The notes beneath the pieces were generated by a model. It saw only the letters and a program-made list of their open reading frames with translations, was not told where the DNA came from and made no database searches. This document shows, piece after piece, positions 1-64,000 of a stretch of 64,000 bases of DNA. Within the stretch, counting starts at the first letter, position 1, and each line of letters opens with the position of its first letter. The stretch comes from a virus: positions 6,094-70,093 of the IMG/VR virus record IMGVR_UViG_3300034082_002865; one strand, written 5' to 3'. The translations under genes were made by a program, and so were the position numbers.

Positions 1-93
1 ATCATTTACAGATGTAATCTTTTGCCAGCCAAGAGGTGCAGCAGTTTGTCTAAATACCGTAACGGTTCCGGTTGGAAATGTAAATGATCCCAT
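1..93 (-). CDS. 5' part of a tail-collar-like fibre protein (runs off the window edge)
   Basis: ATG at 93 reads MGSFTFPTGTVTVFRQTAAPLGWQKITSVND, paralogous to the N-termini of 96-572 and 572-1129 (F-x-Q-x-x-AP-x-GW). Confidence 0.7.
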   Translation of the reverse strand, partial: MGSFTFPTGTVTVFRQTAAPLGWQKITSVND

Positions 94-95
94 TG

Positions 96-572
96 TTAAT
101 TCCTACTGCATTGAATTACATCAATATATCTCAGTGACAATGTCTGCATTGAGCCCCCTGGAAAAGTAACAGGGGCCGGCACCGCACCCGGCACAGTATG
201 TGAATGTGAGCCGCCGCCCCCAGCCGGGCCGATGCTTTGAGTACCGGCCGATTGATAGATGAGTTGTCCAGCTGGTGCAAAGTATGCCTGTCCTATAGGA
301 CTTGCAGTACCACCACCTGAAGGGTGTGAATGAGAAGCCATTTCGCTAGTTGATATTGTGTAACTACCAACTGACAGACTAGAACTAAAACTAGCGGCCA
401 CTTCAGCGTCAGTAAAACAGGTAGTGAATGGTGAGGAGCCGCCAGTTGATACTGCGCCGTTAACAATCCGTAGTGCATAATCATTAAGGGTAGTTAATTT
501 AGTCCAACCAACAGGTGCCGCTACTTGACAAAAAATGGTAATTGTTCCAGATGGGACAGACGGTCTTGGCAT
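96..572 (-). CDS. Tail-collar / short tail-fibre-like protein
   Basis: PSGTITIFCQVAAPVGW collar-like motif, HSH motifs, C-terminal LRYIDVIQC. Confidence 0.65.
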   Translation of the reverse strand: MPRPSVPSGTITIFCQVAAPVGWTKLTTLNDYALRIVNGAVSTGGSSPFTTCFTDAEVAASFSSSLSVGSYTISTSEMASHSHPSGGGTASPIGQAYFAPAGQLIYQSAGTQSIGPAGGGGSHSHTVPGAVPAPVTFPGGSMQTLSLRYIDVIQCSRN

Positions 573-1129
573 TACGGTAGAGTATCCCTAGTTGCTAAAA
601 TTACATTTGCATATCGTATACGTCTATCTTTAGAAAGAGTAAGCGTTAGTGACGGAACAGCCGGAGTTGAGTGACTGTGAGGCGATGACGGACCACCGGA
701 GGTACTTGTCTGCTGGCCATAAGCTGCTGCCTGCAGGGTCGGTTGGGCCGATGGTGGCACAGTAACCCGGGCACCGGAGGGATACGGACTATATTGAGCA
801 ACAGTGTGTGCATGAGTATGCACAGGAATTTGTGGTGAGGTTAAGGCAACAGGAGCTGTAGCCGATGCAGCGGTTCCAGTTATGATTGCCGACACTGTAT
901 TCACAGATGCTGGGTACACAGTGGTAAAATTAGATGTACCGCCAACCGAGCCGCCTGTTAGTCCTGTAACTAGCCGTAGTCCTATGTCATCATTTGAAGT
1001 AACCTGAGTCCAGCCTACTGGTGCAGTTGCCTGATAAAATAACATTGTTGATCCATAATATTCTGGTTCTTCTTCAATTGGAGGATTTAGATACCATTCT
1101 TTTCCCGCGGTTGATGCCGATCGTGCCAT
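572..1129 (-). CDS. Tail-collar / short tail-fibre-like protein
   Basis: FYQATAPVGWT motif, HTHAH and HSH motifs, C-terminal IRYANVILA; paralog of 96-572. Confidence 0.65.
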   Translation of the reverse strand: MARSASTAGKEWYLNPPIEEEPEYYGSTMLFYQATAPVGWTQVTSNDDIGLRLVTGLTGGSVGGTSNFTTVYPASVNTVSAIITGTAASATAPVALTSPQIPVHTHAHTVAQYSPYPSGARVTVPPSAQPTLQAAAYGQQTSTSGGPSSPHSHSTPAVPSLTLTLSKDRRIRYANVILATRDTLP

Positions 1130-1134
1130 AGTTG

Positions 1135-1140
1135 TATTTA
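1135..1140 (-). promoter_or_regulatory. Putative late promoter TAAATA, 5 nt before ATG
   Basis: TAAATA-CAACT-ATG(1129); core of the T4 late consensus TATAAATA. Confidence 0.6.
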
Positions 1141-1150
1141 ATTTTGTTAA

Positions 1151-3703
1151 TTACACATAAGTTGTGAATTGACCCAGTGTTACCCAAACTCCGCCAGATG
1201 TTCTTATCAAGGAATACGATATCATGTCTACCTGATTCGGCGACCCCGACACAGTAACACCTTGAAGCCATTTTACAGTTTGTGCTGCTCCGTTAATCTG
1301 TAACGCAGACGGAATAAATGCACTTGCTCCTTGAGCAATGTAAAGAACAACCACAGTAGTAATGCTGGGATCTGTAGATATATTAGTAAAGTTTGCTGTA
1401 AAATTAGCTGCCGGAGCAGTTAGATAAAATACCCCACCTGTTGAAAAATCAAAAGTCACTGTGCCGCTTGCGCCAGAACTGTTTGGTGTAAGATCAACAG
1501 TAGTACTGGTCATTCCCATACTGCCAGAGAACCCACGGCTACCGACTGAACCGGCATAACCAAAACTACCGGCATAACCAAAACTACCAATCCATCCTGT
1601 AATACCTTGACTACCAGCATAACCTCGTTCGCCCGTTCTGTAAAATTCAACTGCAATTGCTTCGTTAGCAGGAGGAAATACGCCTGCAATCCAAGTTACT
1701 CCCAGTGTGTAATAATTCCCGTTGTCTGTTATTGAATTTACTTGATGGATAACTTCTTGAGTAAGTAATGAGCTAACACATTTTATATGCAGATATCCCT
1801 TTATTGGACTGGTACTATCATCAAAGGTTGCAATAAATGATTGTATATTTGCGCCATTGGAGGTGACATCGTTAATATAAACTAGAGTGCCCGGGATAGC
1901 TGCACTGTTAAATCTCAAACTGCCATTGGAACTAATACCAGCACTAGTGGAGGTAGCATCGAAGTAATATCTCAGGCCACCTCGTTCACCTGTGCTACCT
2001 GTATAGCCAAAACTACCAGTGAATCCTAATATACCTTGGCTACCTGAAAATCCTCTTTCACCAGTCCTATAGAACTCAACAGCAAGTGCTTCATTGGCAG
2101 GCGGAAGCGATCCGGAAATTACAGTACCAACTAATGTATAATAAGTGGTAAAATCTCCTATGGAGGTCACTTGAAATATTAATTCTTCAGAACGGAACGA
2201 GCTAACACATTTTACATGTAGATATCCTTTTATTGGACTAGTGCTGTCGTCAAAGGTTGCAATAAATGATTGTATATTTGTGCCATTGGATGTGATCTCA
2301 TTGATATAAAGTAGGGTAGAAATATTTCCATTATTAAATCTCAAACTGCCATTGGAACTAATACCAGCACTAGCGGAGGTTGCATCATAGTAATATCTTA
2401 GTCCGCCTCGGTCACCTACACTACCTGTATAACCAAAACTACCAGTGAATCCTAATATACCTTGGCTACCTGAAAAACCTCGTTCACCAGTCCTATAGAA
2501 CTCAACAGCAAGTGCTTCATTGGCAGGCGGTTGTGCTCCTGCAATGTAAGTTACCGTCAGTGTATAATAAGTGGTATTATCTACTATTGAATTTACCTGC
2601 CATATAGATTCTGCTACAAGGAATGAACTGACACATTTTACATGTAGATATCCTTTTATTGGACTAGTGCTGTCGTCAAAGGTTGCAATAAATGATTGTA
2701 TATTTGTGCCATTGGATGTGATCTCATTCATCCAAATTGTATTAGCCACTGAAAAAGTAGGGCTACTAAATCTCAAACTACCGTTTGCACTAATACCGGC
2801 ACTAGTGAAACCTGAATCGTAGTAATATCTTAGTCCGCCTCGGTCACCTACACTACCTGTATAACCAAAACTACCAGTGAATCCTAATATACCTTGGCTA
2901 CCTGAAAAACCTCGTTCACCAGTCCTATAGAACTCAACTGCAAGTGCTTCGTTAGCAGACGGATTTGCTCCTGCAACGTAAGTCACTGACAAGGTGTAAT
3001 AGGTAGTATTATCTGTTATAGAATTTACTTGCCATATAGATTCTTGAGTAAGCAACGAGCTAACACATTTTACATGTAGATATCCCTTTATTGGACTAGT
3101 ACTATCATCAAAGGTTGCAATAAATGATTGTATATTTGTACTATTAGAAGTAACCTCATTAATATAAATTTGAGTAACTGAGCCAATACTGGCGTTGTTA
3201 AATCTTAAACTACCATTAGAAGAGATACCGGCAGTTGTCGTCGCATCGTAAAAATATCGTAATCCACCTCTGTCTCCCACACTACCTGTATAGCCAAAAC
3301 TACCTGTATAGCCAACACTACCAAAAAATCCCTGACTGCCGGTGAAGGCTCGACTACCCGTAAAGCCGACGCTACCTGTGTAGCCGACGCTACCAATAAA
3401 TCCCGCACTACCTACAAAGCTTCTACTGCCAGTATATCCAGGTACGCTGCCAGTATACCCTAAAGCTGCAAATGCGCCCGAACTGCCAGTAAAGCCTAGA
3501 GGACCTGTGCTTCCTAAAAACCCCCCACTACCGGTAAAACTTCGACTTCCGGTATATCCTAATGCAGCAAATATACCCGAACTACCCGTATAACCCTGTG
3601 TATTTCCCACAACAGCCCAAGCCTTTCCATTATATTGCCAAGTTCTATTGCCAGAAGTATAGGTCTGATTTAACGCTGGAGTGATTGGAAAATTAATGGG
3701 CAT
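1151..3703 (-). CDS. Collagen-like fibre protein with four tandem globular repeats
   Basis: G-[FY]-T-G-S-x Gly-X-Y tracts separate four ~140-aa repeats (GGLRY..FDDSTSPIKGYLH..VEFYRTGERG); phage-fibre-like N-terminus FP..P..NQTY..W.YNG.AW. Confidence 0.7.
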   Translation of the reverse strand: MPINFPITPALNQTYTSGNRTWQYNGKAWAVVGNTQGYTGSSGIFAALGYTGSRSFTGSGGFLGSTGPLGFTGSSGAFAALGYTGSVPGYTGSRSFVGSAGFIGSVGYTGSVGFTGSRAFTGSQGFFGSVGYTGSFGYTGSVGDRGGLRYFYDATTTAGISSNGSLRFNNASIGSVTQIYINEVTSNSTNIQSFIATFDDSTSPIKGYLHVKCVSSLLTQESIWQVNSITDNTTYYTLSVTYVAGANPSANEALAVEFYRTGERGFSGSQGILGFTGSFGYTGSVGDRGGLRYYYDSGFTSAGISANGSLRFSSPTFSVANTIWMNEITSNGTNIQSFIATFDDSTSPIKGYLHVKCVSSFLVAESIWQVNSIVDNTTYYTLTVTYIAGAQPPANEALAVEFYRTGERGFSGSQGILGFTGSFGYTGSVGDRGGLRYYYDATSASAGISSNGSLRFNNGNISTLLYINEITSNGTNIQSFIATFDDSTSPIKGYLHVKCVSSFRSEELIFQVTSIGDFTTYYTLVGTVISGSLPPANEALAVEFYRTGERGFSGSQGILGFTGSFGYTGSTGERGGLRYYFDATSTSAGISSNGSLRFNSAAIPGTLVYINDVTSNGANIQSFIATFDDSTSPIKGYLHIKCVSSLLTQEVIHQVNSITDNGNYYTLGVTWIAGVFPPANEAIAVEFYRTGERGYAGSQGITGWIGSFGYAGSFGYAGSVGSRGFSGSMGMTSTTVDLTPNSSGASGTVTFDFSTGGVFYLTAPAANFTANFTNISTDPSITTVVVLYIAQGASAFIPSALQINGAAQTVKWLQGVTVSGSPNQVDMISYSLIRTSGGVWVTLGQFTTYV
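1620..3280 (-). repeat. Four intragenic tandem repeats of ~426-432 bp
   Basis: CCTAATATACCTTGGCTACCTGAAAA recurs at 2025, 2451 and 2883 (spacings 426 and 432 bp); boundaries approximate. Confidence 0.85.
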
Positions 3704-3803
3704 GGTTGAATTATATTAACTGTATATTTAACTGTTTATTGTTTGTCGATCGTTCTAGTTGATATCAAAGTTTTTTAGACTCCCTGGTATCATTGATCTT
3801 AAT

Positions 3804-4253
3804 TTACCATTTATTTATGGGACAGGTAGACGATTGAAATTTAGTCTTAAGTATCATAAAACAACTACACTCAGTACATTGAGTAGTTAATTTAACAAAC
3901 TTATCGCACGATTGACATATACTATATCTTTCGTTAGCAATCTCATCTACGGCAAACAAGTTAGATTCCTGTTCTTTTAATTCTTTTTGATTCTGTAACT
4001 GTTCTTCTTCCGTAAATGGTCTAATAATCCATGTTTGATTCCATTCTTTTCCAATTAATTCAGGAATACCTTCAGTGACCACATCTCCATTGGGTTTTTC
4101 AGTAGTTATTAATGGATAAACATCATAGTTTGCCAATAACTGCTCATCTGGCATTCTTGATATTTTGTAAATCACAGCAGTAGGGTAGTCTTGAAATAAT
4201 TGTTCAATAGTGTAGTCAATTGGATTATTATTTTTTATTTTGATGTATCTCAT
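3804..4253 (-). CDS. Hypothetical protein with Cys-rich C-terminus (possible fibre accessory protein)
   Basis: C-terminal RYSICQSC..CTECSCFM..K..CPINKW; lies between fibre genes. Confidence 0.55.
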   Translation of the reverse strand: MRYIKIKNNNPIDYTIEQLFQDYPTAVIYKISRMPDEQLLANYDVYPLITTEKPNGDVVTEGIPELIGKEWNQTWIIRPFTEEEQLQNQKELKEQESNLFAVDEIANERYSICQSCDKFVKLTTQCTECSCFMILKTKFQSSTCPINKW

Positions 4254-4263
4254 AAATTATCTA

Positions 4264-6777
4264 TTATAGTCTTGTAATAATTATCTGACCTTGACCGGGG
4301 CGTGTTGCAGCAGTAGTTATTGAACCAACTCCGCCAACTGAGCTAAATGATCCGCCACCACCGCCTCGGCCAGCCTGACTCCATCCACCGGATCCGCCAC
4401 CGCTGTAGCCGCCGCCACCGCCGGAGCCTCCGTAGCTGCCACCACCACCACCAAAGCCGCCGCCATTAGCGTCGTGGGAGCCACTAGTAAATCCAGTCGG
4501 ATTTACATATAAAGCGGGCCAAGTAAAGGCGCCGCCGCAATGGTTACTTGCGCCGCCATTCCATCCTTGTCCACCCCCGCCACCGCAAACACCGGACGAC
4601 AGGCTGGCATTGCCACCAGTACCACCGGCACCGGGGGTAGTGTGGCCTCCGCTGCCTCCGCTTGTGCCAATCTGTCCGCCTGCCTGGAAAGTATCACCAA
4701 TACCGCCACCGCCACCAGCGCCTGCTGCTATCATTGGGAACGTTGTAAATGAAGGTCTCCAAACAAACGAGCCGCCGCCGCCAGTTCCGCCACCCCAGCC
4801 ATTGGTCTGTGTCCAGCCCTGTTGTCCAACAACTAATCGTATTATTTCTCCCTCTGTTAGATTAAAGGGGCTACTCATTCTTGCACCGCGTCCAGCAGCA
4901 CCAGTGCTGCCAACACCGCCATCACCTCCTTGAGCTCCGTAGCAATCAATTTGGTAGGTGCCTGTAGCTGGTACTGTCCATATTTGTATACCATTGTCTG
5001 TATTAAAGAAACTGGTGTTGTTTTTCCAAGCATCTACACCTGAGCCGGTCAAACCGGTCCGTGCTTGTGTAAGGCTTGGTCCTGTTCTGAAAGTTGCCCC
5101 ACCAGGAGTGAAAGTCGCACTAGTAAATGCATATAGTTGAGGCGGATTTTGTACTGTGACTGAATTACTAGCACTAGAAGATACACTATTTCCCACTGCA
5201 TTGGTTGCAAACACAGTAAATGTGTATGTTTGTAGATCAGTTAATCCGGTTACAGTAATAGAGCCTGATCCCGATGCTAGTACTGTTCCGGTAATCCCCC
5301 CAGGACTACTAACAGCGGTATAGGATGTAATTACACTTCCGCCGTCTGTAGGTGCTGTATAACTTACACTTGCTGTAGTCGAGTTTACATTTGTAGCCGT
5401 GCCAATAAATGGAGCAGATGGTGCTACTGCTGGCGCAATTACAACATTATTGCTCCAGCCACCGCTGCCGAAAGAATTTGTAGTTCGAACTTCTACATTA
5501 TAACTTCTTCCCTGAACAAAAGTTGACGTGGTATAAGAAGTTATGGGAGTTCCCGTATCAGGTAAGGTGACTTCTACAGTAGATGCAGCCGTAGAGGATG
5601 TCCCGGGTGGGGTGCCTGCGGCTAATACTGAAAATCTAATAGTCCAGGATAAAATAGGAGAACCGGTGAAATTTGTAGGATTTGTCCAGTTTGCTGTTAA
5701 AGTTGTCGGGCCGTCGACGGTTACACTCAATTCCCCAATAGGAGAGTCTAGACCACGATAATCAGGACCAACATTAAGGTCCGGGAATCTTCTTATGGCC
5801 CCTGGCCATATTATTCGAACTGCACCTCGTTGGCCTTGATTTGCGTTAAAAGATATCAAACCAGTACCATTACTAACACTAAATGCTCCACCACCACCAC
5901 CTGCATATATGTATTGATTATTAGCCGCGCCTGCACTTGTGTTTATAGTACTACCAGGCCCTGATGATATTAGACCATTTACAACCGGAATTGATGCAGG
6001 GAATCCGTCCAAACGTTGACCATAAATTCCAACGCTGCCGCCATCTGCTGCTACTTGGGTTTGAAAGGCGCCAGCATATGCGGCGTTAGTTCCTCCGGCG
6101 CCTCCACCAAATTGGCCGCCGGCACCTTGTTGGAGACTGATTGGTGAAGCGAAAGAATTTGCACCATCGCCGCCCTTTCCCGAATATCCACCAGCGCCGC
6201 CACCACCAGCGCCCGATTTAGTAATACCGACAGCCGTTCCTGAGCCAAAACCGCCAGTGCCTCCGGTGCCGCCAGATTCACCAATTTGTGGTAAGCCTCC
6301 GGCACCTCCCAAAATGCTCAGAGATCCGCTAGCGCGAATGCCGGCGCCACCACCTGTTGCCAAAACAATAAATGTACCGCTGCCCTGTCGTCTGACCCAG
6401 CTACTTCCGCCAGCTACGCCGTCAGTAGAAATAGTTCCTATATTTGTGCCAAGTGCGGCGCCGGTAACAAAATTTGAGCCGCCGCCACCGCCAAACCCGA
6501 CATTTATTTCTAAAATTTCGCCTGGGGTGACCGCAATATCAGTAACCCAGGCTAGGCCACCACCACCTCCTGCCGAACCTGTTCCATATTGTCCAAGAGT
6601 AAAATTGATAGACACCCCACCACCACCCCCACCACCACCCACAACTACTATAGATATTGAGGTAACTCCTGCAGGAACAGTCCAGGAAATTGGATTAAAA
6701 TTTGTAGAAGTGAAAATACGTTCTCCTGTCAACCGTACTACATTTCTTGCACTGTTTATTAAAAATGATCCACTCAT
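4264..6777 (-). CDS. Glycine-rich virion/fibre protein with two FN3-like domains
   Basis: WTVPAGVTSISIVVVGGGGGG and WTVPATGTYQIDCYGAQGG Gly-rich domains flank two FN3-like repeats (..YNVEVRTTNSFG; ..YTFTVFATNAVG). Confidence 0.7.
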   Translation of the reverse strand: MSGSFLINSARNVVRLTGERIFTSTNFNPISWTVPAGVTSISIVVVGGGGGGGGVSINFTLGQYGTGSAGGGGGLAWVTDIAVTPGEILEINVGFGGGGGSNFVTGAALGTNIGTISTDGVAGGSSWVRRQGSGTFIVLATGGGAGIRASGSLSILGGAGGLPQIGESGGTGGTGGFGSGTAVGITKSGAGGGGAGGYSGKGGDGANSFASPISLQQGAGGQFGGGAGGTNAAYAGAFQTQVAADGGSVGIYGQRLDGFPASIPVVNGLISSGPGSTINTSAGAANNQYIYAGGGGGAFSVSNGTGLISFNANQGQRGAVRIIWPGAIRRFPDLNVGPDYRGLDSPIGELSVTVDGPTTLTANWTNPTNFTGSPILSWTIRFSVLAAGTPPGTSSTAASTVEVTLPDTGTPITSYTTSTFVQGRSYNVEVRTTNSFGSGGWSNNVVIAPAVAPSAPFIGTATNVNSTTASVSYTAPTDGGSVITSYTAVSSPGGITGTVLASGSGSITVTGLTDLQTYTFTVFATNAVGNSVSSSASNSVTVQNPPQLYAFTSATFTPGGATFRTGPSLTQARTGLTGSGVDAWKNNTSFFNTDNGIQIWTVPATGTYQIDCYGAQGGDGGVGSTGAAGRGARMSSPFNLTEGEIIRLVVGQQGWTQTNGWGGGTGGGGSFVWRPSFTTFPMIAAGAGGGGGIGDTFQAGGQIGTSGGSGGHTTPGAGGTGGNASLSSGVCGGGGGQGWNGGASNHCGGAFTWPALYVNPTGFTSGSHDANGGGFGGGGGSYGGSGGGGGYSGGGSGGWSQAGRGGGGGSFSSVGGVGSITTAATRPGQGQIIITRL

Positions 6778-9700
6778 AATTTTCTGTAATAAATTGTTAC
6801 TTTTGCACCAGTTGCACCGGCACCAATAGTTTCAATACCTAAAGTAAATTCATCATCATCTGCAAAAGTTGGTCCAACTAAAGTTGCAGGTGTTGCGGCA
6901 GTAACAGAAGTTGTTTCACCTGCATCAACGGTTAACTTATTTCCCAGTACTGCAAAGCCATTTCTTCTAATATCAATAGTTACCACAGAGCCGCCTGCTG
7001 TTGTTAAGCTGGCTCTAGGCAACTGAGTTAAAGTCAATGCATAAGGAGCTCTAAATGTTACAGCAGTTCCTACAGTTAACGGACTGTATTCGTCGCTGAG
7101 TGCAATACTCATAAAATCACTAAAACCTGCACTACCAGTGAAACCTATTGCTCCTTGAGCTAATACATCTCCTGCACTGCCGGAGTATCCAATAGGACCT
7201 AAGAAGCCGCCGCCTGCTGCAACTTCAACCCATTGGTTAGTATCTCCATCATTGGTATAAACGTATTCTAAACCTAAGTCGCTATCAAACCATCGATCAC
7301 CTATTACTGGCGAAACAGGAGCAGTTGTACCGTAGGTAAATGAGCTTTCACCCTTTGATCCGGAAAAGCCCCTACTACCTATAAAACCGAAGCTACCAGT
7401 CCATCCGGCGCCAGTACTACCAGTATAACCAAAGCTACCAGTATAGCCAAAGCTACCAGTGAAACTTTGCGATCCAGTATAACCAAATGATCCAGTATAA
7501 CCAGATGATCCAGTATAACCAGATGATCCAGTGTAGCCTTGACTACCAGTGTAGCCAAATGATCCCGTGTAGCCAAATGATCCTGTGTAGCCAAATGATC
7601 CTGTGTAGCCAAAGCTGCCACTGTAACCAAATGATCCGTTATATCCTCGGCTACCAGTGAAACTTTGCGATCCAGTATAACCGAAACTACCGCTATAACC
7701 GAAACTACCGCTATAACCGAAACTACCGCTATAACCTAAATCCCCTGTTCTTTCTATGGAAATTAAGATTGGCCAATCTACTAACCAATTGTCGCCATAG
7801 CCAGATATCCATTGAATAGGAATTGTAAAGAAGTCTGTATTATCGGTTAATGAACCATTAATACTTAACATGATATACGTAGTAGGTATATCTGCATGAG
7901 TAATTTTAATATAACCCTTTTGCGGGTTTGTACTATTAGCAATGCTGGCTAAAAATCCGTCTAGATAACCAGACACATTATTAATATCAGTATCTGATAT
8001 ATATAATTCGTTAGCAGTATCTACAAATGCACTGTTCCATCCTAGGAATCCCTGGCCTGGGTTGATTGCAGTAGTTTCTGTTGAAAAATTGTATAGGAAT
8101 CCGATCCCTGCAAATGTTCCTCTACTGCCAGTGAATCCTTCACTACCGACATATCCTTCACTACCAGTGAATCCTTCACTACCAGTATAAGCACGACTAC
8201 CAGTATAGCCAAAGCTACCACTATAACCAAATGATCCGGTGTAACCAAAGCTACCACTATAACCAAATGATCCGGTGTAACCAAATGATCCAATGTAGCC
8301 ACGACTACCGACATATCCTTCACTACCAGTGTAGCCACGACTACCAGTATAACCAAATGATCCAGTATAACCAAATGATCCGACATATCCTTCACTACCA
8401 GTGTAGCCACGACTACCAGTATAACCAAATGATCCAGTGTAGCCAAATGATCCGACATATCCTTCACTACCAGTGTAGCCACGACTACCACTATAGCCGA
8501 AGCTACCACTATAGCCAAAGCTACCAGTATATCCTCGATCGCCTTTGTCTCCATTGACTACGAACGATACAATTACATTAGTATCAGTTGCTGGAACCGA
8601 CGTTGCGCCGGATACATATGATATAGGAATATGAAAGTGATCATCATGTATAAAATGTGTTCCGGTAATTGCAAAAATTGCAAAATTATTAGAATTTGCC
8701 TCTTCAGTTAGTTTAATGTAGCCTTTTATATCACTTGTTGAATCATCAACTGTTTGAATGAATGACGCAATATTTGTACTGAATCGATCTGTATCAGCAA
8801 GAGCAATAAACGTTGATGCCGTTGTAGTAGTACTTTCTAATCGAACATAACCATTAGGGACCGTGTCTACATATGGATCTGACTCAAATATATAATAGAA
8901 GGAAGCACCACCAAATTGGCCATCTTCACCTTTAGGACCTTGACTACCCGTATAGCCAATACTACCAGTGTAGCCAAAGCTACCAGTGTAGCCAAAGCTA
9001 CCAACATATCCTTCACTGCCACTGTAACCTTGACTGCCTGTGTAGCCTTGACTACCTGTATAGCCAAATGATCCTGCATATCCTTCACTGCCACTGTAAC
9101 CTTGACTGCCTGTGTAGCCTTGACTACCTGTATAGCCAAATGATCCAGTATAACCAAATGATCCTGCATATCCTTCACTGCCACTGTAACCACGACTGCC
9201 TGTGTAGCCTTGACTACCTGTATAGCCAAATGATCCAGTATAACCAAATGATCCTGCATATCCTTCACTGCCACTGTAACCACGACTACCTGTGTAGCCA
9301 AATGATCCAGTGTAGCCAAAGCTACCAGCATATCCTTCACTGCCACTGTAACCACGACTACCTGTGTAGCCTTGACTACCTGTATAGCCAAAGCTACCAC
9401 TGTAACCAGATGATCCAGTGTAGCCTTGACTACCAGTGTAGCCAAATGAGCCACTGTAACCAAATGAGCCGGTGTAGCCAAAGCTACCACTGTAACCAAA
9501 TGAGCCGGTGTAGCCAAATGAGCCGGTGTAGCCAAATGAGCCGGTGTAGCCAAATGAGCCGGTGTAACCAAAGCTACCTGCATAGCCATCACTGCCGGTG
9601 TAGCCACGACTACCAGTATAACCAAATGATCCAGTATAACCAAATGATCCTACATATCCCTCACTACCACTGTAACCGAATGAGCCGGTGTAACCAAATG

Positions 9701-12700
9701 AGCCGGTGTAGCCAAATGAGCCGGTGTAGCCAAATGAGCCGGTGTAGCCAAAGCTACCTGCATAGCCATCACTGCCAGTGTAGCCGCGACTACCTGTAAA
9801 GCCTGCATTACCTGTTCTAATAAATTCAACAACAATTTGATCGTTGTTTAGACCATAGACACCAGAGGCATATGTTACAGTTAATGTATAATAAGTGGAC
9901 TGGTTAAGAATAGCAGTTATATTCCATGCACTAAACACATTGGAAGTAGAACTATTGTTTTTAATTAATAGCTGGCCCTTAATTGCATTTGTGCTATCAT
10001 CCCACTGGTTGATATAGTTGCCGTGACCTATGCCATTTACATCGTTAACGTTAATATAGATCGCAGTTACGTTTGCAATAGTTGCATTGTTTGTTCTTAA
10101 ACTGCCTGAAGTACCAATGCCAGGTGTTCTAGTAGTATCGTAGTAATAGCGTAAGCCGCCTTTATCAGCACTACTACCAGTATAACCGAGGGCAGCAAAT
10201 GCACCAGAACTGCCAGTAAATCCAAAGCTACCAACAATTCCGGATGACCCTACAAAACCAACACTTCCGGCAAAGCCAGCGCCTTCACTGCCAGTAAATC
10301 CAAAGCTACCCACAACGCCCTGCGACCCTACAAATCCCTCACTTCCAGCAAAGCCTGCACCTGCACTGCCGGTGTAGCCAAATTCTCCCAAGCTACCGGC
10401 ATAACCAGCACTACCACCGAATCCAATTGCAGCAAATGCACCCGAACTGCCTGTATATCCGTCAACTCCTATAATTCCAGCTTGACCACTGCTACCTGTA
10501 AAACCTGCTCCTTGACTACCGGTATAAGCACGACTACCGGTATATCCTTCGCTGCCAGTGGATCCTGTACTACCAACATACCCAGAGCTACCAGTATAAG
10601 CACGACTACCGGTATATCCTTCGCTGCCAGTGAATCCTGTACTACCAATATATCCTTCACTGCCACTATAACCAGAGCTACCACTGTAACCAACGCTACC
10701 GGTATATCCGTCACTACCAATATATCCTTCACTGCCACTATAACCAGAGCTACCACTGTAACCAAAGCTACCAGTATAGGCACGACTACCAGTGTAACCA
10801 AAACTACCAACAGCTCCTGTATTTCCTTGAGGACCTTTAATGTTTCCGCCGTTTTGCCAAACATCGCCAGTCCAGATCCATATGTTACCGTCTTCAGTAA
10901 GATAGCTATCGCCAGTAGCACCTGTATAAGAATCTGGATATCCAGGAAGAGCAGTAGATGTAGAAACTTGTCCTAATATAGTAATAGATGTACCATCTTT
11001 ACCGACAGATCCAACAAATCCAGTGTCTCCTTGAACTCCGCCACTTCCTGTAAACCCGTCACTACCTGTAAAGCCAATGCTACCTGTAAAGCCAACACTG
11101 CCTACAAAACCTCTACTGCCCAAGAACCCACGGCTACCGCTAAAGCCGATACTGCCAGTATAGCCTTCACTGCCAATAAAACCTTCACTGCCAGTGTAGC
11201 TCTGTGAACCAGTAAAGCCAATGCTACCAGTAAAGCCAATGCTACCAGTAAAGCCAACACTGCCTACAAAACCTCTACTGCCCAAGAACCCACGGCTACC
11301 GCTAAAGCCAATACTGCCAGTATAGCCTTCACTGCCAGTAAAGCCCTCACTGCCAGTAAAACCAACACCGATACTACCAGTAAAGCCGACGCTACCTACA
11401 TATCCGTCACTACCAGTATAACCACGACTACCTGTAAAACCTGTACTACCAGTCCATCCTAGAGCAGCAAATGCACCCGGAATACCTTGACTACCTATAA
11501 ATCCTGTTATACCTTGGCTTCCAGTAAATCCGACACTGCCTATATAGCCTTCGCTTCCTACAAATCCGCGACTGCCAGCAAACCCTGCACTACCAGTAAA
11601 CGCTCTACTACCTGTAAAGCCGACGCTACCTGTGTAGCCAACACTACCAGTAAAACTTTGTGACCCAGCGTAACCACGAACTCCAATACTTCCGCTGTAA
11701 CCAATTGAACCTTGGCAACCTGTGTAGCCAACACTACCAGTGAAACTTTGTGAGCCAACATATCCAATTGATCCTGCATATCCTATTTCGCCCTGGCTAC
11801 CGGTGTAGCCAACGCTGCCAATAAAGCCGGCGCCGGCACTACCTGCAAAACCTAGGCTACCGGTGTAGCCCGAACTTCCAGCAAATCCCCTCGATCCAAC
11901 GAATCCAGAGCTGCCACTAAAACCAATGCTACCTGTGTATGCTTGACTACCAACATAGCCAACACTACCAGTAAAACTTTGTGATCCAGTATATCCGCCA
12001 CCAGTACTTCCTGTATAGCCCTGAGTACCAGTATAACCTACAGATCCAGTGAAACTTTGTGATCCAGTATATCCGCCGCCGGTACTTCCTGTATAGCCCT
12101 GAGTACCAGTATAACCTACAGATCCAGTGAAACTTTGTGATCCTACATATCCAATGCTTCCAGTAAATCCAATAGAACCGTCATATCCTTTGCTGCCGAC
12201 AAATCCTCGAGACCCAACGAATCCGGAGCTGCCGGTAAAGCCGATGCTACCAGTAAAGCCAATGCTACCAGTAAAGCCGACGCTGCCAATAAAACCTCGA
12301 GATCCTGTAAAACTTTGCGATCCAGTGTAGCCAATACTTCCTGTAAACCCAATGCTACCAGTATAACCAACACTACCAGTATAACTTTGACTACCTGTGT
12401 AACCTATTAGCCCTCTACTACCGCTAAAGCCAATACTGCCGGTATAGCCTTCGCTGCCAATAAAACCTGCTCCTTGACTACCGGTAAAGCCAATGCTTCC
12501 TGTATATCCAATACTGCCAACAAATCCTTTTGATCCAATGAATCCTCTTGACCCAACATATCCAGCAGATCCTGTAAAACCAATACTGCCAGTATAACCT
12601 TCACTACCTATGTAGCCTGTGCTACCAGTATAGCTTTGTGATCCAGTGTAGCCAATACTTCCTGTAAAACCAATACTGCCGGTGTAACCTTCACTACCTA

Positions 12701-15700
12701 TGTAGCCTGTACTACCGGTATAGCTCTGTGAGCCAGTGTAGCCGATGCTACCAGTATAACCAAAGCTGCCAGTGAAACTTTGAGATCCAGTGTATCCAGC
12801 ACTTCCACTAAATCCGATCGATCCCACGTAGCCTTCACTGCCTACAAACCCGCGACTACCAGCAAAACCTCTAGAACCAGTATAACCAAAGCTACCTATA
12901 TAACCTTCACTGCCGGTATATCCAAAACTTCCAGCATAACCAGCACTGCCACCAAATCCAATTGCAGCAAATGCACCTGAACTACCGGTGAATCCAAATG
13001 ACCCAGTATATCCTTGACTACCAGTGAAACTTTGTGACCCGGTGTAGCCTGCACTACCCGAATATCCCTGACTACCAGTATAGCCGATGCTACCAGTATA
13101 ACCTTCACTTCCGATGTAACCTGTACTGCCCGCAAAACCCCTACTACCTAGGAATCCTTGACTACCAGTGAATGCTTGACTACCAGTGAATCCAAAGCGT
13201 CCTTCACTGCCTATAAAACTAGTCTCACCCCTGCTACCAGTGTAACCAAGTGATCCACTGTAGCCAACACTACCGGCAAAGCCAACACTACCGGCAAAGC
13301 CTTTGCTTCCGGAGTATCCTTGACTACCTACATAGGCTTTACTGCCAGTATAACCTAATTCGCCCACGCTTCCCGAATAACCTGTTATTCTTCCAACGTC
13401 GATCCAGTCAGTTCCGTCCCATACAAATAATTTTCCTGAATCTGCAACAATTAAACCGTCACCGTCTTGTCCAAGATATGGAACTGGAAGTGCAGTATCA
13501 GTAGGTACAGTTCCGATAACTTGTAATCCTGTACCTTGATCACCTTTGGCGCCTTGACTACCTGTGTAGCCTAAGCTACCTCTCGATCCTACAAAGCCTT
13601 CACTTCCTACAAAGCCTTCACTGCCAGTATATCCAATACTACCGGAGAAACCAAGACTACCAATAAATCCTTTACTACCTGTAAATCCTGCGCCACGACT
13701 ACCAGTATAACCGATACTGCCGCCGTAGCCCTTACCAGATGTTCCGGTCACTGCTTGGAAAACATTTAATTGGAAAGTAGCTGACTTAGTCTGCGGAATC
13801 GCATCTGTAACTGTTATAGTAAATGTTAACGGTGCGCTAGTTAGCAGTAATGGAGTACCAGAAATGTATCCAGTTGCATTATTAAAACTCAATCCTAGCG
13901 GTAATGCATTGACAGAAGTATCTAATGTATATGTGTAATTTGAGGAAGGTGTTGTATAACCTCCACTCACTGCTACAGGTAGAATTTGATCAAATTGATT
14001 TTGCGTAAAGTTAACAGGATTAACTGGAACTGTTACCGACAACTCAGGAGGTGCGTTTGTACCAATTGTTAAAATAAATGACGATGTAGATTCTTGTCCA
14101 ATGCCATCTGTTACTTTAACAATGTAGGTAGTTGATATACTTGGATCAGTAGGAGTTCCTTCTACCTCGCCAGTAAATGCATCATACACTACAGTATTAG
14201 GTAGCGTAGGAGGAATTAATGTGTAAGTTAATACCCCAGATCCATCAGACGCAAGTACTGGAATAATAGATGTTGTGATAGCAGCGTATCGAGTTAATAC
14301 TACTTCAGCCTGTTGTACTGTTAATGTAATAGGCTTTGGAAATATTACTACGGTAACTGCTGTGCTAGTTGATTGCGGTACGGCAGCACTGTCAGTAACT
14401 GTAATTGTATAAGTTGCTGTGCTAGAAATTACTGTAGGAGTTCCGGCAATAAAACCAGTTGCTGCATTTAGACCTAAACTCAATGGCAATGCTGGCGAAA
14501 CAGAATACGTTAGTGCTCCAGTGCCGCCGCTACCTTCAAAAGGTCTAATCAGTGTAGCAGGTACACCAATTGTATAAACTAGCGAACTTGTATTAACTAC
14601 GGCAACTAATGGTGCTGGCGGATTAATACCGATACTAATTGACGTGCTGGTTGTTTGTACAACTCCACCGCTGTCAGTTATAGTAACTGTGTACGAAGCA
14701 GTGGTTAATGTAGCAGTAGGGGTACCGGCTAGTATACCTGATGCACTATAAGTTAACCCGGTGCCAGTTAGTAATGGTGCAATTCCAAATACGTAAGGAG
14801 TAACTCCCCCTGCCGCAGTTACTGGCTGTATTGCTGTAAATGATTTATATTGGGTGAATACATTGTTAGCACTAACCACAGTAGCAGTTAACGGAGGATC
14901 AATTACTGTTAATGTAAATGTTTGTGTGCTCTTTTGACCAACTGCATCAGTTGCAGTTATATTAAATGGCGCAGCAGTCTGTATTACCTGTGCAATACCA
15001 GTAATAAATCCGTTAGTTGCGCTAATGCTTAATCCGTTAGGCAACGGCGGACTAATTGAAAATGCTATATTTCCAAATCCACCAGTGGCGCTCACAGGGG
15101 CAACATTGGCAGTATCTATTAATCTTGTTAGCGCAACAGTAGGAGTATCTAATACAGTTGTTAAGGAAGGAAGATCTACAACATTCAAGTTAAATGTAGC
15201 AGTGCTTCTAAAATTCCAAAAATCTCGTACAGTAATACTATATGTAGTTGTACTTAGAACAGCAGTTGCAATACCACTAACAAAACCTGTACTTGTACTA
15301 AAAATTAAATTTCCAGGTAATGCAGGATCAATTAGATAGCTAATTGGACTATAACCATTACTTCCATCTACTGGCTTAAACGGTACGGCATTAACAGACC
15401 TAGTCAGTGTTCTTGACGGAATTCTCAACGTAGCAGTTACCGGTGCAGGAGGTACATTCAAACTGAACGTTGTAGTTGTAACCTGTTCTGCTTGATCTCT
15501 AATGGTAACAGTGTAGGTAGTAGCTGTAGTACTGTTAACGCTCGCACTGCCTCCCAACACACCTGCATTAAATGTTAGCGCACCCGGAAAAGCTGCTGGT
15601 ACTACAGTATAACTCAATGTACCGTATCCGCCGCCTGCGGTAAAAATTGTAACAGGAGCAAATGGCACACTTTGCGGCAATACTACTACGTTGGTACCAG

Positions 15701-18611
15701 TGATTAATGTAATAGGAGCAGGATCGTCAATCTGCAGGTCAAAAGTTTCTTGAGAAAGCGCATCAGGCTCGTAACCAAACTTACTTCTACTATCGTATAC
15801 TGTAACAATGTAGGTTGCGTTACCTTGAGAAGTTCTAGGAATACCACTTAATTGGCCAGTTGATGTATTGTAGGTTAAGTCAGCTGGTAACAGAGTATCT
15901 AATGTATAGCGTAATGGTGGTACACCATAATCTGCCAAGACAGGAGTAAAGTCCGCAGCTACATTCTTTGTTAGTAACTCACCCGATGTTGTTTTAGTTA
16001 ACTCAATATCTCTAATGCCAGAAATATGAAGTGAGAAAGTTCCAGTACTTCGTTGTGCAGGGATTGTTTGGTCACTTACAGTAACACTAAATGTAGAAGT
16101 GTTAAATGAAGATGTTGTGTTACCGACAATTTGGCCAGTGGATGTACTGAATAGTAAATTACCAGGCAATGGTGGACTAATACTATAACTTAACAATCCT
16201 TTGCCACTGCTGCCGCTAACTGGACTATAAGAATAAGGACCTCCATACTGAACTAAACTTAGTGCAGCATTATTAATAGTAATAACAATTGGAGGTGGGG
16301 GTGGTGTATTCTGTACAAATAATGTAAAAGATCGTGTACTTGTAGAACCAACTGAATCAGTTATCAGTACATTATATGTAGTTGTGGATAATAAATCAGT
16401 AGCAGTACCGAATAATGTACCAGTACTGGTAAATGTTAGTCCTGCTGGCGGAGGAATACTAGGCGTAACAGAATATGCAAAAGGCCCAATACCTCCAGAC
16501 GACACAGTTACTGGTCTAAGATAATTGGCAAATGTTGTATCTTTTATTAATACAACAGACGGTATACTCTGTGCAGTAACAATCGGAGGATAAACAATAG
16601 AAAGTAAGAATGAACTAGCAGTTGTTTGTCCCAGTGTATCAGAAGCGGTAACTGTAAATGATGTTGGCGATGTTAGTGTTAACGGTACTCCGCTAAATGC
16701 GCCAGTGCTGGTTGAAAATGTTAGTGCATTTGGTAACGTAGGACTGACACTATATGATACGCTACCAAAGCCGCCTGTAGTTTTAACTGGCTGTATTGCA
16801 GTTGTTACAGGAATATTGTATGTTAATATCTGCGGAGCAACTACTGTTGATACTGATAAAGCAGGTGGTAAGTTGATTGTTAAATCAAATTGTGTAGAAC
16901 TAGATGCACCAATTTGATCAAATGCAGTTACAGTATAGAACGTCTTTGAAATATTAGATGTAGGTGTTCCAGAAATAGTGCCAGTGGTGCTAAAAGATAG
17001 ACCAGTAGTACTAATGTCAGGAGTTATTGTGTAAACTAAACTTCCAAACCCGCCAGATCCGTTAACTGGCCTAAATGTAGATACTGCAACGCCTTTAGTA
17101 AAAGTGTAGGTGCTAGGCAATACTGCAACAGCTACTACTGGACCAGCATTAATTGTTAAGGCAAAATTCTTAGAGTCTGTTTGTAGTAAAGAATCTGTTA
17201 CACTAACTGTATACTGTTGCGATCCTTGAATTGTAGGGGTACCTGATATCTGCCCATTAGTTGTGTTAAACACTAGTCCTGTAGCAGTTTGTATGTTAGG
17301 AGTAACAGCCCAAGTAACTGATCCAAACCCAGTTGCAGTAGATATTATAGTTACTGGATTAAATGCAGTAATTGCAGAATTTACACTTAATAGAAAAGTT
17401 GTTGTTGTCTGTTGTAACAACAATGCTGGAATAGGATTAACCGTTAGGTTAAATGTCTTAGAAGAAGTCCCGGGTGTAGGAGTAGCATTATCTGTTACAG
17501 TAACAGTAACAGGTACTGCTGTAGCAGCTACACTAGCAGACCCTGAAATAAAACCCGTTGCTACATTAAACACTAAACCTGCTGGCAAACCTGTTTGACT
17601 ATATACATAAGGAGTTACGCCGCCAGACGGTGTAACAGGCCTAAATGCGGTAAATGGTTGTCCTACAAATAATGTAGGTATAGTTCCTACTACCGTGCCT
17701 AAAGGTGCAACTACTGTTCCCGGTGCGATAGCGATAGAATACGATTGTGCTCCAGTTTTCGGTGGAGGAAAACTGTCCGCTACCGCTATGGTAAAACTTG
17801 CAGTTCCTTGAGGCCCAGATGGTGTGCCACTAATAACGCCAGTTGTAGAATTTAATGTTAATCCGTTTGGTAAAGTTCCAGTTTGTAAACTAAAGGTAAA
17901 CGGAGCAGTTCCTGTTCCAGCATTTACTGAAATAGTTGTAGTATAAGCAACACCTACGGTTCCGCCTGGTCGAGCAGCAGATGTCAATACCGGAGGAGTT
18001 GCAACAACCACAGGCGTACCAGTTGCGGTTACTTCTAAATTAAATGTACTAGTCTTGGAAGTACCGGCTTGGTCTGTTACAGTAACAGTATACGGGGTAA
18101 GAGGCGATGCTGTTGTAGGTGTTCCACTTAATCCATAGGTTACACTATTGTGTAGCCATGGACCAGTTCCATCTGTAGCATTCGCTGATTTAATTGCAGG
18201 TGTTCCTACTAATGTCAATCCTGTAGGCAACGGAGGAACAACATTCATATTGTAAATAGGAGTAGTTCCGCCATTGGTTGCACTGGTTCCACCAGTAGGA
18301 TATATGGCAGTTCCACCGTAAAATTCAACTATACCCTGCGAAGTTACATTATTAACAACTAAAGAAACTGAAGGTGCTAATGCAATTGATATGATCTCTG
18401 GAATTCCTGGGGCAATTGCAGTGTTTACATTACGAGGATAAGGTCCCGAAGCAGGTTTCGACCACGACAGTTTGCCGGCCTGAATACCAGTACCGGCAGC
18501 ACATCGAAACTGAGAGCCCGTTGATGTAACATACCAATTACCCGGTCTGTATTGAAAAGCTAGAGCACCGGGCTGTTGAGCGGGATAAATGGAGTAAAAA
18601 ATTGCTGGCAC
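6774..18611 (-). CDS. Giant (3945 aa) fibre/adhesin: ~16 putative Ig (He_PIG-like) repeats plus a long collagen-like region
   Basis: 16 repeats of the type LP.GL.F...TG.I.GTP....Y.VTV.D in the N-terminal ~1620 aa, followed by ~2200 aa of Gly-X-Y tracts with interspersed globular domains; GTG start. Confidence 0.8.
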   Translation of the reverse strand: MPAIFYSIYPAQQPGALAFQYRPGNWYVTSTGSQFRCAAGTGIQAGKLSWSKPASGPYPRNVNTAIAPGIPEIISIALAPSVSLVVNNVTSQGIVEFYGGTAIYPTGGTSATNGGTTPIYNMNVVPPLPTGLTLVGTPAIKSANATDGTGPWLHNSVTYGLSGTPTTASPLTPYTVTVTDQAGTSKTSTFNLEVTATGTPVVVATPPVLTSAARPGGTVGVAYTTTISVNAGTGTAPFTFSLQTGTLPNGLTLNSTTGVISGTPSGPQGTASFTIAVADSFPPPKTGAQSYSIAIAPGTVVAPLGTVVGTIPTLFVGQPFTAFRPVTPSGGVTPYVYSQTGLPAGLVFNVATGFISGSASVAATAVPVTVTVTDNATPTPGTSSKTFNLTVNPIPALLLQQTTTTFLLSVNSAITAFNPVTIISTATGFGSVTWAVTPNIQTATGLVFNTTNGQISGTPTIQGSQQYTVSVTDSLLQTDSKNFALTINAGPVVAVAVLPSTYTFTKGVAVSTFRPVNGSGGFGSLVYTITPDISTTGLSFSTTGTISGTPTSNISKTFYTVTAFDQIGASSSTQFDLTINLPPALSVSTVVAPQILTYNIPVTTAIQPVKTTGGFGSVSYSVSPTLPNALTFSTSTGAFSGVPLTLTSPTSFTVTASDTLGQTTASSFLLSIVYPPIVTAQSIPSVVLIKDTTFANYLRPVTVSSGGIGPFAYSVTPSIPPPAGLTFTSTGTLFGTATDLLSTTTYNVLITDSVGSTSTRSFTLFVQNTPPPPPIVITINNAALSLVQYGGPYSYSPVSGSSGKGLLSYSISPPLPGNLLFSTSTGQIVGNTTSSFNTSTFSVTVSDQTIPAQRSTGTFSLHISGIRDIELTKTTSGELLTKNVAADFTPVLADYGVPPLRYTLDTLLPADLTYNTSTGQLSGIPRTSQGNATYIVTVYDSRSKFGYEPDALSQETFDLQIDDPAPITLITGTNVVVLPQSVPFAPVTIFTAGGGYGTLSYTVVPAAFPGALTFNAGVLGGSASVNSTTATTYTVTIRDQAEQVTTTTFSLNVPPAPVTATLRIPSRTLTRSVNAVPFKPVDGSNGYSPISYLIDPALPGNLIFSTSTGFVSGIATAVLSTTTYSITVRDFWNFRSTATFNLNVVDLPSLTTVLDTPTVALTRLIDTANVAPVSATGGFGNIAFSISPPLPNGLSISATNGFITGIAQVIQTAAPFNITATDAVGQKSTQTFTLTVIDPPLTATVVSANNVFTQYKSFTAIQPVTAAGGVTPYVFGIAPLLTGTGLTYSASGILAGTPTATLTTASYTVTITDSGGVVQTTSTSISIGINPPAPLVAVVNTSSLVYTIGVPATLIRPFEGSGGTGALTYSVSPALPLSLGLNAATGFIAGTPTVISSTATYTITVTDSAAVPQSTSTAVTVVIFPKPITLTVQQAEVVLTRYAAITTSIIPVLASDGSGVLTYTLIPPTLPNTVVYDAFTGEVEGTPTDPSISTTYIVKVTDGIGQESTSSFILTIGTNAPPELSVTVPVNPVNFTQNQFDQILPVAVSGGYTTPSSNYTYTLDTSVNALPLGLSFNNATGYISGTPLLLTSAPLTFTITVTDAIPQTKSATFQLNVFQAVTGTSGKGYGGSIGYTGSRGAGFTGSKGFIGSLGFSGSIGYTGSEGFVGSEGFVGSRGSLGYTGSQGAKGDQGTGLQVIGTVPTDTALPVPYLGQDGDGLIVADSGKLFVWDGTDWIDVGRITGYSGSVGELGYTGSKAYVGSQGYSGSKGFAGSVGFAGSVGYSGSLGYTGSRGETSFIGSEGRFGFTGSQAFTGSQGFLGSRGFAGSTGYIGSEGYTGSIGYTGSQGYSGSAGYTGSQSFTGSQGYTGSFGFTGSSGAFAAIGFGGSAGYAGSFGYTGSEGYIGSFGYTGSRGFAGSRGFVGSEGYVGSIGFSGSAGYTGSQSFTGSFGYTGSIGYTGSQSYTGSTGYIGSEGYTGSIGFTGSIGYTGSQSYTGSTGYIGSEGYTGSIGFTGSAGYVGSRGFIGSKGFVGSIGYTGSIGFTGSQGAGFIGSEGYTGSIGFSGSRGLIGYTGSQSYTGSVGYTGSIGFTGSIGYTGSQSFTGSRGFIGSVGFTGSIGFTGSIGFTGSSGFVGSRGFVGSKGYDGSIGFTGSIGYVGSQSFTGSVGYTGTQGYTGSTGGGYTGSQSFTGSVGYTGTQGYTGSTGGGYTGSQSFTGSVGYVGSQAYTGSIGFSGSSGFVGSRGFAGSSGYTGSLGFAGSAGAGFIGSVGYTGSQGEIGYAGSIGYVGSQSFTGSVGYTGCQGSIGYSGSIGVRGYAGSQSFTGSVGYTGSVGFTGSRAFTGSAGFAGSRGFVGSEGYIGSVGFTGSQGITGFIGSQGIPGAFAALGWTGSTGFTGSRGYTGSDGYVGSVGFTGSIGVGFTGSEGFTGSEGYTGSIGFSGSRGFLGSRGFVGSVGFTGSIGFTGSIGFTGSQSYTGSEGFIGSEGYTGSIGFSGSRGFLGSRGFVGSVGFTGSIGFTGSDGFTGSGGVQGDTGFVGSVGKDGTSITILGQVSTSTALPGYPDSYTGATGDSYLTEDGNIWIWTGDVWQNGGNIKGPQGNTGAVGSFGYTGSRAYTGSFGYSGSSGYSGSEGYIGSDGYTGSVGYSGSSGYSGSEGYIGSTGFTGSEGYTGSRAYTGSSGYVGSTGSTGSEGYTGSRAYTGSQGAGFTGSSGQAGIIGVDGYTGSSGAFAAIGFGGSAGYAGSLGEFGYTGSAGAGFAGSEGFVGSQGVVGSFGFTGSEGAGFAGSVGFVGSSGIVGSFGFTGSSGAFAALGYTGSSADKGGLRYYYDTTRTPGIGTSGSLRTNNATIANVTAIYINVNDVNGIGHGNYINQWDDSTNAIKGQLLIKNNSSTSNVFSAWNITAILNQSTYYTLTVTYASGVYGLNNDQIVVEFIRTGNAGFTGSRGYTGSDGYAGSFGYTGSFGYTGSFGYTGSFGYTGSFGYSGSEGYVGSFGYTGSFGYTGSRGYTGSDGYAGSFGYTGSFGYTGSFGYTGSFGYTGSFGYSGSFGYTGSFGYSGSFGYTGSQGYTGSSGYSGSFGYTGSQGYTGSRGYSGSEGYAGSFGYTGSFGYTGSRGYSGSEGYAGSFGYTGSFGYTGSQGYTGSRGYSGSEGYAGSFGYTGSFGYTGSQGYTGSQGYSGSEGYAGSFGYTGSQGYTGSQGYSGSEGYVGSFGYTGSFGYTGSIGYTGSQGPKGEDGQFGGASFYYIFESDPYVDTVPNGYVRLESTTTTASTFIALADTDRFSTNIASFIQTVDDSTSDIKGYIKLTEEANSNNFAIFAITGTHFIHDDHFHIPISYVSGATSVPATDTNVIVSFVVNGDKGDRGYTGSFGYSGSFGYSGSRGYTGSEGYVGSFGYTGSFGYTGSRGYTGSEGYVGSFGYTGSFGYTGSRGYTGSEGYVGSRGYIGSFGYTGSFGYSGSFGYTGSFGYSGSFGYTGSRAYTGSEGFTGSEGYVGSEGFTGSRGTFAGIGFLYNFSTETTAINPGQGFLGWNSAFVDTANELYISDTDINNVSGYLDGFLASIANSTNPQKGYIKITHADIPTTYIMLSINGSLTDNTDFFTIPIQWISGYGDNWLVDWPILISIERTGDLGYSGSFGYSGSFGYSGSFGYTGSQSFTGSRGYNGSFGYSGSFGYTGSFGYTGSFGYTGSFGYTGSQGYTGSSGYTGSSGYTGSFGYTGSQSFTGSFGYTGSFGYTGSTGAGWTGSFGFIGSRGFSGSKGESSFTYGTTAPVSPVIGDRWFDSDLGLEYVYTNDGDTNQWVEVAAGGGFLGPIGYSGSAGDVLAQGAIGFTGSAGFSDFMSIALSDEYSPLTVGTAVTFRAPYALTLTQLPRASLTTAGGSVVTIDIRRNGFAVLGNKLTVDAGETTSVTAATPATLVGPTFADDDEFTLGIETIGAGATGAKVTIYYRKL

Positions 18612-18640
18612 GGTTTATTTATTTTTTTAATTTTTATGTA

Positions 18641-21259
18641 TTATCTTGGGGTAATATCTCTGAATTCCCAATATGTAAATGTTGCTGTAGTTACGTTTCC
18701 TATAAGTGGTTGTGTTACGTATATGGTATAATTGCCAGATGCATCAGGTCCTGAATATGCAGCACTCAATGGATCGTTGGGATCAGAGTTAGTAGTCATA
18801 GTATTAGCATCTACACCATCGCCTCTTACCGCCATGCTAAGAACTATTCCGGTAGGATTAGAAGGAGTAGTTACTGTAGGTGCCGTTAAAAACATATCTC
18901 CAGGAATACCGTTAACTGATAAATCATATACAGGAGATGCTACCTCTATCATAAGGAACATAGATTGTCCTATATCATCAAAATATGTATCTCCTGGTCT
19001 TAAAGAACCGTATGGGTTGGTTACAGAATCTGTATAATTTGTAAAATGTTTAGGAGCACGTTTATCTTGATGGATTCCTTCGTCACCTAGATCAAATCCT
19101 ACATTTTTCATCCATTCGATGTAACCGCCAGGATTTAATACTACATTTGTAAATGTTACTGTTGCCGTTACAGAAACATCTTGCCCAATAGAAATAGTAG
19201 AAGTTGTTCCACTGCCGGTATTGACAGATACACCAACTCCGCCTTCTATATTAGCTAGAGAACTACCACCTGTACCAGGGCTACCTACATAACCAATTAT
19301 TCCAGAGCTACCTACGAATCCAATTCCTTCACTACCAGTATAACCAAAGCTACCAACATACCCAACACTACCAGCAAAGCCGACGCTGCCAGTGTAACCA
19401 AAGCTACCTATGTATCCAACACTACCAATAAAACCAACACTGCCAATAAAACCAACACTACCAGCAAAGCCAATACTGCCTGTAAAGCCGACACTGCCGA
19501 TGTAACCAACACTGCCAATAAAACCAACGTCGCCTTGACTACCTAAGAAACCTAGATCACCTTTGTCTCCTTTTGGTCCTCTAATTTCACCTACATCAGA
19601 CCATGATGCACCAGTCCATACGTTTAAGTGACCGTTATCATTGGTGATATAACCGTCACCCGGGACACCGGAGTAAGGTAACGGAAGTACTGTATAAGTA
19701 GAAGTGTTTCCTACAATAGTTACTGATGTACCTGCAGCACCTTGACTACCTGCGTAGCCAAAACTCCCAGTGAAACCTAGATCACCACGGCTACCTACAT
19801 ATCCTTCACTACCTGAATATCCCAAACTACCAGTGTAGCCAAATTCTCCTAAGCTACCAGTATAACCGATACTACCTACGTATCCTTCACTGCCCGTAAA
19901 CCCAAAGCTACCAGTATAACCGATACTACCTACGTATCCTTCACTGCCCGTAAACCCAAAGCTACCAGTATATCCTATACTACCAGCGTAGCCAATTGAT
20001 CCAACAAATCCGACGCTACCAGCAAACCCGACACTACCTGTATAGCCAACACTACCAGTATAACCAATACTGCCTGTAAAACCAATACTGCCCGCATAAC
20101 CAACACTACCAATAAATCCAGATGATCCTACAAACCCGATACTGCCAGTATACCCAATCGATCCAGTAAACCCAACGCTACCAATAAACCCAGTAATACC
20201 CTGGGGTCCTCTTATCTCACCTACATCGGTCCAACTAATTCCGTCCCAGACATTTAAGTGGCCGTTATCATTAGTGATATAACCGTCACCTATTGCACCA
20301 GAATAAGGAATAGGCAATGCAGCTGAATTTGCAACTGCGCCTATTATTTTTACAGATGTTCCGTCAGCACCCCTACTACCAGTAAATCCGATACTGCCTA
20401 CAAAGCCTCGTGATCCTACAAAGCCACGGGATCCTTCAAAGCCTGCGGATCCGGTGTAGCCTACAATACCGATGCTGCCGGTGTAACCAAAGCTACCAGT
20501 GAAACCAATGCCAACACTTCCAGTGAAACCTAGATCACCGATACTACCTGTATAGCCAAAAGATCCTACAAAACCTTCACTACCAGTATAGGCACGACTA
20601 CCGGTATAGCCAACACTACCGGTATAGCCGATGTCGCCCTGAGATCCTACAAATCCCTCACTTCCCGCATATCCTTCACTGCCAGAGTAACCAATGCTGC
20701 CAGTATAACCAATGTAGCCTGTACTGCCTACATATCCAATAATTTGACCAATGTTAACCCATTGGGCTCCGTCCCATACATATAGGTCACCAGAACTCTG
20801 TGCAATGTAACCCTCTGATTGGCTGGCACTTGTAGGAAGTGATCCAGGAGTTGTTACACTACCTACGATTGTTACAGATCCGCCTGGTGTTCCTGGTTCA
20901 CCTTTTACACCTTGACTACCGGCATATCCCATAACTCCTATGCTGCCAGTGTAGCCAACACCTTGGCTACCAGTATAACCGATACTGCCAGTATATCCAA
21001 AGCTGCCTACAAATCCAAAGCTGCCTACAAATCCATCAGTGCCTGTTGCTTTTTCTACAAGGTCAGTATCTAATGTACCGTCCTTAAACCAATATTCTTT
21101 TAGTACACCTGTATCTGTAGTAGCAATGACCAAACCGCGATATCGCTGAAATCTTGGAACTGCGGCAAGTGCGTCGGCTACATTAGTATAAGGTCCATAT
21201 CTACTATCAACTGGTTTAGCTGCCGCTACATTTAGATTGTCATTTAATAATATTGACAT
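18641..21259 (-). CDS. Collagen-like fibre protein
   Basis: Long G-[FY]-x-G-S-x tracts with three copies of a GDGYI..D.G.L.VW.G..W.DVG.I.G domain. Confidence 0.75.
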   Translation of the reverse strand: MSILLNDNLNVAAAKPVDSRYGPYTNVADALAAVPRFQRYRGLVIATTDTGVLKEYWFKDGTLDTDLVEKATGTDGFVGSFGFVGSFGYTGSIGYTGSQGVGYTGSIGVMGYAGSQGVKGEPGTPGGSVTIVGSVTTPGSLPTSASQSEGYIAQSSGDLYVWDGAQWVNIGQIIGYVGSTGYIGYTGSIGYSGSEGYAGSEGFVGSQGDIGYTGSVGYTGSRAYTGSEGFVGSFGYTGSIGDLGFTGSVGIGFTGSFGYTGSIGIVGYTGSAGFEGSRGFVGSRGFVGSIGFTGSRGADGTSVKIIGAVANSAALPIPYSGAIGDGYITNDNGHLNVWDGISWTDVGEIRGPQGITGFIGSVGFTGSIGYTGSIGFVGSSGFIGSVGYAGSIGFTGSIGYTGSVGYTGSVGFAGSVGFVGSIGYAGSIGYTGSFGFTGSEGYVGSIGYTGSFGFTGSEGYVGSIGYTGSLGEFGYTGSLGYSGSEGYVGSRGDLGFTGSFGYAGSQGAAGTSVTIVGNTSTYTVLPLPYSGVPGDGYITNDNGHLNVWTGASWSDVGEIRGPKGDKGDLGFLGSQGDVGFIGSVGYIGSVGFTGSIGFAGSVGFIGSVGFIGSVGYIGSFGYTGSVGFAGSVGYVGSFGYTGSEGIGFVGSSGIIGYVGSPGTGGSSLANIEGGVGVSVNTGSGTTSTISIGQDVSVTATVTFTNVVLNPGGYIEWMKNVGFDLGDEGIHQDKRAPKHFTNYTDSVTNPYGSLRPGDTYFDDIGQSMFLMIEVASPVYDLSVNGIPGDMFLTAPTVTTPSNPTGIVLSMAVRGDGVDANTMTTNSDPNDPLSAAYSGPDASGNYTIYVTQPLIGNVTTATFTYWEFRDITPR

Positions 21260-21261
21260 AA

Positions 21262-22671
21262 TTAACTATTCCTAAATTGCAATGCACCGTCTGTGGTGGT
21301 TGCACCGTCACTAATATATATGTCAAATGATACACCAGACCAATAGCTTTCCGGTGAGGTAACTGCTGTTACTACCGGTGTTAAAATAAAGTTTCCAGGA
21401 CCAATATTGCCTTGATTTAATTCTGTATTATACCACTTTGTTTTGTTGGTATATGATGCAGCGTGTGCTAACCAAACATATTCTCCAACGGCATTGTATG
21501 TAATTGTTACTGTGCCGTCTGCGGCGGCTAATACTTTAGTAGCTAGGCCGGCGGCAATTGTAGCTGCAATACTGCTAGTCGTCGGCTGTGTAGCAGACTT
21601 ACCCCAGAAATAAGGATATATTCCAGTAACAGAAATACTAGAAGATAGAAAAGATGCAGACTGTGGAGCATTTAGACTTCTAACCTGACTAGTTCGTGTA
21701 TCTGTTACACCTTTATTATTTTGCTTAGGTAGACCTGCTTGATACGAGCCGCTGCCGCTCCAAGTAGTAACACCAGATACAATAACATATGCATCAGAAA
21801 AAGACAACGAATAAGATCTGTTAGGATTGTTTGGATCCACATACCCAAACTGTGCAACAATATCAGCAGCAGATTGCGGAGTGGGAGCGGTTACAGTGGC
21901 CAGCTGTGTACTGTTACGAATAATAGTTAATACCGTAAAAGCGCCTGCGTCATTCTCAACGCCTGCAAATGTCAATGACTGTGTCACACTAGATCCAATT
22001 TCTCTAGTGCCCGATGTACCTGTTAATGAGGTTGTTGGAATAGTGTAAGTTGGCAATACATCGGGAAATAATATAGTATCGAGCACTTCAACTATGTTTT
22101 TGCTTTTCCACACTGCGGCAGATTGAGCTTCAGCTCCACCTACTGCTATACTTTGTACATCGTCACTAATTAGAGAATTGTATATTGTAGTCAATGTATT
22201 GTCTGTAACAGCAAGACCAACATTGGGTTTTACTGTTACTGGTGTCGATCCTCCACTTCCAGTTCCTGCGCTACCAGTGTAACCAATGAACCCTCTACTA
22301 CCTGTGTAACCTACTCCATTACCTGAGCCGCCACCTACAGCTACTCCGTTGACTAATATAGTTCCTGTGCCGGCTATTGTTACAGTATTGCCACCGACAA
22401 CAAATGTACTAGAACTTAGATATAATGTTTGCCACTGTTTATCAACTGTACCTAAACTGTATAGTCCAGTAATACCCGGTAAAAAATTGTTGAATACCGT
22501 AGAAGAAGTAGTGGCTCCCGAAGAATTCAGAGGAATTCCGCCAGGAGTGATGCCATCCCCAATACGTAAAATACCGGTTTCGTCGTACCATAGCAGATCT
22601 TTGTCGCCCACATACGTGGATGCAGCAACATTTGATACCCTACCGGCTTGTATTTTTAAGAGAGACGACAC
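21262..22671 (-). CDS. Virion/fibre protein (Mtd-N/hyaluronidase-like N-terminal motif)
   Basis: N-terminal YVGDKDLLWYDETGILRIGDGITPGG, shared with 60382-61560; short GYTGS tract; GTG start. Confidence 0.55.
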   Translation of the reverse strand: MSSLLKIQAGRVSNVAASTYVGDKDLLWYDETGILRIGDGITPGGIPLNSSGATTSSTVFNNFLPGITGLYSLGTVDKQWQTLYLSSSTFVVGGNTVTIAGTGTILVNGVAVGGGSGNGVGYTGSRGFIGYTGSAGTGSGGSTPVTVKPNVGLAVTDNTLTTIYNSLISDDVQSIAVGGAEAQSAAVWKSKNIVEVLDTILFPDVLPTYTIPTTSLTGTSGTREIGSSVTQSLTFAGVENDAGAFTVLTIIRNSTQLATVTAPTPQSAADIVAQFGYVDPNNPNRSYSLSFSDAYVIVSGVTTWSGSGSYQAGLPKQNNKGVTDTRTSQVRSLNAPQSASFLSSSISVTGIYPYFWGKSATQPTTSSIAATIAAGLATKVLAAADGTVTITYNAVGEYVWLAHAASYTNKTKWYNTELNQGNIGPGNFILTPVVTAVTSPESYWSGVSFDIYISDGATTTDGALQFRNS

Positions 22672-22712
22672 GTTAAAGACCTTACTTTAACATATTTACC
22701 GAGAAACGGTTT

Positions 22713-23057
22713 TTAAGATTTTCGTGCTTCAACCAGACGACTATACTCTGCAGAAAGTTCATCGAAATCTTCGGCAATATCGAATTCATCTCTTTCTGTT
22801 TGTTCAGATTCTGCGCCATTATCGTCTAATATTTGGTTAATTACGGCACTACGTTTGCCGGATTTATGTTTTTCTAATTCTAAAGATTGTTGTAGTGGTG
22901 ATACAAACACTGGCTGATCTGGTAGATCTTCCGGTCCAATTGGGTCTGTGGACACTACTGGATCCCCACCACCATTTGGAATTGTAATGGTAATAGGAAT
23001 GTTAATAGTAACATTCCTACTGCCGTCAGCTTCTGATAAAAATTCTGTTGCTCTCAT
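22713..23057 (-). CDS. Small acidic protein with MRAxEF leader (candidate internal head protein)
   Basis: Starts MRATEFLSE; SPLQQ motif shared with 61567-61998; TAAATA-N5-ATG upstream. Confidence 0.5.
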   Translation of the reverse strand: MRATEFLSEADGSRNVTINIPITITIPNGGGDPVVSTDPIGPEDLPDQPVFVSPLQQSLELEKHKSGKRSAVINQILDDNGAESEQTERDEFDIAEDFDELSAEYSRLVEARKS

Positions 23058-23062
23058 AGTAC

Positions 23063-23068
23063 TATTTA
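23063..23068 (-). promoter_or_regulatory. Putative late promoter TAAATA, 5 nt before ATG
   Basis: TAAATA-GTACT-ATG(23057). Confidence 0.6.
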
Positions 23069-23075
23069 CTCAATT

Positions 23076-26000
23076 TTATAATGCTGCAATGCGAGACTTG
23101 AAGTCGGCAAAGTCAGTACTAGCTGCCACTAAAGTTTTCAAATCTACGAGACTAATAGATGCGGCCTGTTGCGTAGAACCATCTGGAAATACAATTCCAC
23201 CTAGTGCGCTTAGAGTTAATGTCCAAGTACCGTTGGCCAATGTGGCAGACTTGTCTTTAACTGGCAAATACAAGGCATAAACATAACGTTCAGTGGATGT
23301 TGTTTCTGCAATATCAATTGCGGCCATTTGATATCCACCACTTCTAATATATTGTCTAGCATTGCCTACAATTGTAAACTCTCGATCAAATCCACCAAAT
23401 TGAGGGAGCTGGGTGTTCACTCCTCTAATTTTGTTACCTGGTTTTAGATCATAGATAGCTGTTAATAATTCTTTGCCAGGAAGATTAAATGTAAATGTAG
23501 AAGTATTCCATCCTATCGACCCTGCATCTCTAGGACCAATGCCTTCCCCACCAAAATATTCTAGTTTAGAAACTGCATCGTTACCGTTGACTAGCATCTG
23601 TCCTGTTTCAGAAATACTAATAGTGCTTGTACCGATGAAGATTGTACTTGAACTTACATAAAGACTTCTAAATTTAAGAGTGGGGCTACCTAGGTCATAG
23701 GTAACATCGGCAACTGGTAGAATGTGTTCTCCTACAGCAGAGAAGTTTGGACTAAAGCCGGCACTGCCCACAAAGCCAATGCCGATGCTGCCCACAAAGC
23801 CAATGCCGATGCTGCCCACAAAGCCAAAACTGCCAGTAAATCCTCTGTCGCCCAGTGTACCAGCGGCGCCTTGACTGCCCACAAAACCGCCGCCCGCTCC
23901 AGCAACATATGCAGTAGTTTGAACTGTGTTGTCTGGGAATGTGAATGTTCCAGTGTTACTAAATGTCCAAACATTATTAGTATTAGTAGTATTAGGTGTG
24001 GTTATTTGCATCCCACCATTAGTGGTAGTACGCACATTGTGATCGTCAGTACCCAGGAAGATGCTGGTCACTGCTAAATCGCCTGTGGTCAAGTGTAGGT
24101 GATGATCTTGATAAGTGGGTTGGTCGCCATTGATCAAATATGATTCAACACCCATATTGTCAGGATCGTACTGACCGTTGATGGGTGACACACGCACAGT
24201 GAATTCATAGGCCACACTGGCTACATCAAAATTGAAGTTGCCATCACCAAATTCATTCAATGCCACTGTGCCATAGTTGGGGTCTCCTAGACCAGCATTC
24301 TCTGGATATATCCACCAGTAGAGTGGTTGATCAGCATAAGTGCCTGAAGTGACCTCAAAACTGATAGTGTCGCCAATATTAGTAGTAGTGTTATACCAAC
24401 TTAACTGTAAACCATTATTTTGAGTATATTCTGTTGGACTGCCGCCGCCTTTGATCACCAACTTCTGACTGGCCACATCTGGTCTTGCTGGCATAAGTTG
24501 AATAGTGGGATTGCTAGTAACGTACCCTTCTGAGATTGTGCCGCCCTTGGGCAATGTCACTGCGCCAGCGGGTGTCAACACTAGATTGTTAACACCGTTG
24601 GTCAATCTGTCGTCACTGCCACTGTCACCGTAGTACAGTATGCCAATTAGATCGCCGGTAAGATCCACTGCGGGACTAAAATCATTTTCTGTAATCTCTT
24701 CGGTATAGTCACTGCTTGTTTTGTTTGCGTTGGCCACTGTGATGTTGCTAGCCGAACTATCCAATGTTCCACTAAATGTAGCAGCCACGAACTCATAGTC
24801 GCCTATTTCAAACTCTGTGCCCGCTGTGTTAAACTGTGCCACCAGTGCGGTAGTCACAGCGCCCGGGCCGTCTACCTCACCAAAACTACCTGCCACTGCC
24901 ACATAACCATCTCTCACGGCCAAGTTACTGCCGCCACTGTTGGTGAACCACCAAGCGCCTCCAAATGTTTGAGTGGTTGTGTTTTCCAGCAATCTTTGCC
25001 AGACCACTGTACCGTCTAGATTGTACTTGGCAATGACCATCTTGTAGTCATGATAGGGGAAAGTGCCAGCGTCAGTCACTGCTGATAGATATAGATAATC
25101 GTCTGGACCAACCACAATGCTGGTAGCAAAATTTCCACAATTGCCCTCTACCTTGCGACTCCATTGTTTAACACCCGCGCTGTCAAACTTGAATATAATC
25201 ATGGCGCTGTCGCCTTCTTGCTCAAAGTTTCCACACACGTAAATATTGCCCACACTGTCTATGTCAGCATCTGCTCCCGAACAGTTGTAGTCTGCTTCAA
25301 CTGCCACGGACTTTTGCCATGCTATTGTGCCCGTGCTGGTATACTTGACAACCAACATACAGTCACTCAAGTCTTCAGTAGTGGTTGTTCCCACTATAAA
25401 TTCTAAATCAGTAGAGCCTGGGCCTAGAGAGGCAGCATTAATCATACCAATTGCCTCACTGGCATAGTGATTGCCGGTTGTGTCAACAATGTTGGTAAAT
25501 GTTGGAACACCTGCTGCGAAACTAACATCAAATGTTAGGCCTCCATTTGTCACGCCTGTTAGATTATTAACCCAGCCCGGATCGCTGACAGGATTAGCAG
25601 TTAAGGTAAGAATTGTATAAGTTGGGCCTGGATACTCAATATTGTCCATAAATCCCACAGCCACTATTTCATTGTTTGGTCCTACGGCCATACCATAGGC
25701 TTCTTCATCGCCTTGTCCGTCCAGTGCTCTTGACCAAGTGACTAATCCGTTACTAGCGTTGATTTTACTAGTGACTATTCGATTCTCAGTGCCACCACTG
25801 CCCGCGGCAAAACCAACTACAATGGGACTGCCATCCGATGCCACATCAACTACTGTGTTGCTGTTATTATATCCAACATCGTAGGTCTTGCTCCACTCTA
25901 CGCCGCCGGTTGCTTGGCTAAGTTTAGTCAACGTGGCAATATTGCCACCAAAGATGGCAGCGACACGCCCTGCAACATAGATATACCCGTTGATATTGTC

Positions 26001-26393
26001 CACAGCAAGACCCCAGCCATCAGTGAAGTCTTCAAACTCGTTGTTGCCTTGGAAATTCATGCTCCAAACTAGTCTACCAATTGTGTCAAATCTGGCCACA
26101 CCAGTGTAGGTATTGTAACTGGCAAAGCCCAAATTTATGTCTTTGAGATTAACAAACAAGGCAACAATGTCACCGTTGGCCAAATATTCAACACTGGTAG
26201 CCACTGAAGGTATGTCAGCGATTCTCAATGAAGTTTCAAAAGTCTGTACCCATGTGTTGAGATTGCCACCCTTGTAGGCTGTGGTCTGTACTGAGCCATC
26301 TGGAAATGTCACTGAACCGTTGTCGTTTAATGTAATTTTTACGCCGCCTAGTGTTAGGTCAGCACCTTGTATTGCGAAAGGTTTGTTTGCCAT
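23076..26393 (-). CDS. Tail fibre/spike protein with beta-propeller-like repeats
   Basis: Repeated ..KY/FD..G...W.K/R blades with D..GNIYV.G motifs; FPDGSVQTTA fibre motif three times; short collagen tract. Confidence 0.6.
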   Translation of the reverse strand: MANKPFAIQGADLTLGGVKITLNDNGSVTFPDGSVQTTAYKGGNLNTWVQTFETSLRIADIPSVATSVEYLANGDIVALFVNLKDINLGFASYNTYTGVARFDTIGRLVWSMNFQGNNEFEDFTDGWGLAVDNINGYIYVAGRVAAIFGGNIATLTKLSQATGGVEWSKTYDVGYNNSNTVVDVASDGSPIVVGFAAGSGGTENRIVTSKINASNGLVTWSRALDGQGDEEAYGMAVGPNNEIVAVGFMDNIEYPGPTYTILTLTANPVSDPGWVNNLTGVTNGGLTFDVSFAAGVPTFTNIVDTTGNHYASEAIGMINAASLGPGSTDLEFIVGTTTTEDLSDCMLVVKYTSTGTIAWQKSVAVEADYNCSGADADIDSVGNIYVCGNFEQEGDSAMIIFKFDSAGVKQWSRKVEGNCGNFATSIVVGPDDYLYLSAVTDAGTFPYHDYKMVIAKYNLDGTVVWQRLLENTTTQTFGGAWWFTNSGGSNLAVRDGYVAVAGSFGEVDGPGAVTTALVAQFNTAGTEFEIGDYEFVAATFSGTLDSSASNITVANANKTSSDYTEEITENDFSPAVDLTGDLIGILYYGDSGSDDRLTNGVNNLVLTPAGAVTLPKGGTISEGYVTSNPTIQLMPARPDVASQKLVIKGGGSPTEYTQNNGLQLSWYNTTTNIGDTISFEVTSGTYADQPLYWWIYPENAGLGDPNYGTVALNEFGDGNFNFDVASVAYEFTVRVSPINGQYDPDNMGVESYLINGDQPTYQDHHLHLTTGDLAVTSIFLGTDDHNVRTTTNGGMQITTPNTTNTNNVWTFSNTGTFTFPDNTVQTTAYVAGAGGGFVGSQGAAGTLGDRGFTGSFGFVGSIGIGFVGSIGIGFVGSAGFSPNFSAVGEHILPVADVTYDLGSPTLKFRSLYVSSSTIFIGTSTISISETGQMLVNGNDAVSKLEYFGGEGIGPRDAGSIGWNTSTFTFNLPGKELLTAIYDLKPGNKIRGVNTQLPQFGGFDREFTIVGNARQYIRSGGYQMAAIDIAETTSTERYVYALYLPVKDKSATLANGTWTLTLSALGGIVFPDGSTQQAASISLVDLKTLVAASTDFADFKSRIAAL

Positions 26394-26406
26394 TTTATAT
26401 TATTCC

Positions 26407-28665
26407 TTAATCTCTAGTTGCCGTTTCTACTGAGTAGATTCTTAAACTGGCAGCAGTTGTAGCTGTTGTTATGGTTCCCATTACTTCAATTAATTTAGTT
26501 GTAGGATTGCGTTGTACTGTAAATGTTGTCAGTGGATCTACACTGGTATGTGTTACACCATACACTGACATTGCTGGATCACCTAATGGACCTGCTGCCG
26601 ATACTGTGTAACCTCTACTAGCGATAATAGTTTCAGCTACTTGACTGTGCCAACCTGTAGCATCTCCAATTTCATTTGCTTCAACTTGTATCATAAGTTT
26701 TGCACCGCTGACAGTACTGGTATTAGCAGTCCAAACTACCGTAGGGGTAGATGTATTAATGCTTGATGTTGATGTTCGTGTCCAACTATAGTTTTGTTCA
26801 ATTGAGCCGTTGTACGGTAATGACAATGTACCATCTGTGCTAAATTCCCAAATGTTCTCTGCTGTTGGCCCGGCAACTATCCCTGTTACTATTTGAACGG
26901 TGCCAGAGGTTAACGCAATCGGACTGTTAACTATCACTCCCGCAACAGATGTTGCGTCTTCAGGATCGTCTATCCATTGTATACCAGCGTACCCACCTTG
27001 GCCTTGACTACTAACAGCTACCCCGGTACCGGTACTGCCTAAAATACCATCTGTACCATTAATATTTCCAATACGAGTATTACCACTTGGCAATGTTAAC
27101 ACGCCGTCTGCGCCTAAACTGAATGTATGGGGGCCGTTAACTAAATTTGATAAAGCTGATCCATTAAGCCCTTCTACATTGCTCACTCTAAATGCCAATT
27201 CATCGAGGCCTTCAACTACTGTGCCCACAGTAGGTGAGCCTGTCCAATCTGCTGGAGTGGTTGGGGTATATTCACTAGTACCACCGCCACCGTTTACCCA
27301 TTCTACGGTGTCTAATACAGTTCCAGTCGAAGCAATGCCTAATACCTGGCCTAGTGTACCGCGTGTTAACGGTAATTTATAACCTTCAAGCGAATCAACA
27401 TATGTTGGCTCACCAAAACCTTTATTATAGTGTCGACCAATATACACACCATCTTCGTCTAGTGCAAGGTATGATGGAAATTGTACATTTGCATCAAAAC
27501 TTTGCGTATCAGTTAATGTAAATGCATACATTGCTACTCTGCTACCTTTGAACAATAGAGGCGCATGAGTTGCTGTTGTATCAATTGAAACAAATTGTTG
27601 TGGTGCAATTAGTTCAACACCTTGACGACTTCTTGATTCGTTTGGCTTGATTACCAATGAATGATGATTCATTGGTATTGAACCTAGGAATCCCTCGCCC
27701 TTTAATGTAATCGGTGTAACTAAATTGCCATCAATTGCAAGTCCGTCTACTCCGTTTTTATCTACACTTACTGTAGTAGTGAGCCCTTGTAGTGCAATGC
27801 CGTATGTTCCAGTATTGTAAAGTTCTAACGAGTAGTTGTTTGTTTGTGAATCAGCTGGAAAACTAATTCCAGCTTTGGCTTTATTAGTAGTCGCGTTAGG
27901 TTGAGACGAACTAATAGTAAAGTTTATGTTGTTGTCATTCCATACTGCGGTAGGGGTGAAGGAAAAACCTCCGGTTACATTATTACCGTTAACAAACAAT
28001 TTACCAGTTACAGGATCAACGCTGATACCAATGCCCTGTATATACACAGCACCGCCAAGATATAAATTGCCCCAAGTATACGCTTCTTGACCTAAATTAT
28101 AGGTTGCTGCAAGATCAGGGATTAAACTAGATTGACTGATTGCGGTGTAAATTGACGATGTTGTAAATGCTCGAACATTGTCAGCAGTATTACCTAAATC
28201 CGTTAAAGTTGCATAACCAGTTAGAAAATCGGGCAGTGTTGCTGGAACTAGAAAATTTTGATTATTCAAATATACTAATGTAGGATATTCTGTTAGTTTA
28301 GCATCTACATAATTTTGGGTAACATAATTATAGCTTATAAGGTTAGAATTAGATACAAAATTAGAATTTACATAGTTAATAGATGCAAGATTTTGTAAGT
28401 TTGCAGTACTACTGGTAATGTAACCTTCTGGATTGGAATACGGATACGGAGTAAACCCTAAATTTGAAATAATGTCCGTTCCTGTGAACGTAATAATACC
28501 AGTTTGGTTGTTAAAACTGCTCACGCCTGCAGACACAAAGTTGTCTAGCAGACTTTGGAAATTAACATTAATCTTGTTAAATGCCGTGCGTAGACTGTCT
28601 CCGTTACCAGAGTTTGGACTGGTGCCTGTATTGATAAAATTGATAAACGTTGTAGACGTGGTCAT
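26407..28665 (-). CDS. Baseplate/fibre-connector-like structural protein
   Basis: N-terminal INTGTSPNSGNGDSLRTAFNKINVNF matches the T4 gp9/gp10-like N-terminal motif. Confidence 0.65.
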   Translation of the reverse strand: MTTSTTFINFINTGTSPNSGNGDSLRTAFNKINVNFQSLLDNFVSAGVSSFNNQTGIITFTGTDIISNLGFTPYPYSNPEGYITSSTANLQNLASINYVNSNFVSNSNLISYNYVTQNYVDAKLTEYPTLVYLNNQNFLVPATLPDFLTGYATLTDLGNTADNVRAFTTSSIYTAISQSSLIPDLAATYNLGQEAYTWGNLYLGGAVYIQGIGISVDPVTGKLFVNGNNVTGGFSFTPTAVWNDNNINFTISSSQPNATTNKAKAGISFPADSQTNNYSLELYNTGTYGIALQGLTTTVSVDKNGVDGLAIDGNLVTPITLKGEGFLGSIPMNHHSLVIKPNESRSRQGVELIAPQQFVSIDTTATHAPLLFKGSRVAMYAFTLTDTQSFDANVQFPSYLALDEDGVYIGRHYNKGFGEPTYVDSLEGYKLPLTRGTLGQVLGIASTGTVLDTVEWVNGGGGTSEYTPTTPADWTGSPTVGTVVEGLDELAFRVSNVEGLNGSALSNLVNGPHTFSLGADGVLTLPSGNTRIGNINGTDGILGSTGTGVAVSSQGQGGYAGIQWIDDPEDATSVAGVIVNSPIALTSGTVQIVTGIVAGPTAENIWEFSTDGTLSLPYNGSIEQNYSWTRTSTSSINTSTPTVVWTANTSTVSGAKLMIQVEANEIGDATGWHSQVAETIIASRGYTVSAAGPLGDPAMSVYGVTHTSVDPLTTFTVQRNPTTKLIEVMGTITTATTAASLRIYSVETATRD

Positions 28666-28707
28666 TTACTTGTCCTAGTGATATGGTATTTATTCAAATA
28701 ATTCCGG

Positions 28708-28736
28708 TTGCGCCTAAGGCAAAACCATGTTATAAT
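28708..28736 (+). promoter_or_regulatory. Sigma70-type promoter of the HNH gene
   Basis: TTGCGC-17 bp-TATAAT with an extended -10 TGn; a TAAATA also occurs at 28756-28761. Confidence 0.6.
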
Positions 28737-28769
28737 ATATGAATGTAAATTGAAATAAATACTGACATT

Positions 28770-29291
28770 ATGGGATCTACACTAGTACTTAACACTGACG
28801 GAACACCTGTTTCCATGCTTCCTTTGAGCGTAATTCCTTGGGAAGAAGCCATTCGCTACATGGTGCTTGACAAAGCATTCGTGTTAGATTGGCACGAAGA
28901 TTGGATTGTGCATTCAGCCAACTGGGAAACACAGGTTCCTGCCGTTATCATGTTGAAAGAATACATGAAAAAAAAGTCCGGCGTTCGTTTTAGCAAAAAC
29001 AACGTGTTTCTTCGCGACGGCTATCGTTGTGCATACTGTGAAACTGATGTAAGCAAGAAAGAAGCTACACTAGACCACGTTCTGCCAACCAGCCACGGTG
29101 GTAAGACCACCTTTGAAAACTGTGTAACAGCATGTGGACCTTGTAACGCAGGTAAGGGTAACAACAAGAAAATTGTGCCAAAGTTCAAACCACAGAAGCC
29201 AACTTACTTCCAACTAGTCGAAAAGCGCAAGAAAATGCCATTTGATCTAGTACATCCTAGCTGGGAACAGTACTTAGGAATAGCCAAATAA
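28770..29291 (+). CDS. HNH endonuclease (McrA/HNH_5-like)
   Basis: RDGYRCAYC...TLDHVLPTSHGGKTTFENCVTACGPCN. Confidence 0.9.
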   Translation: MGSTLVLNTDGTPVSMLPLSVIPWEEAIRYMVLDKAFVLDWHEDWIVHSANWETQVPAVIMLKEYMKKKSGVRFSKNNVFLRDGYRCAYCETDVSKKEATLDHVLPTSHGGKTTFENCVTACGPCNAGKGNNKKIVPKFKPQKPTYFQLVEKRKKMPFDLVHPSWEQYLGIAK

Positions 29292-29314
29292 AAAGCGCCG
29301 AAAGGCGCTTTTTT
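29290..29314. terminator. Bidirectional intrinsic terminator
   Basis: AAAAA-GCGCC-GAAA-GGCGC-TTTTTT between the convergent HNH and IF-1 genes. Confidence 0.85.
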
Positions 29315-29326
29315 ATTGACTGTATA

Positions 29327-29545
29327 TTATCGTTCTCTATAAACTACACGACCTTTGGTCATATCATACGGACTCATTTCTATGCGTACACGATCCCCCA
29401 GCAGGATCTGAATTCTATTTTGACGCATACGTCCTGAAATAATTGCAGTAATTACATGATTATCTGCGATTCGTACCCTAAACATTGCGTTAGGTAATAC
29501 TTCTTCCACTCTGCCTTCCGTCTGGATTGCTTCTTCTTTGGCCAC
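29327..29545 (-). CDS. infA: Translation initiation factor IF-1
   Basis: 72 aa MAKEEAIQTEGRVEEVLPNAMFRV...ISGRMRQNRIQILLGDRVRIEMSPYDMTKGRVVYR is the canonical IF-1 signature. Confidence 0.95.
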   Translation of the reverse strand: MAKEEAIQTEGRVEEVLPNAMFRVRIADNHVITAIISGRMRQNRIQILLGDRVRIEMSPYDMTKGRVVYRER

Positions 29546-29547
29546 GA

Positions 29548-29790
29548 TTAAACTTTTTCCCCTTTCAAACCTTTTATAACCATATCTTTAGCTCGTTGAT
29601 TGATCTCTTTCTCTTCTGCCTCGTACAGTTTTGCACACATTATATTCATATATTCGCTAAGTGCCTTAGTACCTTCTTCGGTAAAATGACAATAATTCAA
29701 TCCTATACTACTGTGATAGTAGTAGCGGCGGTCCCGCATTAATTCTACAAGACCGCCAAATGTAACGTCTTTGATTGTTTGCTTGTCCAT
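29548..29790 (-). CDS. Hypothetical protein (80 aa, MDKQTIK...)
   Basis: ATG at 29790 directly after the ligase stop; the longer ORF-track version overlaps the ligase. Confidence 0.65.
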   Translation of the reverse strand: MDKQTIKDVTFGGLVELMRDRRYYYHSSIGLNYCHFTEEGTKALSEYMNIMCAKLYEAEEKEINQRAKDMVIKGLKGEKV

Positions 29791-29791
29791 T

Positions 29792-31084
29792 TTATATCTT
29801 TTCGCCTTTTGCAAAACCACGGAAGCGGAGTGCGCGAGGGAATCGTAACGAGTATACGTCTTCACTATCCTGGCTCCGAGTGATTGCATCTGCACGGACT
29901 TCCAATACTTGACCGATGACTTGATCGTCAATCTCGGCTCTTTGATCATCCGTCCAGCCCGAACCAACGTTAACACGAATGAATTTACCATCTTCTGTGC
30001 CTTCGCAGATAGCCGCGCCCATCTTACCTTCATTTTTGCCTGTTCCGGGTTCAATTCCCACAATTGTTAAACTTACTTCAATAAATGGCTTTTGTTTGAG
30101 CCAACTAACTGATCGCTTGCATTCATACTTGGCATCGAGATCTTTAATCATAATACCTTCGTAACCGTTGTCAATTGCGTCTTTGTTAAATGCAATGAAC
30201 TGCATTTCGCCTACTGCTGTATCTAAATCAACTTCAAGTTGAGGTACAATACCAATGTTACCAATCTTATTAAAGATCTCTGTCATACCTTTGAGTAGGT
30301 TTGTTCGGCGTTTTTGTCCCAATATGCTTTTGCCCACTTGAAATTCGCTGAGAGGAATGATGTCAAACAACATAAGCACTGCGTCATCGCTTTTAACATC
30401 GCTCTTACGGTGAACTTGTTTCATCAGTGCTTGGAAACTTGTAGAAATCATTTCGCCGTCGAGCATTACACTACGTCCAATGAGATCAATGTTTTCTTCT
30501 AAAGATTTAGTAATATGGCTAAAGTTTTCAAGAACTTTACCGTTTCGAGTGTACATTGTAACAGTACGCGAGTTCATGTCTACTAGCGTAAGCACACGAA
30601 CTCCGTCAAGTTTGGGTTCGAGAAGTTTCTTTCCCTTGACTTTCTTTTCGTGATTAGCACCATCATGTGCCAGCATACATTCAAAGACGGGAACAGCATC
30701 TTTAACAATTTTGTTAATAGTCTTTTCACTAACACCGCATCGTAGATCTTTGATAAGAATGCGGCGATACCAATCATTCCATTGACGACCGGTGCTAGCA
30801 GACAATGCCAATTCAATAGCGTCCCGAGCGGCGTCGCCGGTGAGTTGTCTAGTTTGCAGTAAATGACATAGTTCTTTGAATGCCTGCCATGGCAAGCCCT
30901 GCCCATCTGGGCCGCTGTGGCTAGGAACTTTCTTTACACCAAATGTAATGTAGGGACTAAGCGCAAGTCGAAATCCTTCAAAAAGCTCTACATTGTCTTT
31001 TTCAGCTTCAATAATTGCTTCTTTGTTTAGTCGGCTAGGATGATCTTCCAAACTGGAAATAACGGAATAACAGGGGGATGTCAT
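29792..31084 (-). CDS. ATP-dependent DNA ligase
   Basis: Motif I EPKLDGVR, motif III LDGE, FDI, EGIMIK, WLKQK, and OB-fold VGSG..SLRFPR. Confidence 0.95.
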   Translation of the reverse strand: MTSPCYSVISSLEDHPSRLNKEAIIEAEKDNVELFEGFRLALSPYITFGVKKVPSHSGPDGQGLPWQAFKELCHLLQTRQLTGDAARDAIELALSASTGRQWNDWYRRILIKDLRCGVSEKTINKIVKDAVPVFECMLAHDGANHEKKVKGKKLLEPKLDGVRVLTLVDMNSRTVTMYTRNGKVLENFSHITKSLEENIDLIGRSVMLDGEMISTSFQALMKQVHRKSDVKSDDAVLMLFDIIPLSEFQVGKSILGQKRRTNLLKGMTEIFNKIGNIGIVPQLEVDLDTAVGEMQFIAFNKDAIDNGYEGIMIKDLDAKYECKRSVSWLKQKPFIEVSLTIVGIEPGTGKNEGKMGAAICEGTEDGKFIRVNVGSGWTDDQRAEIDDQVIGQVLEVRADAITRSQDSEDVYSLRFPRALRFRGFAKGEKI

Positions 31085-31114
31085 GGTACCTTAAATGTTG
31101 CTTGCAATGCTACT

Positions 31115-31143
31115 ATTGTACAGGATTTTGAGTTTTTTGTCAA
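31115..31143 (-). promoter_or_regulatory. Sigma70-type promoter of the ligase-infA operon
   Basis: TTGACA-17 bp-TACAAT on the minus strand. Confidence 0.7.
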
Positions 31144-31178
31144 GAAAGATTTTACCATTTTATACCAATATTTATTAA

Positions 31179-31739
31179 CTATTCAGTTATAAAAAGGTCA
31201 ACTGGCATAGCTAATCGCATTTTGCCAGTAAAGGGTAATGTTTGATGATATAAGAAACTAGGAAATACTATAGCTTCTCCGCTCTTAGGAGTATATAGTT
31301 CTGGGGCAAATATTTTTCTTAGAGAATCAGTATAACCTCGGTTAGCATTAGCACGTGGATCTATTAGATATAATTCGCCACCTGCACCTACTTCGTCACA
31401 CATTAGATAAAATACAGCACTAACCATAGCACCAGAATGGTTATGTACAGGAATCATATATCCACCAGATATTCCTGCAAGCCAACTTCTTAAAGAATAC
31501 TCCATTTGTTCAATCTCTAAATTAAAGACTTCTTTAAGGTATACAGCAAAAGTAGGTATTACTACATTATCTCTGAAATTTTTTAGTCCGGGAACGTCTC
31601 TTAAAATATCAAAATTTTTATCTTCTTTGGGTGGGTTTCTCAGATCACAAGTAGCAAGTATAGTTTGTGCTGCTTCGGCCACATCTACAGTTTCTATTAA
31701 TATTGTAGTTGGCCACAGGTTGTGTAATCCAGGTTTCAT
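31179..31739 (-). CDS. Putative 2OG-Fe(II) oxygenase (TIGR02466-like)
   Basis: SW...HNH....SAVFYL...L.LIDPR...FPSFLYH..P....R. Confidence 0.8.
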   Translation of the reverse strand: MKPGLHNLWPTTILIETVDVAEAAQTILATCDLRNPPKEDKNFDILRDVPGLKNFRDNVVIPTFAVYLKEVFNLEIEQMEYSLRSWLAGISGGYMIPVHNHSGAMVSAVFYLMCDEVGAGGELYLIDPRANANRGYTDSLRKIFAPELYTPKSGEAIVFPSFLYHQTLPFTGKMRLAMPVDLFITE

Positions 31740-32140
31740 TTTTTTAATCCAAATTCTAAATCAAAGTAATGGCGGACTTGCGGAACTACACCTAATTCAT
31801 TATCAAACTGCCATCCACCGATACCATTTAATATTCGATGATATGTTTTGGGATCTGTTGAATAACTAACATAGTCAGGATCATTACCATATAGAAGATC
31901 GGGATCTTCTAAGTAATCAATAGGATCTCCTCCGTATATTTCGGACAGCCAGCGGGCGTAGCAAATACCTACCATATAGCTCTTTGCAGGCCAGATCCAT
32001 CCTATCTCAGTTGTCTTAAAATATTTTATTGCGTTATCCACAACGTCATCACTTATTTCTATATCAAAGTTACTTAGATCATCTATATGTGTAGGATTTA
32101 ATCTGTGATATATCTCTTGTTGAAATTTCCATTCTTTCAT
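31736..32140 (-). CDS. Hypothetical protein of the radical SAM cluster
   Basis: 134-aa ORF with ATGA overlaps on both sides; acidic DPDLLYGNDPDY motif. Confidence 0.6.
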   Translation of the reverse strand: MKEWKFQQEIYHRLNPTHIDDLSNFDIEISDDVVDNAIKYFKTTEIGWIWPAKSYMVGICYARWLSEIYGGDPIDYLEDPDLLYGNDPDYVSYSTDPKTYHRILNGIGGWQFDNELGVVPQVRHYFDLEFGLKK

Positions 32141-32565
32141 ATGATCTCTAATTTTTTACATATTTCTGTTATTTTATTAGATAGATACTTGTTAGTTAAG
32201 AACAATCTAAATAAAAATCTAGTCTCTAACCAAATTTTCTTATTATTCTCTACTTTTGCCACAGTTAACAATGTATTAAATGTTTTAAGAAGGTAATCGA
32301 TCTGATCGTTGTTGGGTTTAATTATTATAAAAGGACCGGTCAATACAAAATTTTTCCGATCTGTAAACAGATATTCTATAATACTATGGCCTTGACAACT
32401 ACCGGATGAAATATATCCTTTTGAATTTAATATCATTACAGCCTCTGCAATATTGGGATCTAATTGTTTAAGAAAATCCGGATGATTACTTTTAATTCCT
32501 GTCAAGCCTCTATAAGAATTTACAGATCTACATTTTAGGTCCGGGTCTGATCTATATAACTTCAT
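32137..32565 (-). CDS. Hypothetical protein with a D..I..V..LN..G....SCxGH motif (Tyw3-like N-terminal motif)
   Basis: LDPNIAEAVMILNSKGYISSGSCQGH. Confidence 0.45.
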   Translation of the reverse strand: MKLYRSDPDLKCRSVNSYRGLTGIKSNHPDFLKQLDPNIAEAVMILNSKGYISSGSCQGHSIIEYLFTDRKNFVLTGPFIIIKPNNDQIDYLLKTFNTLLTVAKVENNKKIWLETRFLFRLFLTNKYLSNKITEICKKLEII

Positions 32566-33466
32566 TTTTGTACCAGTTTAATAATAGTTTATAGCCATTA
32601 CAACTATGTGTCAAATCTTTAACATATCTATAATGCTCAGTTAAACATTTACCATAATAATTGCACGACTTGCAAATTTCGCTTGTATTCTTTTCCGGCT
32701 CGTCGATTGCCCATAACATGTATTCTTCTATAGAATCCAATGGCTTAAAATATTCTCTATCATTTAGATCAAATTCTAGTACGGCAAACTGACCAGTTGG
32801 CGTTATGTAAACATGATCATTACTAAACGCATTCTTTTCCCCTGCAAGAGATTTCTTTATATTATCTTCATTAACAAACTGGAATTTCTTTTTAATTGGA
32901 CTAGTAATCCAATTTTGTATAAAGTTTTCAAATTCTTTGTGTGTTACTTTGAAATCGTTCGCTTGATTGGTTGAGTAGGGTTTAATTTCTACAGATACTA
33001 AATTTGTTAACAAGTTCAATTGTGCTATCATGTTATCACTATCTTTTACTATAAGATCCGGACTTGCCAATATCAACACGGAAAACTCTCGAGGTAACAT
33101 CACCATGTTGTTCCAGACACGCTTATGCTGTTCTCTACACTCAAAATCATAGCTAACTGTAACATACATATCGGGATTAAGTATAACATCATTTACCATG
33201 CTTAGATTAGTAATAATGTTAATATCGTCAATACCGTATTTTGATAACATGTTGCACAAATCTGTAACATATTCAGTAGGAAGGATCCCTATCTCTCCAC
33301 CATATAAGTCCACCATATCTATGTTGTGGTATACTAATGTTTCTTTAATACGATTCTCCAACACATCTAACGACAGCAATTTTCGATCACTTAATTGTGC
33401 AGGTGTTAGATAGCAAAACTCACATCTAAAATTACAATAGTAACTTGGATTAATTGACAATATCAT
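32552..33466 (-). CDS. Radical SAM enzyme with C-terminal Cys cluster (SPASM/twitch-like)
   Basis: CNFRCEFC motif, YGGE, C-terminal CKSC....C...H...C. Confidence 0.9.
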   Translation of the reverse strand: MILSINPSYYCNFRCEFCYLTPAQLSDRKLLSLDVLENRIKETLVYHNIDMVDLYGGEIGILPTEYVTDLCNMLSKYGIDDINIITNLSMVNDVILNPDMYVTVSYDFECREQHKRVWNNMVMLPREFSVLILASPDLIVKDSDNMIAQLNLLTNLVSVEIKPYSTNQANDFKVTHKEFENFIQNWITSPIKKKFQFVNEDNIKKSLAGEKNAFSNDHVYITPTGQFAVLEFDLNDREYFKPLDSIEEYMLWAIDEPEKNTSEICKSCNYYGKCLTEHYRYVKDLTHSCNGYKLLLNWYKNEVI

Positions 33467-34530
33467 AGTTCTCTTACATATTCTGTGGGTATGAGTTGGC
33501 CAGTCATGCCGTTAGCTTCGATGATAGCAGGTGCAAGTGTTTTCATTTTAGCACAATGCAGTTCGACCATGCCATGCTCTTTCAAATCTTTAATAGTTTT
33601 TTTACAACCATTACAAATATCAAACATCGGGCAAGTGTAGCAACTCTGTTTAAGAGTTTGAAGTTCAGGTTGGAATCTTAAAGGAAATACTTTTTCACCA
33701 TCCATCTCTTGTTCAAAATCAATAGCATATTGCCTGTCATCTCCAAACGCTCCACAACTGTAATAATCTCCACTTGGCTGTAATGTCCTAATACCTTCGT
33801 CGCAATTTCTATTTTGAGGACATGTAGTAGTTTTACCTCTTAGTCGTTTAACCATCTGCTTGGTATTATATTCCCATTCAGTAAGCCCTTGCTTCCATAC
33901 GTTAACATATATCTCATATATATCGGCCAGCATATACGGGCGACCTTCTTGCCCCATTGTAATATTCTTAAACTTAACAGGTGGCCCGCTACTGAACGCA
34001 TAATTTAATTTACACTCAACATTCATTTTCTTAGCGAGTACTACATTATCGATAGCTGTTTGAGCATTCTCTTCAGTGATAACTGTGATAAAATCAGGAC
34101 GATATCCTATACGCTCCAGCATCATATTACTAACGTTCCAGAAATCTTCTTCACTGAATACTGTCAAGTCGCCCTTAAGGCGACCGCCACCGTATTGAAA
34201 GCTAGTCGTAATACCTAGGCGAGGATGTTTGAATAATGATTCCCACTTATTGGGATTTTTATAGAATGGCCAAAGATTACTAGTAAATGATATACCGGCA
34301 TTACTGCCTATTTGATCAAGATGTTCAATAATTTTCCAATAGTAGTCGGGACTCATCATCAATGGGTCGCCGCCATTAACTATAATTGTATTTGTCTCCG
34401 GATATCTTTCTAAAAACTTAAAGATATAAGAGTGATCTAACTCGGATGTTTTATCATCTGTAATGTATGTACTAGAACAAAATGTACATTTGAAGTTACA
34501 CTTTTCTGTTGGCTTTATAATTAATTCCAT
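33463..34530 (-). CDS. Radical SAM/SPASM enzyme
   Basis: IIKPTEKCNFKCTFC, GGDPL, C...C..GDYYSC...CYTCPMFDICNGC...C. Confidence 0.92.
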   Translation of the reverse strand: MELIIKPTEKCNFKCTFCSSTYITDDKTSELDHSYIFKFLERYPETNTIIVNGGDPLMMSPDYYWKIIEHLDQIGSNAGISFTSNLWPFYKNPNKWESLFKHPRLGITTSFQYGGGRLKGDLTVFSEEDFWNVSNMMLERIGYRPDFITVITEENAQTAIDNVVLAKKMNVECKLNYAFSSGPPVKFKNITMGQEGRPYMLADIYEIYVNVWKQGLTEWEYNTKQMVKRLRGKTTTCPQNRNCDEGIRTLQPSGDYYSCGAFGDDRQYAIDFEQEMDGEKVFPLRFQPELQTLKQSCYTCPMFDICNGCKKTIKDLKEHGMVELHCAKMKTLAPAIIEANGMTGQLIPTEYVREL

Positions 34531-36233
34531 TAAATCGTCTCTTCAACAACTAACAATCGAAACACTTCACTATAGATCATAGACTTGTTATTATCTATAA
34601 ATTCTTCCATAACAATAATCTTTAATCTGCCTTGTAATCGCTTTATGTTACGTGCAGGCGTATCCGGATTTAGAATGTCAACCGCTTCATTCCATATTAC
34701 ATCAAATCCGTCTAATCTTTTCATAACATTAAAACATGCTTTGCCAAACTCATTGGGACTAGCAAATTCACTAAGTGATTCATACAAGTGTTCTAATAGA
34801 TAGTTGCCTGCTATGTTCATAATCCACATCTCAACTGCCTGCTCTCGTGTAAACGAGAAACAGCTAGCAATTGTCTTGTAATACGTACTATTTTTTCTAT
34901 ATAGGCTATTAGAGTTGTCAACTCCGGAGTCGTCGACTACATCAACATATACTTCTACTAACTCTATGTTATACCGCTTTAGGTACTCGGGTCTGGATAA
35001 TTCTGAATCAGGTAAGAACATATAATCATGGCGTTGACTGTTCCACGCCTTGAAATTCCACAATATAGTCATTTCTCTATAGAAGTCTTCTAATGTAGAT
35101 CCGGGCATACCCATAATCAATTCAATATTAGGAATAGGATATCCTTCTTCATGACAGCGTTTGTTTATGTGTTCGCTTAGTTTAATCTTGTTCTCTAACG
35201 ATAGATCTATTCTGTTAGCAATCTTCATAGCAACTTCACTAACACTCTGTATGCTAATTGACGGGACAGTGTTAACAAACATTGGTAAATTTTTAGGATC
35301 GAACATTTTGCTATCATTGAGTTGATTAGAGTTAATACCTATAACACTAAACCAAGCATCTACTAATTTGATCCTTCTGTCCAAATCCTTGCTTTTCATG
35401 GTGCTAATATCAGTTAGCTTTACACCGTTCTCCCAACCAAATTTGAATATGGTAAGATCTCTTTCTAAGAATGCTCCAAAGTTAGCATCAGTTAAGAATG
35501 CTTCTGTGTAACCTGCTTTTTTTAATGCTAGTATGTCTTTCTCAACCACTTCAGTTGGCTTTTTATATATTTTACTGCCGATTCCGCCACCCCATTCACA
35601 AAAACTACACTGGTAAGGACAACCTCTGGTTGTTTCTAGGATCATAAAAGATTCTATATTATTAGCTATTGCATAATCTCTAGACTCTTTTAGAAATTCG
35701 TAGTGCTCTTCATAAACACTGTAGTCTGGCATAAATTGCGAACACTTCTTAAAACTACGTAGTTCCCAAGATATGTCATCGAGGTTGGGCTTTCCATTAG
35801 TTGCAATGTAACTATCAATTAGTTCTTGTACGAACACTTCGCCGGGCTTAGTAGGCTTTAAGATAAAGTCGTACATTGACCTAGTGGATAACAATTTAGG
35901 ATCGTTAGTTCCAATTTGTGGTCCTCCTAAAACACATAGCGCATTAGGGTTTAGTACTTTAACATGTTCAGCTAGTCTATCAATAATATCATAGTTCCAA
36001 ACATAGGAAGAAAACAAATATATATCAGCTTCTTGTATACCATCTTGATAAATGTCTTCTACTGTGTTGTATTGATTAAACTTGTAGGGAGCGGTTAGCC
36101 ACTCAACTTGAGTCACATTGTGGCCGTGTCGTGCGTAATAGCTTTGGAACATAAGATACGCAGCATTATTAGCAAGACTCCAGTCTGCATGTGGCGGATT
36201 AACGAACGCTATTTTTATTTTTGTCATCAGCAT
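34530..36233 (-). CDS. B12-binding-domain radical SAM enzyme
   Basis: N-terminal cobalamin-binding-like segment (FSSYVWN..VLGGPQ), ETTRGCPYQCSFCEWG, DANFG, ELIMGMPG. Confidence 0.88.
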   Translation of the reverse strand: MLMTKIKIAFVNPPHADWSLANNAAYLMFQSYYARHGHNVTQVEWLTAPYKFNQYNTVEDIYQDGIQEADIYLFSSYVWNYDIIDRLAEHVKVLNPNALCVLGGPQIGTNDPKLLSTRSMYDFILKPTKPGEVFVQELIDSYIATNGKPNLDDISWELRSFKKCSQFMPDYSVYEEHYEFLKESRDYAIANNIESFMILETTRGCPYQCSFCEWGGGIGSKIYKKPTEVVEKDILALKKAGYTEAFLTDANFGAFLERDLTIFKFGWENGVKLTDISTMKSKDLDRRIKLVDAWFSVIGINSNQLNDSKMFDPKNLPMFVNTVPSISIQSVSEVAMKIANRIDLSLENKIKLSEHINKRCHEEGYPIPNIELIMGMPGSTLEDFYREMTILWNFKAWNSQRHDYMFLPDSELSRPEYLKRYNIELVEVYVDVVDDSGVDNSNSLYRKNSTYYKTIASCFSFTREQAVEMWIMNIAGNYLLEHLYESLSEFASPNEFGKACFNVMKRLDGFDVIWNEAVDILNPDTPARNIKRLQGRLKIIVMEEFIDNNKSMIYSEVFRLLVVEETI

Positions 36234-37260
36234 AATTGTATACTTCTTTGAGCCAACAAGCTTCTTGTGTTCTTATCTTCTTAGTATGATTATTCATAAA
36301 GCAGCCAAACATACAATATTGCATGTGTTCACAGCTTAGGCAATCATAATCTTCTAACCATTTATCTTTGTGTTTAGTTAAGTTACCAAAGAATGTAACA
36401 ATTTGTTGTGTAGGTTTATTAGGTTTTATATCGTAAGGTGTGCATGAGTCTATATCAGCATTTTGCCTAACAGTAATAGTGCTCATACAGCTCAATGGCT
36501 GCGGCAATTTTCCTGTCATATCCTTAAACGGTTGACAGTTGGGCCAACGATCTAGCATAACTTTGTAAAAATCTCTCAGTTCAACATCAGACGGCATAAG
36601 GAAGTTACTAGTCCTAAAATTAGGATCGGGAAATAAGTCGCCGCCTTCGGGTGTGTAATGATCAAATGTTATTTCAAAGTTATTGTAAATGTAATCGAAA
36701 AAGGGTACATTATCCGACATAAATCTATCAATAGATGGCTTGGTCATAACACTACCTACAAACTTAATGTAGGGTTTGAACTGTGCTAAATTCTTCTTGA
36801 AGATTTCAAAATTCTCTGTATTAAAACGGCCTACAGGATCATAACTAACTGCTATCTGTATACCTACTCTATCTAAAAACGCAGTAACTCTTTCAGTCTT
36901 TTTCCAAACTAAATTAGTCGATATGTGCATTTCAGTCGGAAGGTCTATGCTTTTACCATATTCTCTAACCCTGTTGATAAGCAGTTCGTACTCATGAAAT
37001 ATGCTGTCAGGCAATTCATCCGCAAGTAATTCGCCACCCATAAAATTAACAGTGGTAGAAGTCTTGCCTTTCTTCTTAAGGGCAAGCATAGAGCTTGCAA
37101 CAAGATCAAACTTCTCAGCAATATTATTCATTCCTACCTTGGCTTTGTGGTCTTGATAGCACATTTGGCAGGATAGGTTACAATATTCGAATAAAATTAC
37201 TATTAACTCGCCGTGAGAATTGCTTTTTACCTTTACTGTGTCTAGAATAGAAGTGTTCAT
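36199..37260 (-). CDS. Radical SAM/SPASM-like enzyme
   Basis: CNLSCQMC, MGGE, C-terminal CLSCEHMQYCMFGC...C. Confidence 0.9.
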   Translation of the reverse strand: MNTSILDTVKVKSNSHGELIVILFEYCNLSCQMCYQDHKAKVGMNNIAEKFDLVASSMLALKKKGKTSTTVNFMGGELLADELPDSIFHEYELLINRVREYGKSIDLPTEMHISTNLVWKKTERVTAFLDRVGIQIAVSYDPVGRFNTENFEIFKKNLAQFKPYIKFVGSVMTKPSIDRFMSDNVPFFDYIYNNFEITFDHYTPEGGDLFPDPNFRTSNFLMPSDVELRDFYKVMLDRWPNCQPFKDMTGKLPQPLSCMSTITVRQNADIDSCTPYDIKPNKPTQQIVTFFGNLTKHKDKWLEDYDCLSCEHMQYCMFGCFMNNHTKKIRTQEACWLKEVYNYADDKNKNSVR

Positions 37261-37265
37261 GGATA

Positions 37266-37323
37266 TATTTATAGTAGCAGATTATGACGGAGAAATCAAC
37301 CATGTTTGGTATCCGCATAAATA
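37266..37323. promoter_or_regulatory. Divergent late promoters
   Basis: TATAAATA on the minus strand (37266-37273, 5 nt before ATG 37260) and TAAATA on the plus strand (37318-37323) followed by AGGAG/AAGGA before ATG 37354. Confidence 0.6.
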
Positions 37324-37353
37324 TATCAAAATATCCACTAGGAGAAAAGGACA

Positions 37354-38481
37354 ATGTTCCACTTATTTAGAAAAACTTATATTGAAATTGACAGATACAT
37401 CAATCCAAACGTAAATCGTATTGTAATTTCAGAAACAAACGGGTATCCAGTTTTAGAAATGTTTAGCAGCATTCATGTTGGTACACTACATGCATTTGGA
37501 CCAACTTACAACGAAATTGTAGGAGAAGGCAAGCAATTTAGTACATTTTTAGAAATGATACAATTTTGTTTTGATCAAAACGAATCAACTGATCAAAAGT
37601 TTATAATCTATTGCGATCCTGCTGCTTATATTAAAGTTATCTCGTTATGGTATAAGACTATGTTCGTAAACATTGATGCAGTGTCTGCATACAGGATCAC
37701 ACATGCTAATTTCTCTAAAGAGATTATGATCACACATAGAACTATACAAGGATTAGCAGATCAGTATGTTAACTTTTTACCAAATTTAGAAACATTCCAA
37801 CTTGTGTTTGAGTCAGTAACGGTTGATGATGCAAATGCATATGCGTTTATTAATGGGTTAGGTAACAATCGAAGTATAGAATACTTGTTAGCTGCATATA
37901 TATATGACGGAAGTCATAAAGACGAACTAAAGTTCAGATTATGGTCTATGATTAATAGGCACGTCGAAGAATACTTCAAAGAAGCTTGGAGATCAATTCA
38001 GTTAAATATCTTAAAAGAAAGCTGGCAATCTCTGTTAGGTACATTAACGTATACTATTGATAACATTGTAGAAGTATTAGATGATCCTGTACTTGAACCG
38101 CTAAAAAGGACTAATGCATGGCGAGCATCTTCAGGCGGTAGCAATGTTGCTAGAACTTCATTAGATTTATCTACATTTACTGAAGAAGAACTAATCCAAA
38201 TTAAGAATCTTGCCCATAAGACTTACTTACACACACTTCCGACAGATCCTGTTCACCCAGGTTTTGAAAGAAAACACGTTTATCTTGATATGATAAAGAG
38301 TCCGGGATTAACAGACGAAGAACTTATCCAGGTACTAGATTACGAAATAAATCCACCGGATGATTTACGTTTCTACTCTATGAAGGATGAGGAAACTATT
38401 AACGTGTACTTTATAGATTGGATCTTGGAAACAAGACGTAACAATAATATTGCAATATTACAGTCATATGTGTTAAAATAA
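37354..38481 (+). CDS. Hypothetical protein (375 aa) of the radical SAM cluster
   Basis: Long ORF with a Shine-Dalgarno site; no recognised motif. Confidence 0.7.
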   Translation: MFHLFRKTYIEIDRYINPNVNRIVISETNGYPVLEMFSSIHVGTLHAFGPTYNEIVGEGKQFSTFLEMIQFCFDQNESTDQKFIIYCDPAAYIKVISLWYKTMFVNIDAVSAYRITHANFSKEIMITHRTIQGLADQYVNFLPNLETFQLVFESVTVDDANAYAFINGLGNNRSIEYLLAAYIYDGSHKDELKFRLWSMINRHVEEYFKEAWRSIQLNILKESWQSLLGTLTYTIDNIVEVLDDPVLEPLKRTNAWRASSGGSNVARTSLDLSTFTEEELIQIKNLAHKTYLHTLPTDPVHPGFERKHVYLDMIKSPGLTDEELIQVLDYEINPPDDLRFYSMKDEETINVYFIDWILETRRNNNIAILQSYVLK

Positions 38482-38484
38482 TGC

Positions 38485-39159
38485 ATGATTAATGTTGGCA
38501 ATATCCTTAATAGTCCTGTAATTGAAGATCCGTGGCAACATAAAGAAGTAAAAAATGTTTTCAGACAAAACTTCTTTCAGCGGCTATCTGCCGAAGTGCA
38601 ACAGGTAAAAGACCATATACAAGTAGGGGACAACGGGCTGTGGATGTTTGAGGCAGTGCAGTTAGGCATTAGTCAAAGTCTAGTAGATGAAATATTTGAA
38701 GCAAACAAACAGTTCCTTAAAATATCTGCACAATTGATTAAACAGTTTAATACAAAGAACACTTCTCAGATAGGCTATTTCAGCATTCCTAGATTTAATT
38801 TTGTAAAACCCAACTACGTAGGTGAAATACACGATGACGGCGATACTAAAGAAAAGACTGTTATTATGACAACTTATCTGTATCCAAATCAATCTACAGG
38901 AACAAGGTTATATACACAAGAGGTAGAAAGTTCTTATCATAGTTCACTTAACTGGGAACCAAACAGTGCCCTAGTGTTTGCCCCTGTAACTGATGTTACA
39001 TGGCATAGTTTTAACTCAGGGCACAGCGAGCGAATAACACTGAGCTTCTTCTTTGAAAAGATAGAAAATATGGATTTTATAAATCGACTATCAGAAGAAA
39101 AAATTGAATGGTTCTACAACAACTTTGCTAAAGATATAATGAGTATCGAGTTAGATTAA
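38485..39159 (+). CDS. 2OG-Fe(II) oxygenase (paralog family)
   Basis: PWQH N-terminus, HDD..K...YL.P..GTRLY..W.PN..WH...R.T. Confidence 0.8.
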   Translation: MINVGNILNSPVIEDPWQHKEVKNVFRQNFFQRLSAEVQQVKDHIQVGDNGLWMFEAVQLGISQSLVDEIFEANKQFLKISAQLIKQFNTKNTSQIGYFSIPRFNFVKPNYVGEIHDDGDTKEKTVIMTTYLYPNQSTGTRLYTQEVESSYHSSLNWEPNSALVFAPVTDVTWHSFNSGHSERITLSFFFEKIENMDFINRLSEEKIEWFYNNFAKDIMSIELD

Positions 39160-39839
39160 ACTGTATGATGCAGTCTGTTTTGACCTAGCATATCATAGAA
39201 CCATAGCTTCCTATCCAACCCTAGTTTATCAAAATGCTCTAGTGATTCCATCTTTTCGTAGTACAGATTGAGCGTGTATCTTGATAAGCCGTTGCCTTTA
39301 TAACTATGCCAAGTAACCCCGGGTTGACTCATCATTAGCACAGCCCTATTTGGTTTCCATTCAACTTCTGTTACAAAGTTTGCTTCATCTGGTCCATTGT
39401 ACAAACGGGTACCTGCTGTCTGCTCAGGGATTAGGTAGATAACAAGGGCCATTGTCTTGCTTGTGCCCTCGTCGTGTATTGCACTGTTTAAGTTACCTAT
39501 AGAATAGTTGAATCTTGGTATATTATAGTAACCGACTTGCGAGTCAATGTGGTTAGGAAACTGTGTTAGTAATTCTTTGTTAATGGTTAACAGTTGATCC
39601 GCCATTAACGTAACATCGTCTGCTAGACTAGATTCTAATCCTAGTTCAACAAACTCATTAGGCCAGATTCCGTCTGCGTAGTACTGATCATCTTTTTCTA
39701 CAGATGATAGTAATGTTGCAGCCTTCCTGAATTTTTCAAATACTTCAGGAAGTAGTATATCATCAACTATCTTATAAGGCCACGGATTATTAATGATAGG
39801 AGCACCGACAATGGCTTCTAAATTAATTAGATTGTTCAA
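39156..39839 (-). CDS. 2OG-Fe(II) oxygenase (paralog family)
   Basis: HDE..K..IYL.P..GTRLY..WKPNRA..TWH...R.T. Confidence 0.8.
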   Translation of the reverse strand: MNNLINLEAIVGAPIINNPWPYKIVDDILLPEVFEKFRKAATLLSSVEKDDQYYADGIWPNEFVELGLESSLADDVTLMADQLLTINKELLTQFPNHIDSQVGYYNIPRFNYSIGNLNSAIHDEGTSKTMALVIYLIPEQTAGTRLYNGPDEANFVTEVEWKPNRAVLMMSQPGVTWHSYKGNGLSRYTLNLYYEKMESLEHFDKLGLDRKLWFYDMLGQNRLHHTV

Positions 39840-39841
39840 GT

Positions 39842-40567
39842 CTATGCCTGTACTGCTTCTAATTCTGCTTGGTGGGCGGCTGCAAAGTCTTTGCCTGTTA
39901 GTTGGCCACTGGCAATAACAGATGTTAAAACGTGCATAGGGTTATTGATGTTTGCCCAGAAATTATACAAGTTCTTACCTTTGAACATGTATTCGTTAAA
40001 ATACGATGTATAATTTGTTAACCACTCTGTGTTAATCTTATTATAGAACAAATAAAACTCTTCATATTTTAGAAGTTGGACAAAATTTATACCTGTTAGA
40101 TCGTCAGTCGGGTCTGATGGATGAGATTCAACAAACTCTCTAAACTCAGGAACATCGATAGTTTGCATATTGTAGATAGTTAAACTGTCTAATACTTTCG
40201 ACCATTGGTTAATAATTTCTTTATTTTCTTCTACAAACTTTGTCAGTTGAGCATTAGATAACATCTTACCTTCCGTTTGTGGAAGTCCAAATCTATTAGT
40301 AAACAACATTTCTAACGCAGCAATTTCTAGTGTACGAATCTGTACTAATATTTTTGAATTAAAATAGTCTTTTAATAACTCTAAGAACTCGTCATCAAAT
40401 TCTACATCAATATCACATGGGATATTAAGATTACTAAGGTAGATTAAAAGTTTACTACCTTTTAAGGTACTATTCTTATAATCAATTTCATATTGTACTG
40501 TGTTGTCAACGAAGTACTTTTTTAACCCATCCATTGGGATAGGAGCGGTTACTTTTATATTTTGCAT
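39842..40567 (-). CDS. Hypothetical protein immediately downstream of the CHxS protein
   Basis: 241-aa ORF starting 3 nt after the CHxS gene stop; no recognised motif. Confidence 0.65.
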   Translation of the reverse strand: MQNIKVTAPIPMDGLKKYFVDNTVQYEIDYKNSTLKGSKLLIYLSNLNIPCDIDVEFDDEFLELLKDYFNSKILVQIRTLEIAALEMLFTNRFGLPQTEGKMLSNAQLTKFVEENKEIINQWSKVLDSLTIYNMQTIDVPEFREFVESHPSDPTDDLTGINFVQLLKYEEFYLFYNKINTEWLTNYTSYFNEYMFKGKNLYNFWANINNPMHVLTSVIASGQLTGKDFAAAHQAELEAVQA

Positions 40568-40570
40568 TTA

Positions 40571-41158
40571 TTATCTCCTTGAACGCGAACTATGGCAAGA
40601 ACTGTGGCAACTTGCGTGGCAAACATTTACTGTAACAGTTTCGGTATTGTCTGAAAAATCAAGGTACAGTGCTCTAGCACGGTCAAATAAATCTTCTAAT
40701 CCAGCTCTTTCTATCCTTGCGCCAGTTAATGGCTGGCCTCTTGCTAACAACGCCGCATTTGTAGCGTAGATGTAACCAGTATTCAAATGAGCTTTACGTG
40801 TTTGATCAAAAATAATGCCGCCCGGTGTTCTTGGGCCAGCACTTGTGTTCCAAGGGGCACCGCCAGTTACTGTTACATTTAAGATAGCCCTCATGTTTCT
40901 AATATTTGAATATCTAAATGTTTCTGATAGCACACCATTGTAAATTGTTAAAGCAGCAACAAGACTGCCCCGGGCGCCGGCGCCCGATAACGAAGTTGGT
41001 TTGCCGCTAGTATCGCCGCCGAAATATGCTGCACTCAATTCTGGAAACGGTATTGCGTTTGTACCCCAAACAATGCCTGAATTAGCAGTTGCGACTACGT
41101 AGTCAGCAAATCTGTCAATTATGTTCTGTAATGTTACTGGATTGGTTAATGATGCCAT
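40571..41158 (-). CDS. 195-aa protein with C-terminal (Cys-His-x-Ser)3 tail; candidate substrate/precursor of the radical SAM cluster
   Basis: Ends ...TVTVNV-CHAS-CHSS-CHSS-RSRR; GAGGA Shine-Dalgarno and TATAAATA upstream. Confidence 0.75.
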   Translation of the reverse strand: MASLTNPVTLQNIIDRFADYVVATANSGIVWGTNAIPFPELSAAYFGGDTSGKPTSLSGAGARGSLVAALTIYNGVLSETFRYSNIRNMRAILNVTVTGGAPWNTSAGPRTPGGIIFDQTRKAHLNTGYIYATNAALLARGQPLTGARIERAGLEDLFDRARALYLDFSDNTETVTVNVCHASCHSSCHSSRSRR

Positions 41159-41169
41159 ATGTTAATTCC

Positions 41170-41865
41170 TCACCCTATATTTATATGTAGTCTACCTTGC
41201 CCGATCTTTTCATAGAACCATAACAACGAATTAAGGGAATCTTCATCTTCTCCAGGTTTATACAACGTATTTTGTAATGCTTCCATCCGTTCTACAAAAA
41301 AATTTAAGGTAATTCTTGGTTGGTCAGATTGTTGACCTTGCCAATTATGCCAAGTTACTCGATGTCCTGGATAAAATAATGCTGCCCTATTTGATTTCCA
41401 TGGAACTTGTGTAACAAAATCACTGTTGTTAGGGCCGGAATATAATCGAGTACCTACACTCTTTTCTGGTTGCAAATACGTTACTAAATTTAGTATTTTA
41501 TAAATGCTTTCGTCATGTATCGGATATTGAAAGTAGCGGCCTGTTATACCAAACTTTGGCATAATAAAGTAACTACCCCTAAATGCACCATTTAGGCAAT
41601 TTTCTCCTACTATCTCTTTTAGATTATACAGTATTAGATCAGCGGTGTCAAGTATCAAATTAGTTGCTTTGTCAGATATACCAAGGGCAATAGCTTCGTC
41701 AATATGTACCGGCACTGTTTTGTCCGATATACATAAATGAGACAAATGAGTAGCTGCTTGATTAATTATTTCAAAAGATTTATCATCAAATATATTATCA
41801 ATTATTTTATGAGACCAGGGGGTTGTTATTAACGGTGCATTGATAATATTGTTAATGTTTATCAT
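41170..41865 (-). CDS. 2OG-Fe(II) oxygenase (paralog family)
   Basis: PWSHKIIDN, HDE..K..TYLQP..GTRLY..WKSNRA..TWH...RIT; start set at MININ by analogy with 38485. Confidence 0.8.
   Translation of the reverse strand: MININNIINAPLITTPWSHKIIDNIFDDKSFEIINQAATHLSHLCISDKTVPVHIDEAIALGISDKATNLILDTADLILYNLKEIVGENCLNGAFRGSYFIMPKFGITGRYFQYPIHDESIYKILNLVTYLQPEKSVGTRLYSGPNNSDFVTQVPWKSNRAALFYPGHRVTWHNWQGQQSDQPRITLNFFVERMEALQNTLYKPGEDEDSLNSLLWFYEKIGQGRLHINIG
41178..41185 (-). promoter_or_regulatory. T4-type late promoter for the CHxS gene
   Basis: Perfect TATAAATA, 19 nt upstream of ATG 41158, inside the 3' end of the upstream gene. Confidence 0.6.
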
Positions 41866-42694
41866 CAGTAATCCATATATCATTTATTTTTGTAAATTTG
41901 ACACCGCCAAAAGTACACTTATTATTATCAAAAGAAATAATATCTTTGAAGAAAATTTTATGCTTTATATGTGATTCCCAATGATTTGGATCAATGCAAG
42001 TGATAAAATCTAACGAATATGTACAGTGAGCTAGTTTCAACGAATTATTTGCAATTTCAAAGTACGCATACTTGCCACCATCTTCACAAATTAATTTATC
42101 AGTTAATGTAGTTGCTTTTATCATAAAATCCTTAGACTTCTTAAATATTTTTAAGAATGAAATTGGATTAGTAATTTCTGTATAGGGTCGATTACAAAAA
42201 AACGGATCTTGATCTAAAAAATTATCCCATACGTAAAATATCTTTACACGATCTGTTGGTATAATATAAGATAGTACTAATAATCGAGCAGTACCAGGAT
42301 GTGCAATATACTTGTTATCCGCCGCCTGTAATAATTGTATAGGATTGTTAGTACCGTTTTCTTTTATATCTTTAATTACCCATCCTAGTTTTAATAGATA
42401 TCTTAGATGTCTATATTGTGGTGACCAATCTTTTCCGTCCCAAAAATCTGACTGCAATGCTAATTGATCAATATAGTTAAGATCTGATTGTCTTAATGTT
42501 TCAATATAATTACTAACTTCTTGTATAACATTAACACTAGTATATGCAAATAACTCATCTGAAGAAATATCAAAATACACTACTTTAGATTTTTTATTAA
42601 GAAAAAACCAACTTATGGCGGCGATATTTCTAAATAATCGACGTAACCAGCAGGTCACCTTATTCATATAATTGAGTATGGTGCCAATGTTCAT
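41852..42694 (-). CDS. Hypothetical protein with a ParB/Srx-like motif
   Basis: IKENGTNNPIQLL....KYIAHPGTARL resembles the ParB-N G..PI.....y.i..G..R motif; start set at the TAATG overlap at 42694. Confidence 0.45.
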   Translation of the reverse strand: MNIGTILNYMNKVTCWLRRLFRNIAAISWFFLNKKSKVVYFDISSDELFAYTSVNVIQEVSNYIETLRQSDLNYIDQLALQSDFWDGKDWSPQYRHLRYLLKLGWVIKDIKENGTNNPIQLLQAADNKYIAHPGTARLLVLSYIIPTDRVKIFYVWDNFLDQDPFFCNRPYTEITNPISFLKIFKKSKDFMIKATTLTDKLICEDGGKYAYFEIANNSLKLAHCTYSLDFITCIDPNHWESHIKHKIFFKDIISFDNNKCTFGGVKFTKINDIWITDDKH

Positions 42695-43389
42695 TATTTG
42701 TTTGTTGTTAGATGACCTTGCCCAAATTGGTCGTACAGCCAAATTAAATCTTCTTTAATATCAAACATCCCATCTTCATCTTCTAGATGTTGAGTCAATG
42801 TTTCCATCTTTTCAATTTCAAATTTAATAGTAACTCTTCCTGTGGAATTAGGATTATACCAATCATGCCAAGTCTCTTCATTCCTGTGAGGAGTCAACAT
42901 AAATGCTCGGTTAGGTTTCCATTCAAGTGTATGAGTATATGTATTCATATCATTTTCTGTGTAAAAATGAGTACCTAAGTTTTTCTCAGGGTACAGGTAT
43001 AATACAACAACCATTACTTTATTTGCACCATCTGTATGGATAGGAAAACGATAGTCTTTGCCAGTAATAGCAAATTTAGGCATACAGTAATATCCGTGGC
43101 GACTAGGATTAAAGTGATGGAATGGCTGTGCTAAGTTATGTATATTATCTAGAATGTTATCAGCAACTGAAATAATGTCGTTAATAGCTTCTTGGTCGAC
43201 GCCCAAATTTCTAGCTTGTCTTAACCACATACCTATATAAGTATTGTCTTCACTATATTGGCTAATATGTTCTGCTGCCTTGCTTACTCTTGTAAATGCA
43301 TCCGGACTTAAGAAGTTTTCAATAATTTTATGCTCCCAGGGAAAGTTGGTTATAGGAGTTTCTTGGATCTTGCTGGTAATATCGGTCAT
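42694..43389 (-). CDS. 2OG-Fe(II) oxygenase (paralog family)
   Basis: PWEHKIIEN, HTD..K..LYLYP..GTHFY..WKPNRA..TWH...RVT. Confidence 0.8.
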   Translation of the reverse strand: MTDITSKIQETPITNFPWEHKIIENFLSPDAFTRVSKAAEHISQYSEDNTYIGMWLRQARNLGVDQEAINDIISVADNILDNIHNLAQPFHHFNPSRHGYYCMPKFAITGKDYRFPIHTDGANKVMVVVLYLYPEKNLGTHFYTENDMNTYTHTLEWKPNRAFMLTPHRNEETWHDWYNPNSTGRVTIKFEIEKMETLTQHLEDEDGMFDIKEDLIWLYDQFGQGHLTTNK

Positions 43390-44432
43390 ATCTGTTTAAT
43401 ATTAATTATTTTGCGTTTATTTATAGATGCTAAATTGATCATCAAACTCTTAGGTGCTCCGCATATATCACCCTGCCATTCTAATTGATGACAATCGCTA
43501 TTGCAGTACTGGAACACTTCGCAATCATAGCATCTAGGATCTCTAGAACGTTCGCAGGTAATGTTTTCTAATCTCTGAGGGTTAGTCAATAGATCAGGAA
43601 TCATATCATTAATATGGCCAAATGCCTGTTCAGGTGCGCTGTTTGGACAGCCAGCAATAGTTCCATCTGCATTAACTGTGAACAGCTTTTCTTCGCAATC
43701 TCTACAGAAGGTGCCACCACCAGTAAATCCCGTTTCAAATTTTGTGTAAACTGATTCTAAAAATTCATTATCAAACCAGGATCTAGCATCATGTTGCTGA
43801 CTCTGTTCGTGCAACTTTAGGAACCACATGTCCTGCTCTATATTTGTGGGAAATATATGTAGATTAGCTGCGGCGGAACCATTCATAGTTAACCGCTCCA
43901 ATGCCAACTCAGTTACGCCTAACTCACGTACCCATTCTAACAAATCGATCGGTTCCATTGCAACAGTACCTTTAGTAACGCTGACAAATAGCTTAATAGT
44001 AACACCCAGATCAATTAGAGTCGTTACATTTTTACGCCAAAGGTCGTATTGCTTAGGGCTGGCAAAACGAATATCGGGATCCCAACTTGTTCCTATACGG
44101 CCGCCAAGTGGTCCCATAATAAAATCAATCTTATCTTGAGTTAGCTTGAAGGTAAGATTAGTGGTAATGCCCCAACTTTGACTGGGCCAAAGATCTTGAC
44201 AGTTATCGTACACATACTGTAAAGATTCTATGTCTGCAAGGAATGGCTCACCACCGTGAAATTCTAAATGTACATGTGGACTGGGCGCATCTTTAGATAA
44301 TCGTTGTAACCAGTCCGCGGTCTTAACATGATCCCAGTATATCTTTGCACCTTTGCTACCACTGGTAAAACAATGTAAACAATTAAGATTACAGGTTTCA
44401 GTTGTCTTTAGATAAATCAATAATTCTTTCAT
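43386..44432 (-). CDS. Radical SAM/SPASM enzyme
   Basis: YLKTTETCNLNCLHC, FHGGEP, CRDC..GTIAGCP...CYDCEVFQYCNSDC...C. Confidence 0.92.
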   Translation of the reverse strand: MKELLIYLKTTETCNLNCLHCFTSGSKGAKIYWDHVKTADWLQRLSKDAPSPHVHLEFHGGEPFLADIESLQYVYDNCQDLWPSQSWGITTNLTFKLTQDKIDFIMGPLGGRIGTSWDPDIRFASPKQYDLWRKNVTTLIDLGVTIKLFVSVTKGTVAMEPIDLLEWVRELGVTELALERLTMNGSAAANLHIFPTNIEQDMWFLKLHEQSQQHDARSWFDNEFLESVYTKFETGFTGGGTFCRDCEEKLFTVNADGTIAGCPNSAPEQAFGHINDMIPDLLTNPQRLENITCERSRDPRCYDCEVFQYCNSDCHQLEWQGDICGAPKSLMINLASINKRKIINIKQI

Positions 44433-44893
44433 CAGTATCCTACGCTAAGTGCCCAAGTGTTTGCTCTGCTGTGTACTTTATGAATGTGACGTCTAGGAAT
44501 ATAAACGCCTTGTCCCGGATTTAATATGATACGCTTATTTCTTAATAAGACTATCTTCTGTCCTTTGATCACATGTAGGTATACATTTACATCGTCTTTA
44601 TGCCAATTGAAGCTATAGCCGTATCGTTGAGCAACAAACAGATGTATATTTTTTATATCAAATCTAGCAAAGTTAACGGCAATGTCATTTACACTTTCTA
44701 GTCCCTCTACTTTGATTGCAGGGAATGTCTTGTACTGTTGTACCCAAGATAGATAGTCAAATTTCTCGTTGACTAGGCAATCAGCGTGTGGATGTCCTGG
44801 ATATCCTATTACCCTGATATGTTGATTTTCGTATCTATCGTAATCAACTAATAGATCTTTTGTTAACTGTAGTAGAGTTCGATTGCAAGTCAT
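44432..44893 (-). CDS. Cupin/JmjC-like oxygenase
   Basis: SFNWHKDDVNV...KGQK...LNPGQGVYIPRRHIH (HxD...H). Confidence 0.75.
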   Translation of the reverse strand: MTCNRTLLQLTKDLLVDYDRYENQHIRVIGYPGHPHADCLVNEKFDYLSWVQQYKTFPAIKVEGLESVNDIAVNFARFDIKNIHLFVAQRYGYSFNWHKDDVNVYLHVIKGQKIVLLRNKRIILNPGQGVYIPRRHIHKVHSRANTWALSVGY

Positions 44894-45536
44894 ATAATTC
44901 TGTTAGCCAATAGTCGGCCATTGGCACATTTCTGTATTCTTCAAAACAAGGAGATCCAAGTGTATAATGAATCAGCTTGGCATCTTTGTTGTCACCATAC
45001 TCATCTGCTAACCAATTCCATTCTGCAGGTATACTTCCTATTAATTTATCATCCAACCACTTGAACTGATGCAGGTATTGTCCGGTCTGTTGCTCAATCA
45101 TGGCAGGTGTTAGTACACTGTTTCTCTCGTGAGCACAGTTGATCAACATAACACTGCTCCAATTTTTTCTATTGTAATTTCTATTGGCATTACCCAAAAA
45201 CTTAATAGGACTAGATGTCTGATAATCATGTTGTACACACATAATAGCATATTTAGAATTAGAAAGCGACCAAAGCTGAGAGATATCTGTCCGGGCTAGC
45301 ATATCACAATCCATAAAGATTGCCCATCCTTTGTATCCCATCATGTAGGGAACTAAGAACCTACTGTAGCTAAATGCAGTACTGCCGTCAGTATGAGTTT
45401 CTGTATAGAAGTCCATACTTTCCAAATTTATTGGAATAATGCTGATTGGTTGGGAAGTTAGTCGTGTTAGACTATTTGCCAGCACGGCAAAGTTTAGGGA
45501 CTCTCTAGAATCGTACCCTACGAAAATTGGAATCAT
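44844..45536 (-). CDS. Glycosyltransferase (GT-A, GT8-like)
   Basis: IFVGYDSRE, FSYSRFLVP, DCD (DxD), RKNWSS, EWNWL, IHYTLG.P. Confidence 0.8.
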   Translation of the reverse strand: MIPIFVGYDSRESLNFAVLANSLTRLTSQPISIIPINLESMDFYTETHTDGSTAFSYSRFLVPYMMGYKGWAIFMDCDMLARTDISQLWSLSNSKYAIMCVQHDYQTSSPIKFLGNANRNYNRKNWSSVMLINCAHERNSVLTPAMIEQQTGQYLHQFKWLDDKLIGSIPAEWNWLADEYGDNKDAKLIHYTLGSPCFEEYRNVPMADYWLTELYDLQSNSTTVNKRSIS

Positions 45537-45544
45537 TTATAAGG

Positions 45545-45766
45545 TTACTTGCTGTCATGGTCAGGAAGTGGGCCGCCATAATGCTTACCGCGGATCTTCT
45601 TGCCCTTGATGTAGTTACCTTGGCCGTCTGTATGGCCTTTGCCTTTTGATTGATGAGCTCGGAGCCCTTGACTTACACAGCTAGAATGATCACTACGTCC
45701 TAGTCGTTTAGAACTGCGGCATAGTTTCGGATCAGTTTTTTCGGTAATAAATTCATGTGCTCTCAT
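45545..45766 (-). CDS. Small basic protein with MRAxEF leader
   Basis: MRAHEFITE...; TAAATA-AAAGC-ATG fixes the start at 45766 (the longer ORF-track start runs through a terminator). Confidence 0.6.
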   Translation of the reverse strand: MRAHEFITEKTDPKLCRSSKRLGRSDHSSCVSQGLRAHQSKGKGHTDGQGNYIKGKKIRGKHYGGPLPDHDSK

Positions 45767-45785
45767 GCTTTTATTTATTCTATCC

Positions 45786-45812
45786 AAAAGAAACCCCACC
45801 GAAGTGGGATTC
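45786..45812 (-). terminator. Intrinsic terminator after the hydrolase/membrane-protein operon
   Basis: Minus strand GAATCCCAC-TTCG-GTGGGGTTTCTTTT (UUCG tetraloop plus U tract). Confidence 0.8.
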
Positions 45813-45830
45813 CATTAGATTATGTTGCTA

Positions 45831-46157
45831 TTACCGGAATAGTATCAATCCCATCATCAATGTCTGCGCCGCAAATCCTAGACAGATTGTAGCAATATAG
45901 GCAAAGTTCTTTTCAATTAGACTCTTAAAGAACAGAGCAATCAACGCACTCCAAACAAAGATCATAAGATCTACGGGTGGCAATTTATCACTTTGCGCTA
46001 ACAACACTGCTAGTAACGTAGGCACACTAGCAAGATGTAACAGTATAATGGTAATCCATCCCAAAGTATTACCTGTAATACGCCCCAAATGGTCACGCAA
46101 GAAATACCAAATCCAACGCGGAGTTTGACTAACCAATTTCAAAATTTCTCGTTTCAT
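45831..46157 (-). CDS. Small multi-TM membrane protein (possible holin)
   Basis: 108 aa with about three hydrophobic segments, directly downstream of a cell-wall hydrolase. Confidence 0.5.
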   Translation of the reverse strand: MKREILKLVSQTPRWIWYFLRDHLGRITGNTLGWITIILLHLASVPTLLAVLLAQSDKLPPVDLMIFVWSALIALFFKSLIEKNFAYIATICLGFAAQTLMMGLILFR

Positions 46158-46166
46158 TATAGGTCC

Positions 46167-46763
46167 TTACTTGTAAAAAATATGATTACCAATTTTAGCT
46201 ACACGCTCTCGTTTCCACCCAGGATTAATATAATCCCCGTGAAAATACATTGCCTTTTCTAGACTAGGAAGTCTAAATCCTTCTAGCAATACTTTTTTAG
46301 CAACTTCCATACTTTCTTTGTAGTTGCCTCCGTGTACTGGCCTAGCTAGGGTTACTCGATCGCATACCCACGAGAATTGGCACAATACCTTTTCATAAAC
46401 AACATTCTTTTGATAGATGGTTTTGCAAATATCATCGGGATATTGGCCGCTGTTTACCCTATTAATAGTAACCTGTGCTACTGCAACTTTACCTTCAAAC
46501 GGTTGGTTGCCCGCTTCATAATAAATGTTCTTAGCAAGACAACTTAGTTGTCGTTCTCTCATTTCCAATGTGATTACTGTGCTCGAAGTAGCGTCAGGAT
46601 CGACACCCTTTTGATCAATTGCCCAATCTAATAGTTTAGCTGCGAACGCTACGCTGGCTAACACAAGGACTATTGCACAGATTCTGCTCAAAATTTGAGC
46701 TATCTTCTGATTGGCTTCTCGACACGCAAGCGTATCTTCTACCAATGTGTTCGTAGTAGTCAT
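46167..46763 (-). CDS. Cell wall hydrolase, SleB/Hydrolase_2 family, with N-terminal TM segment
   Basis: CLAKNIYYEAGNQPFEGKVAVAQVTINRV..YPDDIC...CQFSW...YFH....P.W....IGNHIFY; AGGAGG SD. Confidence 0.9.
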   Translation of the reverse strand: MTTTNTLVEDTLACREANQKIAQILSRICAIVLVLASVAFAAKLLDWAIDQKGVDPDATSSTVITLEMRERQLSCLAKNIYYEAGNQPFEGKVAVAQVTINRVNSGQYPDDICKTIYQKNVVYEKVLCQFSWVCDRVTLARPVHGGNYKESMEVAKKVLLEGFRLPSLEKAMYFHGDYINPGWKRERVAKIGNHIFYK

Positions 46764-46843
46764 AACTAGAACCTCCTGTTAAGTTGTTGATATAAGTATG
46801 TATCAGTGTGTGTACATCAATTAAAACTTTGACGCATATAGTA

Positions 46844-46872
46844 ATTATAGCATTCTATTAAAACAATGTCAA
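46844..46872 (-). promoter_or_regulatory. Consensus sigma70 promoter for the hydrolase operon
   Basis: TTGACA-17 bp-TATAAT with an extended -10 TGn. Confidence 0.8.
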
Positions 46873-46898
46873 GTTATATATTTAACCATATATTTTGG

Positions 46899-46927
46899 TT
46901 GACTTTTTGGTAAATTGATGTTATTAT
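46899..46927 (+). promoter_or_regulatory. Sigma70-type promoter, divergent from the hydrolase promoter
   Basis: TTGACT-17 bp-TATTAT with an extended -10 TGn. Confidence 0.7.
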
Positions 46928-46962
46928 ATACATACTAAACAACAAACCCAGAAAGGTTTCAA

Positions 46963-47112
46963 ATGTACGCTTATCAAGTTTGGATTCGACTCAATCCTTA
47001 TCAAACTGCTAATGTTGTAGTTCGAGCCAACAACGACTACGAAGCTAAGATGCTAGCTGAATCACAGTACGGTTCTGGGAATGTACTTAACTATACTAGA
47101 ATAAATGAGTGA
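46963..47112 (+). CDS. Small hypothetical protein (49 aa), absent from the ORF track
   Basis: MYAYQVWIRLNPYQTANVVVRANNDYEAKMLAESQYGSGNVLNYTRINE; GAAAGG SD and promoter upstream; overlaps the next start. Confidence 0.7.
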   Translation: MYAYQVWIRLNPYQTANVVVRANNDYEAKMLAESQYGSGNVLNYTRINE

Positions 47113-47887
47113 AGATCAAAATAGAAAACCGTTTGGCATAATTCAATCAAGGGGGCTAGGTGACATACTTATTGCCCTTCCTATAGCTCGATACTATCAC
47201 GATCGTGGTAGGCAAGTCGTATGGCCTGTGTGCGAGCAATTCCATAATTCAGTTAAAGATGCGGCACCATGGGTAACCTGGGTGCCCATTCCCTCAGATG
47301 CAGGCGGCAAATTCTTTTACGACCGTCCGTATTTTGAATTAGGTCGACATGGCTGCACAGAATGGGTATGCCTGTATCAAGCACTCAGCGGTCATCCGGA
47401 ACTTGTAGGTCGCCCTTACTTCCAAATACAAAAGTTTGACGAACACAAATATACTGCCGCTGGCGTTCCTTTTACACATAAATGGAAGCTTCGTGATTGT
47501 ATTACTCGCAATCAAGATCGTGAACAACAACTGTATAATCAATTAGTTCGAAGTCCCAACTACTATGTTACACACTTAAAAGGCAGCACATATCAAGCGC
47601 CGATAGATCTAAGTCATATTCCAGACGACTGGCAACGTATTGACGTAGATGATTGCTTAACTGAATCAGTATTTGATTGGATTAAAATAATCGAAGGAGC
47701 ACAGGCATTGATTGCCTTAGATTCCGTTATTGCTAATATGGTTGATCAATTGGATATTGATGTAGACAAATATTGGGTGCCAAGGAGTCACATACATCTT
47801 ACACCAGTGTTAGGATCTGTATGGACTATCCTAGAAGCGCCGGCTGATAGCATAGCCGCTAAACCAATCTTCGGAGCATCAAAATGA
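47105..47887 (+). CDS. Glycosyltransferase-like protein (GT9/heptosyltransferase-like)
   Basis: RGLGDILIALP N-terminal motif; W..IIEGAQALIALDS C-terminal motif. Confidence 0.6.
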   Translation: MSEDQNRKPFGIIQSRGLGDILIALPIARYYHDRGRQVVWPVCEQFHNSVKDAAPWVTWVPIPSDAGGKFFYDRPYFELGRHGCTEWVCLYQALSGHPELVGRPYFQIQKFDEHKYTAAGVPFTHKWKLRDCITRNQDREQQLYNQLVRSPNYYVTHLKGSTYQAPIDLSHIPDDWQRIDVDDCLTESVFDWIKIIEGAQALIALDSVIANMVDQLDIDVDKYWVPRSHIHLTPVLGSVWTILEAPADSIAAKPIFGASK

Positions 47888-48612
47888 AAATCTGGATTTA
47901 CTATCACATATATCAAATTCCCGGATGGGAACAACTTGTTGATGAAAAAATTGCAATGATGAAGGAAGAAGGTCTATGGGATGCAGCGGCAAAGATTGTC
48001 TTGCAACTACACGCTGATCCAGACAATGCATTAAGATGGATGTTATCACGAAACGACATACTTAAAGATAAACGTGTTATTGTTAGACGCCATATTGAAA
48101 TGTTTGGCATCATTGGTGTTTATCCTAGTTTTGCACCTGTACATGAAACATATTCCATAAGAGAACTACACGACGATTGCAATCTTGAATTAGATAATGT
48201 TGCAGTGTTCCGTTACCATACTAAGGGTGCTACACACTTGGGTAAAGAAACTTGGCCAGTGGCCGACAAGTGGAACAGATATCTGGAATACTGGAATATT
48301 AAAAAGTGGCGAGTATGCTATGCAGCGTTGCAAGCAGGATTTGACAGTGCTAGTTGTAATTGGCATCACGGCTGCTGGAGCGGAAATATTTGGTGGGCTA
48401 CTAGCAAATGGATCAAGACAATTCCTGTACTCAAATGGCCACACGAAAACGGTATGCAACAACAGTTAGAAGGATTCAGTGTTAGACATGATGCCGAGCA
48501 TTGGATTGGATACACCGGGCCAAAGACATTGGAATTGCATCACTTTGAACATGCTGTGGACTATAGATGGTGTCCTGAACCAGGCTCTTACGAATTAAGT
48601 AATAAGGTATAA
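47884..48612 (+). CDS. Putative glycosyltransferase-like protein (YHTKG...SGNxWW family)
   Basis: IYYHI, RYHTKG, WSGNIWWA, RHDAEHWIG motifs. Confidence 0.45.
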   Translation: MKIWIYYHIYQIPGWEQLVDEKIAMMKEEGLWDAAAKIVLQLHADPDNALRWMLSRNDILKDKRVIVRRHIEMFGIIGVYPSFAPVHETYSIRELHDDCNLELDNVAVFRYHTKGATHLGKETWPVADKWNRYLEYWNIKKWRVCYAALQAGFDSASCNWHHGCWSGNIWWATSKWIKTIPVLKWPHENGMQQQLEGFSVRHDAEHWIGYTGPKTLELHHFEHAVDYRWCPEPGSYELSNKV

Positions 48613-48614
48613 AG

Positions 48615-48639
48615 AAAAAGCCCACTTAGTGGGCTTTTT
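48615..48639. terminator. Bidirectional intrinsic terminator
   Basis: AAAAA-GCCCAC-TTA-GTGGGC-TTTTT between convergent genes. Confidence 0.85.
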
Positions 48640-48657
48640 CGTGAGTGCATAAAGCTA

Positions 48658-51513
48658 TTAGGCCTGTGCTTCTGTCCAACTCATACGAGCCGTAACTGAG
48701 GCATTGGCTGCAAGTGGAACAACAGCAATAGTTAAGATATCTGGGCCATCCGGATATTTGTTAACATCAGTAGTCGGTGAAGTCAGTACACTGCCGCCAC
48801 CTAAAATACTGTTACCAATATCTCGCAGTTTTGACAAGTCCTGTGTGCTCACGCCAGCAGCAGGCGCAATGAACGTAAAGATAACCTCACCACTTGAAAT
48901 AACATGTGTATTTGCATGAAGTGCAAATTGTGCCAAACTAGAGCCTCCCACTGGACCAAACGTGCCGCCTGTAACTCTGGAATTTAACCATATCTCGACA
49001 CGAACCGCAGCAGTGGTTGTAAACACACCAGCAGCCACTGGTTGTAACTGCATACGATTAATCAACTCTCTCGCTCCCAGAATACCAGTTATACCAGAGT
49101 CAACTGAAGGTGCTAGTCGAATACTGAAAACTGGGTAACGTGTACCAGCTGTGGCGTAGGTAATGGGCGTATTCATACCAAAGTTAAACTGGATTGCCTT
49201 ATCATCATCATAACGTCCATCCATGATAACTGAACTACCCCAGTGACTGATAGTGTTGCTACATTGCGGACTAAAATACGTAATGCCAACCGGTGCAGTT
49301 GCACTAAAAGTAAAGGTCTGAGGAGTGGCATTGCCGCCGCCGCCAGTTAATCCTAGAGGACCGGTTAGGTTAACTCGAGCCCTAGTTAAACCAGTAAATG
49401 TTGTTGCAGTTTTACCGGTATAGGAAATATATTCGAGAGCCGCACCAGTGTTGCCACTTTGTGCTACTACCATTACTCCATCGTTTGGGAATCCAGCAGT
49501 GGTCACCACATTGATAGTACCCGTTTCACTATTGCTAATAGTGCTAGTAATCTTAGTGTAAGGAGCAATAGTATTAACTTCGTATCGGGCTGGCATGTTA
49601 CCAGAACGCATAAACGCTTCAGTTAAGTTGTTTGCGTGGGCAATTCTATGTGCAAAGATAAACTCGCCACGAGCATTCTTAACACCAAATCGGATTGCAC
49701 CTGCACCGTACCAACTGTAATCAAGCATCCACATTTGAATTTTAGTAATATCAAGTATAAAGCCACTTGCGCCAGTACCATCTAATTTGTCAATGTTGAA
49801 TTGACTTTGTGGAATTCTTAATGTGTCAGTACGACTGATAATACACTGAGTCGGTGCAGCAATAGCACCGCCTCTATATTCCGGATAAATGGTCATTGAA
49901 GTATTACTTTCAACACTGACAACAGTATAGCTCATTCCACGAATAACAACAAAGTCTCCAGGAGCTAGCTGTGCAGCCCATAGAGTATTAATTCCTGTAC
50001 AAATCTGACCAGCTGCTGCCAATGTACTAATATATCCAGACAGCTGGTATGTACTGGATCTACGACATACATTGATAGTTTGTCCATCATACTCCCAGAA
50101 GAATCCGTTCTGATTGTCAAACATACCTACTCGAATGTAGGCACCGTACCAAGAATTAGGTTGTACACTATATGTACCAGTAGCCGGAGTAGCACTAGGG
50201 GTGCCGCCAGCTGTATAGGTAAATGTCAAGTCTGTTGGAACTGATACGACTGTAAATGTTCCGTTATACGCTGTTTGATCAGCATTGGTAACTTTGATAG
50301 TTGCTCCAATCCATAGGTTATGGGGAAATTTACAAGTAACTGTAACTGTTGTACCACTTGCAGTCATATTGTCAGTAATGAACGGACTAGTCATACAACT
50401 ACCAGTTGAGAACATAATACCCTTACCAGATTGGTAACGGAAATATCGACGAGTCTGACGAATCAATTGGTTGCCATGATATGGTGCACCTGCGGTAAAG
50501 TTTACGCCGCCGTCAAACGGTCTGTGAATAGCATTACCCCAAGGACGGGCAAATAATGTAAGGGTAGCACCTGCGGCGGCAGTAATGGCGCCAACCGGAG
50601 CAACAGCTACATCAAAAGTAAACGTGTTGCTTGTTGGTGTTGTTTTGACAAACCAGGCCCCGCTCGGTGGGCCGCTAGTAGCTGCTGTAGTACCAACTAC
50701 ATATATCGCATCTCCCACTGACAAGCCGTGGTTGAAAGTTGTTGTACATGTTACCAATGTGCTTACGTTGGTAAAAGCAGCTCCCGAACTAGCACTAACA
50801 GTAATAGCACTACCCGAATAGAACACTCCAACGAACACATAAGTTTTAGTAGCATCAAAAATACTACCGCTAATAACGTTTGCTCTAGCAGTGTAGGTAA
50901 GAGTACCACTACCGACAGTAGCAGGCAGGTACCAACCATTGGCATTAGGATCGACAGAATCTTGAATGTAAATTGGTGTACTAACTGAGGGTGCAACACT
51001 CGGTGTACCACTCCAGTTAAGTGTAACTGTTCTAGTACCAGCTCCGCTGATGGCTGTTAAAGTGATAGCTGCGGTAGGGTCATAAAATGCACTAGGTCTA
51101 TTATTCAATAGACTGATAGTTTCCCATTTAGTTGGCTGTGTTCCGTATTCAAAGTCAGTGTCAATTAATGACTGCGGAGTACTGACTTTTAACTTTTGAT
51201 TAGCATCCATCAGGTATTCTGCAGGATAGAATGTTTCGTTTGTTTCGTCAACAATGATACTTAACTTGTCAGTATTGCTCATCGAGCCAGTGTTGTATGT
51301 TAATACAATTACAGTAGATTCTACGTTAGAAACTTGCGATGTAGTGTAACTGCTGGCAGTTAATGCACTATCTGCAAAATTGTAGATAACTGTATTGGTT
51401 GTGACGTTGGTAATCAATACCAACTGTTCTCGCCTTACTGTCCTGCCGGTAATAGTAATTGTTCTAGTACCAGCATTAAAAGCATAGGCTTCTAAAATTA
51501 CGTGTTTAGCCAT
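48658..51513 (-). CDS. Large virion structural protein
   Basis: PQSLIDTDFEYGTQPTKWE and RQTRRYFRYQSGKG motifs typical of large myophage structural proteins; Thr/Gly-rich beta repeats. Confidence 0.65.
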   Translation of the reverse strand: MAKHVILEAYAFNAGTRTITITGRTVRREQLVLITNVTTNTVIYNFADSALTASSYTTSQVSNVESTVIVLTYNTGSMSNTDKLSIIVDETNETFYPAEYLMDANQKLKVSTPQSLIDTDFEYGTQPTKWETISLLNNRPSAFYDPTAAITLTAISGAGTRTVTLNWSGTPSVAPSVSTPIYIQDSVDPNANGWYLPATVGSGTLTYTARANVISGSIFDATKTYVFVGVFYSGSAITVSASSGAAFTNVSTLVTCTTTFNHGLSVGDAIYVVGTTAATSGPPSGAWFVKTTPTSNTFTFDVAVAPVGAITAAAGATLTLFARPWGNAIHRPFDGGVNFTAGAPYHGNQLIRQTRRYFRYQSGKGIMFSTGSCMTSPFITDNMTASGTTVTVTCKFPHNLWIGATIKVTNADQTAYNGTFTVVSVPTDLTFTYTAGGTPSATPATGTYSVQPNSWYGAYIRVGMFDNQNGFFWEYDGQTINVCRRSSTYQLSGYISTLAAAGQICTGINTLWAAQLAPGDFVVIRGMSYTVVSVESNTSMTIYPEYRGGAIAAPTQCIISRTDTLRIPQSQFNIDKLDGTGASGFILDITKIQMWMLDYSWYGAGAIRFGVKNARGEFIFAHRIAHANNLTEAFMRSGNMPARYEVNTIAPYTKITSTISNSETGTINVVTTAGFPNDGVMVVAQSGNTGAALEYISYTGKTATTFTGLTRARVNLTGPLGLTGGGGNATPQTFTFSATAPVGITYFSPQCSNTISHWGSSVIMDGRYDDDKAIQFNFGMNTPITYATAGTRYPVFSIRLAPSVDSGITGILGARELINRMQLQPVAAGVFTTTAAVRVEIWLNSRVTGGTFGPVGGSSLAQFALHANTHVISSGEVIFTFIAPAAGVSTQDLSKLRDIGNSILGGGSVLTSPTTDVNKYPDGPDILTIAVVPLAANASVTARMSWTEAQA

Positions 51514-51529
51514 TTGAGTATTTTCCTAA

Positions 51530-51757
51530 TTATTCTGCACTTACATCGATCGGGCTACCAGTAACTGGCTTCATCCATTCGATTCCGTTACCTAGATCGT
51601 GTTTTAATGCAAAAACAATTTTGCCATTGTAATTCATTACCAATGGGTCATCGCCCGTCAATCGAGCGCATCTATCCATAGCTTCGTTCATTGTGATGCC
51701 CAAAACTTCATAGAAGTGCGTGTGATTTGGGAAAGCGTTATTTAATTCGTCAAACAT
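51530..51757 (-). CDS. Hypothetical protein (75 aa)
   Basis: GAGGA SD; TAAATA at 51791-51796. Confidence 0.6.
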   Translation of the reverse strand: MFDELNNAFPNHTHFYEVLGITMNEAMDRCARLTGDDPLVMNYNGKIVFALKHDLGNGIEWMKPVTGSPIDVSAE

Positions 51758-51797
51758 AGTTGTGTGTCCTCTAAAGTGGAAATTATAATTTATTTAG

Positions 51798-54700
51798 TTA
51801 ATTCCAAAACTGTATAGGTTCTTTTCTAGGCGCAGACACATCAATTATACCGTTACTGCCCTTCTTGAAATCACCTGTTTTGAGTATACGAATAACACCG
51901 TTCGATGCTCCTAACTGTATCTCGTGGATCCTATCAGCTTCTAGCTTAAATCTGTCCACAAATGTAATTAGGCGCACTAAATCAGTAGGTAGTCGAAGCT
52001 CAAACAGTTGTTTCCTTAACTGTGCCACATCAATATTGTCAGTTAGGCCCTTTAATTTTACGCTGTCTCGATTCAACATGCTGGTAAGATCAATGTTGAA
52101 ACTGTTTTCCGAAACGCTAGATCCAAATGCTGTGTTAATTACACCGTATTTGCGTCCCGGAGCCATCTCTGCATAGTATAAATTTTCTCTAGCACGATTC
52201 GACGGAACTGATGTTCTAACTTGCTCTCTTGGATACACTGCAATACTTGCACTGGCAATGGTTGCACTGGCAAATGCCGGTAATGCAAAGTTGTCAGCAG
52301 GTTTATTAAAAGTAACATAATTTAATCCAGCATCTATTACTGATGCAGTACTGTAGGCCGTATTCAAATTATTAGTAATTCTTACATAAGATCCTACCGG
52401 ATAAGGTATTTTATTAAGTTGCGGAGTAAAATAAACAGTTACTGGAGTTATATGCTCAACATGCTGAATAGTCATGTCACTAATTCCAGGAAAGTCAATA
52501 GGTTCTACAATAGTAATGCTGCCTGCATCGGCGGACAACACTGTAGCGTAAAAATTATAGCCGGTTGTATTACTCTTAATCCATACTCGATTTCCGGCAA
52601 CAAATGGCGATGTTATCCAAGACATTATTCTAAAATACAAGGTTAATGTCTCGCTCCCTACTGGAAGCAGTGTTAATACATCTCTCTCGTCAATGTACCA
52701 CAGTACAACATCGGTTGTAAATTGATTTGTTCTACCAGTCACTATGACTATTGGATCTGTTGAACCAATGATATCTAAGTATGGATCTGTTACTAGTCCT
52801 TCATTATCAAAAGTAGATAGTCTATCTGATTTTATTGTTGTATAATCTGGCGCAACTGCAAAACCTTGTTGATAGGTTAGGCTAGCTCTAAAGCCAGGTG
52901 CAATATTAAAATATCTATACCATGCTGCTGGACTATTAGGTACAGTTATAGCAGCATAGTTAGTTTGATCAAAATAATTATCAGTTATACCAGTGTCAAA
53001 AAATTGACTCACTGGATCCTTTAATCTACTGACCGCAGTTGTTTTACCAATAGTTAATTTACTGTCATCTGCTTTAACTTTGATAGCGGCTGCAAGTTTT
53101 CCCAGCGTATCAGGTAAGAAAAATACTGCCGAATATAATACAGAGAACTTAAATTTAGTAATGGCACCCGGATCAATTGTCTGGCGAACTTCTTTGAATT
53201 TGTTAATAGCCGATAATTTAGCAACATCCAATCTGTTTCCATCAGCTATAACTTTAGTGATCGAAACAGTTTTTCCAAATTCAGGTGTAAAGAACAATTG
53301 ATTATTAAGGAACTTAATAGGCTGAATAATACCAGGATTAATGTTGTACGCTTGATCTTTAACTGTCAGTGCAAATTGTAATCTTCCCTGTTGTACAATA
53401 CTATTGGTATCTCTTATCACAGCTATCTGTTTTGATAGTTGTGTTACTGTAGTAGTTCCAATAATATCTATTAATTTTGCAGCCGAACTAAGTTTTCCAA
53501 ATGACGGTGTAAAGAATAATTGATTATTAAAGAACCTAATAGGATTTTCAATTGCACCAAATTGATATAGATTAGCAATGTCGGATAATCTCAAGATAGG
53601 ATTATTAATTACTCCAGTGTTAACAATAGTATTAGTATCTTTAACTGTAAATGCAAATTGCAATTTTCCTTGTTGTACAATACTATTAGTATCTTTTATT
53701 ATAGCAATCTGTTTCGATAACTGATTTACAGTTATAATAATGTTTGTATCTTTTACAACAATAGCAGATTGCAATTTTCCAGATGTTGGAGTGTCAAACA
53801 TCTGTACTGTATTTGGTTTAACAGTAAATTGTGCAATCTTATCAGCAGATATTCTAGTGTTATCACTTCTTAATAAAGATACATTAACTGTCTTGCCAAC
53901 ATTAATAATAACTCTATCTTCTTTTAATACCTGTATTGGTTTAACCAACAGTTCAACTGACAACCCTTCGTAGCCAGCAGTCAATTTAGCAATCTGTTTA
54001 GCCAAGTTACCTAACCCGGGCGTAAAGAATATCTGATTTGTATCAAATCTAAATTTAATTGGCTGTATTACACCTGGATACAGTGTGGCAACTCTATCTC
54101 CCCTTACAGTAGACACACTAGCTGTTTTTCCAATCTGTAGTCTTACGGTATCTCCACTAACTTTATTTGCTGCACGTAATTTTCCAACAGCCGTTATACC
54201 ACTTCTATCCGATCTCAATGATTGAATCTGTTTAGATAAGTTTGCAGATCTAACAATTGTGTTATCTGTTGCAAAAGTGTTACCATAAGAATATGTGCGA
54301 TTATTTAGATAACCAGGCGTCATATTGAAATAGTATAAATTCTCTCTTGAGTTAGTTGGCCGCGTTGTTGTCTTAACATATCGTTGTGGATAAACACTAA
54401 ACTCTGCGGTTTCAATTGTTGCATTTGACCCTGTTGGGAAATCATCCGGATCAAGTATTGTTACACTAAAATTGGTTCCGGTTATAACTGAAAATACTCT
54501 ATTATAATTTATTGATGCATCTCTAATTCTAATTGGTGAACTAGAGGGATAGACAGTAGTAATTTGTGAAGGGAAGTAGATAGTTTTAACAATTGATGTT
54601 GAACTAGATTTAGTAAGGATATCACTTTCATTAGTATACCAATCAACGACTGCATACTGAACTTCTGTATTCTGCCCTACTATAGGTAATAAAAAATCTC

Positions 54701-57353
54701 CCGGTATTATGCTATCCTGGAATGTTTCCATTCTATTTACAAATGTCGAGGATGAGACTACTGTTGGAATTCCTTTTACTCTAATCGATGCTGTTAGTTT
54801 ATCTACTGTCAACGATGTAGGAGTTGTTTTTAATCTAGTAACTGAGGATACTTTTGGAACTGCTGTATCAACAGTATTAGAGACAAATGCAATACCACGA
54901 CTAACAGTAGAATTATATCTATAACCTTGTGCTAGATTAAAATAGTATAAATTCTCTCTTGCGTTAGTTGGACGAGTTGTTGTCTTGACATACTGTTGTT
55001 GATAAACTGTAGATTCAGCTTTTTCAATTGTTGTATTTGATCCTGCTGGGAAATCATCTGGATCAAGTATTGTTACACTATAATTAGTACCTGTTATAAC
55101 TGAAAATGTTCTATCGTAATTTATCGATGTGTTTTTAATTCTAATTGTTGAACTAGAAGCATAAACAGTAGCTCCCTGTATTGGAAAGTAGATAGTTTTA
55201 ACAATTGATGTTGCACTAGATGCAGCAAGAGTGTCACTTTCATTGGTATACCAACTAACGACTGCGTACTGAACTTCTGAATTCTGTCCCGTTATAGGAA
55301 GTATAAAGTCACCCGGTAGTCTGCTATCTTGGAATGTTTCCATTCTGTTAATATGTTGAGACAGATCGATAGTATCATTTCCAATAGCTTTATCAATTTC
55401 ATATACAACCGCTCTGCCGGGAATTAATGGTCTATATTCACTGTAGAATAAGTTTGTTCTTGGTAATTCTATATTCTCAATTGGTAGTTGTACATGTCCT
55501 ATATCTTGTACAACTTTTTCTTTTGGATAATAGAAAGGACTGGCATCTTGTATAGTAGTACCACCAAGATAGTTATTAGGAAACTCCGGAGCTAAAGTCA
55601 CTAAGATATTATTTAGGTTTGACTCCAGTACCATTGTTACTTCACTGTATCCAGTAAATGTATTAGAAACTTTTACATACGAACCAAGTGGGAATTGAGT
55701 TCTTTGAATGCTGTTAGTCTGTGCAGGATTAAAATATAGATATCCAGGATACGGGAACACATAAGTTGATGCAGTAAATGAGTAGTCGTTTATATAATCG
55801 CCAACTGAGTCAAAGGGTTTAATGTTATCAGTTCCGGATACCCCTACAGTTGGACCTACGTATACTCCTTGATTATCAAACGATTCTAATCTGTAGATAT
55901 TTTCAAATTGCGGTGCACCAATAAATCCGCCTGGCAAGAACACAGTGTCTATAGTCAACACTGTCCCAAATAGATATTCATAACTTAATTTATAAATTCC
56001 GCTAGGCCATGCACTAGCATATGCAGGGCTAAGGAAACCAGTAGCAGTTGTAAAACTCTGAACTACGTTTGGCAGTCTGTTGGGTGCAATTTCTCTTGGT
56101 CGAATAACTGAAGTAACTTTTCCAGGTTGATAATTTATCAACGGTGTTTTTATTCTGTTAATTACATTAACTTTTCCAGTATTAGGTATATTAAACTGTT
56201 GGAAATTTCTATCAGTCGTGTAAGATACACCTCTAGTATTAGGAGCATAGGTTACTGCAAACAAGTTTTTACGAGGAATATCAAATACTTCAGTTGCTTT
56301 ATTAAAATCAGTAAATGATGTATATACACTACTTTGAGGAAATACAGCAGGATTTGGATTAGTTAATAATGCTCCATTATAGGGAATTGTTGCAGTTGTG
56401 TTGATTGTAACAGTACTTGTTGTAAAAGAAGTTACTGTAAAATTTTGTCTATATACCGGTGCATTGTTTGATACCGTAACTACGTCTCCAACGTTATAAG
56501 GTCGACTTGCAAAATCACCAGTTATCTCTAATACATTATTTCCAGTCCTGCCAGAATATGTTAAGAAATTGCTGTCGAATATATATTCGTTCACTATATT
56601 CCATTTAACTTTACTCTGTCCATTAATAATAATAGAATCAAAGTTCTTCGTCGGATCACTAAATGTAGATAGTCTTGTAATTCCGTAGGATTGTTTGACA
56701 ACAGACGCTACTCCCAATGCAGCAAAACTAACGTCTAATGTTGAGTTATATCCTGTGGCTGTATTACCAATCTCTACCTGTGGGGCTGCGATGTTTACTG
56801 AACCCGGACTACCGGATGCTATTGTCCAAAGTGGGTAAAATGCAATTTCAGATGTAAAAGGATTAGTCGTGAAGCTAAAACTAATTTTGGTGTAGGTTGA
56901 AGTTGTTTGATTATAGTAACTAGTAGGCGATACGATCGTTGAAGAGTTTGTAAGATCATATATCCCGTAAGACATATTAGTAGCAGAGCCTCTTTTGGCA
57001 AAGAAACTGGCAGTATATGCAGTATTGCTGGACACTGTCAGTACTTGTCCAATGTAGGCAGAACCGGTGTTGGTAATTATTAAGTTATCGCCGTAGCCGT
57101 TGGCCAACACATATAAATCATTAAACGGTAATGTATCTGTATCGTTGATATACCAATCAGCGATATTATAATTGCCCGTTGTAGGACCGTCAGCAGAACC
57201 TTTAATCCAAGAAGATTTAGTTAAGTCATTACTATTTCTCAGCAGATTAACAAACGTGCCTCCGCTACTGGACAGAATGTCAAAACCCAGTAAGGTATCT
57301 GGAAATCGTTGACCGTTTGCACAACCTGGTGCGGGGAATACTAATGCTGGCAT
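51798..57353 (-). CDS. Large (1851 aa) repetitive virion protein
   Basis: N-terminal carbohydrate-binding-like module (NLLRNS..YTASFFAK..PQVEIG); recurring WY..E.D.L and (R)ENLYY...PG motifs; TAAATA-N5-ATG. Confidence 0.6.
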   Translation of the reverse strand: MPALVFPAPGCANGQRFPDTLLGFDILSSSGGTFVNLLRNSNDLTKSSWIKGSADGPTTGNYNIADWYINDTDTLPFNDLYVLANGYGDNLIITNTGSAYIGQVLTVSSNTAYTASFFAKRGSATNMSYGIYDLTNSSTIVSPTSYYNQTTSTYTKISFSFTTNPFTSEIAFYPLWTIASGSPGSVNIAAPQVEIGNTATGYNSTLDVSFAALGVASVVKQSYGITRLSTFSDPTKNFDSIIINGQSKVKWNIVNEYIFDSNFLTYSGRTGNNVLEITGDFASRPYNVGDVVTVSNNAPVYRQNFTVTSFTTSTVTINTTATIPYNGALLTNPNPAVFPQSSVYTSFTDFNKATEVFDIPRKNLFAVTYAPNTRGVSYTTDRNFQQFNIPNTGKVNVINRIKTPLINYQPGKVTSVIRPREIAPNRLPNVVQSFTTATGFLSPAYASAWPSGIYKLSYEYLFGTVLTIDTVFLPGGFIGAPQFENIYRLESFDNQGVYVGPTVGVSGTDNIKPFDSVGDYINDYSFTASTYVFPYPGYLYFNPAQTNSIQRTQFPLGSYVKVSNTFTGYSEVTMVLESNLNNILVTLAPEFPNNYLGGTTIQDASPFYYPKEKVVQDIGHVQLPIENIELPRTNLFYSEYRPLIPGRAVVYEIDKAIGNDTIDLSQHINRMETFQDSRLPGDFILPITGQNSEVQYAVVSWYTNESDTLAASSATSIVKTIYFPIQGATVYASSSTIRIKNTSINYDRTFSVITGTNYSVTILDPDDFPAGSNTTIEKAESTVYQQQYVKTTTRPTNARENLYYFNLAQGYRYNSTVSRGIAFVSNTVDTAVPKVSSVTRLKTTPTSLTVDKLTASIRVKGIPTVVSSSTFVNRMETFQDSIIPGDFLLPIVGQNTEVQYAVVDWYTNESDILTKSSSTSIVKTIYFPSQITTVYPSSSPIRIRDASINYNRVFSVITGTNFSVTILDPDDFPTGSNATIETAEFSVYPQRYVKTTTRPTNSRENLYYFNMTPGYLNNRTYSYGNTFATDNTIVRSANLSKQIQSLRSDRSGITAVGKLRAANKVSGDTVRLQIGKTASVSTVRGDRVATLYPGVIQPIKFRFDTNQIFFTPGLGNLAKQIAKLTAGYEGLSVELLVKPIQVLKEDRVIINVGKTVNVSLLRSDNTRISADKIAQFTVKPNTVQMFDTPTSGKLQSAIVVKDTNIIITVNQLSKQIAIIKDTNSIVQQGKLQFAFTVKDTNTIVNTGVINNPILRLSDIANLYQFGAIENPIRFFNNQLFFTPSFGKLSSAAKLIDIIGTTTVTQLSKQIAVIRDTNSIVQQGRLQFALTVKDQAYNINPGIIQPIKFLNNQLFFTPEFGKTVSITKVIADGNRLDVAKLSAINKFKEVRQTIDPGAITKFKFSVLYSAVFFLPDTLGKLAAAIKVKADDSKLTIGKTTAVSRLKDPVSQFFDTGITDNYFDQTNYAAITVPNSPAAWYRYFNIAPGFRASLTYQQGFAVAPDYTTIKSDRLSTFDNEGLVTDPYLDIIGSTDPIVIVTGRTNQFTTDVVLWYIDERDVLTLLPVGSETLTLYFRIMSWITSPFVAGNRVWIKSNTTGYNFYATVLSADAGSITIVEPIDFPGISDMTIQHVEHITPVTVYFTPQLNKIPYPVGSYVRITNNLNTAYSTASVIDAGLNYVTFNKPADNFALPAFASATIASASIAVYPREQVRTSVPSNRARENLYYAEMAPGRKYGVINTAFGSSVSENSFNIDLTSMLNRDSVKLKGLTDNIDVAQLRKQLFELRLPTDLVRLITFVDRFKLEADRIHEIQLGASNGVIRILKTGDFKKGSNGIIDVSAPRKEPIQFWN

Positions 57354-57358
57354 GGCAG

Positions 57359-57364
57359 TATTTA
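57359..57364 (-). promoter_or_regulatory. Putative late promoter TAAATA, 5 nt before ATG
   Basis: TAAATA-CTGCC-ATG(57353), immediately after a terminator. Confidence 0.6.
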
Positions 57365-57367
57365 CTC

Positions 57368-57400
57368 AAAAAAATAGCTGCCCGGAGGCAGCTATTTTTT
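57368..57400 (-). terminator. Intrinsic terminator
   Basis: ATAGCTGCC-loop-GGCAGCTAT flanked by A7 and T tracts, downstream of 57414-60320. Confidence 0.85.
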
Positions 57401-57413
57401 AAGTTGCTTTTAA

Positions 57414-60320
57414 TTAAGCAGGTAATGCCCAACGGAAGCTGTTTACAAACGTAGGGTTTTGGTTGGCAATAATAGTAGAACCGTCTTCTAGTGAACGTGT
57501 ACTTTGGAAGTTAGTGCCCGCTAAAGAAGTTCTAAATGTTGTTGTGCTTGCAGTAACTACCCAGTGATCAGCAGCAGGTTGGCCAGCGTCATAGAAGTCG
57601 TTGCTGTCAATAGTAACACTCACAGTATCCATCAATGTACCCAATGCGCTTGGAATAACTTTCAATCCATATAGACGTCCACGGATGTCAGGATCATATG
57701 ATGGTCCAAGCACTACCACAGGACTAAACATGAAACGCTTGCTGTTGTATACGTTGGTATAAACAGGAACCAGGTGCCCCATGTGTGGTTGGAAAATTGT
57801 GTTAGCGGCGCCAGTAAGTACGCCGGTAGCAGCAGTACCAGCTGACTGATATGATCCGCCACCACCTAGTTCAAACAAGTGACCCCAACGGCCTGTTGTA
57901 ATTGTACATGCAGAGTAAATGTGTGCATTAGCACCTACCAAATCGCCTGTACTTGCACGAATACGCGGAACAGCTAGAACACCACCGTGTACTGGTTGTG
58001 TATGTGCAACTGGTAACGTAGGAGTTTGTCCAGAACCAACTGGGAATCTGTTTCCGTTGACATAGGCATAGCAAGGCCATGGACTTACACCAGGTGTACC
58101 AGAAACTGGTGCACCGGTACTGTAGTTAATACCAACGCTTGATCCAAGACCTGCGCCACTATCTTCTGGTTGAGCACGCTCAAATTCAACGCAACCGATC
58201 CATGCTAACTGTGCATTGGCAAACGTTTTACCTTGCAAGACAAAGTAACGAGGTTTAGCAAACAAGTACAAGAATCCGCCTGTTGTCTGTGTCATGGATA
58301 TCAGATCAACAACACCACTTAACATAGTGGTACCGTCTGATTGATCAGCACGGTTAACACCAACACCGTTGACCATACTATGAGCAGCAACCCAACGTTC
58401 GTAAACAACTAGATTATAAGCTGAACCAGCAGTGGTAATTGCTGTACCAGAACCGCCACCTTGTACTAATGGGTAAAAACGGAAACCAACATACTTACGA
58501 TCTAAGCTGGTGTTGAATAACAATGTGCTAGCTTCTGTACTCTTGTTTGGTGCGCTGTATACATATTCAATGAAATCAGTAGCAGCACTCGGAGTATAGA
58601 TACTTGGAGGATTAGCACCAGTACTATACACATGAGCCCTAATTGTATGACCCAATGTCAATGTTGCGGTAGCAATGCTGGCAATGAATGTGTACAAAGG
58701 AACAGTACGATAAATTGGACTTGCTGAGGCGACAGTTACAGTCTGACTTACTGTCAAACTGGTGTTGCTTGCAATGGCAGTAACAGTCAAGTACTGGCCA
58801 GCAATGGCAATTTCAGCGCCAACGTGTAGTTCAGTAGTAAACAATGTGTTCACACCAGTAACTGTGTTAGTACCAGCAGTACATTGTCCAGTTAGTGCAA
58901 CAGCAGGACCGCCCGCACCCTGTATCTTAACAAAACCAAACTGACTGAAACCAGTGGCTGTTGCAACCGTAACAATGTTTGTTCCTGCTGTGTATATAGT
59001 TCCTGCGGTCACTACTGATGTTGTCACTGTGGTAAACTTACCGCCAGTTGCACTGCCTTCGCGTGAACCTTCTTGTATGAAACCGTGAATCTTTTTCTTT
59101 TTGTAGATTGTTGCATCTACTAGATCATGTGTAAAATCAAAACCTAGTCTGAACTGAGCAGCATTGAGAATTTGAATAACTCTAGCTTCTGTCCCGCCAA
59201 TAATAAGTTCATCGCCCACACGTAGGTCAGTAGTATATGTGCTGCCGCTGCCCGTGATATATGTATCATCACGATGGATACCAATACCAGTAACTGCTTG
59301 GCGTAGCACGTTAATTGCTGTACCAGAATAGCCAACATAGTCAGTCAATACAGCCACGGTAGTTGCATTTGCGGCAAAACTAAATGTACGTAGTTCGTCA
59401 CCAATCCATACTTGATCAGCAGTGACTAAATCCCAACTGAAGTTTGTATTAGTACCTGCAACTGCGGCTGAGCCGGCAGTGACTGCAATGGTACCTCGAG
59501 GATATGTTTTAAGTCGATGTCGACTGTCAGTGAAATCCATTGCAGCATTTACGGTCATAGACGTATTGCTTGCAATACCAGTAATCTGTCGCACTCGTCC
59601 ATTGATAACAACTGTTCGGCCAGTTGCACCGTTAACTGCTTTACTAATACCATTACCACTTGTAATTGCAACACCCGGAGCAACAACAACTGTTGCACTA
59701 GTGTCATTGGAAACTGTACCAATAACGAAATACTGTCCAGCAACTAGGATACCGTCGCCTGGCTGTAGTCTGTTTGTGCTACCATCGGCACCAGTGTTGA
59801 ACAACGTACTAGATCCAGTAACTACACCGTCTGTACCAATTGCCACTGTACCAGCTAGGGTAGCAGTAGTAACGCTGCTGGTCAAGTCACTTAGGAAATA
59901 TGTGCCTACTCCAACTACTGTTGCGCTACCGTTTGTCACGCTGACAACACCGCTAGTATTTCCTCTAACAGTGATGCTAGCAAGACCAGTAACTGTTGCA
60001 TGAATAACCTTGACCGCGCTAGCCAATGTAACATCTGGACTGAATCCAGATGTTACTGTGAACGCACTATCAGAAGTAACTGTGTTAACAGTCCTTGGCT
60101 GACCTGCGATCATAATTGAGTCACCTGCTCGTAATTGAGTGGTGAAGATTGTACCTACTCCAGTGACTGCGGTGCCGGATGCAGTAACAGATCCCTGAAG
60201 TGTGTCGTTTGTAAGCCATTGGTCAACCAGTGCAAAAGTAGGCCACATTTCTGCGCCGCTGTTAGACGGTCCGTATGTGACCGAAGCACTATTTCTACCA
60301 AGTTCGTTGAGTGTTGCCAT
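57414..60320 (-). CDS. Virion/tail protein with repeated GT.VTG.GT.F...L..GD.I.I.G modules
   Basis: About six repeats such as VTGVGTIFTTQLRAGDSIMIAG and VTGVNTLFTTELHVGAEIAIAG; AGGAG SD. Confidence 0.65.
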   Translation of the reverse strand: MATLNELGRNSASVTYGPSNSGAEMWPTFALVDQWLTNDTLQGSVTASGTAVTGVGTIFTTQLRAGDSIMIAGQPRTVNTVTSDSAFTVTSGFSPDVTLASAVKVIHATVTGLASITVRGNTSGVVSVTNGSATVVGVGTYFLSDLTSSVTTATLAGTVAIGTDGVVTGSSTLFNTGADGSTNRLQPGDGILVAGQYFVIGTVSNDTSATVVVAPGVAITSGNGISKAVNGATGRTVVINGRVRQITGIASNTSMTVNAAMDFTDSRHRLKTYPRGTIAVTAGSAAVAGTNTNFSWDLVTADQVWIGDELRTFSFAANATTVAVLTDYVGYSGTAINVLRQAVTGIGIHRDDTYITGSGSTYTTDLRVGDELIIGGTEARVIQILNAAQFRLGFDFTHDLVDATIYKKKKIHGFIQEGSREGSATGGKFTTVTTSVVTAGTIYTAGTNIVTVATATGFSQFGFVKIQGAGGPAVALTGQCTAGTNTVTGVNTLFTTELHVGAEIAIAGQYLTVTAIASNTSLTVSQTVTVASASPIYRTVPLYTFIASIATATLTLGHTIRAHVYSTGANPPSIYTPSAATDFIEYVYSAPNKSTEASTLLFNTSLDRKYVGFRFYPLVQGGGSGTAITTAGSAYNLVVYERWVAAHSMVNGVGVNRADQSDGTTMLSGVVDLISMTQTTGGFLYLFAKPRYFVLQGKTFANAQLAWIGCVEFERAQPEDSGAGLGSSVGINYSTGAPVSGTPGVSPWPCYAYVNGNRFPVGSGQTPTLPVAHTQPVHGGVLAVPRIRASTGDLVGANAHIYSACTITTGRWGHLFELGGGGSYQSAGTAATGVLTGAANTIFQPHMGHLVPVYTNVYNSKRFMFSPVVVLGPSYDPDIRGRLYGLKVIPSALGTLMDTVSVTIDSNDFYDAGQPAADHWVVTASTTTFRTSLAGTNFQSTRSLEDGSTIIANQNPTFVNSFRWALPA

Positions 60321-60381
60321 TTATAAATTCTCCTGCTGATTATTCGTCTAATCAAATCGTACTGTATTTAGTTTCTCTCTA

Positions 60382-61560
60382 TTAAATGTTGAACAGGGCC
60401 AGGGCAAAATTCTTCCCAGATCCATTGACAACATTTACTGTTAAGTAATCGTTATTATTTATTGCGTAGGATAGACTATCGTAGCTATAAGTGTAATAAC
60501 CCGCGGGCAGTGTAAAAAAGTTCAATAGATCATTGTTTCTATACAACCCTACCATTAAATCACTGCCTACCCTAGTTGCATTAGTTAATCGTACACTTCT
60601 AATAACGTCTGATGCATTTGGTACAAAAATAGCACTGCCCATTAAAGGTGCGGAAAAATCATTTAGTATATTGAATGTTTTTAAGGGCTGAGAGTTTGAA
60701 CCGCCTGCACCACCTGTACTGCTAAATGTAACTGTTTTTGGACCAGCAGTAGCATCTGTAGTGATCACCATGCCGGACCCCGCTACAAAGCGAATGGTGT
60801 CTGCACCTGTGGCTGTGATAGTGTTTTGTCCCGTGACTGCTATGCTTTTGAAACTGTCGGGATTTAGTAAACTGCTGTTGATGCTGACTCGGGCTATGCC
60901 GGATCCTAGATCTGTTACAATTAGTCCTGTTGCGCTGTCAAATCGCAGGCTGACCACATTGGTCACTGTGGTGATAAGATCAGTGATGCTGCTTAGACTT
61001 CCACCGCCACCTCCTCCACTACCGGAACCCGTATAACCTATTGTACCAGCAATACCTTGACTGCCTGCGTATCCAAAGCCAGTACTACCTACATATCCTG
61101 CTCCGGTACTGCCAGTGTAGCCTAGAGAGCCAAAACTACCAGTATAACCCTGAAGTCCAAAGCTACCAGTATACCCCTGGAAGCCCATGCTGCCTGCATA
61201 GCCACGGCTACCGTCATAGCCACGTGGACCCAGGACCACTCCTAGGTCAACCCAATTAGTTCCATCCCATATGTATAGATTGCCCGTGTCACGGGCCAAT
61301 ATGGTATCGCCTACCGCACCAGTCCAGGGATCTACCAATAGGCCAGCATTGGCAACATAGCCCGTGATCTGTATTGTTACGCCACCTCCAGTACCGCCAC
61401 CACCCCCGGAGGCAACAATGGGTATACCCCCGATGGTTACGCCATCACTGTATCTCAGCTCGGCTGAGTCGTTATCCCAGAATATTTCACCCTTGCGGCC
61501 AACGTAAGTGGCTGCGACGCCTTGACTTTTACTGCTCCAAGCGGTACGGATAATGGCCAT
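60382..61560 (-). CDS. Short collagen-like fibre protein
   Basis: YVGRKGEIFWD..LRYSDGVTIGG N-terminus, one W.G..W bead domain, GYTGS tract. Confidence 0.65.
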   Translation of the reverse strand: MAIIRTAWSSKSQGVAATYVGRKGEIFWDNDSAELRYSDGVTIGGIPIVASGGGGGTGGGVTIQITGYVANAGLLVDPWTGAVGDTILARDTGNLYIWDGTNWVDLGVVLGPRGYDGSRGYAGSMGFQGYTGSFGLQGYTGSFGSLGYTGSTGAGYVGSTGFGYAGSQGIAGTIGYTGSGSGGGGGGSLSSITDLITTVTNVVSLRFDSATGLIVTDLGSGIARVSINSSLLNPDSFKSIAVTGQNTITATGADTIRFVAGSGMVITTDATAGPKTVTFSSTGGAGGSNSQPLKTFNILNDFSAPLMGSAIFVPNASDVIRSVRLTNATRVGSDLMVGLYRNNDLLNFFTLPAGYYTYSYDSLSYAINNNDYLTVNVVNGSGKNFALALFNI

Positions 61561-61566
61561 AGCCGA

Positions 61567-61998
61567 TTACCCCAATACGCCGGGTCTTATTGTGGCTGCG
61601 GGGATTCTACGGGCAGGTTGCTGAGCCTGCTGTGGCTGCACTGTGCCCTGAACGGGCTTCATCATATTGGCTGAGCCCACGGGCTGTGCAGGTTCATTGG
61701 CTGCACCCGCATGTGGACTGTGTTGTTCAGCTTCGGGACTGCCTTCTTCTGGATCAACACTCACTGCTTGATCACTTGGTCCCACTGAGTCTTTGACTGC
61801 GTCCAAATGCTGCTGTAATGGAGGGCTCCATTTGATGCTGCCCAGGCTGTCAATGCGTTTGCCCGGATTGTCCACAGAATCTTCGCCATCAAGGCTCACA
61901 CCCTTTTGCCCGTTGATGGCGCTCAAAGGAATCTGTACAGAGACCATTTGATCGGGTATGTCTAGTTTAAGTTCTCTAAGGAATTCACGTGCTCGCAT
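61567..61998 (-). CDS. Small protein with MRAxEF leader (candidate internal head protein)
   Basis: Starts MRAREFLRE; SPPLQQ motif; TATAAATA-CTACT-ATG. Confidence 0.55.
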   Translation of the reverse strand: MRAREFLRELKLDIPDQMVSVQIPLSAINGQKGVSLDGEDSVDNPGKRIDSLGSIKWSPPLQQHLDAVKDSVGPSDQAVSVDPEEGSPEAEQHSPHAGAANEPAQPVGSANMMKPVQGTVQPQQAQQPARRIPAATIRPGVLG

Positions 61999-62003
61999 AG
62001 TAG

Positions 62004-62011
62004 TATTTATA
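62004..62011 (-). promoter_or_regulatory. T4-type late promoter
   Basis: TATAAATA 5 nt before ATG 61998; a second TATAAATA at 62031-62038. Confidence 0.65.
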
Positions 62012-62088
62012 CACCAAAGTTATTAGTAGATATTTATAAAATCACAAGCTAGACCCCACGGAGCCTTCGCTGCATACATATACACACT

Positions 62089-62649
62089 ATGAGCACAAAA
62101 TTAACAGCAGCACCACTAAGAGACACACTGTTTACCACTTCAGTATGGAGTTGGCAATTACCCCGTGCTGATTGTCAACAGATGGCTGACAAGATTCGTG
62201 AACTACAGCAGAGTGATCCGGGTCGTACAGCCAGCAATAGACTGGGGTGGCAAAGCCGCAGTATGACCAATAGAGATATACCCATATGGTTATCCAACTC
62301 AATACATGAGATCAGAGATCATATGTTGACACCTATCTATCAAGAATTGAGTTTGGATAGAACTCCACAGGTGGTGAACTTTTGGTACAATGTCAACCCA
62401 CCGGGAGCATTCAATTGGACACACTCACATCCAAACTGTAGTTTCAGCTCAGTAATCTATCTAGAGAATACTGCACAGTCAGGTCCCATAGTGTTTGAAA
62501 ATCCCCAGGCCATAGTGGGCACACTAGCAGAACGAGCCATACTGCCTCGAGAAGGTGCAGTTCTGTTATTTCCCGCCACAACACTGCACAGAGTAGAACC
62601 CAATCTCAGCACTAGAGATCGAATCACCATAGCGGTCAACTGGATTTGA
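62089..62649 (+). CDS. Putative 2OG-Fe(II) oxygenase (TIGR02466-like)
   Basis: SNRLGWQS, WYNVNPPGAFNWTHSHP..FSSVIY..FPATTLHRVEPN..DRITIAVN. Confidence 0.85.
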   Translation: MSTKLTAAPLRDTLFTTSVWSWQLPRADCQQMADKIRELQQSDPGRTASNRLGWQSRSMTNRDIPIWLSNSIHEIRDHMLTPIYQELSLDRTPQVVNFWYNVNPPGAFNWTHSHPNCSFSSVIYLENTAQSGPIVFENPQAIVGTLAERAILPREGAVLLFPATTLHRVEPNLSTRDRITIAVNWI

Positions 62650-63409
62650 CCCGGCCCAACAGAACCCAATTGCCAGCGTCTGCACCACAATACTCCACTT
62701 CAACTGCTGCTTGACTGGCCAAATAGTCAAGACTCTGTTGGTTAAATCCGTTGATATGTTCGTGTATCAAACCCGAACCATAGTTGGCTTCATTGGGCAC
62801 TTCTATATAGATCCAACCGCCAACTGCGACTTGACTGACCATTGCCCGCCATAGAGTCAGAGGATCGCTGACATGTTCCAAACACTGTTGACTGATCAAG
62901 AAATCCACAGGAGCTCCATCCCAACGGGTAAATCCCGCAGCTAGACCCTCAACCCCGCTGAGATCACTGCTCATATACTCGCAATCAGTCCAACGCTGCG
63001 GAACAGTGATGCCCAACCCCCCATAGTCCAGTACACGACGGAACTGAACAGCAGAGGGAATCTGTCTAGCCAAAAAGTTATTAAACTCCCGCATCCTTAA
63101 TGCATCACTACTCAGGCGTGTGTGCATAAAGTAATGACGCATCACTTCTCCCTCATAATGGCAGCGTTGATCCAGGTAATCATCTCGACCATAATTTGAG
63201 TAAAAACGCTGTTCTTCTTCTAGTGTAAAACGAACTGCTGAATGAGCAAATCCACAGTGACTACAGCGTATCACTGTAGTGGGTATTATAGCTGAACCAG
63301 TAGAGGGAGCAACACCAGTCATACGATGTTGTACAAAAGGATAAAGTCCTGCGGAGTTAGAGAGAACATCCGAACTCGTGCATAGAGCACAATGATTGAT
63401 AGTATACAT
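62636..63409 (-). CDS. Class I SAM-dependent methyltransferase with N-terminal Zn-ribbon
   Basis: CALC...CSHC, VLDYGG, CLEHVSDP, YIEVP, HEHIN.F; start set at MYTINHC (63409), with TAAATA at 63420-63425. Confidence 0.75.
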   Translation of the reverse strand: MYTINHCALCTSSDVLSNSAGLYPFVQHRMTGVAPSTGSAIIPTTVIRCSHCGFAHSAVRFTLEEEQRFYSNYGRDDYLDQRCHYEGEVMRHYFMHTRLSSDALRMREFNNFLARQIPSAVQFRRVLDYGGLGITVPQRWTDCEYMSSDLSGVEGLAAGFTRWDGAPVDFLISQQCLEHVSDPLTLWRAMVSQVAVGGWIYIEVPNEANYGSGLIHEHINGFNQQSLDYLASQAAVEVEYCGADAGNWVLLGRVKSS

Positions 63410-63579
63410 ATATAGACTGTATTTACAGTGTGTACATACATAGACCCCGCTGTACAGAGTTTGAGTGTATATACACACACATCACTGTATATGTACAGTA
63501 TATGTAGAGAGCTGTTAGCACAGTGGATTTACCTTAAAATTTACTTTGGTATTCACATTTAGAAACAGTTTGGACTATG

Positions 63580-63607
63580 GTGAAATCGTGTGAAATCGTG
63601 TGAAATT
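63580..63607 (+). repeat. 10-bp tandem repeat GTGAAATCGT x2.8
   Basis: GTGAAATCGT GTGAAATCGT GTGAAATT; another GTGAAATT at 63678. Confidence 0.8.
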
Positions 63608-63978
63608 ATGGTGGGACCCAGGTGGCACTATTCTAGCATAGCCTGCCACGACCATCCTCACCAAATGGAAAATGGCTGTGAAAATTGGTGCCAAAACGTC
63701 TAAAAACTGCTCCAAACTCGGTTATATTGGCCTAATCTGAGCCTATTTTCCACCACTTTGAACCACAATATACCCCATATTACGCTCAATATATACCACC
63801 GATCCCCCACCATTCAGGACACCCCACATGGTTCAACCACGGTAGGCCAACCTAAGTATACAATACATACTGAGTGACTATACAGTGTATATACATATAC
63901 ACTAAGACCCCGCTGCTAGTGGTTCTCTTATACTAACACTATACACAGTATATACATATACGCAGTGTAAATATCACT

Positions 63979-64000
63979 ATGAGCAAACCAGATCATACTC
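63979..64000 (+). CDS. Start of a gene running off the window (MSKPDHT...)
   Basis: TAAATA(63968-63973)-TCACT-ATG, the same arrangement as the other late genes. Confidence 0.45.

What the first reader, a model, noticed from the sequence alone, without database searches (positions are those of the whole stretch)
31179..45536. Phage-encoded radical SAM / 2OG-oxygenase maturation cluster built around a Cys-His-x-Ser tail protein
Seen: about 18 tightly packed, often overlapping genes. They include five CxxxCxxC radical SAM enzymes (four with C-terminal Cys clusters, one B12-binding type), five 2OG-Fe(II) oxygenases, a JmjC/cupin protein, a GT8-like glycosyltransferase and several unknowns. At the centre is a 195-aa protein ending (CHxS)3-RSRR, and late-promoter motifs lie inside the cluster. 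Established: rSAM/SPASM enzymes crosslink Cys (sactipeptides, ranthipeptides) or aromatic/His residues (triceptide cyclophanes, His-Xaa-Ser systems) in peptides; B12-rSAMs usually methylate; 2OG oxygenases hydroxylate. Inference: a viral RiPP-like or virion-protein post-translational modification pathway. A pathway this enzyme-dense is unusual in a phage and may be undescribed.
Basis: partly seen in the sequence, partly recalled or inferred. Interest (0 to 1): 0.92.

Follow-up and report, generated by a model that had tools for sequence, protein, structure and literature searches.

The report
Phage radical-SAM kit for Cys-His-tailed protein
A lake-water phage carries a widespread but unstudied set of iron-sulfur "radical SAM" enzymes and iron oxygenases that always travels with one small folded protein ending in three Cys-His-x-Ser units, and these enzymes most likely rebuild that tail chemically.

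Summary
Window 31179-45536 has 18 packed genes: five CxxxCxxC radical SAM (rSAM) enzymes, a JmjC-like cupin, a Pfam-supported 2OG oxygenase, a GT8 glycosyltransferase and a 195-aa protein ending CHASCHSSCHSSRSRR.

Eleven genes form a conserved cassette: cupin, rSAM, tail protein, two unknowns, rSAM, B12-rSAM, rSAM, rSAM, unknown, oxygenase. It recurs in over 120 viral contigs, five cultured jumbo-phage lineages and Bdellovibrionota chromosomes.

Starting from the rSAM instead, 31 of 38 loci have the tail gene just downstream. Six of the other seven are a rearranged order; one has a tail without RGRR.

The tail-protein family has 893 clusters at 50% identity, no name, no Pfam domain and no PDB fold match.

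Seven window genes are lineage-specific additions: four divergent oxygenase-like paralogs, two unknowns and GT8.

Best reading (about 0.6): leader-independent rSAM and oxygenase modification of the tail of a folded, late-made protein of the fibre/baseplate module. The chemistry is unknown.

The closest known system is the bacterial HXS antiphage system, but none of its family thresholds is met.

This scan already reported the same cassette on other genomes. I found no paper describing it.

The parts
44432..44893 (-). CUP (g17): JmjC-like cupin, first gene of the conserved cassette
   Evidence: Pfam JmjC_2 23.0 bits (cut-off 22), AraC_binding 25.0 (21.1), Cupin_2 26.9 (27.2). H98, D100, K113 and H138 are conserved in 59 family members. 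Present in 13 of 13 related loci.
43386..44432 (-). R16 (g16): radical SAM enzyme with full SPASM domain; it lies directly upstream of the tail gene in relatives, but g15, g14 and g13 are inserted between them in this window
   Evidence: CNLNCLHC motif. TIGR04085 30.3 bits (cut-off 27). Best full-length hit is PapB at 1.1e-12, 47.8 bits against a cut-off of 340. C14/C18/C21 plus 8 conserved Cys in 89 members. 31 of 38 homologue loci have the tail gene within 2.5 kb downstream.
42694..43389 (-). g15 (p231): divergent 2OG-oxygenase-like paralog, lineage-specific insertion
   Evidence: No Pfam or NCBIfam hit. HxD/E...H...RxT invariant among the 4 paralogs. hhalign to the g01 family gives probability 41%. 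Absent from 13 of 13 loci.
41852..42742 (-). g14: 296-aa unknown, lineage-specific
   Evidence: No Pfam, PHROG or NCBIfam hit. 0 of 13 loci. One HMM hit, in L128.
41170..41883 (-). g13 (p237): divergent 2OG-oxygenase-like paralog, lineage-specific
40571..41158 (-). TAIL (g12): 195-aa folded protein ending (CHxS)3-RSRR, the presumed substrate. The tail is encoded at 40574-40621. A TATAAATA lies at 41178-41185, 20 nt before the ATG.
   Evidence: sequence. (tail conserved out to RSL2 and Atu_ph07). (118 of 120 homologues end in the strict motif). (893 clusters; 135 of 145 strict). (AF2 pLDDT 85.3, pTM 0.81). (promoter motif).
39842..40567 (-). U11 (g11): 241-aa unknown, nearly always directly after the tail gene
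   Evidence: phrog_20767 1.1e-58. 68 of 92 loci with at least 1 kb downstream have it. AF2 pLDDT 87.2. No PDB match.
39156..39839 (-). g10 (p227): divergent 2OG-oxygenase-like paralog, lineage-specific
   Evidence: tblastn finds one phage record, Synechococcus phage S-SCSM2R, annotated 2OG-Fe(II) oxygenase superfamily protein, 3e-15.
38485..39159 (+). g09 (p224): fourth paralog, on the opposite strand
37354..38481 (+). U08 (g08): 375-aa unknown of the cassette; inverted here, co-directional in relatives
   Evidence: present in all loci long enough, same strand as the rest. (only L4, D88 and E176 invariant). No PDB or Atlas lead.
36199..37260 (-). R07 (g07): radical SAM enzyme with SPASM-type Cys set
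   Evidence: CNLSCQMC. Hits to PapB 8.3e-7, QhpD 9.7e-7 and the CXXX-repeat-target family 1.4e-5, all far below cut-offs. C27/C31/C34 plus 7 conserved Cys.
34530..36233 (-). B12 (g06): B12-binding-like radical SAM, probable C-methyltransferase; optional cassette member
   Evidence: KedN5 family 9.8e-28 (96.7 bits, cut-off 700), PF02310 20.2 bits (cut-off 32.1). Present in 10 of the 11 related loci that reach that far.
33463..34530 (-). R05 (g05): radical SAM enzyme with SPASM-type Cys set
   Evidence: PF04055 34.0 bits (cut-off 29.5). DynA 2.4e-12, anaerobic sulfatase maturase 4.9e-11. The SPASM region aligns to anSME structure 4k36 at 1e-4. 3 plus 8 conserved Cys.
32552..33466 (-). R04 (g04): radical SAM enzyme with one C-terminal CX2CX5C...C cluster
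   Evidence: CNFRCEFC. Only the rSAM core hits known families. C265, C268, C274 and C289 conserved.
32137..32565 (-). g03: 142-aa unknown; weakly related 248-aa genes hold this position in a rearranged subgroup
   Evidence: 0 of 13 loci. Weak HMM hits (about 1e-5) between R04 and U02 in L215-L221.
31736..32140 (-). U02 (g02): 134-aa unknown of the cassette
   Evidence: phrog_20737 1.7e-49. Present in 10 of the 11 related loci that reach that far.
31179..31739 (-). OXY (g01): 2OG-Fe(II) oxygenase, last gene of the cassette
   Evidence: PF13759 8.7e-11, 42.5 bits (cut-off 27). H101, H165 and R175 conserved.
44844..45536 (-). g18: GT8-like glycosyltransferase, occasional accessory
   Evidence: PF01501 29.1 bits (cut-off 24.3). 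0 of 13 loci. HMM hits in L128, L167, L175 and Bdellovibrionota genome G002.

Best explanation
This is a conserved protein-maturation cassette. The 195-aa TAIL protein is a folded alpha/beta protein, apparently made late from its own T4-type promoter. Its last 16 residues, (Cys-His-x-Ser)x3-Arg-x-Arg-Arg, are the substrate.

Proposed steps:
- Three full-SPASM radical SAM enzymes (R16, R07, R05) and one with a single auxiliary cluster (R04) recognise the tail directly, with no leader peptide and no RRE domain.
- By H-atom abstraction they install carbon-carbon or thioether cross-links on the C-H-x-S units. My guess is His-to-Ser three-residue cyclophanes and/or Cys thioethers.
- The optional B12-type enzyme adds a methyl group.
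- The JmjC-like cupin and the 2OG oxygenase then hydroxylate or oxidise the product with O2.
- U11, U08 and U02 are non-enzymatic partners or scaffolds.
- The matured tail stays on the protein, which works in or beside the fibre/baseplate apparatus of the phage, or in an analogous fibre apparatus of Bdellovibrio-like predators.

Shown here: the genes, the motifs, the conservation, the co-occurrence and the fold confidence. Inferred: that the tail is the substrate, every chemical step, and the virion location.

The four extra oxygenase-like paralogs, g14, g03 and GT8 are add-ons of this phage lineage. Their target is unknown.
For: Co-occurrence starting from the tail protein.
- 13 of 13 IMG/VR relatives of TAIL keep the tail.
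- All 11 loci long enough keep CUP, R16, U11, U08, R07, R05, R04 and OXY in one order.
R16 lies upstream in 65 of 84 loci with enough flank, and U11 downstream in 68 of 92.
- The misses are mostly a second subtype: two ~127-aa tail genes behind a giant ORF, followed by one to six CxxxCxxC proteins in 11 of the 13 loci listed, within what each locus holds.

Co-occurrence starting from the enzyme.
- 31 of 38 R16-homologue loci have the tail gene within 2.5 kb downstream.
- The other 7 are six loci with a rearranged order and one locus whose tail lacks RGRR.

Cultured phages. RSL2, Atu_ph07, pPa_SNUABM_DT01, Phosso and S13 all have the tail protein right after the R16-type rSAM.

Tail conservation.
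- 118 of 120 homologues found by sequence similarity end in the strict motif, as do 135 of 145 profile hits.
- The body of the protein is only about 17% identical per alignment column.
- Repeat number varies (2, 3 or 4 units). That is usual for a repeated substrate and unusual for a fixed metal site.

Enzyme type.
- SPASM Cys sets are conserved.
- The best family similarities are to peptide and protein maturases: PapB, DynA, anSME, QhpD, the CXXX-repeat-target family, HxsB and HxsC.
- The rSAM motif starts at residues 11-27, which leaves no room for an N-terminal RRE.

Precedent. HxsA, a protein with His-x-Ser repeats, is matured by two rSAM enzymes with a +8 Da change on an SHRSS motif (PMC13128918, sections 9 and 10 read).

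Late expression and structural context.
- TATAAATA lies within 60 nt upstream of 18 of 123 distinct tail genes, against 65 of 1435 other ORFs.
- The window flanks are tail-fibre, collagen-like and virion structural genes.
- In RSL2, S13, DT01, Phosso and Atu_ph07 the cassette is next to or near baseplate, spike, tail-sheath or virion structural genes.
- The Atu_ph07 paper says MS-detected virion proteins lie mostly in clusters including 'CDS 170-215' (PMC6102473, passages). gp170 is the tail protein in RefSeq numbering.
Against: - There is no biochemical evidence. No mass shift has been measured for any member.
- The Atu_ph07 virion hint rests on a cluster boundary named in the text. Supplementary Table S5 could not be opened, so detection of gp170 itself is unverified.
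- The near-invariance of Cys, His and Arg would also fit a metal-binding or Fe-S-binding site.
- None of the rSAMs reaches the curated cut-off of any named maturase family, so the chemistry cannot be transferred from a known enzyme.
- Bdellovibrionota carry the cassette in chromosomes without phage genes around it, so 'virion protein' cannot be the general role.
- TATAAATA is not enriched in the window overall.
Confidence: 0.6

Rival explanations
1. True RiPP or peptide-derived cofactor. The folded N-terminal domain is only a large carrier. After modification the 16-residue tail is cut off and acts as a small peptide, metallophore or redox cofactor, as with PQQ or mycofactocin.
For: The core sits at the C-terminus, as in RiPP precursors. 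rSAM enzymes are combined with O2-dependent oxygenases, which recalls PQQ biosynthesis (recalled, not tested). Up to seven enzymes act on 16 residues.
Against: No protease or exporter was recognised in the window cassette or among the inspected neighbours. The N-terminal part is one homologous, confidently folded family: 199 of 200 tail ORFs form one BLAST cluster and pLDDT is 85. That is unlike a leader peptide. No RRE domain was found.
Confidence: 0.12
2. TAIL is not the substrate. It is a metal or iron-sulfur carrier or scaffold that serves the many cluster-hungry rSAM enzymes, or a metal-stapled structural element. The rSAMs then modify something else, such as the neighbouring fibre proteins.
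For: Cys and His are invariant and spaced i, i+4, i+8, and the tail is predicted to be partly helical (H186-192). The cassette lies beside giant fibre-like genes in the window, in subtype 2 loci and in Bdellovibrionota. Each SPASM enzyme needs two or three clusters.
Against: The number of CHxS units varies from 2 to 4, and some tails lack RGRR. Position 4 (Ser, otherwise mostly Asn) is conserved in 75-92% of tails although it is not a usual cluster ligand. The tail is low-confidence in the model (pLDDT 55-59). The HXS precedent shows an HxS unit as an rSAM target.
Confidence: 0.15
3. The cassette makes a modified nucleotide or modifies phage DNA, and TAIL is an unrelated structural neighbour.
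For: Phage rSAM enzymes are known from 7-deazaguanine and thymidine hypermodification pathways (the search listing gives PMC8989533; otherwise recalled). R04 has weak QueE, MoaA and viperin-type hits to its rSAM core. DHFR genes are inserted in the cassette of RSL2 and S13.
Against: Those hits cover only the first ~90-150 residues and score 17-39 bits against cut-offs of 180-284. No kinase, glycosylase, DpdA, QueC/D or PLP enzyme is in the cassette. The tail gene and R16 co-occur almost without exception.
Confidence: 0.05

Closest known systems
HXS antiphage system (HxsA/B/C/D; Li et al., Nat Commun 2026, PMC13128918; abstract and sections 9 and 10 read)
   Same: A protein rather than a short peptide carries tandem His-x-Ser units and is matured by two or more rSAM enzymes plus a small helper. 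The modified unit is S-H-R-S-S (here C-H-x-S-C/R). Basic residues accompany the repeats.
   Different: HXS is a bacterial defence system, with 99.7% of systems in Pseudomonadota. It has 4 genes. HxsA has a peptidoglycan-binding domain, N-terminal processing and periplasmic export. Here there are 4-5 rSAMs plus a cupin and 2OG oxygenases, a Cys before every His, the repeats at the extreme C-terminus followed by RGRR, and hosts that are phages and Bdellovibrionota. No Hxs family model reaches its cut-off.
Triceptide three-residue cyclophane synthases acting on His motifs (HaaB, HtkB; PMC11499958, start of abstract seen in the search listing)
   Same: SPASM-type rSAM enzymes cross-link an aromatic or His ring to the beta-carbon two residues on. 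H-x-S fits the aromatic-x-x pattern and is repeated.
   Different: Triceptides are short leader-dependent RiPPs. The XyeB, GrrM, AmcB and FxsB models score only 12-28 bits against cut-offs of 310-450. No role for the invariant Cys is known in triceptides.
Protein-substrate SPASM enzymes: anaerobic sulfatase maturase (anSME) and QhpD of quinohemoprotein amine dehydrogenase
   Same: These are leader-independent rSAM enzymes acting on a short motif or a small subunit of a folded protein. R05 aligns to anSME (4.9e-11; PDB 4k36 at 1e-4) and R07 to QhpD (9.7e-7). The last unit, C-H-x-S-R, resembles the sulfatase C-x-[PA]-x-R motif at positions 0 and +4 (motif recalled).
   Different: Scores are far below the equivalog cut-offs (42 vs 349; 28 vs 453). 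TAIL has no sulfatase or amine-dehydrogenase fold.
Ranthipeptide/sactipeptide maturases (PapB, CteB type) and the CXXX-repeat-target family TIGR04115
   Same: PapB is the best full-length match of R16 (1.1e-12). The C-x3-C-x3-C spacing of the tail recalls Cys-ladder substrates.
   Different: 47.8 bits against a cut-off of 340. No acceptor Asp or Glu follows the Cys residues. The substrate is a folded protein.

Membership tests
HXS system | HxsB equivalog (TIGR03978, cut-off 370 bits) | tested here: not met
   Best hit is R16 at 34.8 bits, residues 9-105 only.
HXS system | HxsC equivalog (TIGR03977, cut-off 267.9 bits) | tested here: not met
   R05 25.8 bits, R16 21.4 bits.
HXS system | HxsA effector family (peptidoglycan-binding domain plus HxS repeats) and the HxsD helper | tested here: not met
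   TAIL, U11, U08, U02, g03 and g14 get no NCBIfam hit at E up to 0.1. TAIL has no Pfam domain. The accession numbers of the HxsA and HxsD models are recalled.
HXS system | Tandem His-x-Ser units on the matured protein | tested here: met
   Three H-x-S units in the window protein. Position 4 is Ser in 75-92% of 130 distinct tails.
SPASM-domain radical SAM enzymes | CxxxCxxC plus a C-terminal 7-8-Cys domain (TIGR04085, cut-off 27 bits) | tested here: met
   R16 scores 30.3 bits with 8 conserved Cys. R05 (24.3 bits) and R07 (18.6 bits) are below the cut-off but keep 8 and 7 conserved Cys including CX2CX5CX2-3C. R04 has only 4 (partial or twitch-like).
Class B (cobalamin) radical SAM methyltransferases | N-terminal B12-binding domain (PF02310, cut-off 32.1) followed by the rSAM core | tested here: inconclusive
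   g06: PF02310 20.2 bits, PF04055 29.3 bits (cut-off 29.5), KedN5 subfamily 96.7 bits (cut-off 700).
Ranthipeptide maturase PapB family | NF047865 equivalog, cut-off 340 bits | tested here: not met
   R16 47.8 bits, R07 28.5 bits.
Anaerobic sulfatase maturase | TIGR03942 equivalog, cut-off 349.45 bits | tested here: not met
   R05 42.3, R16 34.5, R04 26.5 bits.
Triceptide cyclophane synthases (XyeB, GrrM, AmcB, FxsB) | Family models with cut-offs of 310-450 bits | tested here: not met
   All hits are 12-28 bits.
RiPP pathway in the strict sense | Short precursor with a leader, a leader-recognition (RRE) element, and a protease and/or exporter | tested here: not met
   The substrate is a folded 100-360-aa family. 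The rSAM motifs start at residues 11-27. No protease or transporter family was found in the cassette.
2OG-Fe(II) oxygenases (for g09, g10, g13, g15) | HxD/E...H facial triad plus a 2OG-binding Arg on a jelly-roll fold | tested here: inconclusive
   The motif is invariant in the 4 paralogs. hhalign to the g01 family gives probability 41% with the triad in register. Pfam and NCBIfam are silent. A PDB profile search finds only 9blq, 'putative hydroxylase', at E 0.11. No structure was predicted.
Known anti-phage defence systems (PADLOC-DB 2.0) | Any defence-protein model | tested here: not met
   There are rSAM-core hits to pVip models (17-39 bits over about 60-90 residues at best), and hits to the candidate-system model PDC-M51A: g06 49.6 bits, E 6.1e-14, over residues 32-233; g05 14.5 bits. 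Nothing for TAIL, U11, U08, U02 or CUP.

The most novel reading that the evidence does not exclude
The matured (CHxS)n-RGRR tail is a cell-entry device shared by large phages and Bdellovibrio-like predators. On this reading it is an rSAM-built, cross-linked Cys/His element carried on a small fibre/baseplate-module protein. It would engage DNA, metal or the prey envelope at the moment of penetration. For example, it could escort the ejected genome through the periplasm, as the viral mirror image (or a counter) of the HxS-repeat gatekeeper HxsA. This would be the first radical-SAM post-translational modification of a virion component, and it would link phage infection and bacterial predation mechanistically.
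Probability: 0.12. Interest if true: 0.92.

Novelty: new variant of a known kind. Interest (0 to 1): 0.78.

Why it matters
If the reading is right, many large phages of lakes, seas and soil, and a whole phylum of predatory bacteria, spend 8-15 kb on oxygen-sensitive iron-sulfur enzymes to rebuild 16 residues of one small protein. That would be a new kind of protein cross-linking chemistry. It would also be the first rSAM maturation tied to a phage structural module.

The system is directly testable in cultured phages (Atu_ph07, pPa_SNUABM_DT01) and by co-expression in E. coli. The HxS-based defence system described in 2026 gives an immediate point of comparison.

Tried and rejected
- Nucleotide megablast of the whole cluster and tblastn of TAIL against cultured phages gave no match. 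TAIL is too divergent. Cultured relatives were reached through U11 and R16 instead.
- Fold searches for TAIL found no known fold. Foldseek PDB best E was 0.6. VIA wide best Z was 4.4, with TssK at Z 3.6, rmsd 5.0 over 107 residues, which is below any meaningful level. BFVD returned only uncharacterised phage proteins.
- Searches for U11 found nothing: PDB profile, Foldseek best E 0.69, VIA best Z 4.4 over residues 1-55 only, Atlas.
- Searches for U08 found nothing usable. The PDB profile search gave one hit at E 0.5. The Atlas top hit is an unnamed cluster at 0.91, and F-box/LRR rows at 0.86 or lower are leads only.
- Complex prediction of R16 with TAIL returned no verdict (ipSAE 0.01 and 0.00, mark 0.32; controls not run).
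- No RNA holder was listed for the stretch, and I laid no reads.
- Pfam on three giant ORFs and six neighbours of a subtype-2 locus gave no hit at E up to 0.001.
- Pfam on the window's flanking large ORFs gave only fn3 and Collagen, and no Peptidase_S74.
- Literature searches found only gene lists for the cassette in the FLC6, S13 and RP12/RP31 papers and no functional study: 'radical SAM' + 'jumbo phage'; + bacteriophage, RiPP, virion; + SPASM, phage, precursor; + Bdellovibrio, RiPP. Passages were read. The jumbo-phage comparative review PMC7824862 has no occurrence of 'radical SAM' or 'SPASM'.
They may settle whether the tail protein is in particles.
- The idea that the four paralogs belong to the general cassette is rejected.
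- The idea that TATAAATA is enriched in the window is rejected.

Full report
WHAT IS THERE

The window is part of a 70-kb IMG/VR virus contig judged 37% complete. Near-identical DNA is held by 20 lake-water metagenome runs from 2020 to 2025. Eleven of them are not flagged as a possible source.

Between 31179 and 45536 lie 18 ORFs, 16 on the minus strand, mostly overlapping or abutting. The block has 33-37% G+C against 39-48% in the flanks.

Five proteins carry CxxxCxxC and hit Radical_SAM or related models. Family alignments show:
- g16, g05 and g07 keep 8, 8 and 7 further conserved Cys in the SPASM arrangement.
- g04 keeps 4.
- g06 has a B12-binding-like N-terminus and resembles KedN5-type C-methyltransferases, at 96.7 bits against a cut-off of 700.

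The other recognisable enzymes are:
- g17, a JmjC-like cupin with a conserved H98-x-D100...K113...H138.
- g01, a PF13759 2OG oxygenase.
- g18, a GT8 glycosyltransferase.

The 195-aa g12 ends VCHASCHSSCHSSRSRR.

Four paralogs (g09, g10, g13, g15; 32-37% identical to g10) have no Pfam or NCBIfam hit. They keep H-x-[DE]...H...R-x-T. Their profile aligns to the g01 family with those positions in register (hhalign probability 41%, E 2.8e-4, against 2.9% and 0.2% for two control families). The caveat is that four of the 'five 2OG oxygenases' are supported by motif and a weak profile match only.

THE CONSERVED CASSETTE

Thirteen IMG/VR relatives of g12 all keep the tail. In the 11 loci that are long enough, the order is:

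cupin - R16 - TAIL - U11 - U08 - R07/B12 - R05 - (oxygenase) - R04 - U02 - oxygenase

All genes are on one strand. g03, g09, g10, g13, g14, g15 and g18 are found in 0 of 13.

Together with the 13 loci, these hold 154 ORFs of 102-364 aa ending in the motif.
- R16 lies upstream in 65 of 84 loci with at least 1.3 kb of flank.
- U11 lies downstream in 68 of 92 loci with at least 1 kb.

Most misses are a second subtype. It has two tandem ~127-aa tail genes directly behind a giant ORF, then two or three unknowns. One to six CxxxCxxC proteins lie within the stretch held in 11 of the 13 loci listed. They are too divergent for my HMMs or for Pfam.

The reverse test started from R16, without reference to the tail. 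It gave 39 loci.
- Of the 38 with at least 900 bp downstream, 31 have the strict tail within 2.5 kb.
- Six of the remaining seven have a rearranged order (TAIL-U11-U08-R07-B12-cupin-R16-R05-R04...). There the tail is seen in two loci and lies beyond the fetched flank in four.
- The seventh has a tail ending CHGSI without RGRR.

DISTRIBUTION

Cultured phages with the cassette are Ralstonia RSL2/RSF1, Burkholderia FLC6/FLC8/S13, Agrobacterium Atu_ph07, Sinorhizobium Phosso and Pseudomonas pPa_SNUABM_DT01. In the five I inspected, the gene after the R16-type rSAM ends in the same tail.

The same DNA pattern hit 47 stretches in the species-representative genomes.
- 39 have an ORF ending in the motif. 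One of these (L168) is a CH-repeat false hit.
- 27 of the 38 real ones come from records named as Bdellovibrionota lineages.
- Nearly all have cassette rSAMs within the 8 kb fetched.

In two of the three Mb-size contigs I extended, I ran Pfam on neighbouring genes. They are acyl-CoA dehydrogenase, serine dehydratase, an Mrp/NUBPL ATPase, an MFS transporter and an SLT transglycosylase. This is therefore a chromosomal island, not a prophage. Next to it lie a 413-aa protein with the Peptidase_S74 fibre-chaperone domain, and in another genome a 2355-aa Big_2/RCC1 protein directly after TAIL-U11.

THE TAIL PROTEIN

All real tail ORFs form one single-linkage BLAST cluster over at least 60% of their length: 199 of the 200 sequences compared, the window's own included. 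The body is therefore homologous although very divergent (mean column identity 17%).

AlphaFold2 with 86 sequences gives a confident alpha/beta domain (pLDDT 85.3, pTM 0.81). The tail itself is at pLDDT 55-59.

No solved structure resembles it. BFVD returns only uncharacterised phage proteins, including the Atu_ph07 one.

The family is large and unnamed.
- 515 clusters at 90% identity, all 'hypothetical' and without a Pfam domain.
- 893 clusters at 50% identity.

The tail is nearly invariant.
- Among homologues found by similarity, 118 of 120 end in the strict motif. The exceptions are one truncated sequence and one with H to P.
- Among profile hits, 135 of 145 end in the strict motif.
- Variants: an extra Gly before RGRR, tails ending after the last CHGS, four units followed by a Gly-rich end, and two units.
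- Position 4 is Ser in 92%, 75% and 91% of the three units, and otherwise mostly Asn.

WHAT THE ENZYMES LOOK LIKE

The NCBIfam best hits are peptide and protein maturases:
- R16: PapB 1.1e-12, HxsB 7.6e-9, anSME 1.1e-8.
- R05: DynA 2.4e-12, anSME 4.9e-11, HxsC 4.5e-6.
- R07: PapB, QhpD and the CXXX-repeat-target family.

All are an order of magnitude below the curated cut-offs, so no named family applies. R05's SPASM region aligns to the anSME structure 4k36 at 1e-4.

The rSAM motifs start at residues 11-27, so there is no N-terminal leader-recognition domain. PADLOC gives rSAM-core hits to viperin models and, for g06 and g05, hits to the candidate-system model PDC-M51A, and nothing for TAIL, U11, U08, U02 or the cupin.

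U11 folds confidently (pLDDT 87.2), but neither it nor U08 matches anything known. Their conserved residues are mostly aromatic, Asn, Ser or Gly rather than catalytic types. I therefore read them as partners or scaffolds.

CONTEXT AND TIMING

The window flanks are collagen-like and other tail-fibre proteins, a phrog_5838 virion structural protein and an endolysin-like gene. In the cultured phages the cassette lies next to or near baseplate, central-spike, tail-sheath or giant virion structural genes.

TATAAATA is not enriched in the window (5 found, 7.35 expected). One copy sits 20 nt before the g12 start, followed by GGGTGAGGAA. Across loci the motif lies within 60 nt upstream of 18 of 123 distinct tail genes, against 65 of 1435 other ORFs.

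The Atu_ph07 paper (passages read) says MS-detected virion proteins fall mostly in clusters 'CDS 31-76, CDS 170-215 and CDS 284-329'. gp170 is the tail protein in RefSeq numbering. I could not open Table S5, so this is a hint, not a detection.

INTERPRETATION

The simplest account of an almost obligate pairing between one protein's invariant 16-residue end and three to five SPASM-type rSAM enzymes is that the end is their substrate. The protein is folded and conserved. No protease, exporter or RRE is present. The closest published case, HxsA, is also a protein whose HxS unit is changed by rSAM enzymes. I therefore favour maturation of a protein over production of a free RiPP.

Which bonds are made cannot be told from sequence. 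I rank the options as follows:
1. His-to-Ser cyclophane-type links (precedent: His-specific triceptide synthases).
2. Cys thioethers (PapB- and QhpD-like).
3. Cys-to-formylglycine at the last unit (anSME-like).

Oxygenase steps would follow these.

Rivals are kept with lower weight: a released cofactor or peptide, TAIL as a metal or Fe-S carrier, and DNA modification.

THE WINDOW-SPECIFIC PART

Compared with its relatives, this phage has:
- inserted three oxygenase-like paralogs and g14 around the tail gene;
- a fourth paralog with U08 on an inverted 1.8-kb segment;
- GT8 ahead of the cupin.

A scan of the viral contigs with the paralog profile confirmed one relative, and one further locus has HMM hits to g10, g14 and GT8 (L128). 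Whether these add-ons decorate the tail protein or, for example, the many collagen-like fibres of this phage is open.

EARLIER WORK OF THIS SCAN

Searches show that the same cassette was reported several times on other genomes, with the same reading. Those notes pointed me to the HXS paper, which I then read myself.

NOVELTY

My four literature searches found no paper that describes the system. Papers on the cultured phages only list the genes. It is a new, widespread variant of rSAM-dependent protein maturation.

Noticed in passing
window 37354-39159 (+ strand): U08 and the paralog g09 lie on an inverted 1.8-kb segment. In every related locus U08 is co-directional with the cassette. g09 and g10 are convergent paralogs whose stop codons overlap, so recombination between paralogs may have caused the inversion.
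   Followed up: partly
window 30001-46000: The cassette has 33-37% G+C while the flanks have 39-48%.
   Followed up: no
window 6774-18611 (-) and 1151-3703, 18641-21259, 60382-61560: A 3945-aa ORF and several collagen-like or tail-fibre proteins surround the cassette. The oxygenase-like paralogs plus GT8 might act on these collagen-like fibres.
   Followed up: no
L219:7005-7589; proteins P0233, P0264, P0227, P0234, P0171: Natural tail variants exist: tails ending right after the third CHGS without RGRR, four units followed by GDGPGxGGGV, and an extra Gly before RGRR. These are useful for defining what the enzymes recognise.
   Followed up: partly
L017, L042, L070, L082, L089, L102, L104, L114 and others: A second cassette subtype has two tandem ~127-140-aa tail proteins starting a few bases after a giant ORF (more than 1200-2100 aa). 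Unknowns of about 350-425 aa and 236-278 aa follow, with one to six very divergent CxxxCxxC proteins in most loci.
   Followed up: partly
L015:12941-13477 (RSL2) and L231:11931-13108 (S13): Dihydrofolate reductase genes are annotated inside the cassette of the RSL2-type jumbo phages, between an rSAM and an oxygenase.
   Followed up: no
L223:6866-13933 (-) and L225:7765-9006 (-): In Bdellovibrionota chromosomes the cassette abuts a 2355-aa Big_2/RCC1-repeat protein in one genome. In another it abuts a 413-aa protein with the Peptidase_S74 intramolecular-chaperone domain typical of phage fibres.
   Followed up: partly
window 46167-46763 (-): A 198-aa endolysin-like protein (phrog_938, 3.6e-17) with a hydrophobic N-terminal stretch lies just upstream of the cassette.
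   Followed up: no
window 36000-45600: Near-identical DNA, including the lineage-specific insertions, is present in 20 lake-water metagenome runs from 20 studies dated 2020-2025. Eleven are not flagged as a possible source. This is a persistent freshwater phage.
   Followed up: no

Follow-up and report, generated by a model that had tools for sequence, protein, structure and literature searches.

The locus and its gene cassette

The window (the whole 64,000-nucleotide stretch that was analyzed) comes from a marine T4-like phage whose nearest cultured relatives are cyanophages. It carries a cassette of radical SAM (rSAM) genes and, among them, a gene for a Cys-His-tailed protein that we call CHS (Table 1). 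The N terminus of CHS agrees with the family consensus, so that the ATG at position 41158 can be taken as the true start. CHS has exactly three Cys, all within its C-terminal 16 residues, and the tail follows the formula V-(C-H-x-S)x3-R-x-RR; translation of the open reading frame (ORF) confirmed the four-residue Cys period and the position given for it in the preliminary description of this DNA. The same 16 residues contain three tandem His-Xaa-Ser units (H-A-S, H-S-S, and H-S-S).

Table 1. Features of the CHS cassette in the window, in order of position
Feature	Position	Strand	Remarks
2OG-Fe(II) oxygenase	31179-31739	-	Cassette end; phrog_81; 52/80 loci
p134	31736-32140	-	phrog_20737; 54/80 loci
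rS1, radical SAM	32552-33466	-	phrog_1802 (1.2e-30); 62/80 loci
rS2, radical SAM/SPASM	33463-34530	-	Radical_SAM passes Pfam cut-off; 61/80 loci
B12-binding radical SAM (methyltransferase-like), optional	34530-36233	-	KedN5-family match (9.8e-28), below cut-off; 36/80 loci
rS3, radical SAM/SPASM-like	36199-37260	-	phrog_1802 (4e-41); weak PapB and QhpD-type matches; 69/80 loci
p375, conserved cassette protein	37354-38481	+	Inverted here; homologues at 67/80 loci
~230-aa paralogue	38485-39159	+	Inserted after p241
~230-aa paralogue	39156-39839	-	Inserted after p241
p241	39842-40567	-	phrog_20767 (1.1e-58); starts 4 nt past CHS stop
CHS (Cys-His-tailed protein) gene	40571-41158	-	195-aa ORF
CHS tail	40574-40621	-	Last 16 codons; CHAS-CHSS-CHSS-RSRR
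GAGGA ribosome-binding site	41167-41171	-	8 nt 5' of CHS ATG; read from sequence
TATAAATA, T4-type late-promoter-like motif	41178-41185	-	19 nt 5' of CHS ATG
Insertion between rS4 and CHS	41170-43389	-	Two ~230-aa paralogues and a 296-aa protein; rS4 non-adjacent
rS4, radical SAM/SPASM enzyme	43386-44432	-	CxxxCxxC, Fer4_12, SPASM TIGR04085
Cupin/JmjC-like	44432-44893	-	First cassette gene; JmjC_2 and AraC_binding pass cut-offs

The order of the cassette is cupin, rS4, CHS, p241, p375, rS3, an optional B12-binding rSAM, rS2, rS1, p134, and 2OG oxygenase. In marine T4-like phages it adjoins fiber and structural genes. Unlike most relatives, the window has its cassette interrupted by five additional genes. 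Each gene of the insertion between rS4 and CHS had a homologue at only 1 of 80 loci (L060), and the sole match of the encoded proteins was a weak one to 2OG-FeII_Oxy_3 (E value of 0.045). The ~230-aa paralogues are 33 to 37% identical, and p375 lies on the cassette strand everywhere except in L060 and the window.

A tie between CHS and radical SAM enzymes had been proposed from the window, and the relatives bear it out with a very strict synteny: rS4 is immediately upstream of CHS at 74/74 loci having an upstream gene, and p241 is immediately downstream at 69/70. The order cupin-rS4-CHS is found at 59 of the 71 loci with two upstream genes, and four or five rSAM genes are present at 62/80. What has to be revised is the identity of the "neighboring enzymes", since the genes beside CHS in the window are lineage-specific insertions found in 1/80 loci, and the conserved partners are the more distant rS4, rS3, rS2, and rS1.

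Both upstream signals reported for CHS, the TATAAATA motif and the GAGGA, were located before the ATG, the former within the 3' end of the upstream ORF. Across the whole window TATAAATA is not enriched (5 sites seen versus 7.35 expected). All five sites are on the minus strand, 5 to 32 nt upstream of minus-strand ORF starts, and just 1.6% of strand-positions are as near to a start. The motif recurs within 70 nt upstream of the CHS homologue in 17 of 63 distinct relatives. This predicted late-promoter-like signal, here and in the relatives, suggests that CHS is a late protein.

Conservation of the tail

Homologues of CHS are numerous (516 at an E value of ≤0.01 and 640 representatives at ≤0.001), although no family in Pfam or NCBIfam matched the protein and phrog_35144 matches it over the C-terminal 47 residues only. 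Of the 120 best homologues, 118 retain the C-H-x-x triplication followed by a terminal R-x-RR, as do 134/145 further representatives at 50% identity and 77/80 IMG/VR loci, the three misses at the loci being due to truncation by a contig end. Loss of the tail among homologues, which had been named as the outcome that would speak against a role for it, was therefore not what we observed. Identity across relatives is 90% in the tail versus about 50% in the body, and among 70 aligned sequences the invariant columns are V179, C180, H181, C184, H185, C188, H189, R192, R194, and R195. Within the unit, position 4 is Ser in 116/118 tail-bearing homologues and position 3 is G, S, N, or A and never Pro.

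Variety of codons in the repeats had been read as a sign of selection acting on the protein. In the window alone the argument is weak because only 2/12 nt distinguish units 2 and 3, Tandem Repeats Finder reports a 12-nt repeat of 2.0 copies at 40587-40610, and TGC encodes all three Cys. Across relatives it is strong: 66 distinct tail DNAs from the IMG/VR loci use TGT or TGC for Cys and CAT or CAC for His while the residues stay fixed, and both the AGY and the TCN boxes are used for Ser.

Arrays of Cys and His bind metals, both residues being classic ligands for them. The tail might be an unmodified metal-binding motif (Zn, Fe, or Cu held by three Cys-His pairs) or a disulfide motif that oligomerizes or anchors CHS, with the rSAM enzymes acting on another target such as a giant fiber protein or a small molecule. 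The lack of any further Cys in 102/118 homologues would suit such a motif. However, a simple Cys/His site leaves both the near-invariant Ser at position 4 and the invariant R-x-RR unexplained, and it does not account for the strict link to rS4. The number of units also varies, from 2 in one homologue (P0240) to 13 at one locus (L085), which is easier to reconcile with a separate modification of each unit than with a single metal site. We consider this explanation unlikely. A reading of the tail as a heme c-type CxxxCH site was dropped, given the near-invariant Ser, the invariant Arg, and the absence of cytochrome maturation genes nearby.

A tblastn search of the 195-aa CHS against 50,697 phage records gave nothing at an E value of ≤0.01, and megablast of positions 36000 to 46000 of the window against phage records gave zero matches. 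A scan of 185,579 species genomes, which used motifs of the T4-like subfamily that other subfamilies may escape, retrieved three loci. Two are contigs in a Marinovum and a Methanobacteriota metagenome-assembled genome, each with a full phage cassette, and the third is a 4.3-kb Dysosmobacter contig.

Predicted structures

In the AF2 model of CHS, a body of about 178 residues is predicted to be folded (pLDDT of 85), and the tail has a pLDDT of 42 to 50. Foldseek found no match of this model in the PDB at an E value of ≤0.001, the VIA wide search returned nothing meaningful (the top match was a designed protein, at a Z of 5.0), and the PDB sequence profile of CHS gave no match below an E value of 0.03. 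For p241, modeled with a pLDDT of 91, Foldseek likewise found no match at ≤0.001, and VIA reached a Z of at most 4.5, over residues 1 to 55 only. For p241 and p375, nothing useful came from the ESM Atlas. A complex prediction of CHS with p241, run without controls, scored 0.00 against a mark of 0.32, a result that points neither way.

The enzymes of the cassette

The enzyme rS4 combines a CxxxCxxC cluster motif (C14-x3-C18-x2-C21) with a SPASM domain (TIGR04085, 30.3 bits against a cut-off of 27), the two features of a radical SAM/SPASM maturase. Its Fer4_12 score was 22.5 (cut-off of 22), and its score to Pfam Radical_SAM, 21.5, fell under the cut-off of 29.5. Against PDB sequences, rS4 matched only a tetraether lipid synthase, and weakly so (E value of 1.8e-4). 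The best NCBIfam match of rS4 is to PapB (NF047865), over the full length at 1.1e-12, and that of rS2 (median identity of 62% across loci) is to DynA, also over the full length at 2.4e-12; both are peptide-crosslinking maturases and both matches are below cut-off. As all the matches to named maturases are far below their cut-offs, the chemistry of these enzymes is not readable from homology.

Pfam, PHROG, and NCBIfam profile searches detected no protease family in the cassette, and Pfam and NCBIfam searches of the cassette proteins reported no RRE family. The former result bears on a quite different explanation, in which CHS would be a carrier whose C-terminal core is modified and then cut off as a small peptide or cofactor acting inside or outside the infected cell, much as PQQ and mycofactocin are small products cut from a modified peptide carrier. 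A core at the extreme C terminus and so many tailoring enzymes (four or five rSAMs, a cupin, and a 2OG oxygenase) would agree with this, and p241 or p375, which have no known fold, could include a protease. The body is well conserved and folded and has a homologue in virus particles (see below), unlike a disposable leader, which together with the protease searches makes us regard a carrier as quite improbable.

Relation to known radical SAM systems

Ribosomal peptides matured by radical SAM enzymes are a familiar theme in bacteria. The usual precursor is short and loses its leader, and its maturase or a partner protein carries a recognition element (RRE); CHS has 195 aa and a folded body (pLDDT of 85 in the model).

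The His-Xaa-Ser triplets had been taken as the mark of His-Xaa-Ser (HXS) systems. HXS is an anti-phage system in which HxsA is matured by the rSAM enzymes HxsB and HxsC with HxsD, a change of +8 Da having been mapped to one S-H-R-S-S motif of HxsA (Li et al., Nat Commun 2026, PMC13128918). In both HXS and the CHS system, a whole protein rather than a short peptide carries, in a basic context, tandem His-Xaa-Ser units, and more than one radical SAM enzyme is encoded by the substrate gene, or candidate substrate gene in our case; in HXS these enzymes mature HxsA. The tandem units themselves are well kept, with the His present in 118/120 homologues. However, HXS is bacterial and directed against phages, whereas the CHS cassette is phage encoded; the CHS units add an invariant Cys, and the array is at the extreme C terminus, followed by R-x-RR. 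Unlike HXS, CHS had no match to families of signal peptides or of peptidoglycan-binding domains. The family models also argue against membership, with scores far under the cut-offs: the best score to HxsB (TIGR03978, cut-off of 370) was 34.8 bits for rS4, over the N-terminal 97 residues only, and those to HxsC (TIGR03977, cut-off of 267.9) were 25.8 bits for rS2 and 21.4 bits for rS4. Neither TIGR03979 nor TIGR03976, which we take to be HxsA and HxsD, appeared at an E value of ≤0.01 among the 18 cassette proteins scanned, CHS itself matching zero families. By these models, the CHS cassette thus does not fall within HXS.

In the PapA/PapB-type ranthipeptide and TIGR04115 "CXXX-repeat target" systems, a Cys every few residues receives one thioether per unit, the PapB-type substrate consisting of Cys-x3-Asp units. 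The full-length best match of rS4 to PapB, and the fact that rS3 and rS4 touch TIGR04115, point in this direction, but the scores are low (rS4 at 47.8 versus a PapB cut-off of 340, and 26.2 versus 350 for TIGR04115). The tail of CHS has no Asp acceptor, and whereas ranthipeptides are short secreted peptides, CHS is a folded protein of about 195 aa whose Atu_ph07 homologue is reported from particles.

Cys residues in protein subunits, and not only in ribosomally synthesized and posttranslationally modified peptides (RiPPs), are modified by radical SAM/SPASM enzymes in the QhpC/QhpD system of quinohemoprotein amine dehydrogenase and by the anaerobic sulfatase maturase. The corresponding models are touched by rS3 (QhpD TIGR03906, 9.7e-7) and by rS2 and rS4 (sulfatase maturase TIGR03942, 4.9e-11 and 1.1e-8), all far below the cut-offs. 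The last CHS unit, C-H-x-S-R, loosely resembles the sulfatase modification site, C-x-P/A-x-R. However, CHS has neither a sulfatase nor a dehydrogenase body, and Pro never occupies position 3 of its units.

In three-residue cyclophanes (triceptides), the maturases (XyeB, GrrM/OscB, and AmcB) act on tandem aromatic-x-residue 3 motifs and one rSAM/SPASM ring is made per unit. H-x-S/N would suit this motif logic, and rS1 to rS4 each have weak matches to one or more of these maturases (E values of 1e-6 to 6e-3), but these matches are far below cut-off, the invariant Cys has no counterpart in that motif, and a ring in CHS is a proposal.

A literature search found no paper describing the CHS tail or its modification. 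Parts of the cassette have been seen before, as radical SAM cassettes in the host recognition cluster of pelagimyophages (PMC7029224), a cyanophage rSAM termed an "antibiotic synthesis gene" (PMC12801897), the cupin, rSAM, and 2OG genes of FLC6 (PMC8066314), and the dioxygenase arrays of cyanophages (PMC2938197). The accessible portions of these four papers make no mention of a Cys-His tail.

Homologues in jumbo phages

RSF1 ORF071 and Atu_ph07 gp170 bear the CHS tail on bodies that are too diverged for BLAST, and these jumbo phage homologues were reached via rS4 only. The Atu_ph07 protein is also a structural match to the predicted CHS model (BFVD, E value of 5e-8). The gene order in Atu_ph07 is cupin-rS4-CHS-p241-rS3...rS2-rS1, and in the RSF1 annotation cupin-rSAM-ORF071 precedes further rSAMs and a 2OG oxygenase.

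The virion association suggested for CHS finds a parallel in the published virion proteome of Atu_ph07, where the same-tailed gp170 was detected with eight unique peptides and 35% coverage (Table S5 in PMC6102473). That table gives gp170 as 31.89 kDa, which is the mass that we computed for the homologue in our set (P0122). The products of the surrounding genes (gp164-169 and gp171-175, including the rSAM, cupin, and p241 homologues) do not appear in the table. The virion preparation was PEG purified, and its list includes proteins that are plainly not structural, among them ribonucleotide reductase, a RecA-like protein, and a topoisomerase (PMC6102473). No virion proteome for RSF1/RSL2 was found in our literature search.

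The presence of gp170 in this particle preparation with none of the enzymes also counts against CHS being an accessory, e.g., an Fe-S cluster carrier or a scaffold for the four or five rSAMs, rather than a substrate. A Cys-rich end and a gene always located amid those for Fe-S enzymes would be expected of such a helper, but CHS is preceded by its own late-promoter-like motif and varies in its number of repeats, and we judge this role to be very improbable indeed.

Despite its 31.9 kDa, gp170 was most abundant in gel slice 1, at the top, and among gp57 to gp707 every other protein of 25 to 40 kDa with at least three peptides peaked in slices 4 to 13 (PMC6102473). The loading buffer, as described in the same paper, contained no reducing agent, so that the species in the top slice could be disulfide linked and not enzymatically crosslinked. 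Intermolecular disulfides in an unmodified tail would give just this behavior, which is a point in favor of the disulfide motif discussed above. A covalent joining of the protein to others would also account for it. It is possible, if doubtful, that the phage rSAM pathway installs a crosslinked Cys/His end that covalently joins the giant fiber, other virion proteins, or the host surface.

Proposed role of CHS and implications

In many phages the near-invariant tail is accompanied by one and the same set of rSAM enzymes, so that it is probably modified chemically. We propose, with a probability of roughly 0.6, that CHS is a late virion protein whose flexible C-terminal tail is modified by the rSAM enzymes of the cassette into small covalent rings. 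The tail would be the substrate of rS4 first and then of rS3, rS2, and rS1, and the cupin/JmjC oxygenase, the 2OG oxygenase, and sometimes the B12-dependent radical SAM methylase would act as tailoring enzymes. Each C-H-x-S unit would probably become a small ring, by a Cys thioether and/or a carbon link from His to residue 3, comparable to those in ranthipeptides and three-residue cyclophanes. The product may be a rigid, basic, and chemically unusual protein end, with CHS built into, or covalently joined to, the fiber or host recognition part of the particle.

The logic of a matured protein effector of the HXS type, newly described in bacteria (PMC13128918), appears to recur inside phage genomes, in a cassette found both in marine T4-like phages and in soil jumbo phages. 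If the end of CHS is indeed crosslinked, this would be the first case of a virus particle modified posttranslationally by radical SAM enzymes, and the bacterial HxS effector would have a counterpart on the phage side. Provided that the tail is modified, particles can bear enzyme-made crosslinks that escape standard proteomics and structure prediction, and new radical SAM chemistry could be studied conveniently on a conserved tag of 16 residues that has four enzymes dedicated to it. A modified tail would also add a testable component to the host recognition region of abundant ocean phages.

Conservation of the C-terminal tail

The 195-residue protein under study (here, the tail protein) ends in three C-H-x-S units followed by R-x-RR. 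Its gene is single-copy in the source of the window, a 70,093-bp IMG/VR fragment that is 37% complete by the CheckV estimate. We retrieved 516 homologs at an E value of ≤0.01 with a word-indexed search and 640 at ≤0.001 when 1.84 billion representatives were searched exhaustively with a profile; none of those found carried a name or a Pfam domain. The expectation that the tail would be conserved was borne out: C-H-x-x three times and R-x-RR closed 118 of the 120 best homologs, as well as 134 of 145 additional representatives. The two exceptions were a sequence truncated by the contig end and another with Pro replacing the third His. Among the 118 tail-bearing homologs, unit position 4 was Ser in 116, and 102 had no Cys outside the tail. 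The invariant C-terminal columns of a 70-sequence alignment were V179, C180, H181, C184, H185, C188, H189, R192, R194, and R195, and mean identity to the window protein was 90% over the last 17 residues and 50% over the body. Unit number was variable, with only two in one representative. The family consensus N terminus (M-A-T/S-L-T-N-P) confirmed the start codon.

Selection on the protein had been read from the codons of the repeats. This argument is weak within the window, where 2 of 12 nt distinguish unit 2 from unit 3 and a 12-nt × 2 repeat is reported by TRF, but it holds across relatives. The 66 distinct tail DNAs from the IMG/VR loci use several codons for every fixed residue, including Ser from both codon boxes, which indicates that selection acts on the tail peptide. 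The AF2 model (mean pLDDT of 85) shows an alpha/beta fold for the body, with the final strand (residues 172 to 180) leading into the tail (pLDDT of 42 to 50); structure searches found no solved structure resembling the model.

Features of the window around the tail gene and in the flanking regions
Feature	Position (nt)	Strand	Remarks
Tail protein gene	40571..41158	-	ORF, 195 residues
Tail CHAS-CHSS-CHSS-RSRR	40574-40621	-	Last 16 residues; holds all three Cys of the protein
GAGGA	8 nt upstream of tail-gene ATG	-	Read in sequence
TATAAATA before tail gene	41178-41185	-	19 nt before ATG, inside 3' end of preceding ORF
Other TATAAATA copies	37266-37273, 43418-43425, 62004-62011, 62031-62038	all -	Motif scan of window
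Four ~230-aa paralogs	38485-39159 (+), 39156-39839 (-), 41170-41883 (-), 42694-43389 (-)		33-37% mutual identity
3,945-aa ORF	6774-18611	-	Collagen-like/tail-fiber repeats; phrog_5073 in 20 stretches
HNH endonuclease gene	28770-29291	+	Between structural genes and ATP-dependent DNA ligase, opposite strand
Family-8 glycosyltransferase gene	44844-45536	-	Immediately upstream of cupin
Two unannotated ORFs (260, 242 aa)	47105-48612	+	Between endolysin-like gene and 951-aa structural protein

A candidate late promoter

The motif TATAAATA is not overrepresented in the window (5 observed versus 7.35 expected). Each of the five copies lies on the minus strand, 5 to 32 nt ahead of a minus-strand ORF start. 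Only 1.6% of strand-positions in the window are so close (45 nt or less) to a start; the placement resembles that of a late promoter. In two cases (rS3, a radical SAM gene, and a 143-aa ORF), just 5 nt separate the end of the motif from the called ATG, so these starts may be miscalled. Among 63 distinct upstream regions of relatives, 17 contained the motif no more than 70 nt from the tail gene, in several sequence contexts, and 42 lacked it. The preliminary description gave the tail gene its own late promoter, which is plausible in the window given the placement of the motif and its recurrence; across the family, such a promoter is plausibly frequent without being universal. The tail-gene stop lies 4 nt from the next gene start, and a terminator-like site was sought downstream without success.

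Gene order and enzymes of the cassette

ORFs were called in 80 related IMG/VR loci and matched to window proteins, revealing a near-fixed one-strand order: cupin, rS4, tail protein, p241, p375, rS3, (B12-binding radical SAM), rS2, rS1, p134, and 2OG oxygenase, where rS1 to rS4 are radical SAM enzymes and p-numbers are other cassette proteins. The cassette usually lies behind a gene for a 1,700- to 2,400-aa protein. Immediately upstream of the tail gene was rS4 in all 74 loci having an upstream gene, and p241 followed it immediately in 69 of 70; in 59 of 71, the cupin was the second gene upstream. Four or five radical SAM genes were present in 62 of 80 loci (the remainder being mostly short) and a KedN5-like B12-dependent enzyme in 36.

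All of rS1 to rS4 belong to phrog_1802. CxxxCxxC is present in rS2, rS3, rS4, and the B12 enzyme, which is KedN5-like by NCBIfam, and rS4 passed the SPASM domain model. The best full-length NCBIfam matches were peptide-crosslinking maturases, PapB for rS4 (E value of 1.1e-12) and DynA for rS2 (2.4e-12), with PapB and QhpD types for rS3, all far below the curated cutoffs.

The window is an exception in its order. Three genes, two of the ~230-aa paralogs and one for a 296-aa protein, separate rS4 from the tail gene, two further paralogs follow p241, and p375 is inverted. Among the 80 loci these inserted genes were shared only with L060, whose arrangement differs. The conserved partners of the tail gene do not include the paralogs, which have a common H-x-D/E ... 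H pattern and only subthreshold 2OG-oxygenase/DUF6445 matches. The glycosyltransferase gene was likewise common only to L060.

Structural genes of the window were nearest to those of T4-like cyanophages (ca. 42% identity). Giant collagen-like fiber genes are also present, the 3,945-aa ORF being flanked by more fiber-like ORFs of 850, 837, and 872 aa. The HNH endonuclease gene is likely a mobile insertion, and two unannotated ORFs lie near the endolysin-like gene.

Related cassettes in jumbo phages and cellular assemblies

Homologs of rS4 (42 to 48% identical) were found in 15 cultured jumbo-phage records. Atu_ph07 has the order cupin (gp172), rS4 (gp171), gp170, p241-like (gp169), and rS3 (gp168), with rS2 (gp165) and rS1 (gp164) farther on; RSF1 is annotated with cupin (ORF069), radical SAM (ORF070), and ORF071, then more radical SAMs and a 2OG oxygenase. 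The same tail closes gp170 (296 aa) and ORF071 (186 aa), neither of which was found by tblastn with the window tail protein; the Atu_ph07 protein was a structural match to the AF2 model (BFVD, E value of 5e-8). Conservation is much stronger for the enzymes than for the tail-protein body (1e-149 for rS2 and 3e-119 for rS4 versus 2e-12).

Three loci came from cellular assemblies. L083 (Marinovum MAG) and L084 (Methanobacteriota MAG) hold the complete phage cassette (cupin through 2OG oxygenase) with its genes in the standard order and are probably misbinned viral contigs. L085, a 4,268-bp contig of a Dysosmobacter segnis assembly, encodes at positions 3 to 362 a tail protein whose 13 C-H-x-x units form repeated V-(CHxS)(CHxS)(CHSN) blocks, then RGRR, followed by p241, p375, rS3, and rS2 homologs. 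Because its ends resemble library-adaptor and poly-G artifacts, the contig may derive from contaminating phage and not from a bacterium.

The Atu_ph07 homolog in virions and possible maturation

The virion proteome of Atu_ph07 (Attai et al. 2018, Table S5; PMC6102473) was considered for rows gp57 to gp707. There gp170 is listed at 31.89 kDa, exactly the mass computed from the translated gene, with 8 unique peptides and 35% coverage, in a PEG-purified preparation whose table also holds some plainly nonstructural proteins (PMC6102473). In these rows, none of gp164 to gp169 or gp171 to gp175 appears (PMC6102473). The gp170 protein occurred in gel slices 1 to 9 with a maximum in slice 1, otherwise occupied by proteins of 75 to 139 kDa (the smallest were in slice 13), and all other 25- to 40-kDa proteins with at least three peptides in these rows peaked in slices 4 to 13; caution is warranted, as the sample buffer is described without reductant (PMC6102473).

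The nearest described system is HXS, whose substrate protein carries five HxS repeats and undergoes maturation by two radical SAM enzymes; a +8-Da change was mapped to one motif (PMC13128918). The phage system differs in being viral and in the additional invariant Cys of its unit. We found no paper on the Cys-His tail or on the cassette as a protein maturation system. The analysis establishes tail conservation, synteny, the class of the enzymes, and the presence of a homolog among particle proteins. Of the alternative readings, that the tail is an unmodified metal or disulfide motif is unlikely, that the tail protein is a carrier for an excised product is improbable, and that it is an Fe-S accessory is very improbable. 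In our reading (probability of roughly 0.6), the tail is a substrate of the cassette radical SAM/SPASM enzymes, and the protein bearing it is incorporated into the particle. These enzymes would form a ring in each unit, and the tail protein would act in the fiber module.
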